From the UHGV virus genome UHGV-0188094: a stretch of DNA of 22,873 nucleotides. One strand, written 5' to 3'. This DNA is from a virus. The notes beneath the pieces were generated by a model. That model had not been told where the DNA came from and did no database searches. It saw only the letters and a program-made list of their open reading frames with translations. Made by a program: the position numbers and the translations under genes. Shown piece after piece: positions 1 to 22,873 of the stretch. Positions within the stretch are counted from its first letter, which is position 1; the number at the start of each line of letters is the position of its first letter.

Positions 1-214
1 ACCTGCACTCCAATTATTGACCAGTTCCTCACCGCGCCTCCCTCTCCGGCGGCGCGAATGAACATCTTATTGGCTATCACATCCGACACAAATGTTGCCA
101 TCCCATTGCTTAATCGAATAAAAATCAGGCTACATGGGTGCTAAATCTTTAACGATAACGCCATTGAGGCTGGTCATGGCGCTCATAAATCTGGTATACT
201 TACCTTTACACATT

Positions 215-577
215 GGGGCTGATTCTGGATTCGACGGGATTTGCGAAACCCAAGGTGCATGCCGAGGGGCGGTTGGCCTCGTAAAAAGCCGCAAAAAATA
301 GTCGCAAACGACGAAAACTACGCTTTAGCAGCTTAATAACCTGCTTAGAGCCCTCTCTCCCTAGCCTCCGCTCTTAGGACGGGGATCAAGAGAGGTCAAA
401 CCCAAAAGAGATCGCGTGGAAGCCCTGCCTGGGGTTGAAGCGTTAAAACTTAATCAGGCTAGTTTGTTAGTGGCGTGTCCGTCCGCAGCTGGCAAGCGAA
501 TGTAAAGACTGACTAAGCATGTAGTACCGAGGATGTAGGAATTTCGGACGCGGGTTCAACTCCCGCCAGCTCCACCA
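215..577 (+). ncRNA. ssrA: tmRNA (SsrA), full length, 363 nt
   Basis: Starts GGGGCTGATTCTGGATTCGACGGG and ends ...CGCCAGCTCCACCA, the conserved tmRNA ends. The internal tag reading frame gcaaacgacgaaaactacgctttagcagcttaa encodes ANDENYALAA-stop, the enterobacterial SsrA degradation tag. Confidence 0.97.
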
Positions 578-581
578 AATA
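533..581. repeat. attL: 49-bp direct repeat covering the 3' end of ssrA (left copy)
   Basis: By manual alignment, 533..581 is identical to 15820..15868; identity breaks on both sides (532 g vs 15819 t; 582 a vs 15869 t). Confidence 0.85.
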
Positions 582-587
582 AATCAA

Positions 588-620
588 GGGGTTACGTGAA
601 AGCGTAGCCCCTTTTTCTTT
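588..620 (+). terminator. Rho-independent terminator following ssrA, lying in element-derived sequence
   Basis: Stem ggggttacg / cgtagcccc (one G-U pair), loop tgaaag, then TTTTTCTTT at 612..620. It starts just after the repeat ends at 581. Confidence 0.6.
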
Positions 621-700
621 GGTAGTGGCGGCAAAATGGCGACAGACTATTGCGTCCATCTTGCCTATCGCCATCTTGAAATCATGCAAAGAGGTTTCAC

Positions 701-1183
701 ATGGAAGAACTTCACTTTGTTTACATCAATGCAAATGGTCGTATCGGTGTTCACTCAATACAGAGCATCAGTTATAGCGAAAATCATATACAGGGCATTT
801 GTAAGAACACCGATCGAATAAAAACCTTCCGAAAAGACCGCATTCTTAAACAGTACGATTCACCAGAACAAGCCATTCAGGAATGCGCGTCATTCCTCCC
901 CGAAAACTACTCACATCTCACTAAGCAGTCTGGTCCGAAAAAAAATACATTCGATGTGTGTTTCACCGGATTTAAGAAAGCAGATAAAGAAAGATTGGTT
1001 GATAAGGCGAATGAACAAGGATTAACGGTAAGAGCCTCTGTAACCCAAAGCCTTCAGATGCTCTGTTGCGGTTACAATGCAGGCCCATCGAAAGTATCGG
1101 CAGCCAGGATGAAAGGCACAATCATCATAGATGAGCCTGGCTTTATACATTTTCTTGAAACGGGTGAGATCCCAGATGAATAA
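701..1183 (+). CDS. Hypothetical protein (160 aa); C-terminal half reads like a BRCT-type fold (tentative)
   Basis: ORF with RBS AGAGG about 6 nt upstream of the ATG. The C-terminal stretch FDVCFTGF...GLTVRASVTQSLQMLCCGYNAGPSKVSAARMKGTIIIDE resembles BRCT domains by eye only. Lies between attL and ogr. Confidence 0.5.
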   Translation: MEELHFVYINANGRIGVHSIQSISYSENHIQGICKNTDRIKTFRKDRILKQYDSPEQAIQECASFLPENYSHLTKQSGPKKNTFDVCFTGFKKADKERLVDKANEQGLTVRASVTQSLQMLCCGYNAGPSKVSAARMKGTIIIDEPGFIHFLETGEIPDE

Positions 1184-1211
1184 AAACCTGCCGTAGCAGG
1201 TTCTCTTTCTC
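1182..1211. terminator. Candidate bidirectional terminator between the convergent 160-aa ORF and ogr
   Basis: Hairpin aacctgc-cgta-gcaggtt (1185..1202), flanked by an A-run upstream and a T/C-rich run downstream, so it gives a U-tract on either strand. Confidence 0.5.
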
Positions 1212-1428
1212 AAAAATTCATATGCCCCTGACCACCTGGCAATGGATGTGGAGGAGCAGTAGCAATCAGTGCGGGTGTCACAATAAACCGGACCACTGTT
1301 TCATGGGTAACAAAAGTGCTCCCGCAGTTAATATTTTGGCACTGGCAGTAACGCTCTTTGGTGCTTTCAGTTACTTGAAAACTGCTCCTTGTGTGTGCCG
1401 CATGACCACATTTTGGACAATTCATCAT
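1210..1428 (-). CDS. ogr: Ogr/Delta-type zinc-finger late transcription activator (about 72 aa)
   Basis: MNCPKCGHAAHTRSS...TKERYCQCQNINCGSTFVTHETV...PHPLPGG closely parallels phage P2 Ogr (C-x2-C ... C-x4-C zinc finger, HPLP tail). Start chosen at the internal Met pair rather than the ORF-track start at 1473. Confidence 0.85.
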   Translation of the reverse strand: MMNCPKCGHAAHTRSSFQVTESTKERYCQCQNINCGSTFVTHETVVRFIVTPALIATAPPHPLPGGQGHMNF

Positions 1429-1496
1429 ATCCAGATCCCTACCTTTGCTATCAGAATCATTGTAATGATACACATAATATCAATATTGAGAACACT

Positions 1497-2597
1497 TTAT
1501 TCCATTTCAAGATCATCAATCCTCACTTCAAGCTCCAGACTGGTCGTAAAACCGTTATCCGGGCTGACGGTATGCGTCAGAGTCGTAATGGTCCATTCCG
1601 CATCATCTATCGGCTGTTTAAAACCACTGACTTTCACTGGCATTTCCGTGTAGAGATCTGCCCGACCTTCCGCCAGTTGTAGCGAGAATGACGCAACGCC
1701 GCGTTGCAGGCGTTCCCACTGCATTTTCGCTGCCCGTTCAGCGTTACTCCGATTAGCATAGGTGCGATTAAGTACCAGCACGTTTTCATCCGTACCCACC
1801 AGGTAATCGCCCTGCTTCGCTTCCGGCTCTTTCTTCTGCTTCTTAGTCCTGCGCTTACGCTTCACCGTAGTGCTTTCTTTCTTCGCGGGTTCGCGGGTAT
1901 GCAACCAGCTGGCAATTACGCCCGTGTAGGCTCCGCGATCTGCCAGGGTAAAGCGGTGGCTGTCGCCGTCCTTGCGTGTGATAGTGATCACTGGCAGAGG
2001 TTTACCGCTGGCGCTTTTGCCCTGTCCCTGCCGGATGAATAACAGATTGCCATTTTTCACCGACGCAATAGCACCGTACTGGCGCGCCAGCCGCATCAAA
2101 AAACTGCCGTCACTCTCATTGGTCTGGTCTATATGATCCACGGGCTTATCCGACAGATCTTTACCCAATGCCATCTTCAGTTTGTGCCGCGCAGCTATTT
2201 CCTTCACCACTTCCCCAACGGTGGTCTTGTGCCACGACTTTTCACGGCGGGTATTCAGCGTTTCCCGAAAATCAGCACTTCGCGCCCGGATAGTCAGTCG
2301 GTCCGGTGCGCCAGTGTGTTCAATCTCGTCCACCGTGAATGCCCCTTTCGGGAAAAGCGGCTGCCCCTTCCAGCCCAGCGCCAGCGTAATGACCGCACCA
2401 CGGCGCGGCAGCACTATTTTTCCATCGGCGTCGTCCAGCTCCAGATCAAGCTGGTCCGCTTCAAAGCCCCGGTTATCCGTCAGCGTCAGCCTCATCAGGC
2501 GGTTATCCAGCACAGTGGTGATATCCCTGCCCTCAATACTGATGCTGAATGCGGGAGTTTTGTTGCCTTTGTTAAGCAGTTCAGAGCTGAAATTCAC
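1497..2597 (-). CDS. P2 gpD-like tail protein (late gene D), 366 aa
   Basis: Full-length ORF directly upstream of ogr, as in P2 (D-ogr). GTG start overlaps the gpU stop (GTGA). The gpD identification is from recalled family resemblance plus synteny. Confidence 0.8.
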   Translation of the reverse strand: MNFSSELLNKGNKTPAFSISIEGRDITTVLDNRLMRLTLTDNRGFEADQLDLELDDADGKIVLPRRGAVITLALGWKGQPLFPKGAFTVDEIEHTGAPDRLTIRARSADFRETLNTRREKSWHKTTVGEVVKEIAARHKLKMALGKDLSDKPVDHIDQTNESDGSFLMRLARQYGAIASVKNGNLLFIRQGQGKSASGKPLPVITITRKDGDSHRFTLADRGAYTGVIASWLHTREPAKKESTTVKRKRRTKKQKKEPEAKQGDYLVGTDENVLVLNRTYANRSNAERAAKMQWERLQRGVASFSLQLAEGRADLYTEMPVKVSGFKQPIDDAEWTITTLTHTVSPDNGFTTSLELEVRIDDLEME

Positions 2598-3037
2598 GAC
2601 ATCAGCCCTCCCACCGTTTTACTGATATCGCTTAAGGCAGATGTTGCCGTTTCCTGCAGATTATTCAGTTGCGCACTGAGATCACCGAACATATCGGACA
2701 GGGATTCATCCACCCGTTTGAGCGACAGGGTGAACTCAATCCGGCGCGGCATACCGTCGCGGAAAAACTCCGTTTTAGTCTGATTCAGTCCCTCAATCAC
2801 ATACATGCCGTAAATCGTGCCGCTGCCTTCAATCAGAGGCCATGCTTTCCCCTGTTCTGCCATCTGCTCCAGTGCCAGCAACGACAGCCTGCCGCCTGTT
2901 ATCTCCGGCATAAGAACACCGGAAAGCGTCAGCATGTCGTTTTCCGGTCCCAGAAACTGCGTGGACGGACGTCGGTTTACCCGACTGTTTGCCGCATGTC
3001 GCCAGCTGCGTTGATACTGCAGTTGTCTTCCTGCCAG
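2594..3037 (-). pseudogene. P2 gpU-like tail protein, 5'-truncated by a deletion junction
   Basis: The frame reads ...QLQYQRSWRHAANSRVNRRPSTQFLGPENDMLTLSGVLMPEITGG... and continues upstream of the ATG at 2935 to a stop at 3050..3052. gpU-like sequence begins near 3025; upstream of that the sequence belongs to the gpN fragment in another frame. Confidence 0.6.
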
Positions 3038-3639
3038 TAGATGGACAGGTTATCCAGACGGGTGATCAGCAGCGCATTCGGCGGGAAGAACGGCGCACGC
3101 ACGGCCTGCAGGCCACCCATGCGTTTCTGGCTGATGATCATATCGGCAGCCAGTTTTTCACTGTTTTCCTGCTCTTTGTTGACCAGCGGGAAATACTTGT
3201 CAGACAACAGTTCACGACCGCAAATCACCACCAGACCGTCATCGTCCTGGTAAACCACGTCGATAAGCTCATTGACGGCATCCATCACCACAGCGTCCAG
3301 GTTGGCATATTCGCCACCTTTCCCGACTTTCACCGCACCCGGAGTGGTTTCACCGCCCGTGGTGGTGCTGCCCATGACGTGATCCGGTGCATCCTCACGG
3401 ATTTTCTGCAGCCAGCCTTTGTTCACATCCTGCAGCAGCGGGTTTTCGCTACGGTTGGAGGTTTTCGCACGCTTCACGCCGTTAAAGCCGATCATGATGC
3501 GGTCCAGTGCCTGACGTTTCACGATGGCGTCACGGATGCGCACCTGGAAATCCTGAAACTTCGCCCACAGATCCAGCTTCGCGTAGGTCAGCACCGTGTC
3601 AAAGTTGGTCTGCTCGCATTTATATTCCACATCGACCAT
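2977..3639 (-). pseudogene. P2 gpN-like major capsid protein fragment (internal portion only)
   Basis: Translation YKCEQTNFDTVLTYAKLDLWAKFQDFQVRIRDAIVKRQALDRIMIGFNGVKRAKTSNRSENPLLQDV...VGKGGEYANLDAVVMDA...ISQKRMGGLQAVRAPFFP...NLSIY matches the middle of P2 gpN. The N-terminal third or so is absent and the last 19 residues are read from gpU DNA in another frame. Confidence 0.7.
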
Positions 3640-3651
3640 CAGGGTCGGATC

Positions 3652-4320
3652 GGTGAAGTGATCGCCCTTGAGCCTGCGCTGGCAAAATACACCCGACGCG
3701 GATTAGACCTGGATACCTACTGGTTTGTGCAATACGGTATGACAACCCAGCCGTATCAGTTCACGAAAGGCAGCATTTTTCATCTGATGGAACCGGATAT
3801 TAATCAGGAGATCTACGGCCTGCCCGGTTATCTTTCTGCCATTCCGTCAGCCCTGCTCAACGAGTCCGCCACGCTGTTCCGTCGCAAGTATTACATTAAC
3901 GGCAGTCATGCGGGCTTTATCATGTACATGACCGATGCCGCGCAAAACCAGGAGGATGTGAACAACCTCCGCAATGCGATGAAAAGCGCCAAAGGGCCGG
4001 GCAACTTCCGCAACCTGTTTATGTACTCACCTAACGGCAAAAAGGACGGGCTTCAGATTATCCCGTTATCAGAAGTCGCAGCGAAGGATGAGTTTCTGAA
4101 TATCAAAAATGTTAGTCGCGATGACATGATGGCGGCACACCGCGTTCCGCCGCAAATGATGGGGATTATGCCTAATAATGTCGGGGGGTTTGGGGATGTG
4201 GAGAAGGCTAGTAAGGTTTTTGTGATAAATGAATTAATTCCTTTGCAAAAACGATTTAGAGAAATTAATGCATGGCTCGGGGAAAAACTTATAGAATTTT
4301 CTCCATATGAGCTTAACTAA
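3652..4320 (+). pseudogene. P2 gpQ-like portal protein, C-terminal fragment (about 222 aa) fused to the gpN fragment
   Basis: Only the last third of the 443-aa ORF-track entry 2989..4320 is real coding sequence (LEPALAKYTRRGLDLDTYWFVQYGMTTQPYQFTKG...RKYYINGSHAGF...); the rest is antisense to gpN. Opposite-strand placement next to N and next to the cos-like site fits gpQ in a reversed P2 map. Confidence 0.55.
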
Positions 4321-4328
4321 AATATTAG

Positions 4329-4358
4329 TTGCCAGTACCGTATTGTTGCTACTGGCAA
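4329..4358. terminator. Hairpin between the convergent gpQ fragment and the ATPase gene (candidate terminator)
   Basis: Perfect 9-bp arms ttgccagta / tactggcaa with a 12-nt loop, flanked by AT-rich sequence. Confidence 0.35.
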
Positions 4359-4369
4359 TTGTAATAAAA

Positions 4370-6379
4370 TTACAAATATGTGTTGCTATGTAGAGATGTG
4401 TTTATTCCATCTTTTATCTCAATTTTTGACGAAGCATACTCATCATTCGCACTATCATCTATATCAAACTCATCTTGTAGATGAAGTGACTCATTTAACG
4501 GTTTATAAAACTCACCCATCATCATTTTGTAATGGGCAGTATGCTCACTACATTCAAATATCTTCTGAAAAACAATTAAATATTTTTGCACAGACTCCGT
4601 ATCTAAATTCATATAAAGATCATCACCTGCAAAATGGGAACCATCATTAATCCATGATACTAAAGATTTAAATATGATTTTTTCATCACCATAAAAATGA
4701 CACTCAAGCTTCCTAATATCCATCCCACCTAATATCTTAAAGTAATTCTCCAAAATCCTTCGCATTGTATTTTGTATAGTATTATTATTAATGTCTGTTC
4801 TTCTCAATTCGCACCAGAGCAAATCATAAGACGTTTTTATTGGGTTTGATTCGCACTTTTCAAGATATGAAACCTTCCCTTTTTTCCTTACAATCCAAAA
4901 AGTCTCCTCTTTCATTGCTTGATTACCGGATCTTTTGGTATTAAAAGTCAACTCTTTATGAAAATAAATATTATGAGTAAGGAATATAATTTGCTTAATA
5001 TTTCCTTCATCCTTACGAACATCCTCCATTAAATCTTTAATCAACGAACTTACAATAAACAGAATATCACTATCTAAACTTGAAATTGGATCATCAAATA
5101 CTACAACACGATCATCTAAAACACCTGATGCATTATCACTCCCTCTAACAAGGCTATAAAAGTACAAAAAAGTGATAAATGTCTTTTCTCCCTCACTAAG
5201 GGTTGTACGAGCATTATCTCCACTATCTCTCACTATCATATAATGCTTTTTATCTTCGGAGGGTTTTAAGTAAAAATTTTTGAAGCCATAAGAGTCCAGA
5301 ATCTTGTTAATTTTTGTAATAGTTGGAAGAGTACTGGTTTTATTAGACTCAATTGCCTCAATAGCCGAAGTATTTAACATTAACTTCTTTTTGTCTTCTT
5401 CTATCCCAGATTTAAGTCCTTGTAACGTCCTATTAAATTTATCAGATTTGCTACGGTAAGAAGTTATTTCAGACTTTAACTCCACCTTTACGATATATGC
5501 CCATATCTGCTTAGAAAGATTACTAGCCTCTACCTTTCTATTACTATGTATTTTGTTATTATTATCTATCAATAGATTTGAATCATTCAAAAAAGAAATA
5601 AAATCATCAACAACTTCACTTAAGTCACTAAAATGAACTGATTCACTTAAAAAATTGCGTTTATTTTTTGCCAATTCAAAATTCTTGTTTAATTCAGATA
5701 ATACTATCTTAGCCTTATCCTCAAACACTTCATAATTTATGAATGGAGATTTAATCGCCCTTATATCATCTATCGCCTTCAAGATATTATTAAGTTGATA
5801 TTCATATTGTAAAACCAATGCATCGATTTCTCTTTTTTTTAACTCATATGTTTTATCAAAATATGATGAAAGATTATCAAATATATTATCATTTACATCC
5901 TGCTGGCAGAATGGGCACTTGGGATTAGATTTATTGAAATATGTTAAACCCTCCTTAACCCAATCACTGTTATTGAGCATTGTAATTAAGTCTGAAACAC
6001 TAACGTCTTTTTTCCCTAGAATACGCTCACTCCAAATTTCCCTACTCAAAATATCATCTATCCCATTGAAGGATGGAATTGTAATTGATACATGTGATGT
6101 CAATTCAGTAGAAAAAACAATTTTTGCTTTCTCAATTAACTCTGCTATTGAGCAAACTTCTGATGTATTATTTTCATACTCAGCCAACACTCTGGCTTTA
6201 AATTTTTCACTACTATTCCTTAATCCCTCAAAAGCCTTTGAGAACACATTGTCATGTTTTACTTTTTGCTTCCAACATGAATCTTTAAAAGATTTTTCAT
6301 GGTCTTCGATTTTTTTAATAACGCCTAATTCATTATCACCACCATCTATTAACTTTTCCTTTGCTATAATAGATTCCAT
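4370..6379 (-). CDS. ABC-type (PrrC/RloC-like, AAA_13-like) ATPase, C-terminal 669-aa part: CPFC motif, coiled-coil insert, LSEGEK signature, Walker B/D-loop, H-loop, and a C-terminal putative effector domain
   Basis: CPFC at aa 155-158; K/E/N-rich predicted coiled coil at about aa 175-380; TLSEGEK (aa 393-399); VVVFDDPISSLD (aa 425-436); FLTHN (aa 466-470). The C-terminal roughly 200 aa contain R540-x3-E544 followed by His 561 and His 582. Very AT-rich compared with the flanking phage genes. Confidence 0.65.
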   Translation of the reverse strand: MESIIAKEKLIDGGDNELGVIKKIEDHEKSFKDSCWKQKVKHDNVFSKAFEGLRNSSEKFKARVLAEYENNTSEVCSIAELIEKAKIVFSTELTSHVSITIPSFNGIDDILSREIWSERILGKKDVSVSDLITMLNNSDWVKEGLTYFNKSNPKCPFCQQDVNDNIFDNLSSYFDKTYELKKREIDALVLQYEYQLNNILKAIDDIRAIKSPFINYEVFEDKAKIVLSELNKNFELAKNKRNFLSESVHFSDLSEVVDDFISFLNDSNLLIDNNNKIHSNRKVEASNLSKQIWAYIVKVELKSEITSYRSKSDKFNRTLQGLKSGIEEDKKKLMLNTSAIEAIESNKTSTLPTITKINKILDSYGFKNFYLKPSEDKKHYMIVRDSGDNARTTLSEGEKTFITFLYFYSLVRGSDNASGVLDDRVVVFDDPISSLDSDILFIVSSLIKDLMEDVRKDEGNIKQIIFLTHNIYFHKELTFNTKRSGNQAMKEETFWIVRKKGKVSYLEKCESNPIKTSYDLLWCELRRTDINNNTIQNTMRRILENYFKILGGMDIRKLECHFYGDEKIIFKSLVSWINDGSHFAGDDLYMNLDTESVQKYLIVFQKIFECSEHTAHYKMMMGEFYKPLNESLHLQDEFDIDDSANDEYASSKIEIKDGINTSLHSNTYL

Positions 6380-6705
6380 TAGCTTATTTTTTCTTCTTTA
6401 AGAGATATTAGTTTCTCTTCATCCTCCTTAAGATCGCTACCAAGGGTAAATACACCTTTAATTTTATCTTGACTAAAATTTCTTTCAACAAAATCTTTAT
6501 TATATACGTAGCTTATTAAAGATATATTATTTTTCCATTTAATCGGACATGTTGGATATTGTTCAGGGTCATTAATAATTTTACTTATAGTTGTTTTACC
6601 TGCACCATTAGCTCCATATAAATAGTTAAATTTAGAAAGTCCATGTAAAAGCTGCGTAGGGCCATTATATGAGCCTACCTTGTCAATAACTACCTCTTCA
6701 ATCAT
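6379..6705 (-). CDS. N-terminal Walker-A part (108 aa) of the same ABC-type ATPase, separated from the downstream ORF by a frameshift (TAATG overlap)
   Basis: P-loop YLYGANGAGKTT at aa 28-39; RBS GAGGA upstream of the ATG at 6705. The stop TAA shares its last A with the ATG of the 669-aa ORF. One extra A in the A6 run (6387..6392 on the plus strand) would fuse the two into a single ORF of about 778 aa. Confidence 0.6.
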   Translation of the reverse strand: MIEEVVIDKVGSYNGPTQLLHGLSKFNYLYGANGAGKTTISKIINDPEQYPTCPIKWKNNISLISYVYNKDFVERNFSQDKIKGVFTLGSDLKEDEEKLISLKEEKIS

Positions 6706-6840
6706 CCTCTAATCCTCAAAAAACAGATTAATCCTATCAAATCAATGATAATAGAAGACATTACTTACCTAATTACAAGGTGATCATTTATACAGCTGTA
6801 AATAAATCAGGCTAATCATCTATTTGTCATAACGCGCGCT

Positions 6841-6859
6841 CGTATCCCCGCCACGCCTG
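6841..6859 (-). other. cos-like site (186-type cohesive-end core), inverse orientation
   Basis: The reverse complement of 6846..6857 is GGCGTGGCGGGG, which equals the first 12 nt of the 186 cohesive end as I remember it (GGCGTGGCGGGGAAAGCAT). The downstream bases diverge. Confidence 0.45.
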
Positions 6860-6901
6860 CCCGCTTTATGTAGTGGTTTTCATGCACCTGCATGATCTAC
6901 G

Positions 6902-6926
6902 CAAAAGCCCGCCAGTTCTGGCGGGC
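6902..6926 (-). terminator. Rho-independent terminator for the leftward A / tum-like / DinI-like transcript
   Basis: On the minus strand: stem GCCCGCCAG ... CTGGCGGGC followed by TTTTG (plus-strand aaaagcccgccagttctggcgggc). Confidence 0.65.
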
Positions 6927-7061
6927 CTTAGCAAAAACGATCCTCAAACGATCATGCGATCTCATGCGGCATAGACATGCACTACAGAGCTAACGCCTCG
7001 CAAGGGCTCGTTGTTCAACCTTGCTGACGCCAGAAGCAAGTTCAGACGCCAGCAACGTTTC

Positions 7062-7295
7062 TTAATGCAGCCAGCTGTCGTCTTCCCACACCTTCTGCAT
7101 AATTTTCATCACTTGTTTTCTTTCTTCGTCCAGTTGCAGTCCGGTTAGTTCCACACCGTTAGAGCTACCTTTGCGAATGCGAATTACCGTTTTGGGATAC
7201 AGGGGGCGCAGATTGCGGTAAAGCTCGGATTCAAGGGCGTCCAGGGTAGACTGGCTAATCTTCTGCTCTTTATCGATCATTATTTCAATGCGCAT
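7062..7295 (-). CDS. DinI-family protein (77 aa), as in the SOS-induced Tum/DinI modules of 186-like phages
   Basis: MRIEIMIDKEQKISQSTLDALESELYRNLRPLYPKTVIRIRKGSSNGVELTGLQLDEERKQVMKIMQKVWEDDSWLH follows the DinI pattern (MRIE..., hydrophobic core, C-terminal W and acidic tail). RBS GAGGTG lies upstream of this internal Met. Confidence 0.75.
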   Translation of the reverse strand: MRIEIMIDKEQKISQSTLDALESELYRNLRPLYPKTVIRIRKGSSNGVELTGLQLDEERKQVMKIMQKVWEDDSWLH

Positions 7296-7305
7296 AAAAG
7301 TCACC

Positions 7306-7494
7306 TCAGCTGATGACATCCATTGAGTGGTTGTATTCGTGGGTTCTGATTTTTGCCATGAGTTCATCAGTCAATTCAGAAACCCACTGTAGAGCCAGCC
7401 CCTTCTCTTCATCACTACACTCACTAGCCGCTACAAGCTTAAGAAAAAAATCAATGCGCTGGAGCTTCAAAGACTCCAAAAAATAGTCCTGCAT
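7306..7494 (-). CDS. Small hypothetical protein (62 aa) immediately downstream of a LexA box; possible Tum-like antirepressor partner
   Basis: ORF starting MQDYFLESLKLQRID... with RBS GGAGG 6 nt upstream of the ATG at 7494. Position matches the SOS-regulated right-end operon of 186. Confidence 0.5.
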   Translation of the reverse strand: MQDYFLESLKLQRIDFFLKLVAASECSDEEKGLALQWVSELTDELMAKIRTHEYNHSMDVIS

Positions 7495-7535
7495 CTTTCC
7501 TCCTATGACACCACACGCAATACTGTATGTATAAC

Positions 7536-7555
7536 CACTGTTTATATTTACAGTA
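7536..7555 (-). promoter_or_regulatory. LexA (SOS) box overlapping the promoter of the tum-like / DinI-like operon
   Basis: CTGT-N8-ACAG with an AT-only spacer (cactgtttatatttacagta), about 45 bp upstream of the 62-aa ORF start. Confidence 0.6.
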
Positions 7556-7647
7556 TATAATAATCTTACTGATGTAAAACGTTTTTTTACATTCATCAGC
7601 CTGATATGCCTGGTATTATTAAGAGCACGAATTGTTAACCCGCGTAA

Positions 7648-10062
7648 TTAATACAGGTTCCGCCACTGATCATCTTCCTGCAAACGCTGGTTCCGATAGA
7701 AGATACGCAGGCCTGCTCCTGACGGAATACTGCCTCCGCGAAGGAGTAAATCGATCTCTTTCTCGCTGCCATCAAATCCTCTGGACTTCAGCTCATACAC
7801 GAGCTGCAGTCGCTGATGGTCTGTAATTCGCTGTTTGTAGTCTTTACGCCGTTTCGGTTTCACCAGGCGTAACCTTGCTGCCAGTTCCCGGCGCTCTTTT
7901 TTGCTCATACTGTGCAGGTAATCGTGCAACTCCTTGTCATCCATGCTGGTAATGTCCGTTCTGGGGTCCCCATCAGCTGATTTATCTTTCTCCTGTTGGT
8001 TCAAATTTTCAGCAAGGGGACAGTTATTGCCACGAGTCCAAGGGGCGCAAGCGCCCTGGTCGGCTGCCGCCTCCTGAACGTCAACGGCCTTACGAACCAT
8101 TTTCCACTTCACTGCATGAGTGCAGATCTTGCCCTCTGCAATGGGTGACCAGATGCCATAAATACGAATGCCGTGATCGCCATAGGCGGTCGGCTCTTCG
8201 TTGATTTCATAAGCGGTTCTGATCAGGTGATATTTGCGGGGAACCAGTACGCCGCCCTGCTTCATGATGTAGGTGGCAAAACAACCAGCATCAGCAGCAG
8301 CCAGGATTGCATCAAGGCGCGGGTTATCCAGTACCGGCGCACCTGCTTTTTTGTCCCCCTGTTGCCTTGCCGCCTGACCAGCCAGCAATCGCAGTTCACG
8401 GTAAGCCTGACGCCCCGGAATGCCAAAGAAGCGGAATTGCTGAACACGATGCAGAGACGCCCAGGCATTAACGTATTCAGCATTATCACGCAGGGATTTC
8501 CCCGTTTCCTTGCTGATCTCGCCAGCCAGACCACGCCCGTCAATGTTCTTACTGATGTATTTCGCGATGTAGCTTGTTGGCGTACCTTTGCGCGGGTTAA
8601 TCAACTCAGACTTAAAGCGCGGCCCAGTGTTATTGCCCAGCTCCTCGCGGTCTTCACGGATGGCAAACTTACGCAGTAATACAGTGATGGCGCGGCGGTC
8701 TTTTTTGCGCATAAAACACAACAGGTGCCAGTGAACTGTACCGTCATGATGCGGCTCAGCCACCCGCACGCCATACCAGCGCAATCCGGCTTTGTGCATC
8801 GCCTTACGAAATGCAGCAAACATGCCGACCAGGTAATCACTACTTTGTCTTACCGTCGCATTTGTCCAGGTTGGGTTGGGCCTGCCGTTATTTAGCGTGG
8901 AATGGAAACGTGACGGACAGGTGATGGTGTAGAAAACGGCACAGTCACTGCGCATTTCAGCGATAAGCTCCAGACCTTTAACACAGGCCATCATCTCATT
9001 GCGGCGATGCGCCGGGTTGCTGCTGCTGGCGTTTACCACATCTTCCATATCCAGCGTGTCACCGTCTTCGTTCACCAGTTCATGAGAACGGAAAAACTCC
9101 AGCGACTTACGGCGCTGCTCACGTTTATGCATCACGGCTTCATAGCTGACATAGGGAGATGCTTTTTTGCTGACCAGACAGACAGCACGCAACTGCTCTT
9201 CCCGCCATTCGCAACGCATCTTCCATAATTTCCTATACCACCAGTCGGCGCACAGCATACGCGCCAGCGAACCCGGAATGAGTTCATAGGGCACGGGTTT
9301 ACGGCGGTTTCTTTTCCGACGGAGTTGCTCAAACGCAGGCGGGATGACATCCAGTCGCAGGGTTTCTGCTGCCACCTTTTCCCATGTCTTGCGGATTTCT
9401 TCTGGCTTAACATCATCGGTGGCGTACAAATCACCACAAGCGGCATCAAGACACATGCTCATATGCGCAGCGACAAGAGTAGACAGGCGTTTCACCTGAT
9501 CCTGACTCATTTCAGGCAGGATCAGCAGGCCGTCCAGCCCTTCATGGCTTGCCATAAAGCGAAAAGAAGTGGATAGCTGACTCTCGCGTACATGCTCCAG
9601 TCGTTCCAGACATGGCTTAATCGTCTCACGCAAATAGCGGGAATAAGCCTTTGGCCTGCCCAGGCTGCTGAAGTATTCGATACGTTGCATCAGCGGCTTG
9701 CTGATGTGGGTGGGCTGGGCGCTGACATCTGCCAGAATGACCATGTCTGGGTTAAAACGCTGCTGCTCATGCGCCAGCTTTGCCCGACTAATGAGCTTAT
9801 CCTGCTCCATTTCGCGCTGGACAGGATCACGGGATTCATTAAAGAAATAACGCTCCCAGACCTGATCACTCAGTGCCTCACGGCGCAGCAGTTCCTGCTC
9901 GTTATCGGCAGCGTACAGAGTGATCAGGTTTGAAAGCGCAGAAACCGGCGCAACTTCCGCCGGGTCCAGATAAGGGTTAATGGCCTTTTTCGGGCTGTTC
10001 CATGAGAACGATGCGGAAGCCTCGTTAAAGCCGCAGCAGTTGTTCATATCGGCATGGTTCAT
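7648..10062 (-). CDS. P2/186 gpA-type replication initiation protein (rolling-circle endonuclease), 804 aa
   Basis: Large ORF in the position of gene A downstream of the lysogeny-switch genes. Identification is from recalled family resemblance and synteny. Its ATG overlaps the stop of the upstream Dam-like gene (ATGA). Confidence 0.8.
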
Positions 10063-11018
10063 GCACGTACTCCGTACACGGCAGAACTATCCACGCCACG
10101 CGAATAATCAAATCCCACCCAGCAGCGCGGCCCGGAAACAGCGATGATTTCTGTTGCAGATTTACTCTCACCAGCTGCTACGCCGATGCTGCGTTTTGCC
10201 TTGATGTAGTGGTGAGTAAAATTGCGATACAGCGAACGGATCAGGGATGTGTCACTGTTAGAAATAATGACCGGATGTCCTTCTGATGACCGATGTTCAA
10301 GAACGGATGCCAGGTGATACTGGTCATCTTCAGTGAAGCCGTCAGTGTGATAACCGGAAAACGTGCCGTCATACGGCGGATCGCAATACACCACATCCCC
10401 CGCCTTCAACATCGCCAGCGTTTCATCAAAGCTGGCGCAGATAAACGTTGCCCGCTGGGCTTTTTCTGCAAATGCGCGAATTTCTTTTTCAGGAAAATAC
10501 GGATTTTTATAATTACCGTAGGGAATGTTGAAATGCCCGCTCTTGTTATAGCGACATAAACCACGGTAACCGTGACGATTGAGATACAGGAAATATACCG
10601 CTTTCATGAAATCAGTAATTTCAGTTGAGTAATTAAACTCCTGCCTTATGTTGTAATAAGCCACCTCCCTGTTTGCTTCCTCAAATAAAGCTCTGGCGCG
10701 AGATATAAACGATTCACAATCAGCAGCAACCTTTTTATAGAGGTTGATTAAATCAGGATTAATATCCGCAACAAGATAGCTGGGGTAGTGGATCTCCTGC
10801 GCTTCGTTCTGGATTGCTTCAGCGGTCACACGCAGCAGTTCTGCCGCTTCGACGTGGTTTAGCTGGCGGGATGTGATATGACACGCAAGACTATCAAGGC
10901 GGGCAGCCATTGCTTCAGCCCTTGCCCGGCGTTCTTCCAGACGAGCCTCTGTCAGTAAAATATTAAGCCCTGCGTCATCCGGTCCGATTTTAGTCGTGAG
11001 GGTTTCAATATTACGCAT
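10059..11018 (-). CDS. Dam-like N6-adenine DNA methyltransferase homolog with a replaced N-terminus that lacks the AdoMet-binding motif I
   Basis: The region [15 protein letters not shown]...[36 protein letters not shown]...[17 protein letters not shown]...PVIISNSD aligns to E. coli Dam from about residue 50 onward, including the DPPY catalytic motif. The first roughly 85 aa are Ala/Glu-rich helical sequence with no FxGxG or W-GGK motif. Start taken at the ATG at 11018 (RBS AGGAGA). Confidence 0.7.
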
Positions 11019-11085
11019 AATCAATTCTCCTGAATTTAGATAAAGGGATGCCCGGCGGGTTTACGCCATTAATTTCATTAGCTGG

Positions 11086-11427
11086 TTAATTCGGCATGGT
11101 TAGCCGTCTGGGAAATAAGCTCACCACTGCACGAAAATGATTCATTGCTTTAATCAACTCCCGCTTTTCGTCAGTGGTCAGCTCATTAATGCTGATGCTA
11201 TGACGTTCAGCTGGAATTTTTGCCATAAAGAATATGGCAGCCAGTGCCCGTTTATTTTGTTCGCTATTAATATCCCGTGGATCACGCATATCTTTAATAA
11301 ACCGCTCAAGCTCTGACTCAATATTAAGACCAAAAACTTTCGCTCTTAATTCCGCAATGTGATTAAGTCCATTCAGGCGTTCACCGGGGCTTAATGGAAC
11401 AGTCGCCGCAGCGCCTTCAATAGCCAT
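11086..11427 (-). CDS. Hypothetical phage early-region protein (113 aa)
   Basis: ORF with RBS GGGGGA 4 nt upstream of the ATG, in the early rightward operon between cII/fil and A. Confidence 0.5.
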   Translation of the reverse strand: MAIEGAAATVPLSPGERLNGLNHIAELRAKVFGLNIESELERFIKDMRDPRDINSEQNKRALAAIFFMAKIPAERHSISINELTTDEKRELIKAMNHFRAVVSLFPRRLTMPN

Positions 11428-11591
11428 TTGTTCCCCCGTTTTTTCGTTGATAGTTCTGCCAACAATTCATCTTGCGAACGGCACGGATGCCAGCGTTTAC
11501 CATCCTCACCCATGATCCAGCCGTGACCGTAGTGCATTGCCGGACTTTGTTTTACCAGCAGCGATGCAAATGATGGTTCTTTCGTCAGCAT
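11391..11591 (-). CDS. Small early-region protein (66 aa), at the position of 186 fil
   Basis: Internal Met (MLTKEPSFASL...) with RBS GAGGTG; starts 8 nt after the cII stop. Overlaps the next ORF by 37 nt in a different frame. Function is assigned by position only. Confidence 0.4.
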   Translation of the reverse strand: MLTKEPSFASLLVKQSPAMHYGHGWIMGEDGKRWHPCRSQDELLAELSTKKRGNKWLLKALRRLFH

Positions 11592-11598
11592 AAGCACC

Positions 11599-12108
11599 TC
11601 ACAGCAAACCGAATGAAGCACCGAGGCCAGTCACGGTATCAACTGCACTCGCCATCGCAGGATTAGCCTGTAAACGGGCCTGCAATGAAACAGCCGCCAG
11701 CGCCATCAGTCGTGTAACAGAGTTAATGCTGCTGATCGCATCACGACGGCCTGCACTGGTTTTTACATCGCCAGAAACCGCACCTGCCGCAACACGCCCG
11801 ATCTCTGCGGTTGCACTCATGACGTAATGTGGCAGTTTCTCTTTTGCTACCTCATTAATCGGTACACATGGCAGGCAGTGAATCTGTGCCAGAAAACCAT
11901 CTATCAGCGTTGAGTCTTCTGTCAGATCGGTAAGCAGCCAGATTTCTGGCGCATTGAGCTGATGCGGTTGATCTGGGTTGAGTTTGTTTCGCAGTGTCTG
12001 AACATTCATTCCTGCACGTTCTGCCAGCTTCGCCATATTGTGATGTAGTGCAAAAGCTCTACAGGCTTCATCAAAATGCGGGTGTTTGGAAATCTTATAA
12101 TCAAACAT
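11599..12108 (-). CDS. cII: 186 CII-like transcriptional activator (169 aa)
   Basis: Same length as 186 CII; N-terminal HTH region ...AKLAERAGMNVQTLRNKLNPDQPHQLNAPEIWLLTDLTEDSTLIDGFLAQIHCLPC...; sits after apl as in 186. Confidence 0.8.
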   Translation of the reverse strand: MFDYKISKHPHFDEACRAFALHHNMAKLAERAGMNVQTLRNKLNPDQPHQLNAPEIWLLTDLTEDSTLIDGFLAQIHCLPCVPINEVAKEKLPHYVMSATAEIGRVAAGAVSGDVKTSAGRRDAISSINSVTRLMALAAVSLQARLQANPAMASAVDTVTGLGASFGLL

Positions 12109-12140
12109 GCTACCCCCTTAGAAAGTTCTCATAATTGAAC

Positions 12141-12383
12141 TTACTTACCAACAATGACGCGGAAGTTGGAATGACCGAGGGATTCACGGACCTGATCGGT
12201 TTTGTACATTAAATAACGCAGGCTTACGCGGCCTTTGTTTTTTTCTTTCTTGACCATGTATTTAGCAAGCTGACCATGGTGAATTTTTTGATACACGGAG
12301 CCGCGGGAGATACCTTCCCATTCCGCGAACTCAGCAGGCGTTGCCATCTCTTTTGGTACACGAATTGAAATATCAGTACTCAT
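12141..12383 (-). CDS. apl: Apl/Cox-type excisionase and switch regulator (80 aa)
   Basis: Small HTH protein (ATPAEFAEWEGISRGSVYQKIHHGQL), first gene of the operon divergent from cI, as with 186 apl and P2 cox. Confidence 0.65.
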   Translation of the reverse strand: MSTDISIRVPKEMATPAEFAEWEGISRGSVYQKIHHGQLAKYMVKKEKNKGRVSLRYLMYKTDQVRESLGHSNFRVIVGK

Positions 12384-12499
12384 AGTGCAGTATCTCTTAG
12401 TTTGGTTTCGTTTTATCTTGTTTTATGTGGTTTGGTTTTGCTTTTCAAACCATAAATGGATATTAGGATCACTTTTTATATACGTCAAGAGGTTTGATT
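12384..12499. promoter_or_regulatory. Divergent promoter/operator region of the lysis-lysogeny switch (pR/pL analog)
   Basis: 116-bp intergenic region between the divergent apl and cI genes, with iterated ggttt/gttttg motifs. Individual promoter hexamers were not resolved. Confidence 0.5.
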
Positions 12500-13132
12500 A
12501 TGAGTTTAATAAAGGCGGGAAATGATAGTGGTGGGCGCGATGCAATTAACAGGCTTATTAAGGCTTACAACTTCAGCTCACGACAGCAGCTCTGCGAACA
12601 TCTGGAAGTATCAAAAAGCACTATGGCTAACAGATACTTAAGGGATAGCTTTCCTGCCGAATGGGTAATTCAATGTGCCCTTGAAACAGGAGCTTCCCTT
12701 CTATGGCTGGCTACTGGTCAAGGAGATATGTATGCGTGTGAGAACGAAGAAACAAATCTCAAAAATGAACCTCCTGTCACTGTAAGACCACTTTCTAAGA
12801 TCGTTGCTCCTAGCATCAAACGTGTTGAACTGAAGAACGGCGAACTGCAGCCAAGTGATGAAATTCTTCTTGATAGCAGCCTGCTCGATGGTGACTCATC
12901 CAACGCTTTATTTGTTAAAACAGCTAATAATAGCTTTGTAGTGGATACGTCCGTTAAACAAGTCAGTAATGGCTTCTGGTTAGTCGATATGGACGGAGTT
13001 AAAAGCATCGTTAAAATTGCGCGCATACCCGGAAACAAAATAGTAGTTAACCAAGATGACACTTCATTTGAATGTTCTGTAGATGATGTGGAAGTCGTAG
13101 GACGTGCAGTCAAAGTAATCAAGAACCTCTAA
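12500..13132 (+). CDS. cI: CI-type immunity repressor, two-domain (186 CI-like), about 210 aa
   Basis: N-terminal HTH (SSRQQLCEHLEVSKSTMANRYL...) resembling P2 C and 186 CI, plus a C-terminal domain. ATG at 12500 is preferred over the TTG at 12494 because of the RBS AAGAGG 7 nt upstream. Co-oriented with and just upstream of int. Confidence 0.7.
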   Translation: MSLIKAGNDSGGRDAINRLIKAYNFSSRQQLCEHLEVSKSTMANRYLRDSFPAEWVIQCALETGASLLWLATGQGDMYACENEETNLKNEPPVTVRPLSKIVAPSIKRVELKNGELQPSDEILLDSSLLDGDSSNALFVKTANNSFVVDTSVKQVSNGFWLVDMDGVKSIVKIARIPGNKIVVNQDDTSFECSVDDVEVVGRAVKVIKNL

Positions 13133-13135
13133 CTT

Positions 13136-14155
13136 ATGACCATCAGAAAACAGCCGAACGGAAAATGGTTGTGTGAGTGCTATCCCAATGGACGCAATGG
13201 TAAGCGCGTGCGTAAGCAATTTGCTACCAAAGGCGAAGCCATTGCGTTTGAAAGCTTCACAATGGAAGAAGTGAACAAAAAACCGTGGTTAGGAGAAAAG
13301 GATGATCGGCGACACCTATCAGAATTAATTGAGCTTTGGTATTCCCTGTATGGTCAGACACTCGCAGACCCCAAGCGCCTCATGGCGAAACTTAGAATTA
13401 TCTGTAATGGTCTAGGCGACCCCATCGCCTCAGAACTGACAGCCGGTGACTTTACGAAATACCGCGAAGCACGGTTAAAAGGTGAAGTACGAAATGAAGA
13501 TGGGACGCTTATGTCGCCCGTTAAGCCCCGCACGGTAAACCTCGAACAGCGCAATCTATCATCGGTGTTCGGTACATTAAAAAAACTAGGACACTGGTCA
13601 GCACCAAACCCGCTGGCAGGACTTCCAACCTTCAAAATTGCCGAAGGTGAGCTGGCTTTTCTTTCCATGGACGAAATCAAGCGCCTGTTGGCTGCATGTG
13701 CTGAATCTCAAAGCCCCAGCTTATTAATGATTGCCAAAATATGTTTGGCTACCGGCGCACGTTGGAGCGAAGCCGAAAACCTGCATGGCCACCAAATATC
13801 GAAATACCGAATTACTTATATAAAGACAAAAGGTAAGAAAAACAGAACAGTACCGATATCACAGGAACTATATGACGAACTCCCCAAGCACAGAGGGAAG
13901 TTATTCACGCCATGCAGAAAAGCCTTTGAGCGTGCAGTAAAGCGGGCCGGTATTGAACTTCCGGAGGGGCAATGCACCCATGTATTACGTCATACATTCG
14001 CCAGCCATTTTATGATGAACGGCGGAAACATACTGGTACTACGCGATATTCTGGGCCATGTGGATATAAAAATGACGATGATTTATGCCCACTTTTCCCC
14101 TGACCACCTAGAAGATGCGGTAACAAAAAACCCACTGTTTAATTTAAAATGGTAA
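13136..14155 (+). CDS. int: P2/186-type tyrosine integrase (339 aa)
   Basis: N-terminus ...GRNGKRVRKQF..KGEA.AFE... and C-terminal motifs ...ATGARWSEA..., ...HVLRHTFASHF..., ...GHVDIKMTMIYAHF parallel P2 Int (R, H-x-x-R, catalytic Y). Confidence 0.85.
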   Translation: MTIRKQPNGKWLCECYPNGRNGKRVRKQFATKGEAIAFESFTMEEVNKKPWLGEKDDRRHLSELIELWYSLYGQTLADPKRLMAKLRIICNGLGDPIASELTAGDFTKYREARLKGEVRNEDGTLMSPVKPRTVNLEQRNLSSVFGTLKKLGHWSAPNPLAGLPTFKIAEGELAFLSMDEIKRLLAACAESQSPSLLMIAKICLATGARWSEAENLHGHQISKYRITYIKTKGKKNRTVPISQELYDELPKHRGKLFTPCRKAFERAVKRAGIELPEGQCTHVLRHTFASHFMMNGGNILVLRDILGHVDIKMTMIYAHFSPDHLEDAVTKNPLFNLKW

Positions 14156-15690
14156 ATTTAACGATGAAAAGATTGAAATCAGTTTCCGATGCAGTTATCC
14201 AACTCAGATTAAATGCGGTAAAAGCAAGTATTCAAAGCGTCAATCCAAACGAGTTTATAACACATTGCCTTGATTATAACCTCCAGAAATTTAACAATCA
14301 GCTTGAAATGTTACAACACCTACCATGGGTTGTGAATTTATGCATTAAATGGTCCGCCAGTGCGCTGGGTAAAAAACGGAAATTTAAACATATTGACAGA
14401 CCTGGTGCTGTCAGGTTGCTACAACGAGCATATGAGGAACTAAGTATAATTCCAACTGGTCTGGAAAATATAGACAAAGGGATTAACTTTTTCCTTAGAA
14501 ATACGTTATATCAACAAGGTATTTATCAAAGATTAGATGCTTTAAATACAATTAGCAGACAAGTTTTCTTGTTTTCTTCCTTAGATGACAACAATAGAAT
14601 CAAGCGTAGATTCAAAGAACTTACTGATGTTGATATAAACGATTTTCTAAAACTATCATTTGTGTTAGTATCACTCGTTACCTTACAAGCACCAGTAAAG
14701 AAAATAACAATAGATTCTTTCGCAGCTCTTTACTCCGTAATACCTAAAGATACAATCGAGAAATTTCTGAATACTATATCTATCCCTTACGAAGAACTAG
14801 CTCGGTTTTGCTGTACAAAAGATAATGAGACACCTTTAGTAGAATATTATGCTCCATCGCCTTTCTTAGAAAAACCTTTCATCAAATTCGAAGGAAATTA
14901 TCACCAAATACATACGCAGCTAACTTCGACCAGTATACAAACCTTTATATATGATTTGCTTCGCAGAGATGATGCAGAATCGTTCATGGACAAATTTGGG
15001 CGAGTTTTCGAAAATGCAGTCAACCAGCTATTAGATGAAAGTGGAATTGCTTATATTGCTGAAGGAAATTTAAAAGAATATCTACCTCAAGAGAATAAAG
15101 TTGTAGATTTTCTACTACCTCATGATGAAGCTAACATTTTCATCGATGCTAAAGGTGTTGAGATAAACCAAAAGGGAATGGTTACACTACGACCAGGGGA
15201 TATTTCTGCCAATATAAAAAGCTCCGTATTAAAAACTATAGAACAAGCACACTCAGTAAATAGAGAGCTAATTAAAAAAGGTAACCAAAATTTTTCTTTT
15301 AAAAAAGAGTCCTACATTTTATGTCTTACTTATAAAAATTTATTCCTTGGAAATGGTACATTTCTAAATAAATCCTATGCTAACATCGAAATGAAAAAAA
15401 TCCGAGATAGGCATTCAGAAGAATATCAAATACCTGATGAGAACATTTTCTGCATATCATTTGAGGAATTCGAGTATCTGCTATCTTCTTGCAAGGAATA
15501 CTCAAAACCTGTACATGAGGTACTGCGAGAAGCTGTAGTTAGAAACCAAACACCATCAAGTGCAGTTTTCCTTTTTGCACATCATATCCGTGACTCATTC
15601 CCCAAAATACGTTCATCTGAGATCGTCAGGCTCGCAGGCTTGAGCGAGATCAACCATATCGTTGAACGATTAGAGCAAGCTGGCTCTTGA
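14149..15690 (+). CDS. Cargo protein (513 aa) with a central PD-(D/E)xK-like nuclease motif; function unknown, candidate defense or abortive-infection factor
   Basis: AT-rich ORF whose ATG overlaps the last codons of int. Candidate motif E305 ... VVD320FLLP ... IFID333AK335 (about 15046..15170). No family recognised by eye. Confidence 0.55.
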   Translation: MVNLTMKRLKSVSDAVIQLRLNAVKASIQSVNPNEFITHCLDYNLQKFNNQLEMLQHLPWVVNLCIKWSASALGKKRKFKHIDRPGAVRLLQRAYEELSIIPTGLENIDKGINFFLRNTLYQQGIYQRLDALNTISRQVFLFSSLDDNNRIKRRFKELTDVDINDFLKLSFVLVSLVTLQAPVKKITIDSFAALYSVIPKDTIEKFLNTISIPYEELARFCCTKDNETPLVEYYAPSPFLEKPFIKFEGNYHQIHTQLTSTSIQTFIYDLLRRDDAESFMDKFGRVFENAVNQLLDESGIAYIAEGNLKEYLPQENKVVDFLLPHDEANIFIDAKGVEINQKGMVTLRPGDISANIKSSVLKTIEQAHSVNRELIKKGNQNFSFKKESYILCLTYKNLFLGNGTFLNKSYANIEMKKIRDRHSEEYQIPDENIFCISFEEFEYLLSSCKEYSKPVHEVLREAVVRNQTPSSAVFLFAHHIRDSFPKIRSSEIVRLAGLSEINHIVERLEQAGS

Positions 15691-15819
15691 TTGCACAATT
15701 GCAAATTGGCGACAAATTGGCGGCAGAGCATTAAAAATGCGTAAAATAAACAAACACCAAATAATACTAATATGCTGTTTTAAAACATAAATATATGTTT
15801 TTATCATAATAATAATGGT

Positions 15820-15868
15820 ATGTAGGAATTTCGGACGCGGGTTCAACTCCCGCCAGCTCCACCAAATA
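15820..15868. repeat. attR of the P2/186-type prophage and attL of the downstream island: second copy of the 49-bp ssrA 3' end
   Basis: Identical to 533..581. Confidence 0.85.
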
Positions 15869-15898
15869 TTGATGTACTGAAGTTCAGTAAAGTCTACT

Positions 15899-15933
15899 AA
15901 GCCCGCACAGCACAAGCTCTGCGGGCTTTTTTA
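15899..15933 (+). terminator. Rho-independent terminator after the second ssrA 3'-end copy
   Basis: Stem gcccgcacag...ctctgcgggc followed by TTTTTT (15927..15932). Confidence 0.6.
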
Positions 15934-16030
15934 CGTCTATTGTAGTCTAGTGAGAATTGCTGAGAACTACGAGTTATGGCACCCTGAATGGGACCCACGA
16001 AGATGGGTCCTAAAATCGAGGGTCCCAAAC

Positions 16031-17260
16031 ATGGCCAAAATCGCTAAGAAGCTCACTGACACTGAAATCAAAAGCACCAAACCTGCCGAAAAAGAGGTTA
16101 ACCTTTTTGACGGCGATGGTTTGCTGTTGCGAATCGCTCCCCTGGCGAAGGGAGGGAAGAAAAATTGGTATTTCAGATATGCAGTGCCTGTGACCAAAAA
16201 GCGAACTAAGGTGAGCTTAGGAACCTATCCTCACCTTACACTTGCGAAGGCACGAGCTTTACGTGATGAATACTTGTCGTTGCTTACAAATGGTATAGAC
16301 CCCCAAGTTCATAACAACCAAAAAGCCAATGCACTGAAAGATGCCACGGAACATACATTTCAAGCAGTAGCCAAGAAGTGGCTTGATGAGAAAGTCAAAA
16401 CGTCAGGCATCTCCCAAGATCATGCTAACGACATCTGGCGAAGCCTAGAGAGAAATATCTTTTCCACATTGGGTGATACCCCAATTAAGGAGATTCGCCC
16501 TAAAATGCTTAAACAGCATTTAGAACCCATAGAAAAACGAGGTGTCCTTGAAACACTTCGCCGCATCATATCCCGCCTGAATGAAATTTTCCGCTATGCA
16601 GCAACAGAAGAACTCATAGAATTCAACCCGGCAGACAACCTGGGGCAACGGTTCAGCAAGCCAAAAAAACAGAATATGCCAGCATTACCCCCTTCCGAAC
16701 TCCCTCGCTTCTTGGTTGCTCTAAACAATGCTTCTATCCGTTTGGAAACAAGGCTACTGATTGAGTGGCAACTTCTCACATGGGTTCGCCCAGGTGAAGC
16801 TGTTCGCACAAGATGGTCAGATATTGATATTGAAACTGGCATGTGGAACATCCCGGCGGAGTTTATGAAAATGAAGAAGCCTCACAAAGTTCCACTGAGC
16901 AAAGAAGCTTTGCGAGTTTTGGATTTAATGAAAGTCATCAGCGGGCATAGAGAGTGGGTGTTCCCCAGTATCAAAGCTCCACTCAATCACATGCATGAAC
17001 AAACAGCTAATGCGGCCATAATCCGTATGGGTTTCGGAGGTGAGCTTGTAGCTCACGGTATGCGATCCATTGCTAGAACGGCTGCTGAGGAGTCTGGCAA
17101 GTTTAGGACTGATGTCTTAGAAGCCGCCCTTGCCCACTCGAAGAAAGATGAAATAATTGCAGCCTACAATCGTGCAGAGTATCTCACTGAACGGGTGGTT
17201 CTCATGCAATGGTGGAGTGACTATGTTTCGTCTCAAAAATGCAAAGTTATTGCCGCATAA
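16031..17260 (+). CDS. P4-family tyrosine integrase (IntA/SlpA-like)
   Basis: MAKIAKKLTDTEIKSTKPAEKEVNLFDGDGL..., ...DIWRSLERNIF..., ...VPLSKEALRVLD..., ...HGMRSIARTA..., ...AYNRAEYLTERVVLMQWW are P4-integrase hallmarks. Start taken at the ATG at 16031; the ORF track's upstream GTG at 15950 would run into the terminator. Confidence 0.85.
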   Translation: MAKIAKKLTDTEIKSTKPAEKEVNLFDGDGLLLRIAPLAKGGKKNWYFRYAVPVTKKRTKVSLGTYPHLTLAKARALRDEYLSLLTNGIDPQVHNNQKANALKDATEHTFQAVAKKWLDEKVKTSGISQDHANDIWRSLERNIFSTLGDTPIKEIRPKMLKQHLEPIEKRGVLETLRRIISRLNEIFRYAATEELIEFNPADNLGQRFSKPKKQNMPALPPSELPRFLVALNNASIRLETRLLIEWQLLTWVRPGEAVRTRWSDIDIETGMWNIPAEFMKMKKPHKVPLSKEALRVLDLMKVISGHREWVFPSIKAPLNHMHEQTANAAIIRMGFGGELVAHGMRSIARTAAEESGKFRTDVLEAALAHSKKDEIIAAYNRAEYLTERVVLMQWWSDYVSSQKCKVIAA

Positions 17261-17323
17261 CTCTCCCATGATGGATTAACTATCTTGATTTAGTTAAAGA
17301 ATTAATAATCACACCATTAACCT

Positions 17324-17372
17324 ATGTGGACTAAGCATAGCCATTTACAAATGGGGACATTGAGTCCACATA
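17324..17372. repeat. Composite 49-bp palindrome upstream of the serine recombinase gene (candidate recombination or operator site)
   Basis: Outer arms tatgtggact / agtccacata and inner arms ccattt / aaatgg, placed symmetrically around a central AC dinucleotide (17348..17349). Confidence 0.5.
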
Positions 17373-17542
17373 ACGAAAGCTGTCGGTCATATCAGCTAAA
17401 TAATTCACATCTCTTCTCGATTATCATACACCTCGAAGATCTACCAAATTCGCTCTAATCAATGATAAAACAGTTGAATTCGGTTGAAATTTGATCAATT
17501 TTATCCACTACATTGTATTGAATCATCCATGAGGTTTCGTGC

Positions 17543-19099
17543 ATGGCTAGCGAAAATGACAAAAATCATAGAGTTAGGGTCGCGCAGTACTTGAGGATGT
17601 CTACCGACCATCAGCAATATTCTTTACATAATCAGTCCGAATATATCAAAGATTATGCTGAAAAGAACAATATGGAAATCGCTTATACCTACGATGATGC
17701 AGGTAAGAGCGGAGTCAGTATCGTAGGCAGGCATTCTTTGCAGCAGTTACTTAGCGATGTAGAACAAAAGAAAATAGATATACAGGCTGTATTATTTTAT
17801 GATGTGAGCCGTTTTGGTCGTTTTCAAAATAGTGATGAAGCGGCATATTATTCCTTTCTATTTGAGAGAAATGGTGTAGATCTTATATATTGTTCCGAAC
17901 CTATACCCACTAAAGATTTCCCTTTAGAGTCCTCTGTTATACTGAATATAAAAAGATCTAGTGCTGCATATCACAGCAGGAATCTATCTGAAAAGGTATT
18001 TATAGGGCAAGTAAATTTAATAAAGCTTGGTTATCATCAAGGCGGTATGGCTGGTTATGGGCTGAGACGTCTTTTAGTAGACGAAAATGGCATAGCTAAA
18101 GAAATATTGAGTTTCCGCAAAAGAAAGAGTATTCAAACAGATAGGGTAATATTAATTCCGGGACCAAAAAATGAAATAAAAATTGTAAATAGAATATATG
18201 ATCTCTTTATAGATAATAACGTCCCAGAATTCATTATTGCTGAGAGATTAAATGAACAGAACATACCTGCAGAAAATGGAACATTATGGACTCGTGCAAA
18301 AATACATCAAATTTTGACAAATGAAAAATATATTGGAAACAACATATATAACAAAACCTCATCTAAATTAAAAAGTAGGCTTGTAAAAAACCCCAAACAT
18401 GAATGGGTTAGATGTGACAAGGCATATAAACCTATTATTTCAAAGAAAAAATACAATAAAGCTCAAGAAATAATTCAGCTCCGATCCATTCATTTGACTA
18501 ATGAAGATCTATTAGAAAAACTAAAACAAAAATTAGAATCTAATGGAAAACTATCAGGCTTTATCATTGATGAAGATGATACAGGCCCTTCATCTTCTGT
18601 TTATAGAACCCGATTTGGTGGTCTTTTAAGAGCATATACTTTGATTGGTTATAAGCCAGAACATGATTACAGCTATCTCAAAATAAATGAAGCACTAAGA
18701 TCATTTTACTCAGAGATAATTGAGGATTTTAAGGGTGAAATTTTAAAAAGTAACTGTCATATAGACGAGTATAAATATGCCCCAATGCTTTACATCAATG
18801 ATGAGTTTTTAATTTCCGTCCTTGTTACTAAATGCATACATATGAAATCAGGTAAACTTAGATGGAAAGTCCGGTTTGATAACTCACAGAAAGCAGACAT
18901 AACAATTGTTATACGAATGAATTCACAAAATATTTCACCTCTTGATTTTTATATCATACCAAAGATTGAAAACGAATATAATAAAATGTGCATGACGGAA
19001 ACAAACAACATTCGATTAGATCTCTATAGATTTGATAATCTTGATAAACTTCTACAAATTATTACTCGCATGAAAGTGAGGGAACTATATGCTGCCTGA
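17543..19099 (+). CDS. Large serine recombinase (518 aa)
   Basis: N-terminal resolvase catalytic domain (VAQYLRMSTDHQ with the catalytic Ser; ...DDAGKSG...; ...FYDVSRFGRF...) followed by a recombinase-type domain (GYGLRRLL...). RBS GAGG 8 nt upstream. Confidence 0.8.
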   Translation: MASENDKNHRVRVAQYLRMSTDHQQYSLHNQSEYIKDYAEKNNMEIAYTYDDAGKSGVSIVGRHSLQQLLSDVEQKKIDIQAVLFYDVSRFGRFQNSDEAAYYSFLFERNGVDLIYCSEPIPTKDFPLESSVILNIKRSSAAYHSRNLSEKVFIGQVNLIKLGYHQGGMAGYGLRRLLVDENGIAKEILSFRKRKSIQTDRVILIPGPKNEIKIVNRIYDLFIDNNVPEFIIAERLNEQNIPAENGTLWTRAKIHQILTNEKYIGNNIYNKTSSKLKSRLVKNPKHEWVRCDKAYKPIISKKKYNKAQEIIQLRSIHLTNEDLLEKLKQKLESNGKLSGFIIDEDDTGPSSSVYRTRFGGLLRAYTLIGYKPEHDYSYLKINEALRSFYSEIIEDFKGEILKSNCHIDEYKYAPMLYINDEFLISVLVTKCIHMKSGKLRWKVRFDNSQKADITIVIRMNSQNISPLDFYIIPKIENEYNKMCMTETNNIRLDLYRFDNLDKLLQIITRMKVRELYAA

Positions 19100-19985
19100 A
19101 AAAAATGAATTCCCAATAATTCAAATTGAGATTGCAAAAATAAAATTTCTTAACCCACGAACAAGAAATAAGGTAGTGCATGAAGAAATAAAGGAAAGCA
19201 TAAAAAAAAGAGGATTAAGCAAGCCAATAAGCGTAAGAGCTATTGATGAAGGCGATTTCAAATATGCTTTAATTTGTGGTCAAGGGAGAATAGAGGCTCT
19301 CGTTGCATTAGGTGAAACTATTATTCCAGCAATTATAAGAGATGTATCAGAAGAAGATGCTTACGTTATGAGTTTAGTTGAAAACATTGCAAGGAGAAGA
19401 CCACGTTCTAATGAGTTATTACAGGTGATTAAAGACATGAAAATCAGAGGACTTTCAGACTCCGAAATAAGTGAGATTACTGGATATTCATCGAACTGGG
19501 TGAGCAGTATTAATATGCTACTTGATAAGGGAGAGCATAAACTTCTCTCAGCAGTCGAACGGGGTAATTTGCCTCTGTATCTCGCAGTGCAATTTGCAAG
19601 ATGTGAAACTGAGGAAGCACAAGATATTCTTACCGAAGCATATGATAAAAAATTAATAAAAAGTCGGGACATTATAAAGATAAAACACATTCTAAATCAA
19701 AGAACAGTTGGGAATAAAGGTGCAAAAGCAGCCGGATTTTATTATCACAAACCATCAAAAAGGATGACTGCAGAGGAGTTGATTGAGCTTTATGAAAATA
19801 GTATCGCTGAACATAAATCTGTTTATAACAACTCAAAATTCATAAAAACCAACCTACTAATAGTAAATGAGATTTTTAACATCATAATGATGAATAAAAG
19901 CTTTCAACATATACTTGAACAAGAGAATCTTTCAGAACTACCATCTCAGATATTAACCCCAGTAAACAAAGAGGTATTAAAATGA
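19089..19985 (+). CDS. ParB/Srx-domain DNA-binding protein with HTH (298 aa), first of two
   Basis: N-terminal ParB-like motif (...KPISVRAID...LICGQGRIEALVALG...) and an HTH (GLSDSEISEITGYSSNWVSSI). Its ATG lies 8 nt upstream of the recombinase stop, so the reading frames overlap by 11 nt. Confidence 0.65.
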   Translation: MLPEKNEFPIIQIEIAKIKFLNPRTRNKVVHEEIKESIKKRGLSKPISVRAIDEGDFKYALICGQGRIEALVALGETIIPAIIRDVSEEDAYVMSLVENIARRRPRSNELLQVIKDMKIRGLSDSEISEITGYSSNWVSSINMLLDKGEHKLLSAVERGNLPLYLAVQFARCETEEAQDILTEAYDKKLIKSRDIIKIKHILNQRTVGNKGAKAAGFYYHKPSKRMTAEELIELYENSIAEHKSVYNNSKFIKTNLLIVNEIFNIIMMNKSFQHILEQENLSELPSQILTPVNKEVLK

Positions 19986-20878
19986 TTCAGATACGTTTTG
20001 GCGATAATTTTATTTACCTGGAAACTAATAAGTTAATTCCATCTAAGGAATTATTAGAAAACGTAAAGCGAAGCCATAAATATCATCAAATAGTTACCTC
20101 TATCGAAAGCTTAGGTATTATTGAACCAATAATAGTATTCTATGACAAAGATAAAGATGTCACTAAGATACTTGATGGCCATTTAAGGGTTGAGGCTTTA
20201 AAAGACTTAGGTATAGAAAAAGCTCCATGTATACTTTCGAGCATAGATGATGCTTTCACTCCTAACAAACAAGTGAATCATATAAATGTAGTTGAAGAAC
20301 ATAGAATGATAATTAAGTCTCTGGCAAAAGTATCAATTGAAAAACTTAGTGCTGCTTTGGGCATATCTGTTGATGCCATAAAAGATAAAGCGAATGTGAT
20401 GAACGGCATAGATCCAAGTGTAATTGCGAAACTTTCTGATAAACCTATACCTAAGGCTACATTTGACGTTTTGAGGAAAATGAAGCCAATTCGCCAAATT
20501 GAAGCAGTCGGTACAATGATTAATTTTGATAATTATAGTAAAAAATTTGCAATGAGCATCTTGGATGCAACACCGGCATCGATGATAGTAAATAAAGGGA
20601 AAAACACTCCCTATAAAAAGGACATAAAAAAAACCATACTTCGTCTGGAACAAGAAATGGCAACAACTTCGGAAGAAACGAAAAAGCTTCAAACCGAGTA
20701 TGGTTCAGATATGTTGAAATTCGTTATAATCCAGTCATATATTAATAAATTACTTGGCAATTCTAAAGTTCTTCATTGGTTCTTAGAAAACGAGGTTGAT
20801 TATCTTAATGAGTTAAAAAGAATTTCTAGAATAAATTCTTTGGATGATAAGACTCTTACTGAAAACAGCAAGTCATAG
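19982..20878 (+). CDS. ParB/Srx-domain DNA-binding protein with HTH (298 aa), second of two
   Basis: N-terminal ParB-like motif (...ILDGHLRVEALKDLG...) and an HTH (SIEKLSAALGISVDAIKD). ATG overlaps the upstream stop (ATGA). Confidence 0.65.
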   Translation: MIQIRFGDNFIYLETNKLIPSKELLENVKRSHKYHQIVTSIESLGIIEPIIVFYDKDKDVTKILDGHLRVEALKDLGIEKAPCILSSIDDAFTPNKQVNHINVVEEHRMIIKSLAKVSIEKLSAALGISVDAIKDKANVMNGIDPSVIAKLSDKPIPKATFDVLRKMKPIRQIEAVGTMINFDNYSKKFAMSILDATPASMIVNKGKNTPYKKDIKKTILRLEQEMATTSEETKKLQTEYGSDMLKFVIIQSYINKLLGNSKVLHWFLENEVDYLNELKRISRINSLDDKTLTENSKS

Positions 20879-21533
20879 TCATGGTTTTATATAGCCTAAA
20901 TAAACCAAGAAGTATACTTACACAACGACCTTCACGCCGAAGAAGCTGTCAGATACGCCAGCAACCAAAGCATTACGTTTAAGTGTCAGTCATTGATACG
21001 AAGGGATAACTGCGTATCAGCAGCCGGACATTGAGTCGAATAAAGGCTGGTAGAGAGGGACAGTTCTGTGTCACCGGGAGATTCGTCAGAAACATCAGCG
21101 GCAGAACAGATGAACCAGCAATTGGTAGTGCACAGAAAACTCTCCAGTATTTAATTATTCAACTTAACACTAAAAAAAATCACATAGTTAATATCATAAT
21201 TTTTCTTTGGTCTACGTATGCGAGAGATATTGTGGCTTTAACCGGGTATTAGGAGTCGTTTCAGATAAAAGATGTTCTTCGATTCGACTGGACTTGGTAA
21301 TAGCAATAAGTAATCGTTAATATTGAAGGACGAAAGGCTACTTCAAAACAAAGTAACCTTTCCAATATTCCCATCTATGGGACAAGTGGTACATTAACTG
21401 CACATAGTGCAGGATACATATGACATAAAACTTTTTATTTATGGCATACATTATAAATAACTTGTATTTTATGAATGTCAATAGGTTCTTGTTTAATACT
21501 TTTAAAATTATTAATTGATTGTTTTTATTATAG

Positions 21534-21553
21534 CTTCGCTTGTACAAGCGAAG
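21534..21553. repeat. Perfect 20-bp palindrome in a non-coding AT-rich stretch
   Basis: cttcgcttgt|acaagcgaag, with further imperfect inverted repeats in 21590..21660. Confidence 0.5.
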
Positions 21554-22107
21554 ATCCTATTGTTCTTGAATGAATAATGCCAATTATAAGAGAAGCAAGG
21601 GCTAACTCTGCGAAGCCGCTGCGCTTGCTTCTTCGAGTTCCCCTTGCTTTTCTGCCCTTCGGTTATAAAAGAAGCCAAACTGCTACCAACCTTGAATCTC
21701 TATATTTTTGAATAGACAAACATTACCCGCTCCCTTAATCACCACTATCAAAAATAAAAAATCATCTTACAAATAACCCCATACACATCATTTTAGATTG
21801 CGACCTTATTAAATTAAAAATTCAACCTTAGATGGAATTTAATGTACAAGGAATGTCCTACTGTAACGGAGAATTTTAAACATTAAAAATTACAACTATG
21901 GTTTGTCATAGCCTGTACATCTATTCACCTCATGCATATGCACTAAGAAAGCTTTTTTGAATACTGGAGTTGTCCCTGCTAAAACGGACACGGCTAATTA
22001 ACTGCTAATATGGCATCACGATATTCGCGTGGCGATTTCATGTTCAACCCCTTGTGTGGATGCAGATTATTATAATCCTCTATCTATTCTGCCATTGTTT
22101 CCATCAT

Positions 22108-22314
22108 TTAGACTGCATCCAGCAGATCATCTACGTACACATAATCCCGCTTGAACGTCTTTACAAACGATTCTGCCATGCCGTTACTTCCCGGACTGCG
22201 TACTGGTGTAGTACACACGATGAACCACAGTGAACTAGCGAATGTGCGCGTGGCATCGGCTGTGCAGCAATTATGCCAATGACACTGGCTCCATTGACGG
22301 CAATGACCTGACAT
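22108..22314 (-). pseudogene. IS2-like (IS3 family) transposase OrfB remnant
   Basis: ...TTPVRSPGSNGMAESFVKTFKRDYV... matches the conserved C-terminal integrase-core segment of IS2 OrfB as I recall it (...[22 protein letters not shown]...). Flanking sequence is degenerate and no intact transposase ORF is present. Confidence 0.5.
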
Positions 22315-22474
22315 CTACAATCCCGCTACAAAGCATTTACTCCATGAGTCATTGCACTTGCTGAGCTACACGAACACACTAAAACCAGATAATAATTAAT
22401 CGCTGTATAAGCTCGTAACAAGCGGAACTTTAAGGCAAAATAGGGCCATCTTCCCCCTTCATAAGGTTACGCTA

Positions 22475-22873
22475 ATGGCCAGAAAACCTAAAGAAATCAA
22501 AACAGACCCGTTAGAGGTCATCCTGTGGAAAGCGGCAGACAAACTGCGTAAAAACATTGATGCAGCCGAGTACAAGCACGTCGTACTAGGCCTCATTTTC
22601 CTTAAGTACATTTCTGATTCTTTTGAATCTCATTATGAGTTGCTGAAAGCCGGTAAAGGCGAGTTCGCAGGTGCTGATCCGGAAGACAAAGACGAGTACA
22701 CCGCTTACAACGTTTTCTTTGTCCCTGAGCTTGCACGTTGGAACTATCTGATTTCTAAGGCCAAGCTTCCTGAAATCGGTAAGATGGTTGATGATGCGAT
22801 GGAGCTTATCGAAGCGGGCAATCCACAGTTAAAAGGTGTGTTGCCGAAAGTCTATGCCCGACAAAACCTCGAC
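22475..22873 (+). CDS. hsdM: Type I restriction-modification methyltransferase subunit HsdM, N-terminal 133 aa (runs off the window end)
   Basis: [51 protein letters not shown]... is the characteristic HsdM N-terminal domain. Not in the ORF track because there is no in-window stop. Confidence 0.8.

Follow-up and report, generated by a model that had tools for sequence, protein, structure and literature searches.

Organization of the ssrA locus

The window, that is, the whole stretch of 22,873 nt that was analysed, contains one tmRNA gene, ssrA (positions 215-577, + strand), which was identified as intact by ARAGORN and encodes the tag ANDENYALAA; positions 1-645 are 99.5% identical to E. coli MS20649. 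A repeat search over the whole window revealed an exact direct repeat (49/49 nt) at positions 533-581 and 15820-15868 (both +), which is the longest repeat present and of which a 23-nt sub-pattern had no occurrence in 100 shuffles. The original prediction had described it as the 3′ 49 bp of ssrA occurring twice; the repeat is indeed exact over 49 nt, but ssrA accounts for only 45 of them. That is, it is made up of the last 45 nt of the gene, including in copy 1 the T arm (550-566, +) and the acceptor 3′ strand with the CCA (567-577, +), followed by AATA, and these final 4 nt are flanking sequence that is coincidentally alike in the two elements described below. With the same phage next to the native flank instead, the repeat has a length of 46 nt. 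Beyond both copies the sequence diverges at once on either side, and the repeat is therefore not part of a longer duplication, an alternative that had been raised with the original prediction and is ruled out here.

The two copies enclose a 15.3-kb remnant of a Fels-2-like prophage. Copy 1 (533-581) corresponds to its attL, the 49-mer being identical in the attP of Escherichia phage Cartapus, and copy 2 (15820-15868) represents both its attR and the former 3′ end of ssrA beside a genomic island with a P4-type integrase, i.e. the attL of that island. The prophage carries the Campbell/Islander signature: it is bounded by the intact target gene and a directly oriented, displaced 3′ fragment, and its integrase gene lies inside the repeat-bounded segment, near one end, and is full length with conserved catalytic residues.

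Gene content and decay of the prophage

The element between the repeats is of the Fels-2/186 type, in line with the P2/186-type prophage originally proposed, but it is a deletion remnant and not a complete prophage (15.3 kb, compared with ~33-35 kb for phages of the Fels-2 group and 33.4 kb for Cartapus, the closest one). From the left, a 160-aa ORF located between attP and ogr (701-1183, +; PHROG 2561 'DNA ligase', weak BRCT) is conserved in Cartapus and is followed by the genes for the Ogr/Delta late-gene activator (1210-1473, -; Pfam PF04606, 1.5e-20), the gpD tail/baseplate hub (1497-2597, -; PF05954; collinear with Cartapus) and gpU (2594-3024, -; PF06995, partial). The latter is truncated at its 5′ end by a first deletion junction at ~3024, the point at which homology to Cartapus and MS20649 ends. 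An internal fragment of a P2-type major capsid gene (3024-3652, -; PF05125, profile positions 90-289 only), 99% identical to the capsid gene of ACN001, and a 3′ fragment of the portal gene (3650-4320, +) meet at a second junction at ~3650, with loss of the genes for scaffold and terminase and of the 5′ portion of portal. The late genes are thus reduced to ogr, D, the truncated U and the capsid and portal fragments, with terminase, scaffold, most of capsid and portal, lysis and the tail genes from T as far as the head genes missing.

The early and lysogeny module (CI, int, cox/apl, CII, fil, Dam, gpA), by comparison, is present and syntenic with that of Cartapus and the Fels-2 group, as is the ogr-D-U end. 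It comprises genes for the gpA replication endonuclease (7648-10062, -; PF05840, 2.5e-126), a DUF2732-Dam fusion made by a 355-bp deletion that removed a TraR/DksA-like gene (10059-11024, -), the early proteins DUF5347, Fil and CII (11086-12108, -), a Cox/Apl-like excisionase and repressor (12141-12383, -; PHROG 6912, 4e-39, and PHROG 575, 5e-28), a 186-type CI repressor (12494-13132, +; PF07022 and PF16452) and a full-length Fels-2/186-type tyrosine integrase of 339 aa (13136-14155, +). This integrase is 91% identical to that of Fels-2 and 95% to that of Cartapus/RE2010 (91-96% across the three), and residues R209, H282xxR285, H308 and Y317 are conserved. A 186/P2-type int had been placed at the far right end of the prophage; the gene is there, but a 513-aa ORF of low GC content (14149-15690, +; PHROG 14259, function unknown) separates it from attR. 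This cargo ORF, which gave no Pfam or PADLOC match, occupies a variable slot between int and attP that holds different genes in other phages. A second low-GC cargo locus (4370-6705, -) lies in the variable slot next to cos and encodes a candidate defence ATPase (AAA_13; PADLOC PDC-S06) split into ORFs of 108 and 669 aa, whereas the same slot holds a DUF262 gene in ACN001. The remnant thus differs from the Fels-2 group in the cargo of both slots. The cos region itself (6831-6889, -) has its counterpart where the two ends of the linear Cartapus genome are joined.

Segments of the prophage are only 86-99% identical to other prophages. None of the complete E. coli genomes covers at least 80% of the window, and the deletion junctions of the remnant in MS20649 differ from those seen here, which together favour independent decay over a circulating satellite. 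The remnant does retain perfect attL and attR sites, Int, Cox for excision, CI and CII for control, gpA for replication, cos for packaging in cis and the two low-GC cargo loci. Were it to act as a satellite-like mobile element that depends on a helper, packaging by a P2/186-like helper resident in the same cell, e.g. as a ~30.6-kb dimer, would be conceivable. Such a role, or else an action of the P4-type integrase on both copies of the nested core, which might remove the prophage or mobilise it jointly with the island, is regarded as very unlikely.

Attachment sites and terminators

An attP rebuilt by joining the right arm of the prophage to the core and the left arm matched free phage Cartapus in one piece (query 239-800, 94.3%), the flanks of the identical 49-mer in Cartapus corresponding to the sequences left of attR and right of attL in the window. 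In the Fels-2 record the same sequence is given as an attP of 47 bp, and the ends of Fels-2 match as well. Collinearity with Cartapus starts at the attP core and extends over positions 533-3024 (96.7%). A terminator-like hairpin at positions 586-613, followed by a T tract to ~623 (fold of -19.8 kcal/mol, z = -3.6), forms an intrinsic terminator (586-623, +) that is conserved in Cartapus and in the P′ arm of Fels-2. This collinearity and the contiguous attP of Cartapus confirm that the 3′ end of the tmRNA gene and its terminator, given as 588-620 in the original prediction, are now supplied by the prophage.

Just downstream, the P′ arm carries two TGGCGRCA direct repeats (626-644, +) that are conserved in Fels-2 and Cartapus and may represent arm-type binding sites of the phage integrase, and a second pair (15707-15725, +) is found in the P arm, the phage homology of which begins at 15707. 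The motif has six matches in the window against 1.27 expected, and four of the six are in the att arms. Fels-2 and Cartapus thus resemble the window in attP core, terminator and TGGCGRCA arm repeats alike.

On the other side of copy 2, a terminator supplied by the island (15900-15933, +; fold of -27 kcal/mol, z = -5.0) serves ssrA in strains that carry the island only, and is homologous to one located 3′ of ssrA in CP4-57 of E. coli K-12. Expression of the displaced ssrA fragment was also considered and dropped, as the promoter-like matches upstream of copy 2 (3, against 1.1 expected) are not meaningful.

The P4-type island

The integrase gene of the island (16031-17260, +) is intact and encodes a CP4-57 IntA-like tyrosine integrase of 409 aa with Arm-DNA-bind_3 (PF13356), Phage_int_M (PF22022) and Phage_integrase (PF00589) domains (WP_001062342.1 in relatives). 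It starts at ATG 16031, 162 bp past copy 2 and in agreement with the distance of about 160 bp first noted; an alternative GTG start at 15950 was rejected. The order of ssrA 3′ end (copy 2), element-supplied terminator and integrase gene is homologous to that in K-12, where the P4-type int of CP4-57 (IntA; attL in ssrA, attR = psaA) likewise lies ~160-200 bp 3′ of the ssrA end. The two integrases share the same domain architecture and 48% identity over their full length. The elements differ in that a prophage stands between ssrA and the island in the window, and in their cargo: CP4-57 carries alpA, yfjI, abpAB and rnlAB, whereas the island encodes a large serine recombinase (17543-19099, +), two ParB-like proteins (19089-20878, +) and a type I restriction-modification system, of which only the start of hsdM (22477 onwards, +) is reached before the window ends, together with an IS fragment (about 22054-22314). 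The cargo (17543-22873) continues beyond the window. No AlpA/Vis-type excisionase domain was found in the ORFs of that part (17543-22873), and the island, as far as the window covers it, does not fit a P4-like phage satellite, as only the integrase is P4-type and alpha primase-helicase, sid, psu, delta and cos were not encountered there.

The window ends before the island does, and no third fragment of ssrA that would represent the attR of the island was detected in it (≤3 mismatches in 23 nt; ≤1 in 11 nt). A displaced ssrA fragment is equally absent from the right end of the island in four inspected island-carrying relatives, including MS20649 and WCHEC020031. In these two strains the native flank ATCATGATTGG is also gone, because the island stops at an IS2 next to ygaQ. 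Extrapolating from such identical or near-identical relatives, the island of the window, whose right end lies beyond 22873, has probably lost its attR too. In E. coli C, a displaced ssrA fragment adjoins ypjA; its assignment to this island family is tentative, since int there is disrupted by an IS and the island is rearranged.

Overlapping recombination sites

The two integrases had been assigned to different families. Both are tyrosine integrases, but they belong to different subfamilies, have no BLASTP similarity to each other and differ in N-terminal domain architecture. The further proposal that they share one 49-bp att core is overstated, as the identity block represented by the 49-mer belongs to the Fels-2-type attP. 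In P4-type islands at ssrA, only ~13-14 nt from the very 3′ end of the gene are repeated, with an indel: the repeat reads CGCCAGC-CCACCAA in K-12 psaA and CGCCAGC--CACCAA in E. coli C, consistent with the short P4-type repeats in Table 1 of PMC10107115. In the same table, Fels-2, SopEPhi and SpaX are entered as elements with a P2 integrase whose insertion at ssrA does not alter the 3′ end. Judged from these alignments, the Fels-2-type and P4-type systems appear to use overlapping, nested sites rather than one common core. The 7-nt block CGCCAGC (564-570, +; second copy at 15851-15857) is common to the ssrA 3′ end and the P4-type displaced fragments (K-12 psaA, attR of E. coli C, Table 1 of PMC10107115), and is a candidate for the crossover segment of the P4-type integrase. 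The 45-nt block holds no polymorphism by which the Fels-2-type strand exchange could be placed.

Distribution among genomes and order of integration

Junctions at ssrA were surveyed by megablast (≥80% coverage) in 5426 complete E. coli genomes, giving the comparison with empty-site and single-element strains that had been suggested at the outset. Counted as genomes and not as independent events, i.e. uncorrected for phylogeny, ssrA is empty in 1389 (25.6%), joined directly to this island in 965 (17.8%), followed by the prophage and then this island in 64 (1.2%), and followed by the prophage and then the native flank in 96 (1.8%). The 64 genomes bear out the tandem arrangement, which is real but already well documented, and is found in dozens of public genomes. 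The exact ssrA-to-island junction, corresponding to the unoccupied attB, exists in the 965 island-only genomes, some of them 100% identical over 600 nt. Moreover, in prophage-free genomes with ssrA abutting the island, such as WCHEC020031, identity to window positions 15869-22873 reaches 100% (7005 nt). This phage type also occurs elsewhere with the 513-aa cargo protein and the P arm unchanged, bordering the native flank in CP100970.1 and the island flank in a metagenome contig.

For the order of arrival, the original prediction had named the island as the probable first occupant, or the reverse. The census, the identity of island-only genomes over 7 kb and the presence of the same phage on the native flank strongly favour the first of these options, with the phage inserting beside an island that was already in place. 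The reverse order, in which the phage entered an empty ssrA and the island then used the displaced 45-nt fragment at the prophage attR, could in principle have operated, since the displaced copy holds the whole P4-type core region (CGCCAGCTCCACCA) and might serve as attB, and prophage-only genomes exist (the 96 mentioned above). Against it, island-only genomes outnumber tandem ones 15 to 1 (965 to 64), some of them matching the flanks in the window perfectly over 7 kb. The island is IS-ridden and right-truncated in the four inspected carriers, which marks it as old, whereas the phage is polymorphic and an identical variant of it occurs on both kinds of flank. Phage occupancy is also similar on the two backgrounds (64/1029 with the island, 96/1485 at otherwise empty sites), as expected if the phage arrives second on either, and the reverse order thus appears very unlikely. 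These same figures led us to reject a shielding of ssrA by the island from phage integration.

That prophage and island form one composite element, moving as a unit with two integrases on a single mobile DNA, would agree with their adjacency in the 64 genomes and with one Klebsiella database 'phage' record that spans both integrases. Yet each part occurs alone with precise junctions (965 and 96 genomes, respectively), the free phages Cartapus and Fels-2 close on attP without island DNA, and the Klebsiella record, which is marked UNVERIFIED, contains an internal ssrA fragment that separates the two parts, a pattern pointing to an over-extended prophage prediction; a composite origin is therefore highly implausible. 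Nothing but the existence of the repeat speaks for its origin by chance or by a duplication independent of site-specific recombination. Such an origin has a practically negligible probability, given that a sequence of 22.9 kb would not be expected to contain an exact 49-mer repeat by chance, that the flanks diverge immediately and that the boundaries match the phage attP and the prophage-free junction to the base.

In a single scan of species-representative genomes, the Fels-2-type attR signature (AATGGT + 45 nt) was recovered at only five loci, in Enterobacter, Citrobacter (two), Klebsiella and Photorhabdus. The three with readable large ORFs (L013, L015 and L016) had no P4-type integrase downstream, and a further one (L012) contained no ORF of at least 250 aa.

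Proposed history of the locus

The locus very probably arose by two Campbell-type integrations, first of the island and then of the phage, at the 3′ end of the tmRNA gene of E. coli, with later decay of the prophage. In the older event, the island with the P4-type integrase would have recombined within the last ~14 nt of ssrA, supplying its own copy of the gene end and its own terminator. Its right end, together with the displaced ssrA fragment, may later have been lost through an IS-associated deletion in this lineage, so that the island is probably fixed in place. In the younger event, a Fels-2/186-like temperate phage (Peduoviridae), whose attP carries the last 45 nt of ssrA and a terminator of its own, would have entered the regenerated gene, between ssrA and the island. 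Strand exchange presumably took place somewhere inside the 45-nt identity block, possibly in the T-loop, which is flanked by the inverted arms of the T-stem. As a result, the functional 3′ end of ssrA and its terminator (to ~623) are now phage DNA, and the earlier 3′ end would have been moved to 15820-15868, directly before the island terminator and integrase gene. At least three deletions then removed most head, tail and lysis genes, leaving Int, Cox/Apl, CI, gpA, cos, ogr, D, the two perfect att sites and the two low-GC cargo loci.

Relation to other elements at ssrA

ssrA is a textbook integration hotspot of enterobacteria, and tandem occupancy of this gene by elements of different integrase subfamilies has been on record for two decades. 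The arrangement is nothing different in kind from the published ssrA arrays, in which several elements of different integrase subfamilies are stacked, and its importance extends little beyond correct annotation. Excision of CP4-57 is known to damage tmRNA, and excision of the present island, if it took place via a decayed attR, would probably do the same, while excision of the Fels-2-type remnant, if it can still occur, would restore ssrA exactly. In this strain the tmRNA gene owes its functional 3′ end and its terminator to the phage. The boundaries of the remnant lie exactly at 533/581 and 15820/15868; prophage predictors should keep remnant and island apart.

Relatives of the phage that integrate at ssrA include Fels-2 (Felsduovirus), SopEPhi, RE-2010, SEN8 and Cartapus (Peduoviridae). 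Among the defence-island hotspots of E. coli, the tmRNA locus is #9, and it is occupied by prophages, by P4-like satellites and by integrative mobilizable elements (IMEs) (PMC10121019). The Islander approach resolves tandem arrays (125 with at least two members), and ssrA is its most enriched target (PMC4383910). By the features it uses for such arrays, the prophage here has an integrase and a tDNA fragment, and the island an integrase and a left fragment (copy 2). In S. Typhimurium LT2, the P4-integrase element Stm27X and Fels-2 are both listed at ssrA (PMC10107115, Table 1), which suggests that they may be adjacent there. The junction census adds a simple population-level picture of the hotspot.

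The Klebsiella record referred to above, K. pneumoniae OK490418.1 ('phage Kp4865-2', UNVERIFIED), contains a Fels-2-like P arm, an ssrA 3′ fragment, a CP4-57-like flank and a P4-type integrase, and appears to merge a prophage with the neighbouring island. It presents the same tandem junction in another genus, but its island flank is of the CP4-57 type, identical to the sequence downstream of ssrA in K-12, and is not that of the island in the window.

Two elements in tandem at ssrA

ARAGORN located one tmRNA gene in the window (215-577, +), with the tag ANDENYALAA as in E. coli. A repeat search identified an exact 49-mer, at 533-581 (copy 1) and 15820-15868 (copy 2), as the longest direct repeat of the window; its 23-nt core did not occur in shuffled sequence. 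The 49-mer is made up of the final 45 nt of ssrA (T arm, 3′ acceptor strand and CCA) plus four flanking bases, AATA. Since the DNA flanking copy 1 and copy 2 is unrelated on either side, the repeat is a sharply bounded block, which excludes that the second copy belongs to a longer duplication. With the same phage beside the native flank, the repeat measures 46 nt. Four flank bases shared by chance account for the length of 49, and the true identity block between phage and host is the 45-nt end of ssrA; within it, the T-loop (555-561) is the putative site of the Fels-2-type crossover. Copy 1 is followed by a strong hairpin and T tract (586-623), different from the hairpin downstream of copy 2 (15900-15933).

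A hypothetical attP, made by joining the right arm, core and left arm of the element between the copies, was searched against phage genomes and found in one piece in the free Escherichia phage Cartapus (94.3% identity). There the 49-mer is identical and is flanked as in the window, by AATGGT to its left and by AATCAAGGGG with the terminator to its right; the same sequence is annotated as the 47-bp attP in the Fels-2 record. The motif TGGCGRCA was found six times in the window (1.27 expected), four of these in the att arms, as one pair in each (626/637 and 15707/15718). The paired repeats are direct and 11 bp apart (spans 626-644 and 15707-15725, +), with conservation in Fels-2 and Cartapus, and are plausible candidates for arm-type integrase binding sites.

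The original prediction also placed a P4-type integrase soon after the second copy, and a 409-aa integrase indeed starts at ATG 16031, 162 bp past copy 2. Its domains (Arm-DNA-bind_3, Phage_int_M and a catalytic domain) form the P4-type architecture; it is 48% identical over its full length to IntA of CP4-57, and BLASTP detected no similarity to the Fels-2-type integrase. The proposal that both integrases use one 49-bp core did not hold. In K-12, the P4-type repeat of CP4-57 (psaA, CGCCAGC-CCACCAA) is much shorter than the phage block, and the E. coli C island has CGCCAGC--CACCAA beside ypjA; many P4-integrase elements at ssrA show the same short pattern, while P2-integrase elements leave the ssrA end intact (PMC10107115, Table 1). 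These short repeats place the P4-type site nested inside the phage block and, as far as sequence comparison goes, the two are not coextensive; CGCCAGC at 564-570 and 15851-15857 is the candidate P4-type overlap. The displaced ssrA fragments beside ypjA were compared with the intact empty-site sequence CGCCAGCTCCACCA followed by ATCATG, using E. coli C (L003, 33932-33950), K-12 (L002, 22973-22986) and a further locus (L008, 485-500). They vary by lineage, lacking T in K-12 and TC in E. coli C, and island excision would therefore yield differing defective tmRNA ends.

Order of integration

Junction queries were searched against 5426 complete E. coli genomes, counting matches with at least 80% query coverage. 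This provided the comparison with empty-site and single-element strains: ssrA was empty and followed by the native flank ATCATGATTGG and ypjA in 1389 genomes, and directly joined to the window's island in 965. The Fels-2-like right arm and core were followed by the native flank in 96 genomes and by the window's island in 64. Phage occupancy is about 6% on either background. All 7005 nt of island in the window recur at 100% identity in prophage-free genomes that have ssrA abutting the island (e.g. WCHEC020031), whereas the prophage segments reach only 86-99% identity to any other prophage. A phage with the identical 513-aa cargo protein and P arm lies beside the native flank in CP100970.1, and in a metagenome contig it lies beside the island flank. 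Taken together, these observations indicate that the island is the older resident at ssrA and that the phage arrived afterwards, integrating between the gene and the island. Of the two orders originally allowed, this one stands; the reverse, with the phage first and the island after, is very unlikely given the junction census and identity comparisons, and so is a single composite element made of prophage and island.

The tandem arrangement, correct in substance and with its history now resolved, is ordinary and already known. PMC4383910, PMC10121019 and PMC3603311, all of which cite Williams 2002 and 2003, describe ssrA as a hotspot recognised long ago, where several integrase subfamilies of independent origin insert, and tDNA tandem arrays have been catalogued. 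Fels-2 and a P4-integrase element are both listed at ssrA in S. Typhimurium LT2 (PMC10107115, Table 1), and Klebsiella record OK490418.1 ('Klebsiella phage Kp4865-2', UNVERIFIED) has the same junction type as the window. At 2100-2700 of that record, a Fels-2-like attR leads into a CP4-57-like island that encodes a P4-type integrase itself, and the flank matches DNA downstream of K-12 ssrA exactly; the record appears to be a prophage over-extended across a tandem array.

The neighbouring island

Downstream of the integrase lie a large serine recombinase, two ParB-like genes, an IS fragment and a type I restriction-modification system running off the window. No P4 satellite genes or AlpA-type excisionase were found among the island genes within the window; by gene content, the neighbour is an island whose integrase is of P4 type, rather than a P4-like satellite. 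The serine recombinase (518 aa) and two paralogous ParB/RepB-like genes (298 aa each), at 17543-20878 (+) directly after the integrase, were found in each of the five island-bearing relatives with annotation examined, minimal island remnants (ETEC M9682-C1) among them, and gave no PADLOC system match. A degenerate IS3-family transposase fragment (22054-22314) precedes the start of hsdM (22477-22873). Beyond the window's reach, the island in relatives goes on through hsdS, hsdR, IS1, a gene with ankyrin repeats and IS2 up to the ygaQ pseudogene, and the ypjA-ileY segment is deleted in these relatives. The island terminates at an IS element beside ygaQ in four of four relatives (MS20649, ACN001, ETEC M9682-C1 and WCHEC020031), and neither a displaced ssrA fragment nor the native flank was found in MS20649 and WCHEC020031. 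The island is probably immobile in the window's lineage.

The prophage remnant

Pfam and PHROG searches identified a Fels-2/186-type gene set between the repeat copies: a 160-aa ORF, ogr, gpD, a 5′-truncated gpU, an internal capsid fragment and a 3′ portal fragment; then a split low-GC AAA_13/PDC-S06 gene, DinI, gpA and a DUF2732-Dam fusion; and finally DUF5347, Fil, CII, a Cox/Apl-like excisionase, CI, a 339-aa integrase and a 513-aa low-GC ORF. Set against Cartapus, the full-length relative ACN001 and a second remnant (MS20649), the element shows at least three deletions, at the gpU-capsid junction (~3024), at the capsid-portal junction (~3650) and at 10787, where a TraR-like gene is gone. 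The last, of 355 bp, removed the TraR/DksA-like gene that lies between the DUF2732 and Dam methylase genes in relatives, fusing these in frame (10059-11024, -). The remnant measures 15.3 kb versus 33.4 kb for Cartapus and cannot produce virions. The P2-type cos region (6831-6889, -) is intact despite deletion or truncation of the neighbouring portal/terminase genes. The full-length integrase shares 91% identity with Fels-2 Int and 95% with Cartapus/RE2010 Int, and its R, HxxR, H and Y residues are conserved. Retention of att, Int, Cox, gpA and cos makes a helper-dependent satellite-like element conceivable, if highly improbable; the same remnant was not found elsewhere among complete E. coli genomes, and other remnants carry different deletions (MS20649 compared).

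The slot between the portal remnant and cos is variable, with a DUF262 gene in ACN001, a DUF4145 gene in Cartapus and, in the window, the AAA_13/PADLOC PDC-S06 candidate defence ATPase (4370-6705, -; ~30% GC; weak PrrC similarity). The latter consists of 108-aa and 669-aa ORFs overlapping by 1 nt, and represents a pseudogene split by a frameshift or else a true two-gene form. The int-attP slot holds the 513-aa ORF (14149-15690, +; ~33% GC; PHROG 14259, function unknown), which had no Pfam or PADLOC match. In Cartapus a RES/NAD+-domain protein is encoded at this position, and the ORFs found there in MS20649, ACN001 and the Citrobacter prophages are different again and unrelated. The slot is highly variable and resembles a hotspot for morons or defence genes in Fels-2-like phages. 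Between attP and ogr, the 160-aa ORF (701-1183, +) shows weak BRCT similarity and belongs to PHROG 2561 ('DNA ligase'), and its C-terminus matches PADLOC PDC-S48; Cartapus retains this ORF, with the annotation putative exonuclease.

Follow-up and report, generated by a model that had tools for sequence, protein, structure and literature searches.

In E. coli, cryptic P2-like prophages produced by deletion of internal segments are common, and the P2 remnant of strain K-12, reportedly described by Barreiro and Haggard-Ljungquist in 1992, is said to consist of the 3' end of D, ogr and att. A defence hotspot close to cos is known in P2-like phages (PMC9122126). Near-identical defence genes are also on record from defective P2-like prophages, and both this category of element and the question of domesticated defence cargo are already in the literature (PMC13586616). 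Here, we analysed a stretch of DNA of 22,873 nt (the window) that contains a further element of this kind. It resembles the prophages of PMC13586616 and the K-12 P2 remnant in that core genes persist as fragments beside hotspot cargo in a non-mobile, vertically inherited element. In contrast to the prophages of PMC13586616, the defence gene carries a frameshift in the sublineage of the window, and compared to the K-12 remnant, the element is much larger and has kept its early region and cos.

The window contains ssrA (tmRNA; 215-577, plus strand), found with ARAGORN with the tag ANDENYALAA, and the 3' end of this gene is the integration target. Two 100% identical 49-nt direct repeats at ssrA, attL (533-581) and attR (15820-15868), lie 15,287 bp apart and bound an element of that length. 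Its gene content and order are those of the P2 family (Peduoviridae): Pfam matches were obtained for Ogr_Delta, Phage_GPD, P2_GpU, Phage_cap_P2, Phage_portal, Phage_GPA, Phage_CI_repr and Phage_integrase, and blastn showed that ogr, D, U, N, Q, gpA, a CI/Cox-type switch and a tyrosine integrase are collinear with Escherichia phage 500465-1 (NC_049342; L001) and the prophage of E. coli D7. Window positions 1-3024 (ssrA side, ogr, D and U) matched 500465-1 from 30638 to 27615 at 97.8% identity (blastn), 3024-3652 matched capsid gene N of L001, L002 and L004 at 97.1-99.8% nucleotide identity, and 3650-6983 matched the portal gene Q and the AAA_13 gene of the D7 prophage at 99.5%. Because these are nucleotide-level matches of 97-99.8%, the identities of the sequences are already settled.

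With 500465-1 and D7, the element shares the arrangement ogr-D-U ... N ... Q-cargo-cos-DinI-A-Dam-...-CII-CI-int at 92-99.8% nucleotide identity. It occupies the same ssrA site as 500465-1 and carries the same Q and AAA_13 cargo as D7, whereas the D7 prophage is located at ybjL/rcdA and encodes an additional KAP NTPase that is missing from the window. About 17.5-19 kb of late genes, a TraR/DksA-like gene and the N-terminus of Dam are absent compared to both intact relatives. Judged from its sequence, the element is a defective Fels-2/186-like P2-family prophage in the 3' end of E. coli ssrA.

Between attL and ogr lies a plus-strand ORF of 160 aa (701-1183) with a weak Pfam BRCT match (E = 0.0021, short of the curated cutoff), which is also annotated in the intact relative 500465-1. 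The late-gene activator ogr (1210-1428, minus strand; 72 aa) is intact and covers the full Pfam Ogr_Delta profile (E = 9e-21), and the tail/baseplate hub protein gpD (1497-2597, minus strand; 366 aa; Pfam Phage_GPD) is full length, equal to D in 500465-1, D7 and the APEC O78 remnant. D is the only intact gene of the morphogenesis and lysis module (Q P O N M L, X Y K lysB/C, R S V W J I H G, FI FII E T U D), the rest being deleted or reduced to fragments of U, N and Q, which falls short of a viable phage. Since this module is incomplete, the element is a defective member of the P2 family. Nor is it an R-type tailocin, as the sheath, tube, tape measure, baseplate, fibre and lysis genes all fall inside the first deletion.

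The breakpoints were mapped base by base against three intact relatives. Junction 1 (3024/3025; three-way alignment) joins U nucleotide 56 to N nucleotide 898 out of frame, with 1 nt of microhomology (T), while junction 2 (3650-3652; alignment with L002 and L004) places 5'-truncated remnants of N and Q head to head, with 3 nt of microhomology (TCG). No filler DNA was present at either junction in these alignments. Relative to the intact phages, deletion 1 removed about 14-15.5 kb between 5' U and 3' N, and deletion 2 removed about 3.4 kb comprising 5' N, O, P and 5' Q. Two illegitimate deletions at 1-3 nt of microhomology would account for the missing 17.5-19 kb: the first, from U codon 19 to N codon 300, would have taken the tail, baseplate, fibre and lysis genes together with L and M, and the second, from N codon 90 to Q codon 120, would have taken O and P as well as the 5' portions of N and Q. 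A preliminary description of this DNA had proposed two deletions gutting a P2/186/Fels-2-type morphogenesis module, and the three adjacent high-identity matches to internal parts of genes bear this out. Its junction positions (about 3025-3037 and 3640-3651) were essentially right, as was its list of removed genes by alignment to the intact relatives; such an alignment and a search for microhomology, both of which it had suggested, gave the breakpoints and the 1 and 3 nt reported above. Its view that the pieces are fragments rather than small complete genes also holds, as they match internal parts of full-length P2-family genes and their Pfam coverage is truncated.

The extents of the three stumps differed from those first proposed. 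The gpU' stump (2594-3024, minus strand) retains residues 20-161 of 161 (88%; Pfam P2_GpU 45-120 of 120), having lost only its first 19 codons, and the blastn match to 500465-1 stops at U nucleotide 56, not in mid-U. The gpN' stump of the major capsid protein (3024-3652, minus strand) had been thought to lack its first third or so; it retains residues 91-299 of 352 (59%; Pfam Phage_cap_P2 90-289 of 327), with the last 53 codons also missing and both ends gone. The gpQ' stump of the portal protein (3650-4320, plus strand; 99.5% to D7 Q) comprises residues 121-342 of 342 (65%; Pfam Phage_portal 98-277 of 321) rather than the last third. The stumps had further been described as fused in frame (gpU'-gpN'-gpQ'), which translation of all relevant frames excluded. 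N' and U' are in different frames: the N' reading frame enters U DNA out of frame and continues for 15 codons to a stop at 2977, while in the U' frame a stop lies 9 codons upstream of junction 1 and the first usable start is Met49, at 2935. Because N' and Q' lie on opposite strands and abut 5' end to 5' end by frame translation, an N-Q fusion protein is impossible.

The junction-spanning N' ORF is present in the index of 44 collection blocks and the Q' stump in that of 35, and 24 contigs with this N' ORF were read. Identical junctions (junction-specific 40-mer GCTGCGTTGATACTGCAGTTGTCTTCCTGCCAGTAGATGG) were present in isolate drafts and gut metagenomes, in at least 24 contigs altogether, with both junctions together at ssrA/smpB in every contig inspected. 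A search with the ORFs of the Q' stump and the junction-spanning N' for intermediates that have only one of the two deletions gave none. The flanks of the copies differed by 0-1 SNP over about 7.5 kb, and such essentially identical flanks indicate that all copies belong to one clone. The junctions were absent from 5,426 complete E. coli genomes and gave 0 matches among GTDB species representatives, and the single IMG/VR match was a prophage call from an isolate genome.

Sister copies carry additional lesions. L008 lacks window positions 1278-2527 (ogr, D) and L009 lacks 3795-7380 (Q', AAA_13, cos, DinI), each deletion being private to one copy, and the 160-aa gene is truncated in L019. SNPs within the element are clustered, and 23/40 and 18/28 of the variant alleles are common to the D7 phage, which points to recombinational import. 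The remnant would be inherited vertically within one clone and eroding further, while it may still trade short sequence patches with related phages through homologous recombination. Because the copies share one site and one clonal background and sisters have suffered varied losses, the pattern is that expected under neutral decay. Five further disruptive events in sister copies all fall outside the early region (roughly p = 0.06 by a crude target-size argument), which is weakly suggestive of constraint on that region.

The principal cargo gene encodes an AAA_13 ATPase, classified as PDC-S06 by PADLOC (4370-6705, minus strand), and is 99.5% identical to its D7 counterpart. In the window, a T7-to-T6 slip (1-nt deletion) at 6392 splits it into 108 aa and 669 aa. 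This frameshift at 6392 also occurs in L005 and L013, and the gene is frameshifted in L017 and L025 as well; L011 has a frameshift at a separate position, near 5840, and L009 has lost the gene. Most sister copies encode the intact 778-aa form (PADLOC PDC-S06, E = 8.5e-267). A 513-aa ORF beside int had no PADLOC or Pfam match.

These accessory genes could be the reason that the host keeps a domesticated remnant, with PDC-S06/AAA_13, the 513-aa ORF, the 160-aa BRCT-like ORF and CI immunity as the benefit, a reading that we regard as unlikely. The cargo does lie within the known cos-proximal hotspot of P2-like phages (PMC9122126), and there is precedent in the defective prophages with near-identical defence genes (PMC13586616). 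As in those prophages, P2 core markers are present here as fragments (U', N', Q' and Dam'), but the neighbouring defence gene, intact in several sisters and as the 778-aa form in most, is broken in the window and in the copies listed above, as is the 160-aa ORF in L019. With 0-1 SNP in its flanks, the clone is also too young for retention of any gene to inform on selection. An independent remnant of the APEC O78 type (NC_020163, many complete genomes) has the same architecture with both ends kept, ogr-D-U-(stump)|Q'-hotspot cargo-DinI-A...CI-int, and has likewise lost the head/tail/lysis core; however, such a layout would follow whenever a contiguous 20-kb late block is deleted internally. The APEC O78 element differs from ours in its origin, its single T'|Q' junction, its att site at ybjL/rcdA, its TIR cargo, its int and CI, and in having U, Dam and TraR intact.

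A putative cos-like site, GGCGTGGCGGGGATACGAG (6839-6857, minus strand), was spotted on visual inspection and by aligning the sequence with the annotated ends of 186 and P2. It is identical to the annotated 186 cohesive end over the first 13 of 13 nt and diverges thereafter, and the non-coding block around it (6833-6980) is shared with Fels-2, RE2010 and Klebsiella phages at 94-100% conservation. By sequence match, a 19-nt P2/186-type cohesive end site is therefore present between Q and the early region; the exact P2 cos 19-mer gave no match with up to 3 mismatches allowed. The SOS module (7062-7555, minus strand) has a LexA box at 7536-7555 (one match versus 0 expected by chance) upstream of a 62-aa ORF (7306-7491) and a DinI-like gene (7062-7295; Pfam DinI, E = 7e-23). 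The replication endonuclease gpA (7648-10062, minus strand; 804 aa; Pfam Phage_GPA) is full length, equal to A in D7.

It is followed by an in-frame DUF2732-Dam' fusion (10059-11024, minus strand), in which the Dam methylase is N-terminally truncated by a third deletion at 10786/10787. Alignment to D7 showed that this deletion of about 353 bp, with TA microhomology (2 nt), removed the TraR/DksA-like gene and Dam codons 1-43; the Pfam MethyltransfD12 match begins at profile position 40, and all complete-genome matches listed have the undeleted arrangement of about 555 bp at this site. A 186-type CI repressor (12494-13132, plus strand; Pfam Phage_CI_repr and CI_C) and the tyrosine integrase (13136-14155, plus strand; Pfam Int_N and Phage_integrase) are present, and an 80-aa ORF at the Apl/Cox position had no Pfam match. 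The regulatory, replication and SOS-controlled modules and the cargo loci, which had been described as remaining, are thus present, but the early region is not fully intact and the main cargo is frameshifted. The element retains int, CI, CII, A, ogr, D and the 186-like cos-like site, and since int, CI, CII, A, ogr and cos are intact in the window copy, residual excision and replication are possible.

This inventory is what favours a satellite-like hitchhiker that would excise and replicate upon SOS induction, be packaged at cos by a co-infecting P2-family helper, and transactivate the late genes of that helper with its own ogr. The 80-aa Apl/Cox-position ORF, the LexA box upstream of the DinI-like module and the other retained functions fit such a life cycle, and the recombination patches are a sign of contact with related phages. 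P4-like satellites are similarly small integrative elements (11.6 kb versus about 15 kb here), and they too have a cos of P2 type, an activator of the Ogr/Delta family and a defence hotspot next to cos. However, the Pfam content of all called genes included no alpha primase-helicase, sid/psu or delta/epsilon gene; capsid-size redirection (sid or psu-like) and anti-helper genes are missing, the replication gene is a P2-type gpA, and the content is plainly that of a full phage reduced by deletion. No sign of horizontal spread was seen, with every copy found at ssrA in one clonal background, 0 GTDB representatives and a sole IMG/VR match from an isolate genome, and the lineage persists even though sister copies lost cos or ogr. 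Excised circles were considered as an explanation for the Logan contigs of 15,298-15,299 bp and rejected, as their length reflects assembly-graph breaks at the 49-nt att repeats (15,287 - 49 + 2x30 = 15,298, assuming a k=31 assembly).

We consider the satellite reading very improbable. The same low probability applies to the idea that the remnant is a nascent helper-dependent 'mini-P2', in which int, the CI/CII switch, the SOS-controlled module, gpA with its origin, ogr and the conserved cos would allow SOS induction or superinfection to lead to excision, replication, helper transactivation and packaging (perhaps as a dimer of some 30.6 kb); if true, it would be a snapshot of the origin of a satellite from a deleted phage. 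The terms 'domesticated' and 'satellite-like' in the preliminary description found no positive support, given the single site, the single clone, the sisters that lost ogr-D or Q'-cos-DinI, and the other frameshifts.

It is also barely plausible that the stumps are expressed, either as a 443-aa product or as shortened pieces of capsid and portal protein, and that they serve as dominant-negative decoys directed against P2-like phages that superinfect the host. A long plus-strand frame is open at 2989-4320, and 65% of the portal protein survives in Q' and 59% of the capsid protein in N'. This 443-aa ORF is not a gene: its first half, ahead of Q', is the shadow of N' read antisense, together with a little of U', and the shadow is equally open in intact phages: the antisense frame of the intact N in D7 has just 2 stops and a 238-codon open run. 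Gene callers left it uncalled and instead reported N' and Q' as two separate 220-aa genes. A promoter and terminator scan across the stumps was at background (18 promoter sites versus 15.7 expected), with no promoter-like site within the 18-nt N'/Q' interval, and Q' is missing in L009. U', N' and Q', out of frame or on opposite strands, would instead be non-functional debris, severed from all four late promoters, which by the P2 gene map would have been lost with the deleted DNA; with this promoter-bearing DNA gone, the stumps would be silent. That the junctions are assembly artefacts has next to no likelihood, since the same sequences recur in independent NCBI isolate, ENA metagenome and Logan assemblies.

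Collectively, it is highly probable on sequence grounds that a P2-family prophage was gutted by microhomology deletions, that its stumps are debris, and that the element sits in one clone in which it is decaying. As such, it is an ordinary case of a well-known kind and carries little weight on its own. Of modest value is that the sister copies of one clone form a time series of prophage decay, with three microhomology deletions common to all copies, two large private deletions, two independent frameshifts in the defence gene, and patches imported from live phages. In this case, a defective P2 keeps exchanging sequence with other phages, and its defence gene is not protected from inactivation.

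ARAGORN placed ssrA, the tmRNA gene, at 215-577, and we found that a 49-nt segment taking in its 3′ end (533-581) recurs perfectly at 15820-15868, at a spacing of 15,287 bp. The two repeats bound an integrated element as its attL and attR. ORFs and Pfam matches between them follow the P2-family gene order, beginning with a 160-aa BRCT-like ORF and continuing with a full-length late-gene activator, ogr (72 aa), the tail/baseplate hub gpD (366 aa), fragments of the tail gene U, capsid gene N and portal gene Q, an AAA_13 gene and a DinI-like gene. A full-length gpA (804 aa) and a DUF2732-Dam protein come next, followed by DUF5347, Fil and CII (CP76), an 80-aa ORF, a 186-type CI and a tyrosine integrase; int, CI and CII are all full length. 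Between int and attR, AT-rich DNA (32-38% GC) carries a 513-aa ORF (14149-15690) that has no family match in Pfam or PADLOC and may be uncharacterised cargo. Past attR we observed a second island (15950-22873), which lies in tandem with the element where attR repeats the 3′ end of ssrA. Its genes, all in AT-rich DNA, encode a P4-type integrase (15950-17260) and a large serine recombinase (17543-19099), followed by a consecutive pair of ParB_N/RepB-like proteins (19089-19985 and 19982-20878).

Using blastn against the intact Escherichia phage 500465-1 (NC_049342), which also occupies ssrA, we aligned window positions 1-3024 to phage positions 30638-27615 (97.8% identity), 3024-3652 to positions 12095-11467 within N (98.1%), and 3646-4211 to Q (82%). 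On the Q side a closer reference was the intact E. coli D7 prophage (3650-6983 at 99.5%), and the N segment was 97.1% identical in D7 and 99.8% identical in strain MSB1_9I. Three-way alignments placed junction 1, between the U and N stumps (U′ and N′), at 3024/3025, with one T assignable to either parent, and junction 2, between N′ and the Q stump (Q′), at 3650-3652, with TCG common to both parents; neither junction contains filler bases. U′ begins at U nucleotide 56 and retains residues 20-161 of 161; N′ runs from N nucleotide 270 to 898, retaining residues 91-299 of 352; and Q′ begins near Q nucleotide 359 and retains residues 121-342 of 342. Independently of the nucleotide alignments, Pfam profile coverage is truncated for all three.

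The extent of each deletion was measured against one collinear reference, D7. Deletion 1 corresponds to positions 9923-24033 of the D7 locus L027 (14.1 kb, or 15.5 kb in 500465-1). It takes 55 nt from the 5′ end of U and 53 codons from the 3′ end of N, along with the tail genes (tape measure, E/E′, tube, sheath, fibre, fibre assembly, baseplate genes I, J, W and V, S and R), lysC, lysB, the lysozyme and holin genes, X, L and M. Deletion 2 (24663-28047, 3.4 kb) takes N codons 1-90, the whole of O and P, and Q codons 1-120. Alignments to both references thus bear out the junction positions and lost genes proposed in the preliminary description, which had been made from the sequence alone, although its estimates that U was cut midway and that only the last third of Q survived do not agree with the residues retained.

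That description also had the three stumps fused in frame, which translation contradicts. The N′ frame runs 15 out-of-frame codons into U DNA to a stop at 2977, and in the U frame a stop lies nine codons upstream of junction 1 and the first start codon is Met49, at 2935. N′ lies on the minus strand and Q′ on the plus strand, 5′ end to 5′ end after deletion 2, and the called ORFs are only 18 nt apart. The P and O genes of P2 are arranged divergently, and the opposite strands of N′ and Q′ fit that layout. The junctions and the remnant are real, but the fusion and the proportions are not. A 443-aa plus-strand ORF (2989-4320), in which Q′ is preceded by the antisense of N′, was rejected as a gene: its N′ part is an antisense shadow ORF that is by chance in phase with Q′. 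The antisense frame of intact D7 N is nearly stop-free (2 stops, with a 238-codon open run), and the gene callers of public assemblies treat N′ and Q′ as distinct genes of 220 aa each. A consensus promoter scan was at background (18 sites versus 15.7 expected), with none in the N′/Q′ interval. P2 has four Ogr-dependent late promoters, PP, PO, PV and PF. Because the established P2 map would place all four in DNA deleted here, the stumps and gpD are probably silent.

Since the N′ ORF crosses junction 1, its exact sequence was used as a marker of deletion 1. Within the public collection it was recorded in 44 blocks, from which 24 contigs were read; among these were NCBI isolate drafts (GCA_021646645.1, GCA_000703925.1, GCA_019373645.1 and GCA_019366805.1) and contigs assembled from human gut metagenomes or by Logan. 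The Q′ ORF, indexed in 35 blocks, adjoins N′ in every contig shown, and no contig with only one of the two junctions was seen among those inspected via these ORFs. Independent assemblies agree on both junctions, ruling out an assembly artefact. No match covering the junctions occurred in 5,426 complete E. coli genomes, a junction-1 40-mer was absent from GTDB species representatives, and the single IMG/VR hit was a prophage called in the genome of an isolate. Every copy lies at ssrA/smpB, and approximately 7.5 kb of chromosomal flank is identical among copies except for one SNP, a pattern indicating that the remnant is inherited vertically in one clone. One copy has another prophage beside it: in contigs L010/L021 (GCA_019373645.1), a lambdoid-type prophage (integrase with Arm-DNA-bind_2, S24 repressor) directly adjoins the attL side, replacing the smpB flank, and may be another tandem insertion at ssrA.

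Within this clone, the element has continued to change. Comparison of the window with D7 and the complete-genome matches listed revealed a third deletion of ~353 bp at 10786/10787, with TA microhomology, that takes a TraR/DksA-like gene and Dam codons 1-43, including the LKWAGNK and EPFAGS SAM-binding region. It joins DUF2732 in frame to the remaining Dam as a 321-aa ORF (10059-11024), the one genuine in-frame fusion that the element contains; all complete E. coli genomes listed have the undeleted arrangement. The cos-adjacent cargo gene (4370-6705), assigned to PADLOC candidate defence family PDC-S06 (E = 8.5e-267 for the intact form) and Pfam AAA_13, is 778 aa long in the D7 prophage and in several of the sister copies. 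In the window and in sister contigs L005, L013, L017 and L025, a T7-to-T6 homopolymer slip at 6392 splits it into 108 aa and 669 aa, and L011 has a different frameshift. Further losses are private to single sister contigs, which lack window positions 1278-2527 (L008; ogr and most of D) or 3795-7380 (L009; Q′, AAA_13, cos and DinI), and in L019 the BRCT-like ORF is cut to 91 aa. Differences in L007, L008 and L011 form SNP clusters within the element (1516-1778, 7003-7530, 8089-8500, 10143-10265 and 11082-11788), with identical flanks, and most variant alleles equal those of the D7 phage (23 of 40 and 18 of 28). This suggests patchy homologous recombination with other P2-like phages, by which the defective prophage would have received their sequence through gene conversion.

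Several parts are still functional on paper. A predicted 186-like cos, GGCGTGGCGGGGATACGAG, lies on the minus strand at 6839-6857; its first 13 nt equal the annotated 186 cohesive end and match P2 at 12 of 13 positions. This 19-mer belongs to a non-coding block (6833-6980) with 94-100% conservation across Fels-2, RE2010 and many P2-like phages of Klebsiella and E. coli. Given this position, the cargo gene sits between cos and Q in this phage lineage, whereas in P2 and 186 Q comes after cos within about 190 bp; the gene falls in the hotspot already described near cos, flanked by gpA and gpQ (PMC9122126). A LexA-box match, CACTGTTTATATTTACAGTA, at 7536-7555 (0 expected by chance) is followed downstream by a 62-aa ORF (7306-7491) and then the DinI-like gene (7062-7295), which together look like a split Tum-like SOS module.

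The element is best explained as an ordinary defective prophage that microhomology-mediated illegitimate deletions produced, that became fixed in one clone and that is now decaying. The gutted P2-type remnant of the preliminary description is real, but neither its 'satellite-like' nor its 'domesticated' label found support. A satellite-like element is mechanistically conceivable, because the remnant retains cos, ori/gpA, int and ogr, but nothing positively supports it: the copies seen occupy one site and one host background only, sister copies without cos (L009) or ogr (L008) persist, and capsid-redirecting and helper-manipulating genes are absent from the element. Domestication is not supported here, since sublineages are inactivating or losing the defence gene and other kept genes, and retention in so young a clone cannot signal selection.

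An ordinary defective prophage of this kind has counterparts. The remnant in E. coli APEC O78 (NC_020163; also in many other complete genomes) keeps both ends in the same way but is of independent origin, with the order ogr-D-U-T′|Q′-TIR cargo-DinI-A...int, a single T′|Q′ junction, and a site at ybjL/rcdA rather than ssrA. MSB1_9I has a full N adjoining a truncated portal, and WGI31CT has a D′-O rearrangement. Taken together, the APEC O78 remnant and the MSB1_9I portal indicate that the contiguous late block has repeatedly undergone internal deletion in P2-like prophages of E. coli. Defective P2-like prophages have been described next to conserved defence genes, with the question of whether they are domesticated or still swapping left open (PMC13586616); here, core sequence has been swapped and the defence gene is without protection. 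The locus is a further case of a known category, defective E. coli P2-like prophages arising from internal deletion.

What the first reader, a model, noticed from the sequence alone, without database searches (positions are those of the whole stretch)
4370..6705. AT-rich cargo next to the prophage cos site encodes a PrrC/RloC-like ABC ATPase with a putative C-terminal nuclease
Between the gpQ remnant and the cos-like site lies about 2.3 kb of very AT-rich DNA encoding, across two ORFs, a complete ABC-type ATPase: P-loop YGANGAGKTT, CPFC motif, long predicted coiled coil, LSEGEK signature, VVVFDDPISSLD Walker B/D-loop and LTHN H-loop. It is followed by about 200 aa with an R-x3-E...H pattern that recalls the PrrC anticodon-nuclease triad. 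The size (about 778 aa if fused) and the CxxC plus coiled-coil insert resemble RloC more than PrrC. The cos-proximal region of P2-like phages (where old and tin sit in P2) is an established hotspot for anti-phage cargo. The C-terminal domain could equally be a different effector.
Basis: partly seen in the sequence, partly recalled or inferred. Interest (0 to 1): 0.75.

Follow-up and report, generated by a model that had tools for sequence, protein, structure and literature searches.

The report
Frameshifted RloC-like tRNA nuclease gene
The AT-rich insert next to the packaging site of a decayed P2-type prophage is a copy, broken by one missing base, of an RloC-type anti-phage gene (a Rad50-like ATPase fused to a probable tRNA-cutting domain), a kind already catalogued at this prophage hotspot, so it is real but ordinary.

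Summary
Two minus-strand ORFs, 6705..6379 (108 aa) and 6379..4370 (669 aa), are one 778-aa gene. It is split by loss of one A from an A7 run (window 6387-6392). Intact copies, 99.7% identical, occupy the same slot between cos and the portal gene in 21 complete E. coli genomes.

The protein matches Pfam AAA_13 and PADLOC candidate PDC-S06 end to end. It carries every ABC motif. It has about 360 aa of predicted long helices with an invariant CPxC, and Rad50 is the best structural match. Its C-terminal helical domain carries an invariant R-x3-E-x37-S-H, which fits the published RloC catalytic motif. The size and the lack of a restriction-modification partner fit RloC, not PrrC.

Nuclease activity is inferred only. 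The C-domain alone hits neither the PrrC model nor any solved fold convincingly.

The frameshift allele recurs on at least 10 independent contigs, always in the same degraded prophage at ssrA. It is therefore an inherited inactivating mutation. It separates Walker A from the rest, and in G. kaustophilus RloC a Walker A mutation abolishes nuclease activity.

RloC-like AAA_13 genes are already listed as the fifth most common system in the P2 gpA-gpQ hotspot (Rousset 2022). Interest is low: a broken new member of a known kind.

The parts
4370..6705 (-). Whole disrupted RloC-like gene. It would encode 778 aa if one A were restored.
   Evidence: It is 99.7% identical to the intact 2337-nt genes WP_089614729.1 and WP_069914407.1.
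6379..6705 (-). ORF1, 108 aa. N-terminal fragment of the ABC head carrying Walker A; its last two residues and the stop codon are out of frame.
   Evidence: Pfam AAA_13 profile positions 2-104, E=8e-25. PDC-S06 positions 1-107, E=3e-37.
4370..6379 (-). ORF2, 669 aa. Helical insert, second half of the ABC head and the C-terminal domain. Its ATG overlaps the ORF1 stop codon (TAATG).
   Evidence: Pfam AAA_13 positions 115-713, E=7e-135. PDC-S06 positions 122-726, E=6e-225.
6387..6392 (-). A6 run, the frameshift site. Intact alleles have A7.
   Evidence: Alignment with L001 and L002. A6 is also present in four independent contigs, L015-L018.
6589..6615 (-). Walker A, GANGAGKTT (K37).
   Evidence: Read from the sequence. 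G31, N33, G34, G36, K37, T38 and T39 are invariant in 30 homologues.
5906..5917 (-). CPFC (C264-C267), candidate zinc hook near the middle of the helical insert.
   Evidence: C264, P265 and C267 are invariant. It lies in a turn between helical arms spanning residues 93-260 and 275-454 in the AlphaFold model.
5186..5200 (-). ABC signature LSEGE (residues 503-507).
   Evidence: Invariant in the alignment.
5072..5107 (-). Walker B and D-loop, VVVFDDPISSLD (residues 534-545).
   Evidence: D538, D539, P540, S542, S543, L544 and D545 are invariant.
4970..4981 (-). H-loop, LTHN (H578).
   Evidence: L576, T577, H578 and N579 are invariant.
4748..4762 (-). R649-R650-I-L-E653, the Arg and Glu of the putative nuclease triad.
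   Evidence: R649, R650 and E653 are invariant. Fits the motif Arg-X3-Glu-X36-52-His of PMC2610378.
4634..4639 (-). S690-H691, the putative catalytic His preceded by Ser.
   Evidence: Invariant. The spacing from E653 is X37.
4373..4867 (-). C-terminal all-helical domain (putative anticodon nuclease) plus an acidic, disordered tail.
   Evidence: AlphaFold model with pLDDT 75 and six helices. A profile of this domain finds 1150 cluster representatives; in the full-length proteins listed it sits at the C-terminal end, the shorter entries checked being C-terminal fragments.
4330..4357 (-). Hairpin between the convergent RloC-like and portal genes, a likely bidirectional terminator.
   Evidence: The 66-nt stretch 4310-4375 that contains it folds to -19.4 kcal/mol (three hairpins), z = -4.0.
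6845..6857 (-). cos core, GGCGTGGCGGGGA.
   Evidence: Identical to nt 1-13 of the phage 186 cohesive end. The flank is 100% identical to Fels-2 and other P2-family phages.
6903..6929 (-). GC-rich hairpin followed by UUUU, upstream of cos. It probably ends the gpA-DinI transcript.
   Evidence: The 51-nt stretch 6895-6945 that contains it folds to -24.8 kcal/mol, z = -4.3.
3640..4320 (+). Portal (gpQ) gene remnant, C-terminal 226 codons.
   Evidence: Pfam Phage_portal. Deletion junction at about 3650 relative to L001.
7062..7295 (-). DinI-like gene, the last gene of the early operon before cos.
   Evidence: Pfam DinI, E=1e-22. Called as a 77-aa gene in L015.
7648..10062 (-). gpA replication endonuclease, the other border of the hotspot.
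   Evidence: Annotated as replication endonuclease in L001. Pfam Phage_GPA in L015.

Best explanation
The region is a single-gene anti-phage cargo of the RloC family, carried by a 186/Fels-2-like P2-family prophage in the slot between cos and the portal gene.

The intact 778-aa protein has a Rad50-like ABC ATPase head. The head is split by about 360 aa of predicted long helices whose mid-point carries a CPFC zinc-hook motif. A C-terminal helical domain of about 120 aa follows, with an R-x3-E-x37-S-H triad.

The mechanism is inferred by analogy with the G. kaustophilus and A. baylyi RloC proteins that have been studied experimentally. The head and hook keep the nuclease silent. Binding of DNA ends turns on ATP hydrolysis. 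That releases the C-terminal anticodon nuclease, which cuts tRNA at the wobble position, stops translation and aborts the infection.

In this window the gene is dead or nearly so. Loss of one A from an A7 run puts Walker A on a 108-aa peptide and everything else on a 669-aa ORF, inside a prophage that has also lost most of its morphogenesis genes.

Shown here: the gene structure, the frameshift and its inheritance, family membership by profile, motif conservation, and genomic position. Inferred: zinc binding, sensing of DNA ends, tRNA cleavage, anti-phage effect, and loss of function.
For: Family membership:
- Full-length collinear matches to Pfam AAA_13 and to PADLOC PDC-S06 model PDLC04890.
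- Homologues 42-45% identical over 94% of the length are named 'wobble nucleotide-excising tRNase' by JGI.
- Full-length homologues in Streptococcus prophages (26% identity) are annotated 'translation-disabling ACNase RloC'.

Motifs and fold:
- Walker A, signature, Walker B/D-loop, H-loop, CPxC, and R649/E653/S690/H691 are invariant in 30 homologues down to 41% identity.
- The triad fits the published RloC motif Arg-X3-Glu-X36-52-His, 'Ser often precedes His'. The size fits the published 658-897 aa range.
- The feature order K37-C267-D539-R649-E653-H691 is collinear with GkaRloC K44-C291-D572-R692-E696-H737.
- AlphaFold model, pLDDT 81. The best PDB matches are Rad50 (E=1e-7), then SMC, LmuB and AriA.

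Genomic position:
- No partner gene is conserved. Relatives sit in the same cos-portal slot in Enterobacter, in the psu-int hotspot of P4-like satellites, next to CBASS genes, or alone.
- The gpA-gpQ interval is a published defence hotspot, and 'AAA_13, RloC-like' is its system #5 with 420 occurrences.

Pseudogene status:
- A7 to A6.
- The same allele is on at least 10 contigs from different samples, including one with a different deletion pattern.
- Walker A K44 and Walker B D572 mutants of GkaRloC are nuclease-null in vivo.
Against: - No activity was or could be tested here.
- The C-terminal domain alone gives no hit to the PADLOC PrrC model for any of 19 family members, nor to any Pfam HEPN family.
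- No Arg lies 4-6 residues before H691; an invariant Trp is there instead. The canonical HEPN Rx4-6H motif is therefore absent.
- I could not obtain the sequence of a biochemically characterised RloC or PrrC for direct comparison.
- The papers I read contained no phage-plaquing test of any RloC.
Confidence: 0.78

Rival explanations
1. The split gene still works. Either ribosomal -1 slippage or transcriptional slippage on the A6 run restores some full-length protein, giving a contingency (phase-variable) switch for a toxic gene. Or the 108-aa and 669-aa products reassemble, helped by the TAATG stop-start overlap.
For: The break lies in a homopolymer, and ORF2 is in the -1 frame relative to ORF1. 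The ORF2 ATG overlaps the ORF1 stop codon. ORF2 carries no further disruptions.
Against: Six A residues are few for efficient slippage. No Shine-Dalgarno sequence precedes the ORF2 ATG. The A6 allele was seen only in one lineage of degraded prophage, against more than 700 contigs with intact 778-aa alleles. That pattern is decay, not frequent switching. The few changes since the split (2 substitutions) carry no information about selection.
Confidence: 0.07
2. The intact protein is an AAA_13 defence ATPase, but its C-terminal domain is not an anticodon nuclease. It cuts another RNA or DNA target, or it is a regulatory or sensor domain.
For: The C-domain alone is not recognised by the PrrC model or by HEPN models, and fold searches are non-specific. 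The Rx4-6H motif is absent. PADLOC lists the family only as a candidate, PDC-S06.
Against: R-x3-E-x37-S-H matches the motif whose three residues were each shown to be essential for nuclease activity in GkaRloC. These residues are invariant across the family. PrrC-model alignments of family members run on through the C-domain to model positions 338-349 of 372.
Confidence: 0.12
3. It is a Rad50/SMC/RecN-type DNA repair or maintenance protein of the prophage, not a defence toxin.
For: The best structural matches are Rad50 and SMC heads with coiled coils. There are weak Pfam SMC_N and AAA_23 hits at the P-loop.
Against: No Mre11/SbcD-like partner is present. An extra conserved C-terminal domain is present that Rad50, SbcC and gp46 lack. 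The DNA is AT-rich cargo in defence hotspots of P2 phages and P4 satellites and next to CBASS. Profile searches favour AAA_13 and PDC-S06 by more than 100 orders of magnitude.
Confidence: 0.02
4. The frameshift is a homopolymer sequencing error and the gene in this genome is really intact.
For: Single-base errors in A runs are a common sequencing artefact.
Against: The exact 108-aa and 669-aa products are on record from NCBI, JGI, ENA and Logan assemblies. At least 10 contigs from different runs carry them, and all four contigs that I read carry A6. One of these has a different set of prophage deletions.
Confidence: 0.03

Closest known systems
RloC (wobble nucleotide-excising anticodon nuclease; Geobacillus kaustophilus and Acinetobacter baylyi; COG4694; Pfam AAA_13)
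   Same: - Size: 778 aa, within the published 658-897 aa range.
- ABC motifs are all present.
- A helical insert carries a central CxxC.
- The C-terminal motif is Arg-X3-Glu-X37-Ser-His.
- It is a stand-alone gene with no restriction-modification partner.
- The order and spacing of K/C/D/R/E/H are collinear with the GkaRloC residue numbers.
   Different: No direct sequence comparison with a characterised RloC was possible here. The window copy is frameshifted. It is carried by a P2-family prophage in the cos-portal slot. Activity is untested.
'AAA_13, RloC-like', system #5 of the P2 gpA-gpQ hotspot (Rousset et al. 2022, Table S5B)
   Same: Same Pfam family, same hotspot and same single-gene layout. 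The alignment is collinear, including the DWVK.G....CPFCQ hook region (E=7e-17 over the 399 residues available).
   Different: Only 25% identical, so it is a different subfamily. Neither was among the systems cloned and tested in that paper.
PADLOC candidate PDC-S06
   Same: Full-length match to model PDLC04890 (E=6e-225 for ORF2).
   Different: PDC-S06 is a bioinformatic candidate without experimental support in the papers found.
PrrC (E. coli anticodon nuclease)
   Same: It is an ABC ATPase with a C-terminal R-x3-E...H triad. The PADLOC PrrC model matches at E=3.9e-11 over ORF2 residues 351-595.
   Different: PrrC is about 400 aa, has no coiled-coil or zinc hook, and is always embedded in a type Ic restriction-modification locus. 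None of that applies here. The C-domain alone does not hit the PrrC model.
Prophage-borne ABC-HEPN proteins such as APECO1_4465 (Anantharaman et al. 2013)
   Same: An ABC ATPase with a C-terminal putative RNase domain, encoded in integrated prophages and proposed to exclude other phages independently of restriction-modification systems.
   Different: I could not retrieve APECO1_4465 to test whether it belongs to the same subfamily.
Rad50/SbcC
   Same: Closest solved fold for the head and coiled coil. Both carry a CxxC hook.
   Different: Rad50 and SbcC have no C-terminal nuclease-like domain, and here there is no Mre11/SbcD partner. There is no significant sequence match to any PDB chain.

Membership tests
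RloC | ABC ATPase motifs: Walker A, signature, Walker B/D-loop and switch His | tested here: met
   All are present and invariant in 30 homologues.
RloC | Coiled-coil insert splitting the ATPase head, with a central CxxC zinc hook | tested here: met
   Helical arms span about residues 93-260 and 275-454 in the AlphaFold model, and CPFC at 264-267 is invariant. Rad50 is the best fold match. Zinc binding itself was not tested.
RloC | C-proximal Arg-X3-Glu-X36-52-His, often Ser-His | tested here: met
   R649-X3-E653-X37-S690-H691, invariant.
RloC | Size 658-897 aa, usually not linked to a restriction-modification locus | tested here: met
   778 aa when restored. No hsd, mod or res genes in the window or around five homologues.
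RloC | Sequence homology to a biochemically characterised RloC (Gka or Aba) | not tested
   Those sequences were not obtainable with these tools. Proxies only: JGI and RAST names of homologues, and neither organism was among the best 80 loci kept from the genome scan.
RloC | Excision of the tRNA wobble nucleotide, activated by ATP hydrolysis and DNA | not testable with these tools
   Needs biochemistry.
RloC | Intact reading frame in this window | tested here: not met
   A7 to A6 frameshift. The window holds a disrupted copy.
PrrC | About 400-aa ABC ATPase without a coiled-coil insert | tested here: not met
   778 aa with a helical insert of about 360 aa.
PrrC | Embedded in a type Ic hsd restriction-modification locus that silences it | tested here: not met
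   The neighbours are cos, DinI, gpA and the portal gene.
PrrC | Match to a PrrC profile across the nuclease domain | tested here: inconclusive
   PADLOC PrrC scores E=3.9e-11 when the ABC half is included. The C-domain alone gives no hit in 19 members.
HEPN superfamily | Rx4-6H motif in an all-helical domain | tested here: inconclusive
P2-family gpA-gpQ defence hotspot cargo | Variable gene(s) between the replication gene A and the portal gene Q, next to cos | tested here: met
   gpA is at 7648-10062, cos at 6845-6857 and the portal remnant at 3640-4320. The same slot is filled in intact prophages and fits the definition.
OLD / AAA_15-AAA_21 ATPases (OLD, PARIS AriA, Gabija GajA) | Full-length match to AAA_15/AAA_21 with a Toprim or DUF4435 partner or domain | tested here: not met
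   Only P-loop-level hits (AAA_21 E=0.0015, AriA E=8e-5 on ORF1). No Toprim domain.

The most novel reading that the evidence does not exclude
The cos-to-portal interval is a second, separate cargo slot of the P2-family hotspot. An RloC placed there would act as a prophage-borne sensor of free DNA ends from superinfecting or packaging phages, and its A7 tract would offer a one-step off switch when the toxin becomes costly. If so, intact alleles such as the one in E. coli ECamp52 would give a natural host system for obtaining plaque-assay evidence that RloC excludes phages. The papers I read contained no such test.
Probability: 0.12. Interest if true: 0.5.

Novelty: new member of a known kind. 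Interest (0 to 1): 0.25.

Why it matters
It adds little that is new. It confirms that RloC-type ATPase-nuclease fusions are routine cargo of P2-family prophages and P4-like satellites. It also shows one of them decaying together with its prophage.

Two points are modestly useful:
- This subfamily occupies the portal side of cos. In P2 and 186 that interval is a non-coding stretch of about 170 nt. In strain ECamp52, cargo sits on both sides of cos.
- Intact, near-identical alleles exist in complete E. coli genomes. The frame-restored gene is therefore an easy candidate for a phage-exclusion and tRNA-cleavage test of an enterobacterial RloC. No structure of the family has been solved.

Tried and rejected
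- Sequence searches of the PDB found nothing, whether with the single protein, the full-length profile or the C-domain profile.
- The C-domain was scanned alone against PADLOC (19 family members) and Pfam, to link it independently to PrrC or HEPN. No hit beyond its own family.
- An HMM search of 1.84 billion representatives with the C-domain profile found 1150 relatives. The listed top 150 are all the same RloC-like architecture or fragments of it, so it gave no bridge to PrrC-sized proteins.
- The genome-collection scan returned 80 loci from very diverse bacteria, but not Geobacillus kaustophilus or Acinetobacter baylyi. No direct comparison with a characterised RloC followed.
- NCBIfam has no specific model for the family.
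- The supplement of the HEPN paper held no alignments.
- No record in the phage collection carries this gene at the nucleotide level. Only nine phage records carry 26-30% identical homologues.
- The promoter scan found nothing convincing upstream of the gene.
- I considered and rejected a sequencing artefact, an SMC/Rad50 repair protein, and OLD/PARIS-type ATPases (see rival explanations and membership test).
Full report
**1. What is in the sequence**

On the minus strand, an ORF of 108 aa (6705..6379) ends in TAA. That stop codon overlaps the ATG of a 669-aa ORF (6379..4370).
- YGANGAGKTT (6589-6615)
- CPFC (5906-5917)
- LSEGEK (5186-5200)
- VVVFDDPISSLD (5072-5107)
- LTHN (4970-4981)
- RRILE...GSH near the C-terminus (4748-4762 and 4634-4639)

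Pfam AAA_13 (PF13166) covers ORF1 with profile positions 2-104 (E=8e-25) and ORF2 with positions 115-713 of 713 (E=7e-135). The two ORFs are therefore consecutive pieces of one family member.

**2. The split is a one-base deletion**

A nucleotide search of 5,426 complete E. coli genomes found 21 with the whole region at 98-99.8% identity. Each was annotated as a single 'AAA family ATPase' next to 'phage portal protein'. In two of them, ECamp52 and UTME-13, the gene is an intact 2337-nt ORF (778 aa; WP_089614729.1 and WP_069914407.1). It lies between the DinI-like gene and the portal gene of a complete 186/Fels-2-like P2-family prophage.

Alignment shows that the window differs from ECamp52 inside the gene by one missing A in an A7 run (now A6, window 6387-6392) and by two amino-acid substitutions.

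The exact 108-aa and 669-aa products are on record from NCBI, JGI, ENA and Logan assemblies. Ten contigs carrying them were read, from different samples. In the places shown they sit in the same degraded prophage. The four I read all have A6. One of them (L016) has a different set of prophage deletions. The frameshift is therefore inherited and older than some of the deletions, and it is not a sequencing artefact. Intact 778-aa alleles are far more common: 154 + 549 + further contigs.

**3. Surroundings**

Window 6857..6845(-), GGCGTGGCGGGGA, equals the first 13 nt of the annotated cohesive end of phage 186. The adjoining 70 nt are 100% identical to Fels-2 and other P2-family phages.

In P2 and 186 the portal gene ends 170-180 nt after cos, with only a terminator in between. 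Here that interval holds the 2.3-kb gene. So the cargo is on the portal side of cos. It is not on the gpA side, where old and tin must lie in P2. In ECamp52, two further hypothetical genes sit on the gpA side, so both sides of cos can carry cargo.

A strong hairpin followed by UUUU lies just upstream of cos (z = -4.3). Another hairpin lies between the convergent RloC-like and portal genes (z = -4.0). The gene therefore probably has its own promoter, but the consensus scan did not find a convincing one.

The prophage itself is a wreck:
- The last 226 codons of the portal gene abut an internal capsid-gene fragment.
- These are followed by the gpU C-terminus and gpD.
- A deletion has removed TraR, fusing DUF2732 in frame to the Dam methylase.

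The prophage sits at ssrA (tmRNA gene at 215-577).

**4. What the protein is**

*Profile and naming evidence.* PADLOC's candidate family PDC-S06 (model PDLC04890) matches end to end (ORF1 to positions 1-107, ORF2 to 122-726 of 732, E=6e-225). The PADLOC PrrC model matches ORF2 residues 351-595 at E=3.9e-11. Homologues 42-45% identical over 94% of the length are widespread, and several are named 'wobble nucleotide-excising tRNase' by JGI, which is the RloC name. A genome scan confirmed 589 relatives among the first 600 pattern matches in the species-representative genomes, from many phyla. Streptococcus prophages carry 26%-identical full-length homologues annotated 'translation-disabling ACNase RloC'.

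*Conservation.* In an alignment of 30 homologues the following are invariant: Walker A, LSEGE, Walker B/D-loop, LTHN, C264-P265-x-C267, R649/R650, E653 and S690-H691.

*Fit to the published definition.* Davidov and Kaufmann defined RloC by four features (PMC2610378):
- ABC motifs
- a coiled-coil/CX2C zinc-hook insert
- a C-proximal Arg-X3-Glu-X36-52-His, 'where Ser often precedes His'
- a size of 658-897 aa

Here the motif is R-X3-E-X37-S-H in a 778-aa protein. The order K37 / C267 / D539 / R649 / E653 / H691 parallels GkaRloC K44 / C291 / D572 / R692 / E696 / H737.

*Predicted structure.* An AlphaFold model (pLDDT 81) shows the two ABC half-domains, about 360 residues of long helices with CPFC in a turn near their mid-point, and a helical C-terminal domain. 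Its best PDB matches are Rad50 (E=1e-7), then SMC heads, Lamassu LmuB, PARIS AriA and retron PtuA.

**5. Limits of the nuclease assignment**

- The C-terminal domain on its own is recognised only by its own family models. The PrrC model does not recognise it in any of 19 members, and no Pfam HEPN family does.
- No solved structure shares detectable sequence similarity with the family.
- The canonical HEPN Rx4-6H motif is not present. An invariant Trp sits six residues before H691.
- On the other side, PrrC-model alignments of family members do run through the C-domain, to model positions 338-349 of 372.

This agrees with the literature, where the RloC-PrrC link in the C-domain needed 'manual adjustment'. 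The nuclease function is therefore a well-founded inference from family membership and an experimentally validated motif. It is not something shown here.

**6. How it most likely works**

For GkaRloC, published work shows the following (PMC3458546 and PMC2610378):
- The nuclease is silent without ATP hydrolysis.
- It is activated by DNA.
- Walker A and Walker B mutants are nuclease-null in vivo.
- Zinc-hook mutations bypass the switch.
- Each triad residue is essential.

In A. baylyi, agents that induce double-strand breaks activate the native RloC against tRNA-Glu and tRNA-Gln (PMC3874168).

By analogy, the intact E. coli protein would sense DNA ends through its Rad50-like part and then excise the wobble nucleotide of target tRNAs, aborting infection.

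Genomic context supports a stand-alone defence role:
- A 63%-identical homologue sits in the same slot in an Enterobacter prophage.
- 52%-identical homologues sit in the psu-int hotspot of P4-like satellites in E. coli and Serratia.
- One homologue lies near CBASS genes in Pseudomonas.
- One is solitary in Burkholderia.

No partner gene is conserved.

In the window, Walker A is separated from the rest of the protein. Given the GkaRloC K44 result, the copy is most likely inactive. Residual function through slippage on A6, or through fragment reassembly, cannot be excluded but has no support.

**7. Comparison with what is known, and novelty**

The gpA-gpQ interval is the published P2 defence hotspot (PMC9122126). 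Table S5B of that paper lists 'AAA_13', noted as 'RloC-like', as system #5 with 420 occurrences. Its representative is a different subfamily: 25% identity, E=7e-17, with the hook region collinear. It was not among the systems cloned and tested.

Prophage-borne ABC-HEPN proteins were pointed out in 2013 (PMC3710099). PADLOC flags the family as PDC-S06, and a 2025 preprint mentions an E. coli PDC-S06 ATPase as a probable true defence protein.

The finding is therefore a new, and here broken, member of a known kind. It is not PrrC: the size is wrong, there is an insert, and there is no restriction-modification locus. It is not an OLD/PARIS-type ATPase either.

**8. Verdict**

Novelty and interest are low. 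The most useful follow-up is a direct phage-exclusion and tRNA-cleavage test of the frame-restored gene.

Noticed in passing
window 215-577 (+): The tmRNA gene ssrA (tag peptide ANDENYALAA) lies at the left end. The P2-family remnant and a second island are integrated in tandem downstream of it.
   Followed up: partly
window 14149-15690 (+): A 513-aa ORF in 32-38% G+C DNA overlaps the end of the prophage integrase gene. It has no Pfam or PADLOC hit. It is kept together with the remnant in independent contigs, where it is called as 508 aa (L015-L017). It may be another cargo gene at the int end of the prophage; ECamp52 has a DUF4041 gene in that area.
   Followed up: partly
window 10059-11024 (-): An in-frame fusion of DUF2732 to the D12-class Dam methylase, created by a deletion that removed the TraR/DksA-like gene. 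A sister contig (L016) still has the three genes separate.
   Followed up: partly
window 2594-4320: Deletion junctions of the decaying prophage. The portal C-terminus (3640-4320, +) abuts an internal capsid fragment (2977-3639, -), followed by the gpU C-terminal fragment (2594-2935, -) and gpD (1497-2597, -). The terminase, the scaffold and most tail genes are gone.
   Followed up: yes
window 15950-20878 (+): A second island: a P4-type tyrosine integrase (15950-17260), a large serine recombinase (17543-19099), and two adjacent ParB_N/RepB-like ORFs (19089-19985 and 19982-20878). It is AT-rich (31-34% G+C).
   Followed up: no
window 701-1183 (+): A 160-aa ORF between ssrA and gpD has a weak PADLOC hit to the C-terminal end of PDC-S48 (E=2e-7) and of SspE (E=0.0015). 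It may be a fragment of another defence gene.
   Followed up: no
L001 10869-11926 (E. coli ECamp52): In an intact relative, two hypothetical genes sit between the DinI-like gene and cos, while the RloC-like gene sits between cos and the portal gene. The hotspot therefore has two separate slots, one on each side of cos.
   Followed up: partly
L008, L013 and L014 (E. coli, Serratia aquatilis): 52%-identical relatives of the same protein occupy the psu-integrase hotspot of P4-like satellites. The subfamily is therefore shared between helper phages and their satellites.
   Followed up: partly

Follow-up and report, generated by a model that had tools for sequence, protein, structure and literature searches.

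The DNA analysed here is a stretch of 22,873 nucleotides, called the window, in whose coordinates all positions are given. A gene that we assign to the RloC type (AAA_13 / PDC-S06) occupies positions 4370..6705 on the minus strand. It is frameshifted, and measures 2336 nt here and 2337 nt when intact. The 5' fragment is a 108-aa ORF (6379..6705, minus strand) encoding the N-terminal lobe with the P-loop, and the 3' fragment is a 669-aa ORF devoid of Walker A (4370..6379, minus strand). At the break the minus strand reads ...CTT AAA GAA GAA AAA ATA AGC TAA, and the stop codon overlaps the ATG with which the second ORF starts, as TAATG. The 1-nt deletion is in a run of six A (A6; T6 on the plus strand, 6387..6392), which is A7 in the intact gene. 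A preliminary description of the window had reported a gene split at A6 into ORFs of 108 and 669 aa that meet at TAATG, with the ATPase motifs divided between them; both points were confirmed in the sequence, GANGAGKT being encoded by the 108-aa ORF, and LSEGE, VVVFDDP, SSLD and THN by the 669-aa ORF.

Adding one A to the tract produces a single ORF of 778 aa containing LKEEKNKLMESIIAK, as had also been proposed. The repaired protein is identical, residue for residue, to a protein present on 87 public contigs, and an alignment of 15 full-length copies of the gene (2337 nt) has no indel column other than this tract. The repair of the frame is therefore biologically meaningful and not a chance coincidence of frames. 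The gene has a second homopolymer, an A8 tract (T8 on the plus strand, 5833..5840, minus strand), which is intact in the window and for which ±1 variants exist in public assemblies.

The repaired protein matched the Pfam AAA_13 profile (PF13166) over nearly its whole length (residues 10-718 on profile positions 2-713 of 713, 547.4 bits for a cut-off of 36), and the PADLOC PDC-S06 model PDLC04890 likewise (E = 7.7e-267, residues 1-734 on 1-726 of 732). Its ABC-ATPase motifs, all on the minus strand, are Walker A (GANGAGKT, residues 31-38, 6592..6615), the ABC signature LSEGE (fused residues 503-507, 5186..5200), Walker B VVVFDDP (534-540) followed by the D-loop SSLD (542-545; together 5072..5107), and THN, which contains the switch or linchpin His578 (4970..4978). 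The core residues of these motifs are invariant or nearly so in two sets of 22 and 30 homologues, and in both sets the two cysteines of a zinc-hook-type CxxC (CPFC, fused residues 264-267, 5906..5917, minus strand) are invariant. The C-proximal part carries the putative nuclease triad R649-X3-E653-X37-H691, with S690 before the histidine (4634..4762, minus strand), and all these residues are invariant among homologues. RloC proteins are defined by a C-proximal Arg-X3-Glu-X36-52-His, often with Ser before His (PMC2610378), and the repaired protein has the complete set of sequence features described there: ATPase motifs, a coiled-coil with CX2C and the C-proximal triad. By these motif criteria the gene encodes a single-polypeptide enzyme of the RloC type, in which a Rad50-like ABC ATPase bearing a CxxC hook is joined to a predicted anticodon-nuclease domain of the PrrC/RloC type.

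An AF2 model was made from a protein (P0003) 99% identical to the repaired one. In this model residues 1-88 form the beta/P-loop lobe, and long helices (93-121, 129-151, 275-318, 325-351 and 363-454) flank the CxxC, the hook region itself being of low confidence. The break falls inside helix 93-121, the first long helix past the P-loop lobe. The top fold matches were Rad50, which ranked first, and the heads of LmuB and AriA. Searches of PDB sequences and of NCBIfam returned no matches, and the PADLOC matches include no model named RloC.

The likeness to the RloC proteins of Geobacillus kaustophilus and Acinetobacter baylyi (about 750-800 aa, ABC-ATPase motifs, a coiled-coil insert with CxxC, a C-terminal triad) rests on the published motif criteria, the E. 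coli branch being known from sequence; homologues 43-45% identical to the E. coli protein are called 'wobble nucleotide-excising tRNase' by JGI. Excision of the wobble nucleotide and its ATP- and DNA-dependent activation are known only for G. kaustophilus RloC (PMC2610378, PMC3458546). The E. coli gene differs from these RloC genes in being prophage-hotspot cargo, and in being frameshifted in the window. PrrC of the E. coli prr locus is matched by the C-terminal two-thirds (PADLOC PrrC profile, E = 5.4e-11, residues 460-704), and the two proteins share the same ATPase-plus-nuclease logic; PrrC, however, is devoid of the coiled-coil and zinc-hook insert and is encoded within a type I R-M locus (PMC2610378), whereas the window gene has no adjacent R-M gene. 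PDC-S06, the family matched over its full length by the repaired protein, is a computational candidate for which no experimental test was found in the searchable literature.

The element that carries the gene is a 186/P2-like prophage next to ssrA, a deletion-ridden remnant without capsid, terminase or tail genes, in which deletion junctions were located at about 3024, 3650 and 10785. On one side the gene is bordered by a 3' fragment of the portal gene gpQ, truncated by deletion (3650..4320, plus strand), and on the other lies the replication gene gpA (7648-10062). A piece at 6831..6900, whose minus strand contains GGCGTGGCGGGGA, bounds the slot; it is conserved in Fels-2 and in P2-like phages of Klebsiella and E. 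coli, and by its likeness to the cos sequence of phage 186 it is presumably the cos region. The gpA-gpQ interval is a defence hotspot of P2-like phages (PMC9122126), and the window gene, beside the cos-like piece and in a position where relatives carry variable cargo, lies within it. This is the slot of the P2 old/tin locus (Rousset 2022, Vassallo 2022), from the portal gene to cos/DinI/gpA, and its cargo varies similarly: strain ACN001 carries a DUF262 protein there, C21 has P-loop NTPases and Fels-2 an unknown gene. Unlike old and tin, the window cargo belongs to a different protein family and is broken, and the host prophage is a non-viable remnant. The label 'defence gene' given earlier fits both the family and this context. 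In a scan for promoters and terminators, promoters scored no better than chance.

The preliminary description had left three explanations of the split side by side: an inactivating mutation, slipped-strand phase variation and a sequencing error. It had also proposed a comparison of tract length in related strains. In RefSeq, all 23 complete E. coli records with the gene have a span of A7 length (102 nt, compared with 101 nt in the window), and A7 was confirmed in the records that were read directly; the 6 IMG/VR contigs carrying the gene all have A7. None of the 23 complete records and none of the 6 viral contigs thus deviates from A7. In relatives the gene is annotated as a single CDS of 2337 nt, 'AAA family ATPase'. 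A second 778-aa form of the protein was found on 549 contigs; the dN/dS between the two intact E. coli alleles is about 0.13, and the second allele has ATA in place of the ATG at which the 669-aa ORF is presumed to start. Among the best 120 homologue clusters, 117 have lengths of 732-782 aa and at least 94% query coverage, and all 80 loci from other species, as kept in a contig scan in which Geobacillus and Acinetobacter were absent, match residues 1 to about 732 in one frame. The two-ORF layout is conserved nowhere in these 120 clusters and 80 loci. All homologues examined are single ORFs, and no case was found in which the Walker A module and the remainder are consistently separate genes, which points to a broken gene. 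A7 is the ancestral, intact state and A6 a deletion: the frame of the window gene is broken relative to intact orthologues under purifying selection. Of the three explanations, the inactivating mutation is the one supported by the constancy of A7, by the single-ORF homologues and by the ATA codon of the second allele.

We consider, with a probability of about 80%, that the A6 split is an ordinary, recent pseudogene of an RloC-type abortive-infection gene, generated by slippage. Replication slippage, the likely mutational mechanism, would have removed one A from the A7 run at codons 105-107; translation now halts after 108 residues, severing the P-loop lobe from the rest of the protein. The A6 allele was inherited by a small E. 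coli clade, in which deletions have also stripped the prophage of capsid, terminase and tail genes. Characterised RloC depends on its ATPase for activation of the nuclease, and mutants of the G. kaustophilus protein in Walker A (K44N) or in Walker B are nuclease-null in vivo (PMC3458546); the split therefore most likely abolishes function. The pseudogene would be recent, since it shows no amino-acid changes compared with an intact allele; in the window clade, no further disabling change followed the first.

If the missing A were a homopolymer sequencing or assembly error, the genome would truly be A7 and the gene intact. Homopolymer ±1 products are indeed very frequent in public assemblies, many of them on 5-Mb long-read contigs, and in two SRA-derived contigs (L024 and L026) the A7 and A8 tracts of the gene are each one nucleotide shorter, which could be technical. 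The second frameshift of these two contigs (A8 to A7) is for that reason no proof of pseudogene decay. The A6 allele is nevertheless linked to two SNPs (773A and 2049A) and to one prophage-remnant architecture, and it was found in at least three distinguishable genomes, in ENA, NCBI and SRA-derived assemblies from several projects, with the caveat that some 'independent' sample pairs may represent a single isolate, once as reads and once as assembly. Three types were distinguished: that of the window, a type with an additional 1.1-kb deletion and 2 SNPs, and a type with SNP 949A. A random error is unlikely because A6 recurs with its linked SNPs in these genomes. In the window itself the gene's A8 tract has its full length, as do four further A8 tracts, and homopolymer frameshifts are absent from the other large genes. 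At position 12238, where a RefSeq relative carries an annotated frameshift, the window is intact, and over 15707-22873 its alignment to strain ACN001 is free of gaps. NCBI already lists the two ORFs as separate 'AAA family ATPase' proteins (MCD3874127.1 and MCD3874126.1). No RefSeq complete genome carries the deletion junctions of the window; the window haplotype with A7 was sought in five more RefSeq loci, all of which have other haplotypes, and a metagenome scan for a tract of variable length found nothing. The A6 allele is a real, heritable deletion in assembled genomes, and a sequencing error, one of the explanations first offered, is very improbable.

A real deletion could be one position of an evolved switch, in which the A7 run would reversibly toggle a toxic abortive-infection gene by slipped-strand mispairing, as in the homopolymer contingency loci of Neisseria, Haemophilus and Campylobacter. 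The likeness is that a frameshift in a mononucleotide run turns off a phage-conflict gene, and RloC-type nucleases are potentially toxic (PMC2610378). In addition, frameshift alleles at the tract are recurrent and go both ways: A6 occurs on three haplotypes, the two further ones being represented by L024 and P0150, an A8 and a -2 variant were each found once, and A7 and A9 variants occur at the A8 tract of the gene. The presence of A6 on two other haplotypes indicates that the tract is a site of recurrent mutation and not the scene of a unique accident. The window tract is, however, only 7 nt long when intact, and mutation-accumulation data from mismatch-repair-proficient E. coli put the mutation rate of such runs orders of magnitude below that of classical contingency loci. 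Deviation from A7 was seen in 0 of 29 complete or viral genomes, and within the A6 clade the tract remained A6 across later SNPs and a deletion. Long runs are not enriched in the gene (3 A/T runs of at least 7, compared with 3.19 expected from codon-order shuffles, P = 0.62), and the tract is missing or displaced in orthologues of 52-67% identity: the orthologue of E. hormaechei has A5, P0031 has the tract at another place, and the P4-borne paralogue does not have it. As controls, A8 tracts in three unrelated genes of the window were examined; each of them has both ±1 products in public data, at least as often as the RloC-type gene (for instance ParB1, 330 and 15 contigs; orf701, 85 contigs against 518 intact). 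Frameshift alleles of the RloC-type gene, on about 24 contigs compared with at least 647 intact, are no more frequent than at these control tracts. Recurrent loss of function under selection was dropped as an explanation after this control: the recurrence of frameshift alleles is no sign of selection because unrelated A8 tracts show the same. With a short, unenriched and unconserved tract, and variants as rare as in unrelated neighbouring genes, phase variation as an evolved switch finds little room and we regard it as most unlikely. Equally doubtful is the looser proposal that the two runs of this AT-rich gene, A7 and A8, amount to a de facto off/on toggle of a costly suicide nuclease at the level of the population, or that -1 slippage at A-AAA-AUA rescues A6 as a leaky, attenuated allele; if it were true, the recurrent ±1 alleles on several haplotypes would reflect selection and not plain mutation pressure.

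The split gene might also still work: its 108-aa and 669-aa products could assemble without a covalent link, or low-level -1 ribosomal or transcriptional slippage on the A run could yield some full-length protein, making A6 an attenuated allele. Separate N- and C-terminal halves have been used to reconstitute Rad50 heads, and a split protein of this kind need not be dead. A -1 shift past the AAA codon would restore exactly the wild-type ...EEKNKLMES; the next 0-frame codon is AUA, which is rare in E. coli, with the stop two codons further on, and an overlap such as TAATG is typical of translational coupling, through which the 669-aa piece could be made. Read in the 0 frame (GAA GAA AAA AUA), however, the sequence contains no X XXY YYZ heptamer, and the downstream 97 nt have no unusually stable RNA fold (z = -0.46). 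Heptamer, stimulator and conserved layout, the marks of programmed -1 frameshifting or transcriptional slippage (with a run of about 9 or more A/T as an alternative mark), are all absent, and no homologue examined conserves the split arrangement. The second allele does not have the ATG, yet it too has an A6 variant. The break, internal to a helix, also leaves the P-loop and the conserved CWKQK segment (a possible Q-loop) on different fragments, and two A6 contigs carry a second frameshift downstream. We therefore hold residual function to be improbable.

If the gene is a slippage-generated pseudogene, MCD3874127.1 and MCD3874126.1 should be read as one broken RloC-type gene, and it should not be scored as active when defence systems are counted in the A6 clade. 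Both ±1 products were found at essentially every A8 run examined in the neighbouring accessory genes, so that a homopolymer split is weak evidence of a switch. The window would provide a concrete case of a defence gene pseudogenised in a defective P2-like remnant; according to a 2026 survey, defence pseudogenes are rare in such remnants, where intact defence genes are usually retained (PMC13586616). In strain C21 the same gene is cut short by an IS5-like element.

The gene for the RloC-type ATPase (4370..6705, minus strand) is divided into a 5' ORF of 108 aa (6705..6379), which carries GANGAGKT, and an ORF of 669 aa (6379..4370). The minus strand at the split reads ...TCT CTT AAA GAA GAA AAA ATA AGC TAA, and the ATG GAA TCT... 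of the second ORF begins within TAATG; the homopolymer run is T6 on the plus strand (6387-6392), called A6 here. Insertion of one A produced a single 778-aa ORF, in agreement with the preliminary description, which was accurate in all details for the ORFs, the motif and the A6 run. The repaired ORF covers the entire Pfam AAA_13 model (547 bits) and matches PADLOC PDC-S06 along its entire length (E = 7.7e-267).

Among 5,426 complete E. coli genomes, 23 records contain the tract stretch, and in all 23 it spans 102 nt, compared with 101 nt in the window. The E. coli records that were read directly have A7 and one annotated CDS of 2337 nt, and the A tract is the sole indel column of the gene in an alignment of 15 full-length copies. 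Public data include the repaired protein, residue for residue, on 87 contigs and a sister 778-aa form on 549. Between the two intact E. coli alleles about 2% of sites differ (dN/dS ~0.13), and the second allele has ATA in place of the ATG taken as the 'start' of the 669-aa ORF. The best homologue clusters are 732-782 aa long with at least 94% of the query covered in 117 of 120 cases, and all 80 loci from other species gave a single-frame match to residues 1 to ~732. Homologues with the Walker A module consistently encoded as a separate gene, the case that had been named as speaking against a split gene, were found in no lineage among these 120 clusters and 80 loci. The window gene carries a 1-nt deletion relative to A7. 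The suggestion of an inactivating mutation is thus supported by A7 in all 23 complete records and in six IMG/VR viral contigs, and by the single-frame homologues.

In a 22-sequence alignment, the Walker A core, C264-P-F-C267, LSEGE, the Walker B DDP core, H578 and R649-x3-E653-x37-S690-H691 are invariant. They match exactly the set of features on which the definition of RloC by Davidov and Kaufmann rests (PMC2610378): the motifs of an ABC ATPase, an inserted coiled coil bearing a CX2C zinc hook, and Arg-X3-Glu-X36-52-His with Ser preceding His. Homologues of 43-45% identity carry the JGI label 'wobble nucleotide-excising tRNase', and the C-terminal part matches the PADLOC PrrC profile. In the AlphaFold model of a 99%-identical protein (pLDDT 81), residues 1-88 form an N-terminal beta/P-loop lobe, after which come long helices; the model's best Foldseek matches are the heads of Rad50, Lamassu LmuB and PARIS AriA. 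No experimental record for the E. coli branch was found in the literature searched; the motifs support the name 'RloC-type' well as a classification, but the name does not stand for a demonstrated activity.

On one side the gene is flanked by a fragment of the portal gene, on the other by a 70-nt piece that is conserved across Fels-2 and many P2-like phages; this piece includes the cos-like GGCGTGGCGGGGA and is followed by DinI, then gpA. This slot is the cos-proximal gpA-gpQ defence hotspot of P2-like phages (PMC9122126; PMC9519451); it is occupied by other cargo in relatives and by orthologues of the ATPase in Enterobacter. A 52%-identical paralogue of 761 aa is flanked by psu and the integrase gene in a P4-like satellite (GCA_012710875.1, 22-4930), so the family is cargo of both P2 and P4 hotspots. 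The tmRNA gene ssrA (215-577, plus strand; tag ANDENYALAA) is directly upstream of the prophage, as expected for integration at ssrA. Only a remnant of the prophage is left: region 1298-4320 has the order ogr/gpD/gpU, a 630-nt capsid-gene fragment and the 3' portion of the portal gene, deletion junctions at ~3024 and ~3650 having reduced the capsid and portal genes to fragments, and ORF 2989-4320 is a chimera spanning both. This architecture is shared by no RefSeq complete E. coli genome, and a sub-lineage (L008, L009) has lost an additional 1.1 kb (window 2979-4092). In the 321-aa ORF at 10059-11024 (minus strand; junction ~10785), DUF2732 runs on into a Dam-type (D12) methyltransferase, an in-frame fusion made by a ~356 bp deletion; in relatives, DUF2732, a TraR/DksA gene and Dam are three separate genes.

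The exact 669-aa product was found on nine public contigs and the exact 108-aa product on 14. A random homopolymer sequencing error, one of the origins proposed for A6, is very unlikely, because A6 travels with the linked SNPs 773A and 2049A, because it occurs in three distinguishable genomes from different assembly projects (the window type, a second type that lacks a further 1.1 kb and differs by two SNPs, and a third with SNP 949A), and because the large genes of the window have no other homopolymer frameshift, its A8 runs being full length. The A6 mutation is older than the divergence of its sublineages. Two SRA-derived contigs of different haplotypes, L024 (ERR15665875) and L026 (SRR19090777), have both lost one A at each tract of the gene (A7 to A6 at the first, A8 to A7 at the second), which may reflect either pseudogene decay or homopolymer under-calling.

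Exact look-ups of predicted products showed that frameshifts recur at the tract: A6 occurs in allele 2 on nine contigs, UMEA strains among them, and in a third haplotype (L024), A8 in allele 1 on one contig and a -2 variant in one public protein (P0017); the gene's own A8 run (5833..5840) also has A7 and A9 variants in public data. This recurrence does not point to a contingency locus evolved for slipped-strand phase variation: long A/T runs are not enriched (three runs of at least 7 observed versus 3.19 in codon-order shuffles), the tract, which was to be compared in related loci, is A5, displaced or absent in orthologues, and 0/29 complete or viral genomes vary at it. The decisive control was provided by the A8 runs of three unrelated window genes, two ParB/RepB genes and orf701 (window 19202, 20626, 938), for which every one of the six predicted ±1 products is represented in public data, the -1 forms on 330 (a 42-aa ParB1 fragment), 72 and 85 contigs, often far commoner than the ATPase-tract variants. 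Homopolymer frameshift alleles, real or technical, are therefore a general background of E. coli accessory genes, against which the ATPase tract is unremarkable, and the data lend no support to phase variation.

For the RloC of G. kaustophilus, mutants in Walker A (K44N) and in Walker B have no nuclease activity in vivo (PMC3458546). Since the split detaches the whole P-loop lobe, breaking within helix 93-121 of the AlphaFold model upstream of the conserved CWKQK segment, loss of function is most likely. The 669-aa piece could be translated by coupling at the TAATG overlap, and the two products may reassemble non-covalently, or rare -1 slippage may recreate the wild-type sequence. There is no sign of programmed recoding: the split has no in-frame X XXY YYZ heptamer, and the downstream RNA has no unusual structure (z = -0.46). 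The split is best read as an ordinary and recent case of slippage-type pseudogenisation, affecting an RloC-like defence gene carried by a prophage that is itself in decay. Defence pseudogenes in P2 remnants were rare in a recent survey (PMC13586616), and the window gene is an example; NCBI already lists the split ORFs as two separate proteins. The finding also serves as an annotation correction and as a calibrated warning against inferring switches from homopolymer splits.

In E. coli C21 (NZ_CP184155.1, 2874-5184), an IS5-like element, ISKpn26, truncates the same gene in an independent inactivation event; a similar insertion may account for numerous 'partial' products of ~382-391 aa at contig ends of draft assemblies.

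A 513-aa ORF (14149-15690, plus strand; GC ~0.33), which overlaps the P2-type integrase gene at the latter's 3' end, has no Pfam or PADLOC match. Strain TUM12355 has a dCTP deaminase and ThyX in this slot, and ACN001 another hypothetical gene; the slot looks like a second variable cargo slot beside int, possibly defence-related. Downstream of the prophage, a second island (15950-20878, plus strand) carries genes for a 436-aa tyrosine integrase and a 518-aa large serine recombinase, and a tandem pair of ParB/RepB-like genes; strains ACN001 and TUM12355 match it at 99.6% identity and have a type I R-M system next.

Follow-up and report, generated by a model that had tools for sequence, protein, structure and literature searches.

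It is well known that prophages of the P2/186 family carry a DNA-damage switch, the LexA-tum module. As far as the citations in Lemire et al. 2011 (PMC3121763) go, the biochemistry of Tum binding to CI concerns the Tum of phage 186 only. The same study reported that tum is split by a stop codon in Fels-2 and PSP3 and that the upstream gene is the antirepressor, and the GenBank annotation of Salmonella phage PSP3 lists a tumA and a tumB. In the Phollow study (PMC12055606), ECHS_RS04495 was deleted as "tum" in prophage DuoHS of E. coli HS; this deletion and a lexA(Ind-) allele each abolished induction by mitomycin C. The mutagen MX upregulated Fels-2 STM2727 5.5- to 14.8-fold in a study that also flagged the operon STM2726-2727-2728 (PMC2225428). 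According to the references given in PMC3121763, E. coli DinI binds the RecA filament and modulates its co-protease activity, and non-polar dinI deletions in the Gifsy prophages were without measurable effect on induction (PMC3121763). The requirement of LexA cleavage and of tum for induction, as used below, comes from such work by others with near-identical modules and is carried over to the present locus by analogy.

The whole stretch of 22,873 nucleotides analysed here (the window) very probably holds the SOS operon of a Fels-2-like (P2/186-family) prophage, an equivalent of p95-tum in the split form found in PSP3, Fels-2 and DuoHS. The anatomy, homologies and conservation of the module were established in the present analysis. 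The tumA/tumB arrangement has already been described for PSP3 and Fels-2, and the module is nothing new in kind; it is real but ordinary.

Anatomy of the operon

All elements are located on the minus strand. Replication gene A (7648..10062; 804 aa; Pfam Phage_GPA, E 2.5e-126) lies directly upstream of the module and is followed by a promoter with a LexA box, an ORF of 62 aa and a DinI-family gene of 77 aa. The initial annotation had described the LexA box and the two small co-directional genes, and each was recovered where it had been placed. In P2/186-family phages tum has gene A as its conserved neighbour on the left, and the order of gene A, then tum module, is common to vB_EcoM-813R9, 186, Fels-2, PSP3, DuoHS and the window. 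The place of the module, 3' of gene A and before the cargo hotspot and the portal gene, is that of a 186-type Tum operon. [quoted passage not shown] An Rfam scan of 6600..7700 returned no RNA family. Between gene A and the -35 there is only a weak hairpin (z-score -1.5), for which no terminator function is claimed.

The first gene is a tum of the tumA type (7306..7494), starting with the ATG at 7494 behind the ribosome binding site AGGAGG (7499..7504), which is conserved in most of the related loci. The encoded protein is identical to the DuoHS Tum, ECHS_RS04495, at 60 of 62 positions, and 96.8% identical to Fels-2 STM2728. A 96-aa version of the ORF (7306..7596, start at 7596) was rejected because its extension crosses the promoter and the operator; the extension is not common to the homologues, and the internal ATG has a strong ribosome binding site. 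RefSeq calls the gene product a "hypothetical protein", PHROGs lists it under "unknown function", and Pfam has no family for the protein.

Pairwise BLASTP detected no similarity of the 62-aa protein to the N-terminus of 186 Tum or to PSP3 TumA, and family profiles were therefore needed for the homology with 186 Tum. With these, the 62-aa family matches the N-terminal, antirepressor half of 186 Tum in hhalign (96.7%, E 3.4e-10, columns 4-44 vs 4-44) and in hmmsearch (34.6 bits), the match to PSP3 TumA is marginal (3.9 bits), and PHROG families 698, 8554 and 1993 cross-match. The AlphaFold model (mean pLDDT 86; helices 2-23 and 28-61) predicts a two-helix hairpin, for which a Foldseek search of the PDB gave generic helical hairpins only, all with E of at least 1. 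Judged by these homologies, the 62-aa protein is the Tum antirepressor of 186-type CI.

The second gene, the DinI-like tumB (7062..7295), has its own ribosome binding site, GAGGTG, and starts 10 nt beyond the tum stop codon (TGA). It had been called clearly DinI-like, and the searches bear this out: the protein matches Pfam DinI (PF06183) at E 6.6e-23 with 81.3 bits, against a cut-off of 24.2, over profile positions 1-63 of 63, and the structure of E. coli DinI (PDB 1GHH) at E 2.7e-06 over residues 1-75. It is assigned to phrog_189, and BLASTP aligns it with residues 71-145 of 186 Tum (41% identity, E 3e-24), its start coinciding with that of the 77-aa internal-start product annotated for the 186 Tum. 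Antirepressor and DinI parts are thus not joined in one 146-aa polypeptide but encoded by two ORFs with a TGA and 10 nt between them, and the 62-aa and 77-aa genes correspond to the ~60-aa and ~77-aa genes that make up one LexA-controlled unit in the split tumA/tumB form. The likeness to 186 Tum proposed earlier accordingly stands for a LexA-controlled equivalent, whereas the closest counterpart is split tumA/tumB and not the fused Tum.

The tum promoter, equivalent to p95, has a -35 hexamer TTTACA (7573..7578), read from the sequence and from the related loci. The -10 region (7550..7557) is either TACTGT (7550..7555, 17-nt spacer) or TATACT (7552..7557, 15-nt spacer), and both hexamers overlap LexA box 1. 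The predicted -10 is non-canonical; a strict consensus scanner left the promoter uncalled, and it was recognised by comparative alignment. Anchored at the LexA box, nearly all related loci show TTTACA ahead of TACTGT at a spacing of exactly 17 nt. The annotated p95 of 186 has TTCACA, an 18-nt spacer and TACTGT.

The near-consensus LexA box of the initial annotation, the distal box 1 (TACTGTAAATATAAACAGTG, 7536..7555), agrees with the consensus at 17 of 20 positions, is conserved across the related loci and contains the single CTGT-N8-ACAG of the window (7538..7553). It has the top LexA-like score on both strands of the whole window, with a heterology-index-like value of 4.3-4.6 against 4.9 for recA in the same home-made matrix, which was rebuilt from E. 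coli LexA sites, does not exactly reproduce published values and serves for ranks only. On that ranking the second-best site (8.1, the next being 11.4) is a proximal box 2 (CAGTGGTTATACATACAGTA, 7521..7540), offset from box 1 by 15 nt and overlapping it by 5 nt. Box 2 is new to the description of this locus. A LexA box overlapping the promoter immediately 5' of the gene is the arrangement of a 186-type Tum operon, and the dual overlapping boxes in fixed register have the architecture of colicin operators. By analogy with these, two LexA dimers probably occupy the operator in the window, and the double site suggests tight, late, all-or-none firing. Binding of LexA, the start of transcription and SOS inducibility of this module are predictions from its sequence.

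The CI partner, the remnant and its cargo

The presumed target of Tum is a 186-type CI repressor of 212 aa encoded on the plus strand (12494..13132; Pfam Phage_CI_repr and Phage_CI_C), so that a cognate 186-type CI is present in the same element. It is 98% identical to the CI of Klebsiella phage Kp4865-2, 92% to that of Fels-2 and 32% to that of 186. In the undamaged cell, LexA would sit on the two overlapping SOS boxes (7521..7555) and cover the -10 and the transcription start. Upon DNA damage, RecA* would bring about self-cleavage of LexA, the promoter would open and a short bicistronic mRNA would be made, most likely ending at the terminator at 6900..6930. The 62-aa Tum would bind CI, which would leave its operators, and the early lytic promoter would be derepressed. 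Direct contact between Tum and CI is the expected mode of action for this pair of alleles as well. The DinI homologue most likely modulates RecA-filament activity and would in this way tune the strength or the duration of the SOS signal. At most, the surviving early genes (apl/cox, cII, fil, dam, A) would be derepressed, and excision or in-situ replication promoted. Because the virion and lysis genes have been lost from the prophage, the switch cannot yield phage.

The state of the element raises the question of whether the module is a silent relic, with a dead promoter, a Tum and CI that do not match, or nothing useful left downstream of CI. Decay is evident: gpU and gpN are fragments, the portal, terminase, tail and lysis genes are all missing, DUF2732 and Dam are fused, and the cargo ATPase is frameshifted. 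Against this, the tum and dinI ORFs are intact and 97-100% identical to the copies of functional phages, and promoter and operator are base-for-base identical to those of the inducible DuoHS. Furthermore, CI, Apl/Cox, CII, A and Int are all full length, and the early region aligns over 98% of its length with a complete Klebsiella phage, at 95.7% identity. We therefore regard a silent relic as unlikely. With its parts intact, the remnant may reasonably be inferred to remain responsive to DNA damage, and it probably still derepresses its early genes without being able to make phage; in a prophage this decayed, the switch may be one without phenotypic output.

A further observation concerns the pairing of Tum with CI. 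In different phages, 62-aa proteins that are at least 97% identical are paired with CI repressors sharing only 40-92% identity overall. These repressors keep one invariant segment in the N-terminal domain, RDSFPAEWVIQCALETG, which differs in the CI of 186. It is possible, if rather doubtful, that one Tum allele is a promiscuous trans-acting antirepressor, which would resemble the cross-talk of the Gifsy antirepressors. If RDSFPAEWVIQCALETG were the contact surface, the tum of the remnant could upon SOS activate Fels-2-like prophages of other immunity types, whether co-resident or incoming, and this would explain an intact module amid a decaying prophage.

Alternatively, the SOS promoter might today serve mainly to express the adjacent cargo (defence) gene through read-through, in the manner of p95 and orf97 in 186, where the transcript crosses a partial terminator. 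Fels-2 offers a second precedent: 59 nt without an obvious terminator lie between dinI and the next gene, STM2726, and STM2726-2727-2728 responded to damage like a single operon. In the window, the cargo gene is co-directional with the module, and a consensus promoter scan from 6706 to 6900 found none. The anatomy of the window nevertheless argues against it. The gap between dinI and the cargo gene is 356 nt, and contains a strong hairpin without U-tract directly 3' of the dinI stop codon (7017..7059, minus strand) and a canonical intrinsic terminator (6900..6930, minus strand) with an 11-bp GC-rich stem, a 4-nt loop and UUUUGCG. RNA folding gave both, the terminator in MFE and centroid structures, with a z-score of -2.96 for the whole segment 6880..7075; a simple terminator scanner missed the terminator. 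It is likely the 3' end of the SOS operon. Compared with an intact 778-aa allele, moreover, the cargo gene has lost 1 nt in an A-run and is split as a result. A role in driving cargo is thus improbable, and the earlier suggestion that SOS induction could raise cargo expression is weak for this locus.

Assignment of the antirepressor and conservation of the module

The assignment of the antirepressor to the small upstream gene is not the one that existing annotation invites. Databases label the full-length 186 Tum "DinI" and leave the 62-aa family hypothetical or of unknown function, and the easy sequence similarity to Tum is confined to the DinI half. One could accordingly suppose that CI is inactivated by the DinI-like protein and that the 62-aa ORF is a leader or an unrelated small gene. 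The deletion in DuoHS speaks directly against this. Its primers (PMC12055606) fuse ATAGGAGGAAAGATG to TGAGGTGACTTTTATGCGCATTG, and both halves match the window exactly at the start and the stop of the ORF (7492..7506 and 7286..7308). What was removed in frame is exactly the 62-aa ORF, with the dinI ribosome binding site and start intact, and induction was abolished. In PSP3, likewise, antirepressor activity is in the upstream gene (PMC3121763), and for 186 the annotation gives the 77-aa product of the internal start no role beyond that of a modulator. The small gene and its LexA box furthermore occur with no DinI gene in 18 of 38 related loci and in phage ESSI-2. We consider it very improbable that the DinI-like protein is the effector. 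The guess, made earlier for this locus, that the CI-like repressor is the target of the 62-aa protein agrees with the function published for a 97%-identical homologue. The DinI-like gene would be an accessory partner: it follows the small gene in 20 of the 38 related loci and is missing from about half of them.

The related loci were taken from different species of many genera across diverse Enterobacterales, and 688 windows of 140 nt from the same loci served as background. A LexA box of equal quality occupies the same place in 35 of the 38 loci, as against none of the 688 background windows. Of the 38, 19 also have the second box at +15, and in 34 the tum-like gene comes directly after gpA. 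[quoted passage not shown] A single CTGT-N8-ACAG arises in 21 of 100 shuffles of the 22.9 kb, but the reading of the box as a chance AT-rich palindrome in an intergenic region has next to no credibility and is effectively refuted by this conservation of position and register, by the two adjacent top-ranking sites exactly at the promoter, and by the lexA(Ind-) block on induction of the near-identical DuoHS.

The module is found in ~21% of complete E. coli genomes. The 62-aa gene is the switch for induction in a prophage family that roughly one fifth of these genomes carry, as do many Klebsiella, Salmonella and other Enterobacterales. The main value of the present analysis is for annotation, as gene callers often extend the 62-aa gene through its own operator; recognising the gene allows prediction of SOS-responsive P2-like prophages and remnants.

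Comparison with known systems

DuoHS is 97% identical in DNA to the window across promoter, boxes, ribosome binding sites and both genes, the -35, the boxes and the RBS being identical, and ECHS_RS04495 with its DinI-like neighbour ECHS_RS04500 also follows gene A. Unlike the remnant in the window, DuoHS is a complete and inducible phage; its partner CI is only 40% identical to the CI of the window, and it has other downstream cargo, which follows dinI without the two hairpins. In Fels-2 of Salmonella (STM2728/STM2727), both Tum and CI are close to those of the window and the same promoter with dual LexA boxes is present. Fels-2, however, is a complete prophage, and its cargo STM2726 lies close behind dinI and appears co-induced.

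Phage 186 shares with the window the position of p95-tum after gene A, a LexA box overlapping the TACTGT of the -10, a 186-type CI as target, a Tum N-terminal segment homologous by profile, a C-terminal DinI-like segment and a separate 77-aa DinI-like product. In 186, however, the two ORFs are fused into one and the LexA box has no overlapping second box; the Tum N-terminal halves have diverged beyond the reach of BLASTP, and CI is distant. PSP3 has a gene of ~60 aa and a DinI-like gene of 77 aa behind a LexA box after gene A, but its TumA belongs to the 186-like subfamily (phrog_1993), with marginal similarity to the protein in the window, and it has a single LexA box.

Outside this phage family, the operators of colicin and cloacin genes have two 20-bp LexA boxes in the same register and of nearly the same sequence, TACTGTA-AT--AAACAGTGGTTATA--TACAGTA. 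Box 2 of the window aligns with their proximal box; in Fels-2, box 2 is identical to this proximal box, whereas that of the window differs at two central positions. Colicin-type operators are reported to bind two LexA dimers, which gives very tight repression and expression in few cells (PMC2994835). They control plasmid toxin and lysis genes and not an antirepressor, and their boxes are located just downstream of a canonical -10, whereas box 1 of the window overlaps its -10. The Gifsy-1/2/3 prophages (gfoA/gftA) and N15 (AntC) resemble the window in that a small LexA-repressed antirepressor acts against a non-cleavable repressor, and in Gifsy the antirepressor is also linked to a dinI homologue, with a terminator-like palindrome before it (PMC3121763). 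In these lambdoid phages, however, the order is reversed, with dinI first, and the repressors belong to other families.

Promoter and gene layout behind gene A

On the minus strand, replication gene A (804 aa; Pfam Phage_GPA, E 2.5e-126) has its 3' end at 7648 and is followed by a 153-nt spacer, ...TTTACA-17 nt-TACTGTAAATATAAACAGTGGTTATACATACAGTA...AGGAGGaaagATG, and two small genes. These are a tum-type ORF of 62 codons (7494..7306), the internal ATG of which (7494) has a strong RBS, and a full-length DinI-family gene of 77 codons (7295..7062; Pfam E 6.6e-23), whose product also matches the E. coli DinI structure 1GHH (E 2.7e-06). The DinI-like ORF starts 10 nt past the TGA of the first ORF, with GAGGTG in front. 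A 96-aa version of the first ORF (start 7596), taken from a mechanical ORF list, was rejected; its N-terminal extension spans the promoter and operator and is absent from homologues. Many gene calls lengthen the 62-aa Tum to 84-101 aa, across its own LexA operator.

The sequence CTGT-N8-ACAG occurs once in the window (7538..7553), which alone is not rare, since a single match arises in 21 of 100 shuffles. Both strands of the window were scanned with a heterology-type matrix reconstructed from E. coli SOS boxes. Read as ranks only, because the matrix did not reproduce published values, the scores place 7536..7555 (box 1) as the top LexA-like site on either strand (4.3-4.6, recA scoring 4.9 with the same matrix) and 7521..7540 (box 2) second (8.1), with all others at 11.4 or more. 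Box 2 is shifted by 15 nt relative to box 1, with which it has 5 nt in common.

Scanning one genome per species for relatives of the 62-aa protein gave 38 loci, from Escherichia, Citrobacter, Enterobacter, Klebsiella, Pantoea, Erwinia, Tatumella, Brenneria, Serratia and other genera. An exact CTGT-N8-ACAG lies at most 100 nt upstream of the tum-like gene in 29/38, a LexA-like site on par with bona fide boxes is found in 35, and 19 have a second box at +15; a LexA-like site of box quality was absent from all 688 background windows of 140 nt taken from these loci. When anchored on the box, TTTACA stands exactly 17 nt 5' of TACTGT in nearly all of them. The gene directly upstream is gpA in 34 loci, and a DinI-like gene follows directly downstream in 20, while the remaining 18, plus phage ESSI-2 (L006 1501..1656), combine the tum-like gene and LexA control without any DinI gene. 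By these counts the conserved core consists of the small gene, its LexA-controlled promoter and gene A; DinI often accompanies this core as an accessory, and about half of the relatives dispense with it. The LexA box, 62-aa ORF and DinI-family gene described in the initial annotation are confirmed.

The 62-aa product and its presumed repressor partner

The function of the 62-aa gene is published, yet its database annotation is poor. The protein matched no Pfam family; RefSeq calls its own family 'hypothetical', and the PHROGs entry (phrog_698) reads 'unknown function'. Some family entries are mislabelled 'levan regulatory protein'. The protein is 96.8% identical to STM2728 of Fels-2 and shares 60/62 residues with ECHS_RS04495 of DuoHS, a prophage of E. 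coli HS. The DNA of DuoHS and the window is 97% identical over 620 nt, and the -35, both boxes and the RBS are identical. In the Phollow study an in-frame deletion of this gene, there named 'tum', was made with primers fusing ATAGGAGGAAAGATG to TGAGGTGACTTTTATGCGCATTG (PMC12055606). Each of these occurs once in the window, at the ORF start (7492..7506) and stop (7286..7308), and the RBS and start of DinI survive the deletion. In DuoHS, mitomycin C no longer induced lysis or virion foci in the presence of either the tum deletion or a non-cleavable lexA(Ind-) (PMC12055606).

A BLASTP comparison of the 62-aa protein with coliphage 186 Tum found no similarity. A profile of 32 diverse family members aligns with residues 6-48 of 186 Tum (34.6 bits), and hhalign relates the two families over columns 4-44 (96.7% probability, E 3.4e-10). 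Both have the motif (L/I)-x-R-(I/V)-x-(L/M)-x-x-(R/K)-L-x-A-x-x-x-C-x-x-x-(D/E)-(K/R)-x-(L/I)-A-(L/I)-x-(W/L)-(I/V)-(A/S)-E-(L/I). In the AlphaFold model the protein forms a hairpin of two helices (mean pLDDT 86), for which no informative structural neighbours were found. The core of the proposed likeness to the Tum arrangement of 186 is supported.

The presumed target, CI (12494..13132, plus strand), is 98% identical to the CI of Kp4865-2. Since it is of the 186 type and 92% identical to Fels-2 CI, the Tum-CI pair corresponds to that of Fels-2. A Tum of at least 97% identity occurs alongside CI alleles of widely differing identity to the window CI, from 40% in DuoHS through 57-62% in Cartapus and Klebsiella phages to 92-98% in Fels-2 and Kp4865-2. 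One N-terminal-domain segment is invariant across these alleles (RDSFPAEWVIQCALETG; SKST.A.R..RDSFPA(E/D)W(V/I)IQCALETG). The CI of 186 differs in this segment, and the N-terminus of 186 Tum is very different too. Judged from these alignments, the segment suggests a candidate Tum contact surface, and Tum may act across immunity types.

The prophage remnant and its cargo gene

The element lies at ssrA (tmRNA 215..577) and is a remnant: gpD (1497..2597) is intact, fragments of gpU (2594..2935) and capsid gpN (2977..3639) are joined by deletions, and it has no portal, terminase, tail or lysis genes. After gpN follow the cargo gene, DinI, Tum, A, a DUF2732-Dam fusion, DUF5347, Fil-like, CII, Apl/Cox-like (80 aa), CI and a P2-type Int (13136..14155). 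E. coli TUM12355 carries a similar remnant, and 98% of the early region can be aligned with a complete Klebsiella phage, at 95.7% identity. On SOS induction the early operon should still be derepressed, but no phage can result.

The fusion (10059..11024, minus strand, 321 aa) joins a DUF2732 domain to a D12 Dam methylase whose first 40 or so profile positions are missing. DuoHS and Fels-2 encode the two parts separately, on either side of a DksA-like zinc-finger gene, so the fusion probably arose by deletion. Within 14149..20878 (plus strand), directly behind the P2-type integrase, a 513-aa ORF overlapping the int stop (14149..15690) has no Pfam or PADLOC match. Beyond it lies a second island, in which two ParB-like genes accompany an integrase (15950..17260) and a recombinase (17543..19099), as is also the case in TUM12355; the tandem islands apparently use a common ssrA site. 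Between ssrA and the ogr/D end, a 160-aa ORF (701..1183, plus strand) belongs to no Pfam family, its sole match being weak and partial, to the PADLOC candidate PDC-S48 (E 2e-07, C-terminal 70 residues).

The cargo gene (4370..6705, minus strand), a candidate for anti-phage defence, encodes an ATPase matching PADLOC PDC-S06 and Pfam AAA_13, with distant PrrC and LmuB matches. The loss of 1 nt from an A-run (6387..6392) breaks it into ORFs of 108 and 669 aa, whereas TUM12355 has an intact 778-aa allele (L005 8154-10490); the frameshift could reflect a pseudogene, a sequencing error or a slippery run. The suggestion that SOS induction raises cargo expression has precedents in 186, where the p95 transcript passes a partial terminator into orf97, and in Fels-2, where STM2726 lies close behind dinI and appears co-induced. 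Against it stand the frameshift and two structures obtained by RNA folding of the 356-nt gap between dinI and the cargo gene: a strong hairpin at 7017..7059 and, at 6900..6930, a canonical terminator with an 11-bp stem followed by UUUUGCG. Some read-through is conceivable, but the cargo suggestion is the weakest part of the earlier interpretation.

Comparison with known tum modules

The DinI-like protein is 41% identical to residues 71-145 of 186 Tum, and its start is the exact start of the 77-aa internal-start Tum product that GenBank annotates for 186 and describes as 'modulates SOS induction'. For PSP3 the annotation gives a 60-aa tumA ('similar to 5' end of 186 tum; UV induction') and a DinI-like tumB. 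A stop codon splits tum in two in Fels-2 and PSP3, the upstream PSP3 gene being the antirepressor, and removing dinI from Gifsy prophages by non-polar deletion did not measurably alter induction (Lemire et al. 2011, PMC3121763). Among the relatives of the 186 Tum N-terminus, many stand alone as proteins of 63-78 aa, and some of these bear the name 'Tum protein'; together with the DinI-less loci, this indicates that the fused 146-aa Tum of 186 is the less common form. The split module is present in 1125 of 5426 complete E. coli genomes. In Fels-2-carrying Salmonella exposed to rising doses of the mutagen MX, STM2727 rose 5.5-, 11.1- and 14.8-fold, and STM2726-STM2727-STM2728 were rated one responsive operon (PMC2225428). 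By position and locus numbering, we infer that STM2727 is the DinI-like gene of Fels-2.

The promoter and LexA-site architecture of the window and the related loci is that of 186 p95, annotated in GenBank with a -35 of TTCACA, a -10 of TACTGT and a LexA site from the -10 on. The LexA box is kept in 186, PSP3 and Cronobacter phage ESSI-2 despite diverged flanking DNA, but each has one box, whereas the window has two overlapping. An 81-nt query over both boxes matched, through its positions 25-67, about 750 small Col-type plasmids; the matching stretches precede colicin-like and cloacin-like genes by about 40 nt. On alignment the dual SOS boxes of these promoters are almost the same as the window double box, both in sequence and in register. 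The module is the LexA-controlled split tum operon (tumA/tumB) already known from Fels-2-like phages, to which the exact start of the 62-aa gene, its profile-based link to 186 Tum and the colicin-type second LexA box are useful additions.

Follow-up and report, generated by a model that had tools for sequence, protein, structure and literature searches.

In the P2-like phages, the early operon carries, in this order, a DUF2732 gene, a TraR/DksA-like zinc-finger gene, dam and the replication gene A, each overlapping the next, and the first three are annotated as separate, free-standing genes in Salmonella phage RE-2010 and Escherichia phage Cartapus. This intact locus is carried by 1,219 complete E. 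coli genomes and spans 1,315 bp in all of the matches listed. Its dam gene, directly upstream of gene A with an ATGA overlap, encodes a protein of 285 aa (Ecol_AZ147 WP_078232680.1, RE-2010 YP_007003503.1, Cartapus YP_010664013.1), and the WAGNK motif of this protein is invariant in 20 intact relatives. The free DUF2732 proteins (PF10809, PHROG 128; WP_032434758.1, RE-2010 YP_007003501.1) comprise 77 aa and receive only incidental mentions in the literature. A known relative of the phage methyltransferases is E. coli Dam (EcoDam; PDB 2G1P, 4RTJ and others), a D12-class enzyme of the alpha-group, whose residues 1-46 reportedly form an N-terminal loop bearing K9, W10 and K14, together with the F35-x-G-x-G39 loop.

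The window analyzed here, a stretch of 22,873 nucleotides from a virus genome (UHGV-0188094), departs from this organization. Directly upstream of gene A lies a chimeric ORF (10059..11018, minus strand; 319 aa followed by a TGA stop) in which DUF2732 is joined in frame to Dam residues 44-285. Codons 1-77 (10788..11018, minus strand) correspond to the entire upstream DUF2732 gene minus its stop codon, so that all 77 residues of the free protein are present, and the ribosome-binding site and start codon are those of DUF2732. The start codon is ATG, at 11018, and the Shine-Dalgarno sequence AGGAG, read from the sequence 8 nt upstream of it (11027..11031, minus strand), is also kept in RE-2010 and Cartapus. 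The Dam-derived part (10062..10787, minus strand) provides residues 78-319, and the TGA stop overlaps the start codon of gene A as ATGA (10059-10062), in line with the translational coupling proposed by the first-pass annotation. Gene A itself (7648..10062, minus strand) encodes a replication endonuclease of 804 aa (PF05840, Phage_GPA).

The two parts of the protein are clearly delimited by profile searches. DUF2732 (PF10809) matches residues 1-76 over its full length (75/75 profile positions, E 1e-27, Pfam), as does PHROG 128 (1-75/75, E 3e-33), while MethyltransfD12 (PF02086) matches residues 75-278 over profile positions 40-253 of 253 only (E 1.8e-60, Pfam). Such strong matches of both families within one ORF might suggest an established, evolved two-domain DUF2732-Dam family rather than a recent accident. 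This reading is exceedingly improbable, as the architecture was found in this exact sequence only, among the matches listed, and the unfused parental state differs from it by 1 nt. Indeed, a search of 5.8 billion proteins gave no second protein combining PF10809 and PF02086 among the matches listed, the remaining ones being either Dam proteins of 282-288 aa with both WAGNK and EPFAGS or free DUF2732 proteins of 77 aa.

Comparison with the intact relatives explains the fusion at base resolution. Aligned with RE-2010 and Cartapus, the window presents a single clean gap of 355 bp, which opens at the final base of the DUF2732 stop codon, takes in the TraR/DksA-like zinc-finger gene completely and closes after codon 43 of dam. 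As the last base of the stop codon was deleted, TAA became TAC and DUF2732 is read through into Dam, gaining 242 C-terminal residues by comparison with the free protein. Alignment with the intact relatives places the junction at this TAC codon (Tyr78; 10785..10787, minus strand), with a 2-nt microhomology, TA being common to the DUF2732 stop and to Dam codon Tyr44. The parental breakpoints, read in L015, are GGAGATCCACTA|ATGG and GGAGACGGAGTA|CCCC; they lie at short imperfect direct repeats (GGAGAnnnAnTA), identical at 8 of 12 positions and both ending in the common TA. An in-frame result had one chance in three. We also considered, and rejected, the possibility that the 355 bp were a discrete mobile element or intron, because their ends lie within the stop codon and within a dam gene that more than 1,200 genomes carry intact. 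Judging from this alignment, the fusion is no chance feature, since it reflects a deletion of exactly 355 bp when compared with the many intact relatives. The recombination chimera formerly suggested is thus described more exactly as an illegitimate deletion, and the N-terminal helical segment then called unrelated is indeed foreign to Dam, but is the complete product of the DUF2732 gene, normally located two positions upstream.

What the Dam part has lost and kept can be read from its alignment with the phage and host enzymes. By comparison with P2-like Dam, residues 44-285 are present as fusion residues 78-319, whereas residues 1-43 (MSTILKWAGNKTAIMSELKKHLPAGPRLVEPFAGSCAVMMET[D/E]) are missing and replaced by 77 foreign residues; the lost codons include those for WAGNK (motif X) and EPFAGS (motif I), both missing from the Dam-derived part of the fusion. 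Homology to EcoDam (E 1.4e-58) covers residues 47-270 of that enzyme and takes in ADIN, the R124 hairpin and DPPY, and nothing in the fusion corresponds to residues 1-46. It opens at fusion residue 78, equivalent to EcoDam residue 47, and not around residue 85 as first proposed, while the presence of DPPY within the homologous region was correctly recognized. Motif II is found as VAD85IN, aligned to the equivalent of EcoDam D54, the target-recognition region as GL154CR156YN...FNIP166YG, aligned to EcoDam L122, R124 and P134, and motif IV as D213-P-P-Y216 (window positions 10371-10382).

No FxGxG-like, WxGxK or EPF motif was found in the six-frame translation of 10700-11100, and tblastn gave no match anywhere in the window to the lost Dam residues 1-43 or to the lost zinc-finger protein. 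The absence of the N-terminal AdoMet-binding region and of any AdoMet motif in another frame, noted from the sequence beforehand, is borne out by these searches and by alignment with phage and host Dam proteins. From a mechanistic point of view, the missing segment of Dam would have comprised the N-terminal loop with WAGNK, strand beta-1, the glycine loop with EPFAGS (motif I) and the helix after it; together, these elements probably make up the core of the Rossmann-type sheet and the AdoMet pocket on the methionine side. Owing to this loss, the fusion would be unable to bind AdoMet normally; it would probably be poorly folded and would not methylate GATC. An inactive protein, already suspected by the first-pass annotation, would thus be the most likely consequence of the lost motifs. 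DUF2732, being complete, could nevertheless remain functional.

Conversely, motifs II and IV to VIII, DPPY included, are intact, and one may imagine a still-active GATC methyltransferase in which the DUF2732 helices or another element replace the AdoMet pocket, or in which the missing part is complemented in trans. We consider this highly unlikely, given that a sequence resembling motif I or X occurs in no frame, that Dam residues 1-43 are encoded nowhere else in the window, and that the fusion lacks FxGxG, the AdoMet-binding region which defines D12-class, Dam-type enzymes (PMC3036652). Structure prediction may point in the same direction, at low confidence: AlphaFold2, run on the fusion with 19 Dam homologs trimmed to the homologous part, suggested a helix-turn-helix-like hairpin for DUF2732 (H16-50 and H55-74) that lacks both beta strands and a glycine loop. 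The mean pLDDT of the fusion model was 50.8 and its pTM 0.43, and the control, intact Dam P0001 with an equally shallow alignment, was likewise poor (pLDDT 56.2, pTM 0.55); for intact Dam, beta-1 would fall at residues 28-30, within the segment deleted here.

The fusion is not restricted to the window. In the assembly collection, 47 blocks contain a protein identical to it; among the 24 contigs in which it was read, some belong to NCBI draft assemblies of E. coli and others to ENA assemblies of gut metagenomes. Ten sister loci that were fetched match the window at 99.8-100% identity; as they were found by an exact-protein look-up, the 1-3 differences from the fusion observed in two of them (L006 and L012) are synonymous by construction. 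Scans for the junction, using a 49-mer or a 29-mer (CAGGAGATCCACTACCCCAGCTATCTTGT), gave no occurrence in 5,426 complete E. coli genomes, 50,697 phage records, the GTDB species representatives or the JGI metagenome contigs. Absence from all of the complete E. coli genomes examined, with nothing more specific in its favor, could suggest a sequencing or assembly artifact, a contig having been collapsed or mis-joined. However, independent isolate assemblies from NCBI (GCA_012439725.1, GCA_000703925.1, GCA_019373645.1, GCA_019366805.1 and GCA_014937545.1) and several ENA metagenome assemblies show the same junction and protein, and the junction was also found in one IMG/VR contig; this independent recurrence in related strains already refutes the artifact, to which we attach next to no probability. 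On the strength of the sequences, the fusion is real and clonal, because the exact protein occurs in many assemblies and the fetched loci are 99.8-100% identical, and it seems not to extend beyond a single lineage.

The closest intact counterpart is found in E. coli Ecol_AZ147, where a sister prophage remnant, located at ssrA, retains all three genes. Around these genes, the remnant is 99.8-99.96% identical to the window; its dam gene lies at 580547-581404 of NZ_CP018995.1. The fusion differs from this sister copy by 1 nt in 960, with no difference from the free-standing DUF2732 gene and 1 nt from the intact dam gene, while the other three intact P2-like Dam alleles compared show 5-8 amino-acid differences. 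So small a distance from the sister allele indicates that the deletion is very recent, and no substitution has occurred on the fusion side since the split.

The genetic context is that of a decaying element. The window contains a gutted P2-like (Peduoviridae) prophage of E. coli adjoining ssrA, and its best complete-genome match covers 74% of the window. The complete P2-like late-gene set (portal, terminase, scaffold, capsid, tail) is not present: what is left consists of a portal fragment of 220 aa, a capsid fragment of 220 aa (profile 90-289 of 327), gpU, gpD and ogr. The sister loci bear further, independent deletions, and the remnant exists in several structural variants that carry the fusion allele (L007, L008). 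A promoter-like site, TTGACG-17-TAATAT, lies in the CI/Cox intergenic region (12460..12488, minus strand; a consensus match only), and from there to gene A the minus strand shows no terminator-like site. By analogy with the gene organization of P2 and 186, it is likely the early promoter of a cox-cII-fil-DUF5347-fusion-A operon.

The fusion ORF is, in all probability, a by-product of prophage decay through deletion, and most likely catalytically dead. One 355-bp illegitimate deletion between short imperfect repeats occurred in a prophage adjoining ssrA, within a single E. coli lineage; its in-frame outcome lets ribosomes starting at DUF2732 run into Dam residue 44 and end at the normal dam stop. 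The fusion would be expressed only upon derepression of the CI-repressed early operon, in an element past making particles, and for this reason would most likely be selectively neutral. Incidentally, and as its sole expected effect, the in-frame junction would let ribosomes continue to reach gene A.

The retained recognition region raises the question of a dead DNA-binding protein exapted for another use, as was also proposed at first. Such a protein would bind GATC-like sites through this region and its beta-hairpin, acting as a methylation-independent regulator or blocker, with DUF2732 as a possible interaction module. Indeed, the fusion keeps the target-recognition residues equivalent to EcoDam L122, R124 and P134, the role of R124 in the recognition hairpin is documented, EcoDam can bind non-GATC DNA, and a methylation-independent repression role has been proposed for it (PMC4417163); moreover, the reading frame is kept across the junction, and many assemblies carry the allele. 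Yet the lack of any fusion-side substitution since the split from the Ecol_AZ147 allele leaves neither time nor signal for adaptation, the allele is single and clonal with no second example in the database searches, and it sits in the repressed early operon of a prophage which is shedding genes through several other deletions. Loss of the central beta-1 should, in addition, destabilize the catalytic domain that scaffolds the DNA-binding part. We therefore regard exaptation as unsupported and very unlikely. Very unlikely too is a stable dead fusion which, after derepression, would bind GATC-like DNA independently of methylation, for instance to shield GATC sites or to modulate replication that depends on gene A; DUF2732 would then serve as an extra module. 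The in-frame junction and the persistence of the allele in L007 and L008 are compatible with tolerance, and in principle also with use of the protein.

Prophage decay has produced comparable chimeras elsewhere. In decaying E. coli P2-like prophages, internal deletions have likewise joined dam to a phage gene, yielding Dam-gpD (P0010, P0011, P0049), Dam-tail-fiber collar (P0072) and Dam-gpA (P0069, P0073) proteins, also named “Dam family methyltransferase” by annotation pipelines. By contrast with the fusion described here, which loses the Dam N-terminus, these keep the N-terminus and lose the C-terminus. The fusion is ordinary prophage decay and no new protein type; as one more chimeric ORF from an internal deletion in a decaying prophage, it carries little biological weight. 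Its records, EFE4631606.1 (NCBI) among others, nevertheless bear the pipeline label [quoted passage not shown] despite the missing cofactor-binding motifs, and surveys of methylomes or orphan methylases that count such entries would over-count for this reason. The intact allele of Ecol_AZ147 and the deleted allele, finally, offer a natural matched pair for the roles of Dam, the TraR-like protein and DUF2732 in P2-like elements.

The open reading frame at 10059..11018 (minus strand, 319 codons) consists of a complete DUF2732 protein joined in frame to a truncated Dam methyltransferase of the D12 class (alpha group), with no new way of working. Residues 1-76 are a full-length DUF2732 (Pfam PF10809, profile positions 1-75 of 75, E = 1e-27), and residues 75-278 match MethyltransfD12 (Pfam PF02086, E = 1.8e-60) only from profile position 40 on; PHROGs divides the protein likewise, into phrog_128 (function unknown) and phrog_56 (DNA methyltransferase). 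In a comparison with solved structures of E. coli Dam (2G1P, 4RTJ and others, E = 1.4e-58), residue 78 of the fusion aligned to EcoDam residue 47, and EcoDam residues 1-46 are therefore without a counterpart. Dam homology indeed begins internally, as the first-pass annotation had claimed, at residue 78 rather than around residue 85. Of the Dam family features, the protein keeps the match to the profile, motif II, a recognition hairpin and DPPY (residues 213-216), and lacks motifs I and X. FxGxG-like, WxGxK and EPF motifs were absent from all six frames of 10700-11100, and tblastn with the lost segments as query gave no match elsewhere in the window. The earlier reading of a Dam-like protein whose AdoMet-binding N-terminal region is replaced, with no such motif in any frame, is thus borne out, and the lack of both motifs I and X refutes, or nearly so, any residual methylase activity.

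The origin of this arrangement was apparent from intact relatives. When 9900-11500 was compared with phage records by megablast, 45 of them aligned to 80% or more of the query; the listed ones covering the whole query all did so in two pieces, spanning 1,955-1,956 bp against the 1,601-bp query. In Salmonella phage RE-2010 and Escherichia phage Cartapus, three separate overlapping genes are annotated at this place, encoding DUF2732 (234 nt), a DksA/TraR-like zinc finger (228 nt) and Dam (858 nt), followed by gene A. Alignment of the window with both phages revealed a single clean 355-bp gap in the window and no other, so that the chimera formed by recombination, one of the origins first proposed, took the form of a deletion. 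It begins just past the TA of TAA, the DUF2732 stop, and extends to just before the C of Dam codon 44 (TAC), converting the stop codon into a Tyr codon and removing the whole zinc-finger gene together with Dam residues 1-43 (MSTILKWAGNKT..LVEPFAGSCAVMMET[D/E]), that is, motif X and motif I, while the Dam sequence past the junction is still in frame.

A nearly identical parental allele was found among complete E. coli genomes in Ecol_AZ147 (NZ_CP018995.1), which matched the 960-nt fusion gene at 99.9% over a 1,315-bp span. The AZ147 element is annotated adjacent to ssrA, as in the window, in the order GapS1, integrase, CI, Cox-like, CII, Fil, DUF5347, DUF2732, TraR/DksA, Dam, truncated gene A, gpD and ogr. 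Compared nucleotide by nucleotide, the fusion gene and the AZ147 genes differ at one position, and the flanks are 99.8-99.96% identical. This single difference is an AZ147-specific Glu-to-Lys change at which other relatives match the window; the fusion has thus acquired zero changes since the deletion, and the event is very recent. The parental breakpoints, GGAGATCCACTA|ATGG and GGAGACGGAGTA|CCCC in AZ147, carry an imperfect 12-bp direct repeat (8/12 identical, with a common TA at its end), which is the usual signature of illegitimate deletion by slippage or microhomology.

The junction itself was rare. A 49-mer, with fewer than 28 nt on either side so that intact alleles could not seed a match, had no match in 5,426 complete E. 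coli genomes or 50,697 phage records; a 29-mer had none in GTDB species representatives or JGI metagenome contigs, and matched one IMG/VR contig. At least 80% of the fusion gene was covered in 1,219 complete E. coli genomes, and all of those listed matched in two pieces spanning the extra 355 bp. In the assembly collection, the exact 319-aa protein was indexed in 47 blocks. Among the 24 carrier contigs that were read were five draft assemblies of E. coli from NCBI and several gut-metagenome assemblies from ENA, a recurrence that refutes, or very nearly, an assembly artefact. Ten fetched loci were 99.8-100% identical to the window, and no complete RefSeq genome covered more than 74% of it. The fusion is therefore genuine but clonal, belonging to one E. 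coli lineage without a member among complete RefSeq genomes. An established DUF2732-Dam family is likewise as good as refuted: among the top hits of a search of 5.8 billion proteins, in which a diverged fusion would score above Dam-only hits, no second protein carried both domains, and all full-length hits carried WAGNK and EPFAGS.

The fusion lies in a gutted P2-like prophage (about 600-14155) directly after ssrA (tmRNA, 215-577, plus strand), near the window start, with its integrase at 13136-14155. The early and immunity region is intact. The late region is reduced to ogr, gpD (1497-2597), part of gpU and two 220-aa fragments placed head to head, of capsid (2977-3639, minus strand, profile positions 90-289 of 327) and portal (3658-4320, plus strand). 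From this gene content, the element would be unable to form particles. A 160-aa hypothetical gene also lies within the remnant. The cargo slot that follows gene A and DinI holds an AAA_13 ATPase (4370-6705, minus strand). It matched PDC-S06, a candidate defence family in PADLOC, at E = 6e-225, and resembled PrrC more weakly; it is frameshifted into 108-aa and 669-aa ORFs in the window and one sister locus (L003), and intact at 778 aa in three others (L004, L005 and L008). A 513-aa ORF overlapping the integrase gene end (14149-15690, plus strand) had no Pfam or PADLOC (2023) match, and RefSeq annotates its AZ147 equivalent as 'GapS1 family protein' (gapS1). Cargo at this position varies in other P2-like prophages; strain 600468, for one, has an anti-phage dCTP deaminase there.

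Beyond the prophage integrase, a second island (15950-20878, plus strand) encodes a tyrosine integrase (Arm-DNA-bind_3, Phage_int_M, Phage_integrase), a serine recombinase of 518 aa (Resolvase and Recombinase) and, in tandem, two ParB_N/RepB-like paralogues of 298 aa whose stop and start codons overlap. One of these paralogues is disrupted in L005, L006 and L012. The stretch 20900-22873 is AT-rich, without a long ORF; a 68-aa ORF at 22108-22314 (minus strand, ending ...NGMAESFVKTFKRDYVYV) resembles a C-terminal piece of an IS-type transposase.

Besides the 355-bp deletion, the prophage has undergone at least three large internal deletions. Among sister loci, L007 is without the DinI-to-portal stretch, L008 carries an IS1 beside the integrase, and AZ147 has lost the stretch from the 3' part of gene A to gpD. 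This last deletion, noted in the region 15312-17317 of the AZ147 locus (L015), leaves about 1,038 nt of gene A, now joined to a gpD that is itself shortened, with DUF2732, TraR and Dam intact; the ancestral prophage therefore decays along independent paths in different strains. Other E. coli chimeras of the same prophage dam occur in public databases (P0010, P0011, P0049, P0072, P0069 and P0073), with gpD, a tail-fibre collar domain or gpA as partner; they presumably arose from further prophage deletions, and annotation pipelines name all of them methyltransferase.

From a mechanistic point of view, ribosomes starting at DUF2732 run on into Dam residue 44 and terminate where dam normally stops, in the overlap with gene A. 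The fusion starts at an ATG 8 bases past AGGAG and ends in a TGA that shares ATGA (10059-10062) with the start codon of the downstream replication gene A (804 codons), confirming the coupling first noted. The fusion belongs to the cox-cII-fil-DUF5347-...-A early operon, with a promoter-like site upstream, in the CI/Cox intergenic region, and no terminator-like site found in between. The CI repressor gene is intact, and the product would be made only on derepression of the defective prophage.

The segment lost through the deletion holds, in terms of the class I methyltransferase fold, the beta-1 strand at its centre together with the glycine loop and the first helix; a low-confidence model of intact Dam placed beta-1 at residues 28-30. 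These enzymes are defined by the target-recognition domain, DPPY and the AdoMet-binding region, FxGxG (PMC3036652). With its N-terminal Dam elements deleted, the fusion product is therefore expected neither to bind AdoMet in the normal way nor to methylate GATC. Structure prediction, as proposed in the first-pass annotation, gave a mean pLDDT of 50.8 and a pTM of 0.43 from a shallow alignment, against 56.2 and 0.55 for an intact Dam control at equal depth. In this low-confidence model the DUF2732 part is predicted to form a pair of long helices, at residues 16-50 and 55-74, and lacks any strand or glycine loop able to replace motif I. The N-terminal segment is predicted to be helical, as in the first-pass annotation, and Pfam and the intact relatives identify it as the product of the DUF2732 gene. 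The fusion product is probably unstable and most likely selectively neutral, and exaptation as a DNA binder is very improbable. An in-frame junction had one chance in three, and it kept the coupling to gene A.

NCBI names the protein 'Dam family site-specific DNA-(adenine-N6)-methyltransferase [Escherichia coli]'; this name notwithstanding, it should not be classed among functional methyltransferases. Given the deletions and insertions in sister loci and the other dam chimeras, the 355-bp deletion is one of many decay events in this prophage family, that is, ordinary prophage decay with nothing new, and hence of low interest.

Follow-up and report, generated by a model that had tools for sequence, protein, structure and literature searches.

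[quoted passage not shown]

The locus

The DNA analysed here (the window) is a stretch of 22,873 nucleotides of the virus genome UHGV-0188094, which carries at ssrA a 186/P2-like element of only 15.2 kb between its att cores. These cores form a perfect direct repeat of 49 nt (533-581 and 15820-15868), and their positions place the gene under study, gapS1, inside the att-bounded element, between int and the right-hand att core. The features of this region are:

215-577, ssrA (tmRNA gene)
533-581, + strand, left-hand att core, the 3' end of the intact ssrA
12500-13132, + strand, cI, 186-type CI repressor gene ("phage repressor protein CI" in RefSeq)
13136-14155, + strand, int, ORF of the prophage tyrosine integrase, with tyrosine recombinase matches ("site-specific integrase" in RefSeq)
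14137-15706, no strand, cargo slot, GC 0.346, in place of about 29 bp of a relative with an empty slot
14164-15690, + strand, gapS1 CDS, 508 aa plus stop (513 aa from the alternative upstream ATG at 14149)
15691-15706, variable spacer of 16 nt after the gapS1 stop codon
15707-15819, no strand, conserved AT-rich phage arm of the att site, 113 bp, GC 0.27, between the cargo and the att core
15820-15868, + strand, right-hand att core, a duplicated 3' end of ssrA

An earlier note, made from the sequence before any database search, had described a 513-aa AT-rich gene between int and attR, and this description holds. The ORF 14149-15690 of the + strand is uninterrupted and counts 513 aa from its first ATG, with a GC content of 0.35 and a GC3 of 0.28, against a GC content of 0.46 in int and 0.53 in the replication gene A, and the right att core lies at 15820-15868.

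The same note held that the start of this gene overlaps the int stop, which is true only of the first ATG, at 14149, given that the ATG at 14164 sits 8 nt past that stop. In the RefSeq annotation of identical DNA gapS1 begins at 14164 (MKRLKS...), nearly all homologues have a start equivalent to this one, and the synthetic gene of the published experiments, an active construct, opens with atgAAAAGATTGAAATCAG, i.e., from ATG 14164. The 513-aa form is used by some depositors, and its residues 1-9 are disordered in the AlphaFold model. A good Shine-Dalgarno sequence was found neither at ATG 14149 nor at ATG 14164. On the evidence of the RefSeq annotation, the homologues, the active construct and the disordered residues, ATG 14164 is probably the functional start and ATG 14149 was judged the less likely candidate, and the overlap with the int stop is therefore probably not real. 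Even with the start at 14164, int and gapS1 are tightly packed on one strand.

Variable content of the int-att slot

In the ssrA prophage of E. coli GDSC2227PM (L002), nothing lies between int and the att arm, and in a blastn comparison with this relative the homology of the window stops at 14136 and restarts at 15707, so that 14137-15706 represents an inserted module. The content of the slot was surveyed through the annotations of the 60 best-matching complete genomes, as follows:

gapS1, 5 genomes of 60
anti-phage dCTP deaminase, 3 genomes of 60
HNH proteins, 3 genomes of 60
nothing annotated, 2 genomes of 60
"hypothetical protein" of several sizes, the remaining genomes

For example, the slot is occupied by a GapS1 allele of 58% identity in one related locus (L004), by a dCTP deaminase on the opposite strand in a second (L003) and by an HNH_2 protein in a third (L006). 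Other E. coli strains carry five different unannotated genes at this position (401, 352, 309, 222 and 192 aa), which belong to no Pfam family and have at most weak, unrelated PADLOC matches. The flanks of the slot are 79-89% identical among relatives while its content is absent or different, and the att arm (15707-15819) keeps 87-89% identity across relatives, whichever cargo is present. In phage 186, attP holds the arm sites of Int, the IHF sites and the Apl operators (PMC7498355).

The int-att slot is a variable cargo space, and gapS1 is exchangeable cargo within it. A conserved phage core gene was ruled out, given that the slot is empty or otherwise filled in close relatives, and the claim of the earlier note that the gene is variable cargo is borne out by the relatives surveyed at this junction.

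A paper whose main text makes no mention of GAPS1 classes the slot as a minor P2 defence hotspot, which accounts for 3% of the P2 defence systems (NAR 2026, PMC13586616). The gpA-gpQ hotspot of P2-like phages with tin/old is likewise a short slot, flanked by conserved phage sequences, in which single-gene or small defence systems turn over rapidly (Rousset et al. 2022, PMC9122126). The window carries cargo in both hotspots, PDC-S06 at gpA-gpQ and gapS1 at int-att. Among the unannotated occupants of the int-att slot, new defence genes may reasonably be sought.

A similar arrangement is present in the Klebsiella phage ST437-OXA245phi4.1 (Peduoviridae, NC_049448, a full-length record of 39.6 kb), where gp47-gp49 have the same one-strand order of repressor, int and GapS1 homologue, the last of these annotated as hypothetical, with 52% protein identity. 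In this phage int and the GapS1 gene overlap by 4 nt. In 12 other Klebsiella phage records, the GapS1 homologue lies at the very end of the record.

Family identity and a near-identical protein of known activity

The gene between int and the att site is a member of the GapS1 anti-phage defence family. The earlier note had seen no obvious family, but a profile search returned a curated one, NCBIfam NF047931 (antiphage_GapS1), with 401.6 bits (E 4.5e-120) against a cutoff of 320, in a full-length match that covers positions 1-455 of the 455 of the profile and residues 24-479 of the window protein. RefSeq also uses the name gapS1 for DNA of 100% identity in the complete genomes of two strains, E. 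coli BEN5202 and Ecol_AZ147. The gene is likewise identical to copies carried by intact prophages, for example in BEN5202, and to a sequence present on 153 contigs.

Three E. coli homologues of GAPS1, including EJP5250929.1, were cloned by Mahata et al. (bioRxiv 10.1101/2023.03.28.534373), and all of them protect against coliphages; EJP5250929.1 on a plasmid, alone, protects E. coli against diverse coliphages. This protein shares a 90% cluster with the window protein and is identical to its 508-aa form at 507 of 508 positions, the sole difference being E152K (508-aa numbering), and because of this identity the window gene is essentially a defence gene that has already been validated. Protection by the exact window allele may be expected from the activity of this 507/508-identical protein.

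The system as such is already known, with a family that is named, curated and experimentally validated, and its novelty is low, given this knowledge and the near-identical protein already tested. GAPS1 also figures in a list of the systems known from the genomes of cultured phages. With a validated family and a slot already described as a hotspot, the locus carries little weight as a discovery, and its value is that of a control, in which a reading of the raw sequence correctly recognised a gene as defensive, located its catalytic residues and identified it as cargo.

GapS1 is a stand-alone protein of 508 or 513 aa, whose neighbours are int and the att arm, and in other prophages too the slot holds the GapS1 gene alone, with no partner gene. 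An exhaustive profile search returned 1401 cluster representatives at E <= 1e-3; among the best 150 of these, most have about 500 aa and match in a single stretch, and the shorter ones look partial. An alignment-based locus search found 15 related loci in distant phyla, with no Vibrio among them.

Other databases gave negative results for the window protein. Pfam-A yielded sub-threshold noise only (TPD, PilX and PrgX), and no relative was found by sequence among the PDB chains, in a copy of the PDB that holds no GapS1 structure. PADLOC-DB 2.0.0 (2023) has no match for the window protein or for the 58%-identical allele, and given that this release predates GAPS1, the result reflects a gap in the database and is not evidence against defence.

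Catalytic motif and predicted fold

The protein has two parts, with coordinates given here for the 513-aa numbering:

14188-15042, + strand, N-terminal all-helical domain, residues about 14-298 (AlphaFold, mostly pLDDT >85)
15046-15468, + strand, predicted PD-(D/E)xK nuclease core, residues about 300-440
15061-15063, predicted catalytic codon E305
15106-15108, predicted catalytic codon D320
15145-15147, predicted catalytic codon D333
15151-15153, predicted catalytic codon K335

The motif E305/D320/D333-A-K335 had been read from the translation in the earlier note, and it lies at exactly these residues and is conserved. In an alignment of 100 representatives plus the query (101 rows, with 21-57% identity to the query), D320, K335, Q123, P243 and Q366 are invariant in 101/101, E305 is kept in 98 rows, and position 333 is always acidic, with D in 77 rows and E in 24. 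The site thus reads E...D...(D/E)xK and is conserved far beyond chance. From D320 to K335 there are 15 residues, a spacing equal to that of D313-K328 in the GAPS1 of Vibrio, and this identity of spacing, together with the conservation across the family, suggests that D320/K335 are equivalent to D313/K328 of the prototype.

The AlphaFold model of the window protein is confident (pLDDT 84.6, pTM 0.87). In this model E305 opens the helix 305-311, D320 precedes the strand 321-324, and D333 and K335 lie within the strand 329-335. The "beta-rich" context described in the earlier note needs correction on this point, given that the nuclease layout stands, while the surroundings of the motif are not simply beta-rich and have the canonical arrangement of one helix plus two strands. 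The model has the alpha-beta-beta-beta core of the PD-(D/E)xK superfamily, with an acidic residue that opens strand 2 and (D/E)xK in strand 3, and its nearest folds are DNA restriction and nicking endonucleases, with Holliday-junction resolvases among the weak Foldseek matches. The conserved site, the predicted layout and these nearest folds agree with the proposal of a nuclease fold made in that note, and the C-terminal domain is predicted to be a nuclease of the restriction-endonuclease fold with E305, D320, D333 and K335 as its catalytic residues.

The N-terminal helical domain has no convincing fold or sequence match in Pfam-A, the PDB sequences or the fold comparison. From the single-protein architecture discussed by Mahata et al., it is presumed to be the sensor or regulatory part of the protein.

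A nuclease that adjoins int and the att site, with a fold of the restriction-endonuclease/resolvase type and resolvases among its weak structural matches, could also be thought to serve the life cycle of the prophage, in excision, recombination or replication, rather than its defence. A role in excision or recombination was rejected, since close relatives have an empty slot or unrelated genes in it, including the known anti-phage dCTP deaminase; the family is also not confined to prophages, having members in GMT islands and in distant phyla, and the near-identical EJP5250929.1 protects alone from a plasmid. Given this, a function in the life cycle is extremely improbable.

Position of gapS1 behind cI and int

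gapS1 lies downstream of cI and int in the same orientation, 8 nt past the end of int, and a consensus scan of the + strand detected neither a promoter-like nor a terminator-like site in the interval from int to gapS1. The first terminator-like site downstream in the same scan is the ssrA terminator at 15914-15928. The total counts of the scan, with 13 promoter-like sites (9.8 +/- 3.3 expected) and 3 terminator-like sites (3.1 +/- 2.0 expected), are at the level of chance, so that they offer weak evidence for the absence of a separate promoter.

In phage 186, cI and int are transcribed from the lysogenic promoter pL. Apl represses this promoter, which is oriented face to face with the lytic promoter pR (PMC7498355). 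By analogy with the pL arrangement, it is plausible that gapS1 is the third gene of a lysogenic operon cI-int-gapS1, and, if gapS1 is indeed part of the cI-int transcript, the lysogen would express it and induction would lower its expression.

Mode of action

The GAPS1 of Vibrio parahaemolyticus (WP_005477165.1, from the island VPaI-6) acts as a single protein, contains a PD-(D/E)xK domain and defends against many coliphages, and the substitutions D313A and K328A abolish this defence (bioRxiv 10.1101/2023.03.28.534373). It resembles the window protein in being a single protein of about 500 aa with the PD-(D/E)xK domain in its C-terminal half. On the other hand, the two proteins share only about a quarter of their residues, according to Mahata et al., who reported 24-29% identity between the prototype and the E. 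coli homologues (bioRxiv 10.1101/2023.03.28.534373), and they differ in their setting, given that the Vibrio gene lies in a GMT island and that of the window in a 186/P2-like prophage remnant at ssrA.

The trigger of the prototype was traced through phage T7, whose escape mutants carry their mutations in the capsid gene 10, where the substitutions I217T and V247A of gp10 defeat GAPS1 (bioRxiv 10.1101/2023.03.28.534373). The capsid protein of T7 alone, together with a chromosomal GAPS1, is sufficient for growth to stop and for the cells to become dormant, with no need of phage DNA, and a natural E. coli isolate undergoes gapS1-dependent growth arrest at a multiplicity of 5, with an allele (WP_194242909.1) that is not that of the window (same source).

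These observations bear on whether GapS1 might act in the manner of a restriction enzyme, cutting the nucleic acid of the phage directly and sparing the host, with the published dormancy as a side effect of overexpression. The closest folds, which are DNA restriction and nicking endonucleases, favour such a mode of action; in the opposite direction, growth halts with the T7 capsid protein and chromosomal GAPS1 in cells that hold no phage DNA at all, and the natural isolate arrests in a manner that depends on gapS1. Direct clearance of the phage is therefore considered unlikely, and a defence that arrests growth or aborts the infection, the latter put forward in the earlier note beside superinfection exclusion, gains support from the 507/508-identical protein that protects E. 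coli against coliphages.

In the proposed mechanism of growth arrest, the N-terminal helical region of about 300 residues would presumably keep the protein inactive and sense the infection, and the C-terminal PD-(D/E)xK phosphodiesterase domain (E305, D320, D333 and K335) would be the effector. If the window protein behaves as an analogue of the Vibrio prototype, the nuclease would be activated by a structural protein of the infecting phage, which in T7 is the major capsid protein; the infected cell would stop growing and phage production would be blocked, which would protect the population. Both the capsid sensing and the dormancy are extended to the window allele by this analogy. In a lysogen, gapS1 would most likely be read as the third gene of the cI-int transcript, and a resident prophage, or its remnant, would express it constitutively until the lysogenic promoter is shut down on induction.

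Comparable strategies occur in other abortive or dormancy systems that sense capsids and act through nucleases, for example those of the Lit, CapRel and Avs types, in which a conserved structural protein of the phage is sensed and a toxic effector is set in action, with sensor and effector domains that are unrelated to those of GapS1. The present analysis found no relation to them in sequence or fold. The reading as a whole, that the window gene encodes a single-protein defence system of the GapS1 family, carried as exchangeable int-att cargo, with a helical sensor and a PD-(D/E)xK effector, a capsid-triggered arrest of growth and expression from the lysogen, is held with a probability of about 0.88.

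A more tentative idea, and one that is rather doubtful, is that the int-att position itself places defence genes on the cI-int transcript, where they would be active during lysogeny and silenced through Apl at induction, so that the phage would be spared from triggering the system with its own capsid. As a speculation, such a shut-off would help a capsid-sensing system to avoid the capsid of its own phage. If this idea is true, the five unannotated slot genes would be candidate defence systems under the same lysogenic control.

The carrier prophage and its surroundings

The remaining features of the element and its right-hand border are:

1497-2597, gpD fragment
2977-3639, capsid fragment, which abuts the gpD fragment
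2989-4320, portal fragment, which the gpD fragment also abuts
4370-6705, gpA-gpQ hotspot, GC 0.30, with the PADLOC candidate system PDC-S06
15950-17260, second integrase, of the P4 type, directly past the right att core

Given its length of 15.2 kb, the fragments of gpD, capsid and portal genes and the loss of the tail and lysis genes, none of which is left within the element, the carrier is a decayed prophage, which still holds the immunity region, int and the two cargo loci. Over more than 80% of its length, this shortened form was found in no complete E. coli genome of the RefSeq set. As the element is a degraded remnant, it may not be regulated as an intact phage would be. The PDC-S06 cargo at gpA-gpQ, an AAA_13/PrrC-like ATPase, is divided into two ORFs, which meet at a TAATG junction.

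Such decay raises the question of whether gapS1 might be a silent passenger, intact by chance and with no useful expression, as could be suggested by the short element with its gene fragments and by the division of the other cargo gene into two ORFs. However, the gapS1 ORF is complete and identical to the copies in intact prophages (BEN5202) and to the sequence on the 153 contigs, and cI and int are intact upstream of it, so that the presumed promoter and operon would be preserved. A silent passenger is therefore quite improbable, and an expressed gapS1 remains the preferred reading for this remnant.

Finally, the DNA at ssrA forms a tandem island. Beyond the P4-type integrase there are a large serine recombinase gene and two ParB-like genes, within AT-rich DNA.

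Alternative occupants of the int-att slot

The exchangeable space between the integrase gene and the right att core, which holds gapS1 in the window, is occupied in other E. coli genomes by five different single genes, one per locus (the L numbers denote related E. coli loci), all of which are candidates for putative defence genes:
L007:2341-3543, 401-aa slot gene
L025:1436-2491, 352-aa slot gene
L023:1584-2510, 309-aa slot gene
L024:1464-2129, 222-aa slot gene
L026:1865-2440, 192-aa slot gene

None of the five proteins was assigned to a Pfam family, and the NCBIfam scan, which covered the 401-aa protein alone, returned no family for it. The PADLOC matches were restricted to a weak one of the 309-aa protein to 2TM-effector and a marginal one of the 222-aa protein to Cas2 (E 0.007), the latter being probably spurious.

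A further occupant, an anti-phage dCTP deaminase gene (L003:2661-4418, E. coli 600468), lies on the strand opposite to int, and the cI-int transcript, the presumed lysogenic operon, therefore cannot drive every gene found in this slot.

A second cargo locus and an ORF beside ssrA

Two other regions of the prophage were considered, one in the classical P2 gpA-gpQ hotspot and the other adjoining ssrA, where the element begins on its left side:
4370-6705, minus strand, second AT-rich cargo locus (GC 0.30)
701-1183, plus strand, 160-aa ORF

The hotspot cargo corresponds to the PADLOC candidate system PDC-S06 (AAA_13/PrrC-like ATPase), organized here as two ORFs of 108 and 669 aa that meet in a TAATG junction at 6379, which could reflect either the disruption of the gene by a nonsense mutation or a natural two-ORF form. 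For the 160-aa ORF, the matches were all weak and confined to its C-terminal portion, which resembles PADLOC PDC-S48 as well as the C-terminal regions of the DEDDh exonuclease and LigA models.

A shortened prophage and a tandem island

The att-to-att element (582-15819) has only 15.2 kb, and is missing the tail genes, the lysis genes, and most of the head genes, with a gpD fragment abutting the capsid and portal fragments:
1497-2597, gpD fragment
2977-3639, P2-family capsid fragment
2989-4320, portal fragment

This deleted form was found, over 80% of window positions 1-13000, in no complete RefSeq E. coli genome.

Finally, the region beyond the right att core (15950-20878) is a tandem island at ssrA, in which the genes succeed one another as follows:
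15950-17260, second integrase, P4-type, directly after the core
17543-19099, large serine recombinase
19089-19985 and 19982-20878, two ParB/RepB-like genes

The DNA that holds the serine recombinase and the ParB/RepB-like genes has a GC content of 0.31-0.37.

Follow-up and report, generated by a model that had tools for sequence, protein, structure and literature searches.

A large serine recombinase gene coupled to two ParB-like genes forms a conserved cassette at the edge of defence islands, with a possible role in recombination or DNA handling

Introduction

Large serine recombinases (LSRs) are the integrases, excisionases or transposases of mobile elements. Canonical LSR integrases recognize their att sites and bind the RDF via a zinc-ribbon domain with an embedded coiled coil. 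The ParB-type proteins of ParABS and repABC loci (ParB, Spo0J, RepB), as well as Noc and KorB, carry a ParB N-domain and an HTH, and ParBs of the KorB type silence transcription without ParA. A serine recombinase and a ParB-domain protein occur together in the ssrA-specific islands of Dehalococcoides, where a ~540-aa CcrB-like serine recombinase and the ParB-domain protein adjoin variable cargo (PMC3146451). The six genes of this module, none of them for a tyrosine integrase, encode the serine recombinases DsiB and DsiA and RecF-like, 210-aa ParBc, Mom-like and primase-like proteins, and its att repeat is located within dsiB (PMC3146451). Anchor modules of islands and transposons that carry defence cargo are also known from Tn7-like elements, pipolins, P4-like satellites and integrons, with a conserved recombination module at the edge and variable defence genes to one side. 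Pipolins have been described as defence platforms (PMC11551731).

Here we analyzed a 22,873-nt stretch of DNA (virus genome UHGV-0188094; "the window") with a trio of genes for an LSR-type protein (ORF1) and two ParB-like proteins (ParB-A and ParB-B). Like SPbeta SprA, the Bxb1 and phiC31 integrases, CcrA/B of SCCmec and TnpX, ORF1 has an N-terminal serine catalytic domain followed by a recombinase domain; its gene also lies in a mobile island, and its closest structural matches are the SprA, Bxb1 and A118 integrases. Unlike these LSRs, it has a ~200-aa family-specific C-terminal domain instead of the zinc ribbon/coiled coil, its gene invariably comes coupled to two ParB-like genes, and att sites are not known for it. 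The trio ParBs share the domains of the partition proteins and their folds match the CTP-bound forms, but the trio is without ParA/RepA and RepC, no parS array was found, its ParBs are two divergent tandem paralogues coupled to a recombinase in islands beside defence cargo, and ParB-B has no ENxxR. The likeness to the Dehalococcoides islands (ssrA site, serine recombinase and ParB beside variable cargo) is one of description, and the Dehalococcoides module differs in having two serine recombinases, one ParB and no tyrosine integrase. The trio also shares the one-sided layout of the anchors listed above, with an LSR and a ParB pair in place of TnsABC, PolB plus tyrosine recombinase, or IntI; no attC-like cassette-boundary sites were found for it. 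A literature search returned no description of a recombinase plus two-ParB trio: the parts are familiar and the combination is undescribed in the literature searched.

Results

Gene layout and proteins

The original prediction described a translationally coupled operon of AT-rich genes, carried as island cargo, for a serine recombinase and two ParB-like proteins. Coordinates, strand, overlaps and Pfam domains agree with this description (Table 1). The three ORFs, all on the plus strand, encode proteins of 518, 298 and 298 aa and overlap by 11 nt (ORF1/ORF2) and 4 nt (ORF2/ORF3); they lie inside an island at ssrA, and their GC content is 31-34% against 43-55% in the flanks. Among E. coli variants dN/dS is 0.04-0.26 for all three genes, which are under purifying selection, and premature stops are absent from every copy compared. 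These values, the stop-free copies and the recurrence of the ordered trio in ~70 of 80 unrelated loci argue that the genes are real. As predicted, the RefSeq annotation of the identical region contains no ParA.

Table 1. Features of the window around the trio
Feature	Position	Strand	Basis or remark
Second copy of ssrA 3' end, at the junction of P2-like prophage and trio island	15821..15866	+	Sequence read directly
P4-type tyrosine integrase of the ssrA island, outside the cassette	15950..17260	+	Pfam
Leader between integrase stop and recombinase start; presumed promoter/operator	17262..17542	+	Conserved with the trio
Imperfect 50-bp palindrome, 24-nt arms, 2-nt spacer, 75% complementary	17323..17372	.	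Repeat search of the window
Palindromic motif AAATTTGATCAATTTT, contains GATC; candidate operator	17487..17502	.	~45 nt 5' of recombinase start codon
LSR-type protein, 518 aa: catalytic, recombinase and family-specific C-terminal domains	17543..19099	+	
ParB-A, ParB/Noc-like, N-domain and HTH, pocket motifs GxGR and ENxxR kept	19089..19985	+	Pfam, PDB matches, alignment
ParB-B, RepB-like ParB paralogue, HTH and long C-terminal helix	19982..20878	+	Pfam, alignment A2, AF2 model
Non-coding tail, part of the integrase and trio block in type A islands	20879..21673	+	Homology limits

ORF1 matches the Pfam families Resolvase (PF00239, 7.7e-22) and Recombinase (PF07508, 6e-22), the latter domain lying behind helix E. 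Residues R18, S20, Q24, D87, S89, R90 and R93 are invariant or nearly so among 38-68 homologues; by these residues the protein, which has the LSR fold, is predicted to be catalytically intact. It is not a small resolvase or invertase, since it has 518 aa and an LSR-type recombinase domain versus ~180-200 aa and a C-terminal HTH, and no paired res/hix-like sites turned up in the repeat search of the window. The C-terminal ~200 aa form a separate family-specific domain. The zinc ribbon family PF13408 has no Pfam match in ORF1 and residues 313-518 contain only two Cys; the structural model is of low confidence at 316-378, and a remote structural analogue of the zinc ribbon is possible there. The CcrB and CcrC models reach 63 and 41 bits, against an NCBIfam equivalog cut-off of 900. 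An initial search for homologues of the E. coli recombinase gave only proteins of >96% identity, too close for modelling; the protein database holds >8000 recombinase clusters at E<=1e-20.

ParB-A matches ParB_N (1.6e-13) and RepB (8.5e-8) in Pfam and, among PDB sequences, Spo0J (1vz0, 2.5e-12), CTP-bound M. xanthus ParB and Noc. Its CGQGR-EA (family columns C-G-Q-G-R-x-E-A) and VEN-AR(R) motifs, aligned to Spo0J, are conserved among 75 homologues, and the protein appears to retain a CTP-type nucleotide pocket (box II GxxR and box III ENxxR). ParB-B matches RepB at 2.2e-24 and ParB_N at 1.1e-5, slightly below the gathering score; it has a profile match to Noc (7ol9, 5.7e-9), and its AF2 model (pLDDT 79) resembles CTP-type ParB, Noc and KorB structures. 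In the family alignment A2 its DGHLRxEA is invariant (columns L-D-G-H-L-R-x-E-A) and the ENxxR box is missing, by which its pocket is judged degenerate. The GQGRIEA and DGHLRVEA motifs pointed out in the original prediction are thus both present, in family-wide conserved columns. The two proteins had also been called paralogous-looking: they do share domain architecture and length, but their similarity is weak (30% identity over 63 N-domain residues, BLASTP E=0.001), which suggests a distant relationship. Pfam and NCBI name both as partition proteins.

Non-coding parts of the cassette

Across E. coli variants the leader is conserved along with the trio. A palindrome noted earlier in the leader at 17324..17372 does exist (Table 1), but its outer arms are not maintained: in L008, a variant of 94% identity, they diverge without compensating changes, and the other Enterobacterales showed no counterpart. 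It is a weakly supported candidate for a protein-binding or crossover site. Closer to the operon, Rahnella (L014) and Erwinia (L023) have the motif AAAATTGATCAATTTT 5' of their recombinase genes at the matching relative position (-56..-41), near-identical versions are found in L020 and L019, and the palindrome AAATTGATCAATTT is conserved 5' of the operon in Enterobacterales, without forming an array. A second copy of the AAATTTGATCAATTTT motif with 2 mismatches is present at 18299-18314, and the window-wide count of such motifs is no higher than chance.

On the other side, homology of the window with L093, which carries other cargo, and with Enterobacter L010 spans 15820-21673. Variable cargo begins beyond ~21673 in these type A islands, and type B islands diverge already at ~20927. 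The tail has no Rfam match, the RNA fold of 20879-21170 is no better than that of shuffled sequences (z=-1.1), and no significant protein remnants of the integrase or trio genes were detected in 20879-22480. A ~80-nt junction element (21593-21670) was considered as a repeated cassette boundary and rejected as essentially single-copy per genome. The same element occurs in the trio-less island L092.

The island at E. coli ssrA

The window is an E. coli ssrA locus with, in order, tmRNA, a P2-like prophage, the second ssrA 3' repeat, a P4-type tyrosine integrase (Arm-DNA-bind_3, Phage_int_M and Phage_integrase), the trio and type I R-M genes. An exact 25-nt match to the ssrA 3' end is found at 553-577 and 15840-15864 and nowhere else in the window. 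The prophage beside the trio island carries GapS1 and PDC-S06. Matches to the trio in viral contigs are mostly prophage-edge inclusions, as in the window.

The trio occurs in 655 of 5426 complete E. coli genomes (12%), BL21 among them, and is absent from K-12; the integrase allele (>=90% identity) is found in ~650 E. coli genomes, and the two are almost always linked. Each genome has a single cassette copy, always chromosomal, with none on E. coli plasmids. A related, trio-less ssrA integrase allele diverges exactly at the integrase stop codon (~17258), and that island holds other cargo directly after the integrase. The cargo behind the cassette also varies: type I R-M; Hxs and TIGR04141; RelA/SpoT and NACHT; or none, as in BL21. 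In strains I2 and E200086 a 244-bp copy of the integrase 3' end (81% identity) lies downstream of the cassette, which is therefore bracketed by integrase 3' ends.

Spread of the trio and its neighbourhood

A gene-neighbourhood survey across genomes found the trio conserved as a unit, and the original prediction thus withstands its own refuting condition of no co-occurrence. Gene order and overlapping stop/start codons are kept in ~70 of 80 loci across Enterobacterales, Alpha-, Beta- and Gammaproteobacteria and on plasmids, for instance in Rhodovulum, Paraburkholderia, Agrobacterium pAtC58, a 30-kb Paraburkholderia plasmid and a gut-metagenome contig. Between distant Enterobacterales the homology is confined to the three genes. 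Protein identity reaches 90-97% between different alphaproteobacterial genera, which points to recent transfer, and the trio appears to spread horizontally. The cassette is present in 90 plasmid records, 58 of them conjugative; most copies are chromosomal, in islands without nearby replication genes. Matches at three to four places per record in S. meliloti plasmids were not taken as evidence of multicopy, transposon-like behaviour, being probably the true repB of repABC replicons.

In many lineages, the Alphaproteobacteria included, a small divergent (w)HTH gene stands beside the cassette. Alphaproteobacterial copies have an additional ~200-nt covarying RNA-like element directly 3' of the operon; its covariance model R1 hits alphaproteobacterial loci only, with none in the window or other Enterobacterales, and no E. 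coli counterpart was found via Rfam. In several alphaproteobacteria an att remnant derived from tRNA-Ser, TGGCGGAGG, lies 100-150 nt away from the 5' side of the cassette, which places the cassette at the island end there. In two of them (L038 and L061) the whole tRNA-Ser island measures ~5 kb and the trio recombinase is its sole intact recombinase. A terminal hairpin in Alphaproteobacteria was rejected as a cassette boundary because no consistent second copy lies downstream of the cargo. The 129-nt direct repeats around the trio and an IS110 in Erwinia (L013) were rejected as element ends, as they are palindromic and resemble an intergenic repeat.

Matches covered 382 PADLOC families for the two genes 3' of the cassette and 79 for the two genes 5'; the cassette usually sits at one edge of variable anti-phage gene islands. 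The 3' neighbours include WYL regulators (7), DpdE/SNF2 (4), pAgo with SIR2-APAZ (3), PLD-helicase and PbeA, and the 5' neighbours are mostly housekeeping or core genes (PolA, SmpB, transporters) or the island integrase/att site. In E. coli, Rahnella and Paraburkholderia this other integrase is of the tyrosine type; the islands of Rhodobacterales carry a different LSR instead. AbiE and Fic lie near the cassette on pAtC58, and Abi, HigA and RelE on the Paraburkholderia plasmid; both plasmids have toxin-antitoxin or Abi genes on both cassette sides. In L094 a PLD nuclease and a metallophosphatase flank the cassette. ParA families were not seen among the 25 most frequent Pfam families listed for 233 flanking genes at ~75 loci. 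Profile searches of all three proteins place the trio outside known partition/resolution cassettes and PADLOC defence models, in keeping with the original prediction: in PADLOC-DB v2.0.0 the recombinase and ParB-A had no match, and ParB-B matched nothing but a type II MTase model, in its ParB-like N-terminal part (2.2e-7).

Discussion

We favour, tentatively and with a probability of roughly 0.35, the reading that the trio serves defence-island elements as a recombination or DNA-handling module, with a ParB pair that marks and controls the recombinase's DNA. It would be a self-contained, horizontally exchanged cassette and would anchor, as their conserved part, one edge of variable defence-gene islands and plasmid accessory regions. 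We infer the biochemical steps and DNA substrates as follows. ParB-A, with its intact CTP-type pocket, and the RepB-like ParB-B, with its degenerate pocket, would assemble near the cassette into a sequence-specific nucleoprotein complex or clamp, for which the GATC-containing palindrome 45 nt 5' of the operon is a candidate binding site. The complex would autoregulate the operon and position or license the LSR, and site-specific recombination by the latter would move, resolve or exchange the cassette with its 3'-side cargo. This reading is favoured by the LSR fold and invariant catalytic residues, the conserved gene order, recent transfer, the asymmetric neighbourhood with varying cargo, the island-end position and the dN/dS values. 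Against it, recombination sites were not found (no terminal repeats in the window, no second terminal hairpin in Alphaproteobacteria), all movement could be the work of the other island integrase, a related ssrA island functions without the trio, the recombinase has no zinc-ribbon/coiled-coil domain, there is one copy per E. coli genome, and the genes on both cassette sides of pAtC58 and the Paraburkholderia plasmid are as expected of a defence system. A bolder version holds that the cassette is the engine of a new kind of island builder: a heteromeric ParB-like NTP clamp (and in Alphaproteobacteria a dedicated ~200-nt structured RNA as well) would direct an LSR-type recombinase, and together they would capture, exchange or mobilize defence cargo at the 3' border of the cassette like an integron or a "bridge" system; we regard this as improbable.

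The trio could instead be a new defence or exclusion system against phages, plasmids or mobile elements, in which the ParBs sense foreign DNA or load onto it as NTP-dependent clamps and the recombinase is the effector on that DNA, the system being silenced by autoregulation or, outside Enterobacterales, by the divergent HTH regulator. We consider this unlikely and yet a serious possibility. Its surroundings speak for it (GapS1, PDC-S06 and type I R-M in the window; AbiE and Fic, or Abi, HigA and RelE, on the plasmids; the PLD nuclease and metallophosphatase of L094; PADLOC families enriched in 3' neighbours), as do the accompanying (w)HTH gene in many lineages and the fact that the trio fills the slot behind the ssrA integrase used for other cargo in the related island. 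However, the same guilt by association is seen with integrases and transposases, and the association, though strong, is one-sided, as an island-edge gene would show; the 3'-sided pattern fits a mobile-element anchor at least as well as defence. PADLOC v2 models are unmatched apart from the ParB-N hit to the MTase-model N-terminus, and a serine recombinase is not known as the effector of any defence system. Rather less probable is a stabilization module for the excised island or for plasmids, with multimer resolution by the recombinase and ParA-independent positioning, silencing or copy control by the ParBs at a centromere-like site. The domain logic resembles the "resolvase plus ParB" stability regions of plasmids, 90 plasmid records (58 conjugative) carry the cassette, ParB-A keeps the CTP-pocket motifs of partition ParBs, and there is a fold match to KorB, whose type silences without ParA. 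These points are offset by the lack of ParA in the window annotation and in the listed families of ~75 neighbourhoods, by a search of the window that found no array of repeated centromere-like sites, by a recombinase of the LSR type and not a small resolvase with C-terminal HTH, by the repABC that cassette-bearing megaplasmids already have, and by the mostly chromosomal copies in islands without replication genes nearby. The trio is not a ParABS partition locus.

Nor does the trio appear to be an independently bounded nested element in the window, where the suggestion of a nested integrative element found no support: no flanking target-site duplications or terminal direct or inverted repeats surround it, the conserved block stops at gene borders or runs into that of the integrase, the copy is single, and the island already has its own tyrosine integrase. 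Insertion of an autonomous element beside the integrase by its own serine integrase would account for the LSR fold, for the 50-bp palindrome with its 2-bp centre upstream, which resembles attP-type sites, for the bracketing by integrase 3' ends in I2 and E200086 and for the ~5-kb islands of L038 and L061; we find it very doubtful, as the palindrome is not conserved, distant Enterobacterales share homology in the three genes only, the one copy in each E. coli genome is chromosomal, the right-hand limit varies by island type (20927 versus 21673), and tandem island accretion followed by deletion explains the integrase fragment equally well. The partition names of both small proteins in Pfam and NCBI would suit a decaying, now functionless remnant of a plasmid partition/resolution cassette that lost ParA. 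This has next to no likelihood and is already contradicted by the conservation data: all three genes are under purifying selection, the ParA-less arrangement is the conserved state in ~70 loci across classes, and the catalytic and pocket residues are invariant.

The trio is very common, being present in 12% of complete E. coli genomes and on model plasmids such as pAtC58. Its fixed place beside variable defence cargo suggests that it may help to build, move or maintain defence islands, or that it may be an unrecognized conflict system; as BL21 has the cassette and K-12 lacks it, standard strains allow this to be tested directly. Large serine recombinases double as genome-engineering tools, and either outcome, if true, would give a new role to ParB-type CTP switches and large serine recombinases.

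Conservation of the three-gene cassette

The original prediction had described three overlapping AT-rich genes that lack a ParA partner. Both points hold: the ORFs of the large-serine-recombinase-type protein and of the two ParB proteins that follow it, ParB-A and ParB-B, overlap by 11 and 4 nt at a GC content of 31-34%, and ParA is missing from the annotated E. coli region and from the Pfam families listed for genes flanking the cassette, so nothing points to a known partition cassette from which ParA dropped out in this locus alone. The ParB pair had looked paralogous; the two proteins are related, only distantly (30% identity across 63 residues). ParB-A can be aligned to Spo0J, ParB and Noc, and its pocket motifs GxGR and ENxxR are intact. 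ParB-B has an invariant DGHLRxEA and lacks ENxxR; structurally, its model (pLDDT 79) is a match for CTP-type ParB, Noc and KorB, with a long C-terminal helix in addition. Among the E. coli variants compared, dN/dS ranges from 0.04 to 0.26 per gene. In the recombinase, the first ~60 residues of the C-terminal domain carry a LSGxIIDE...PSS..Y..RFG.L..AY motif, a region that some other proteins (350-740 aa; P0362, P0394, P0386 and others) contain 4-7 times in tandem.

The neighborhood survey across genomes confirmed that the trio is conserved as a unit. From >521 relatives (one genome per species) 80 loci were kept, and tblastn placed the three genes in constant order and spacing in ~70 of them; the others are disrupted or cut by contig ends. 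When distant Enterobacterales are compared with each other, the three genes are the only alignable part, and the distant ParB-B homologs of Rhodovulum and Paraburkholderia (~40% identity) have the same two genes ahead of them, again with stop and start codons that overlap. The trio is present in 655 of 5426 complete E. coli genomes, BL21 included, always chromosomal and single-copy. Elsewhere 90 plasmid records carry the cassette, including Agrobacterium fabrum C58 pAt, Sinorhizobium megaplasmids and a 30-kb Paraburkholderia plasmid, as does a 7.5-kb gut-metagenome contig. The alphaproteobacterial proteins are 90-97% identical across different genera, which indicates recent horizontal transfer.

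A full-text literature search, which leaves out most subscription journals, found no description of the trio. The accession of the E. coli recombinase is named in one paper only, beside a Stx2l prophage "inserted at parB" (PMC9227347). The closest counterpart in the literature comes from Dehalococcoides ssrA islands, whose six-gene integration module contains CcrB-like serine recombinases and one ParB-domain protein (PMC3146451).

Features of the window and of trio loci from other genomes (L numbers)
Feature	Position	Strand	Remarks
tmRNA (ssrA)	215-577		sole RNA gene found by ARAGORN and Rfam
P2-like prophage	about 578 to 15820
PDC-S06 candidate defense gene, split	4370-6705	-	in P2-like prophage; PADLOC
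CI repressor	12494-13132		in P2-like prophage
P2-type integrase	13136-14155		in P2-like prophage
GapS1-family anti-phage gene	14149-15690		in P2-like prophage; NCBIfam 4.5e-120
ssrA 3' end, second copy	15821-15866		46-nt repeat of tmRNA 3' end
P4-type tyrosine integrase	15950-17260		first gene of second island
Recombinase	17543-19099	+	518 aa; Pfam Resolvase + Recombinase
ParB-A	19089-19985	+	298 aa; Pfam ParB_N + RepB
ParB-B	19982-20878	+	298 aa; Pfam ParB_N + RepB
IS integrase-core (rve) gene remnant	22108-22314	-	between trio tail and hsdM
Type I R-M hsdM gene	starts near 22476		after IS fragment
Second large serine recombinase	L038:11107-11907; L058:1940-2417; L063:15630-16097; also L044, L068, L079
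~200-nt RNA-like element	L058:10888-11092; also L022, L030, L036, L043, others		alignment A3, model R1

The cassette in ssrA islands of E. coli

In the window ssrA is occupied in tandem, first by the P2-like prophage and next by an integrase island, with the 46-nt repeat between them. In this second island the P4-type integrase comes first; after it come the trio, ~0.8 kb of non-coding DNA, an IS fragment (its rve remnant is a pseudogene in the RefSeq annotation of an identical region) and the start of hsdM. Within the prophage, the GapS1 gene, at a P2 cargo hotspot, starts 7 nt ahead of the stop codon of the P2-type integrase. The PDC-S06 gene consists of two ORFs (6379-6705 and 4370-6379) that match a single PADLOC model at positions 1-107 and 122-726, respectively, and is either truly split or a frameshift/pseudogene.

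The ssrA integrase allele (≥90% identity, ~650 genomes) and the trio correspond nearly one-to-one in E. coli. A related allele at ssrA (87.5% identity) has no trio, and other cargo begins directly after its stop codon; ssrA islands thus do not require the trio. Cargo 3' of the trio varies: type I R-M in the window, Hxs plus TIGR04141, or RelA/SpoT plus NACHT; in BL21 just IS1 follows, then core genes. One island type has 15820-21673 in common with the window. Another departs at about 20927, after which comes a second, 81%-identical integrase 3' end of 244 bp, most simply explained by tandem island accretion followed by deletion. In E. coli I2 and E200086 (L008 and L009, both at 12434-12677) this fragment, which corresponds to the final 244 bp of the island's integrase gene, lies 47 bp 3' of the trio, with TIGR04141 and the HxsABCD system after it; I2 has the entire block in a tRNA-Arg island, preceded by a truncated integrase. 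Where cargo begins to differ past the trio tail, an ~80-nt sequence (21593-21670) has a GAAGCAAG...CTTGCTTC hairpin. It is single-copy in ~594 E. coli genomes and also lies between cargo genes of a trio-less ssrA island (L092:16618-16686).

Island edges and accessory elements

Next to several alphaproteobacterial cassettes, the 5' side stops 100-150 nt from TGGCGGAGG, the reverse complement of a tRNA-Ser 3' end, preceded by native tRNA-Ser downstream sequence. A tRNA-Ser gene lies further right, adjoining another serine or tyrosine integrase, truncated in some cases. In these lineages the cassette is an island-edge marker with variable cargo 3' of it. On pAtC58 and the Paraburkholderia plasmid, AbiE/Fic or HigA/Abi genes flank it on both sides. 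The gene adjoining tRNA-Ser in Rhodobacterales islands encodes a second, unrelated large serine recombinase; the L038 copy is a pseudogene lacking its 5' part, and it directly adjoins the RNA-like element, whose terminal hairpin it disrupts. In Erwinia sp. JUb26 (L013), 129-nt direct repeats (6964-7092 and 13006-13134; 91% identical, each palindromic) bracket the trio and an IS110-family transposase; they probably belong to a family of intergenic repeats that the IS targets.

The RNA-like element of alphaproteobacterial copies is a ~200-nt non-coding block that begins 15-25 nt past the ParB-B stop codon and ends sharply at a terminal hairpin, beyond which the flanks are unrelated. RNAalifold predicted 55 base pairs, 21 with compensatory double changes and many G-U on the coding strand. 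No Rfam family matched; the covariance model R1 hit alphaproteobacterial loci, always 3' of ParB-B, and none in Enterobacterales. Enterobacterial copies share a GATC-containing palindrome, AAATTGATCAATTT, ~45 nt 5' of the start codon (17487-17502). A small divergent gene lies upstream in alpha- and betaproteobacterial copies, with no Pfam match in those tested, and in the gut contig, where it encodes a winged HTH.

Possible functions of the cassette

We tentatively favor a recombination or DNA-handling module with a mobile-element function (probability about 0.35), the kind of function that best fits the class of enzyme, the cassette's horizontal spread and its placement with variable cargo on one side. 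Against it, our search found no recombination site, other integrases are present in the islands, and a related ssrA island does without the trio. A serious rival, if an unlikely one, is a new defense or exclusion system: the cassette sits in a cargo slot, in the kind of neighborhood that defense-island mining targets. Among the two nearest large ORFs per side of ~75 non-redundant loci, 3' neighbors matched 382 PADLOC families (including WYL regulators, DpdE/SNF2 helicases, pAgo with SIR2-APAZ, PLD-helicase, PbeA and DUF6119) and 5' neighbors, mostly housekeeping genes, 79. This asymmetry counts against defense, as does the lack of any PADLOC match for the trio, and we know of no precedent for a recombinase as defense effector.

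A stabilization module is improbable, since neither ParA nor centromere arrays were found and the recombinase is not built like a small resolvase. The reading as a dead partition remnant runs counter to the selection and conservation data. The nested, autonomous element proposed from the sequence was not borne out and is very improbable, its ends being absent from the window. The trio is a real, widespread cassette of known parts, apparently uncharacterized; as the recombination module that we favor, it would use ParB-A and ParB-B to mark and regulate the DNA on which the recombinase acts.
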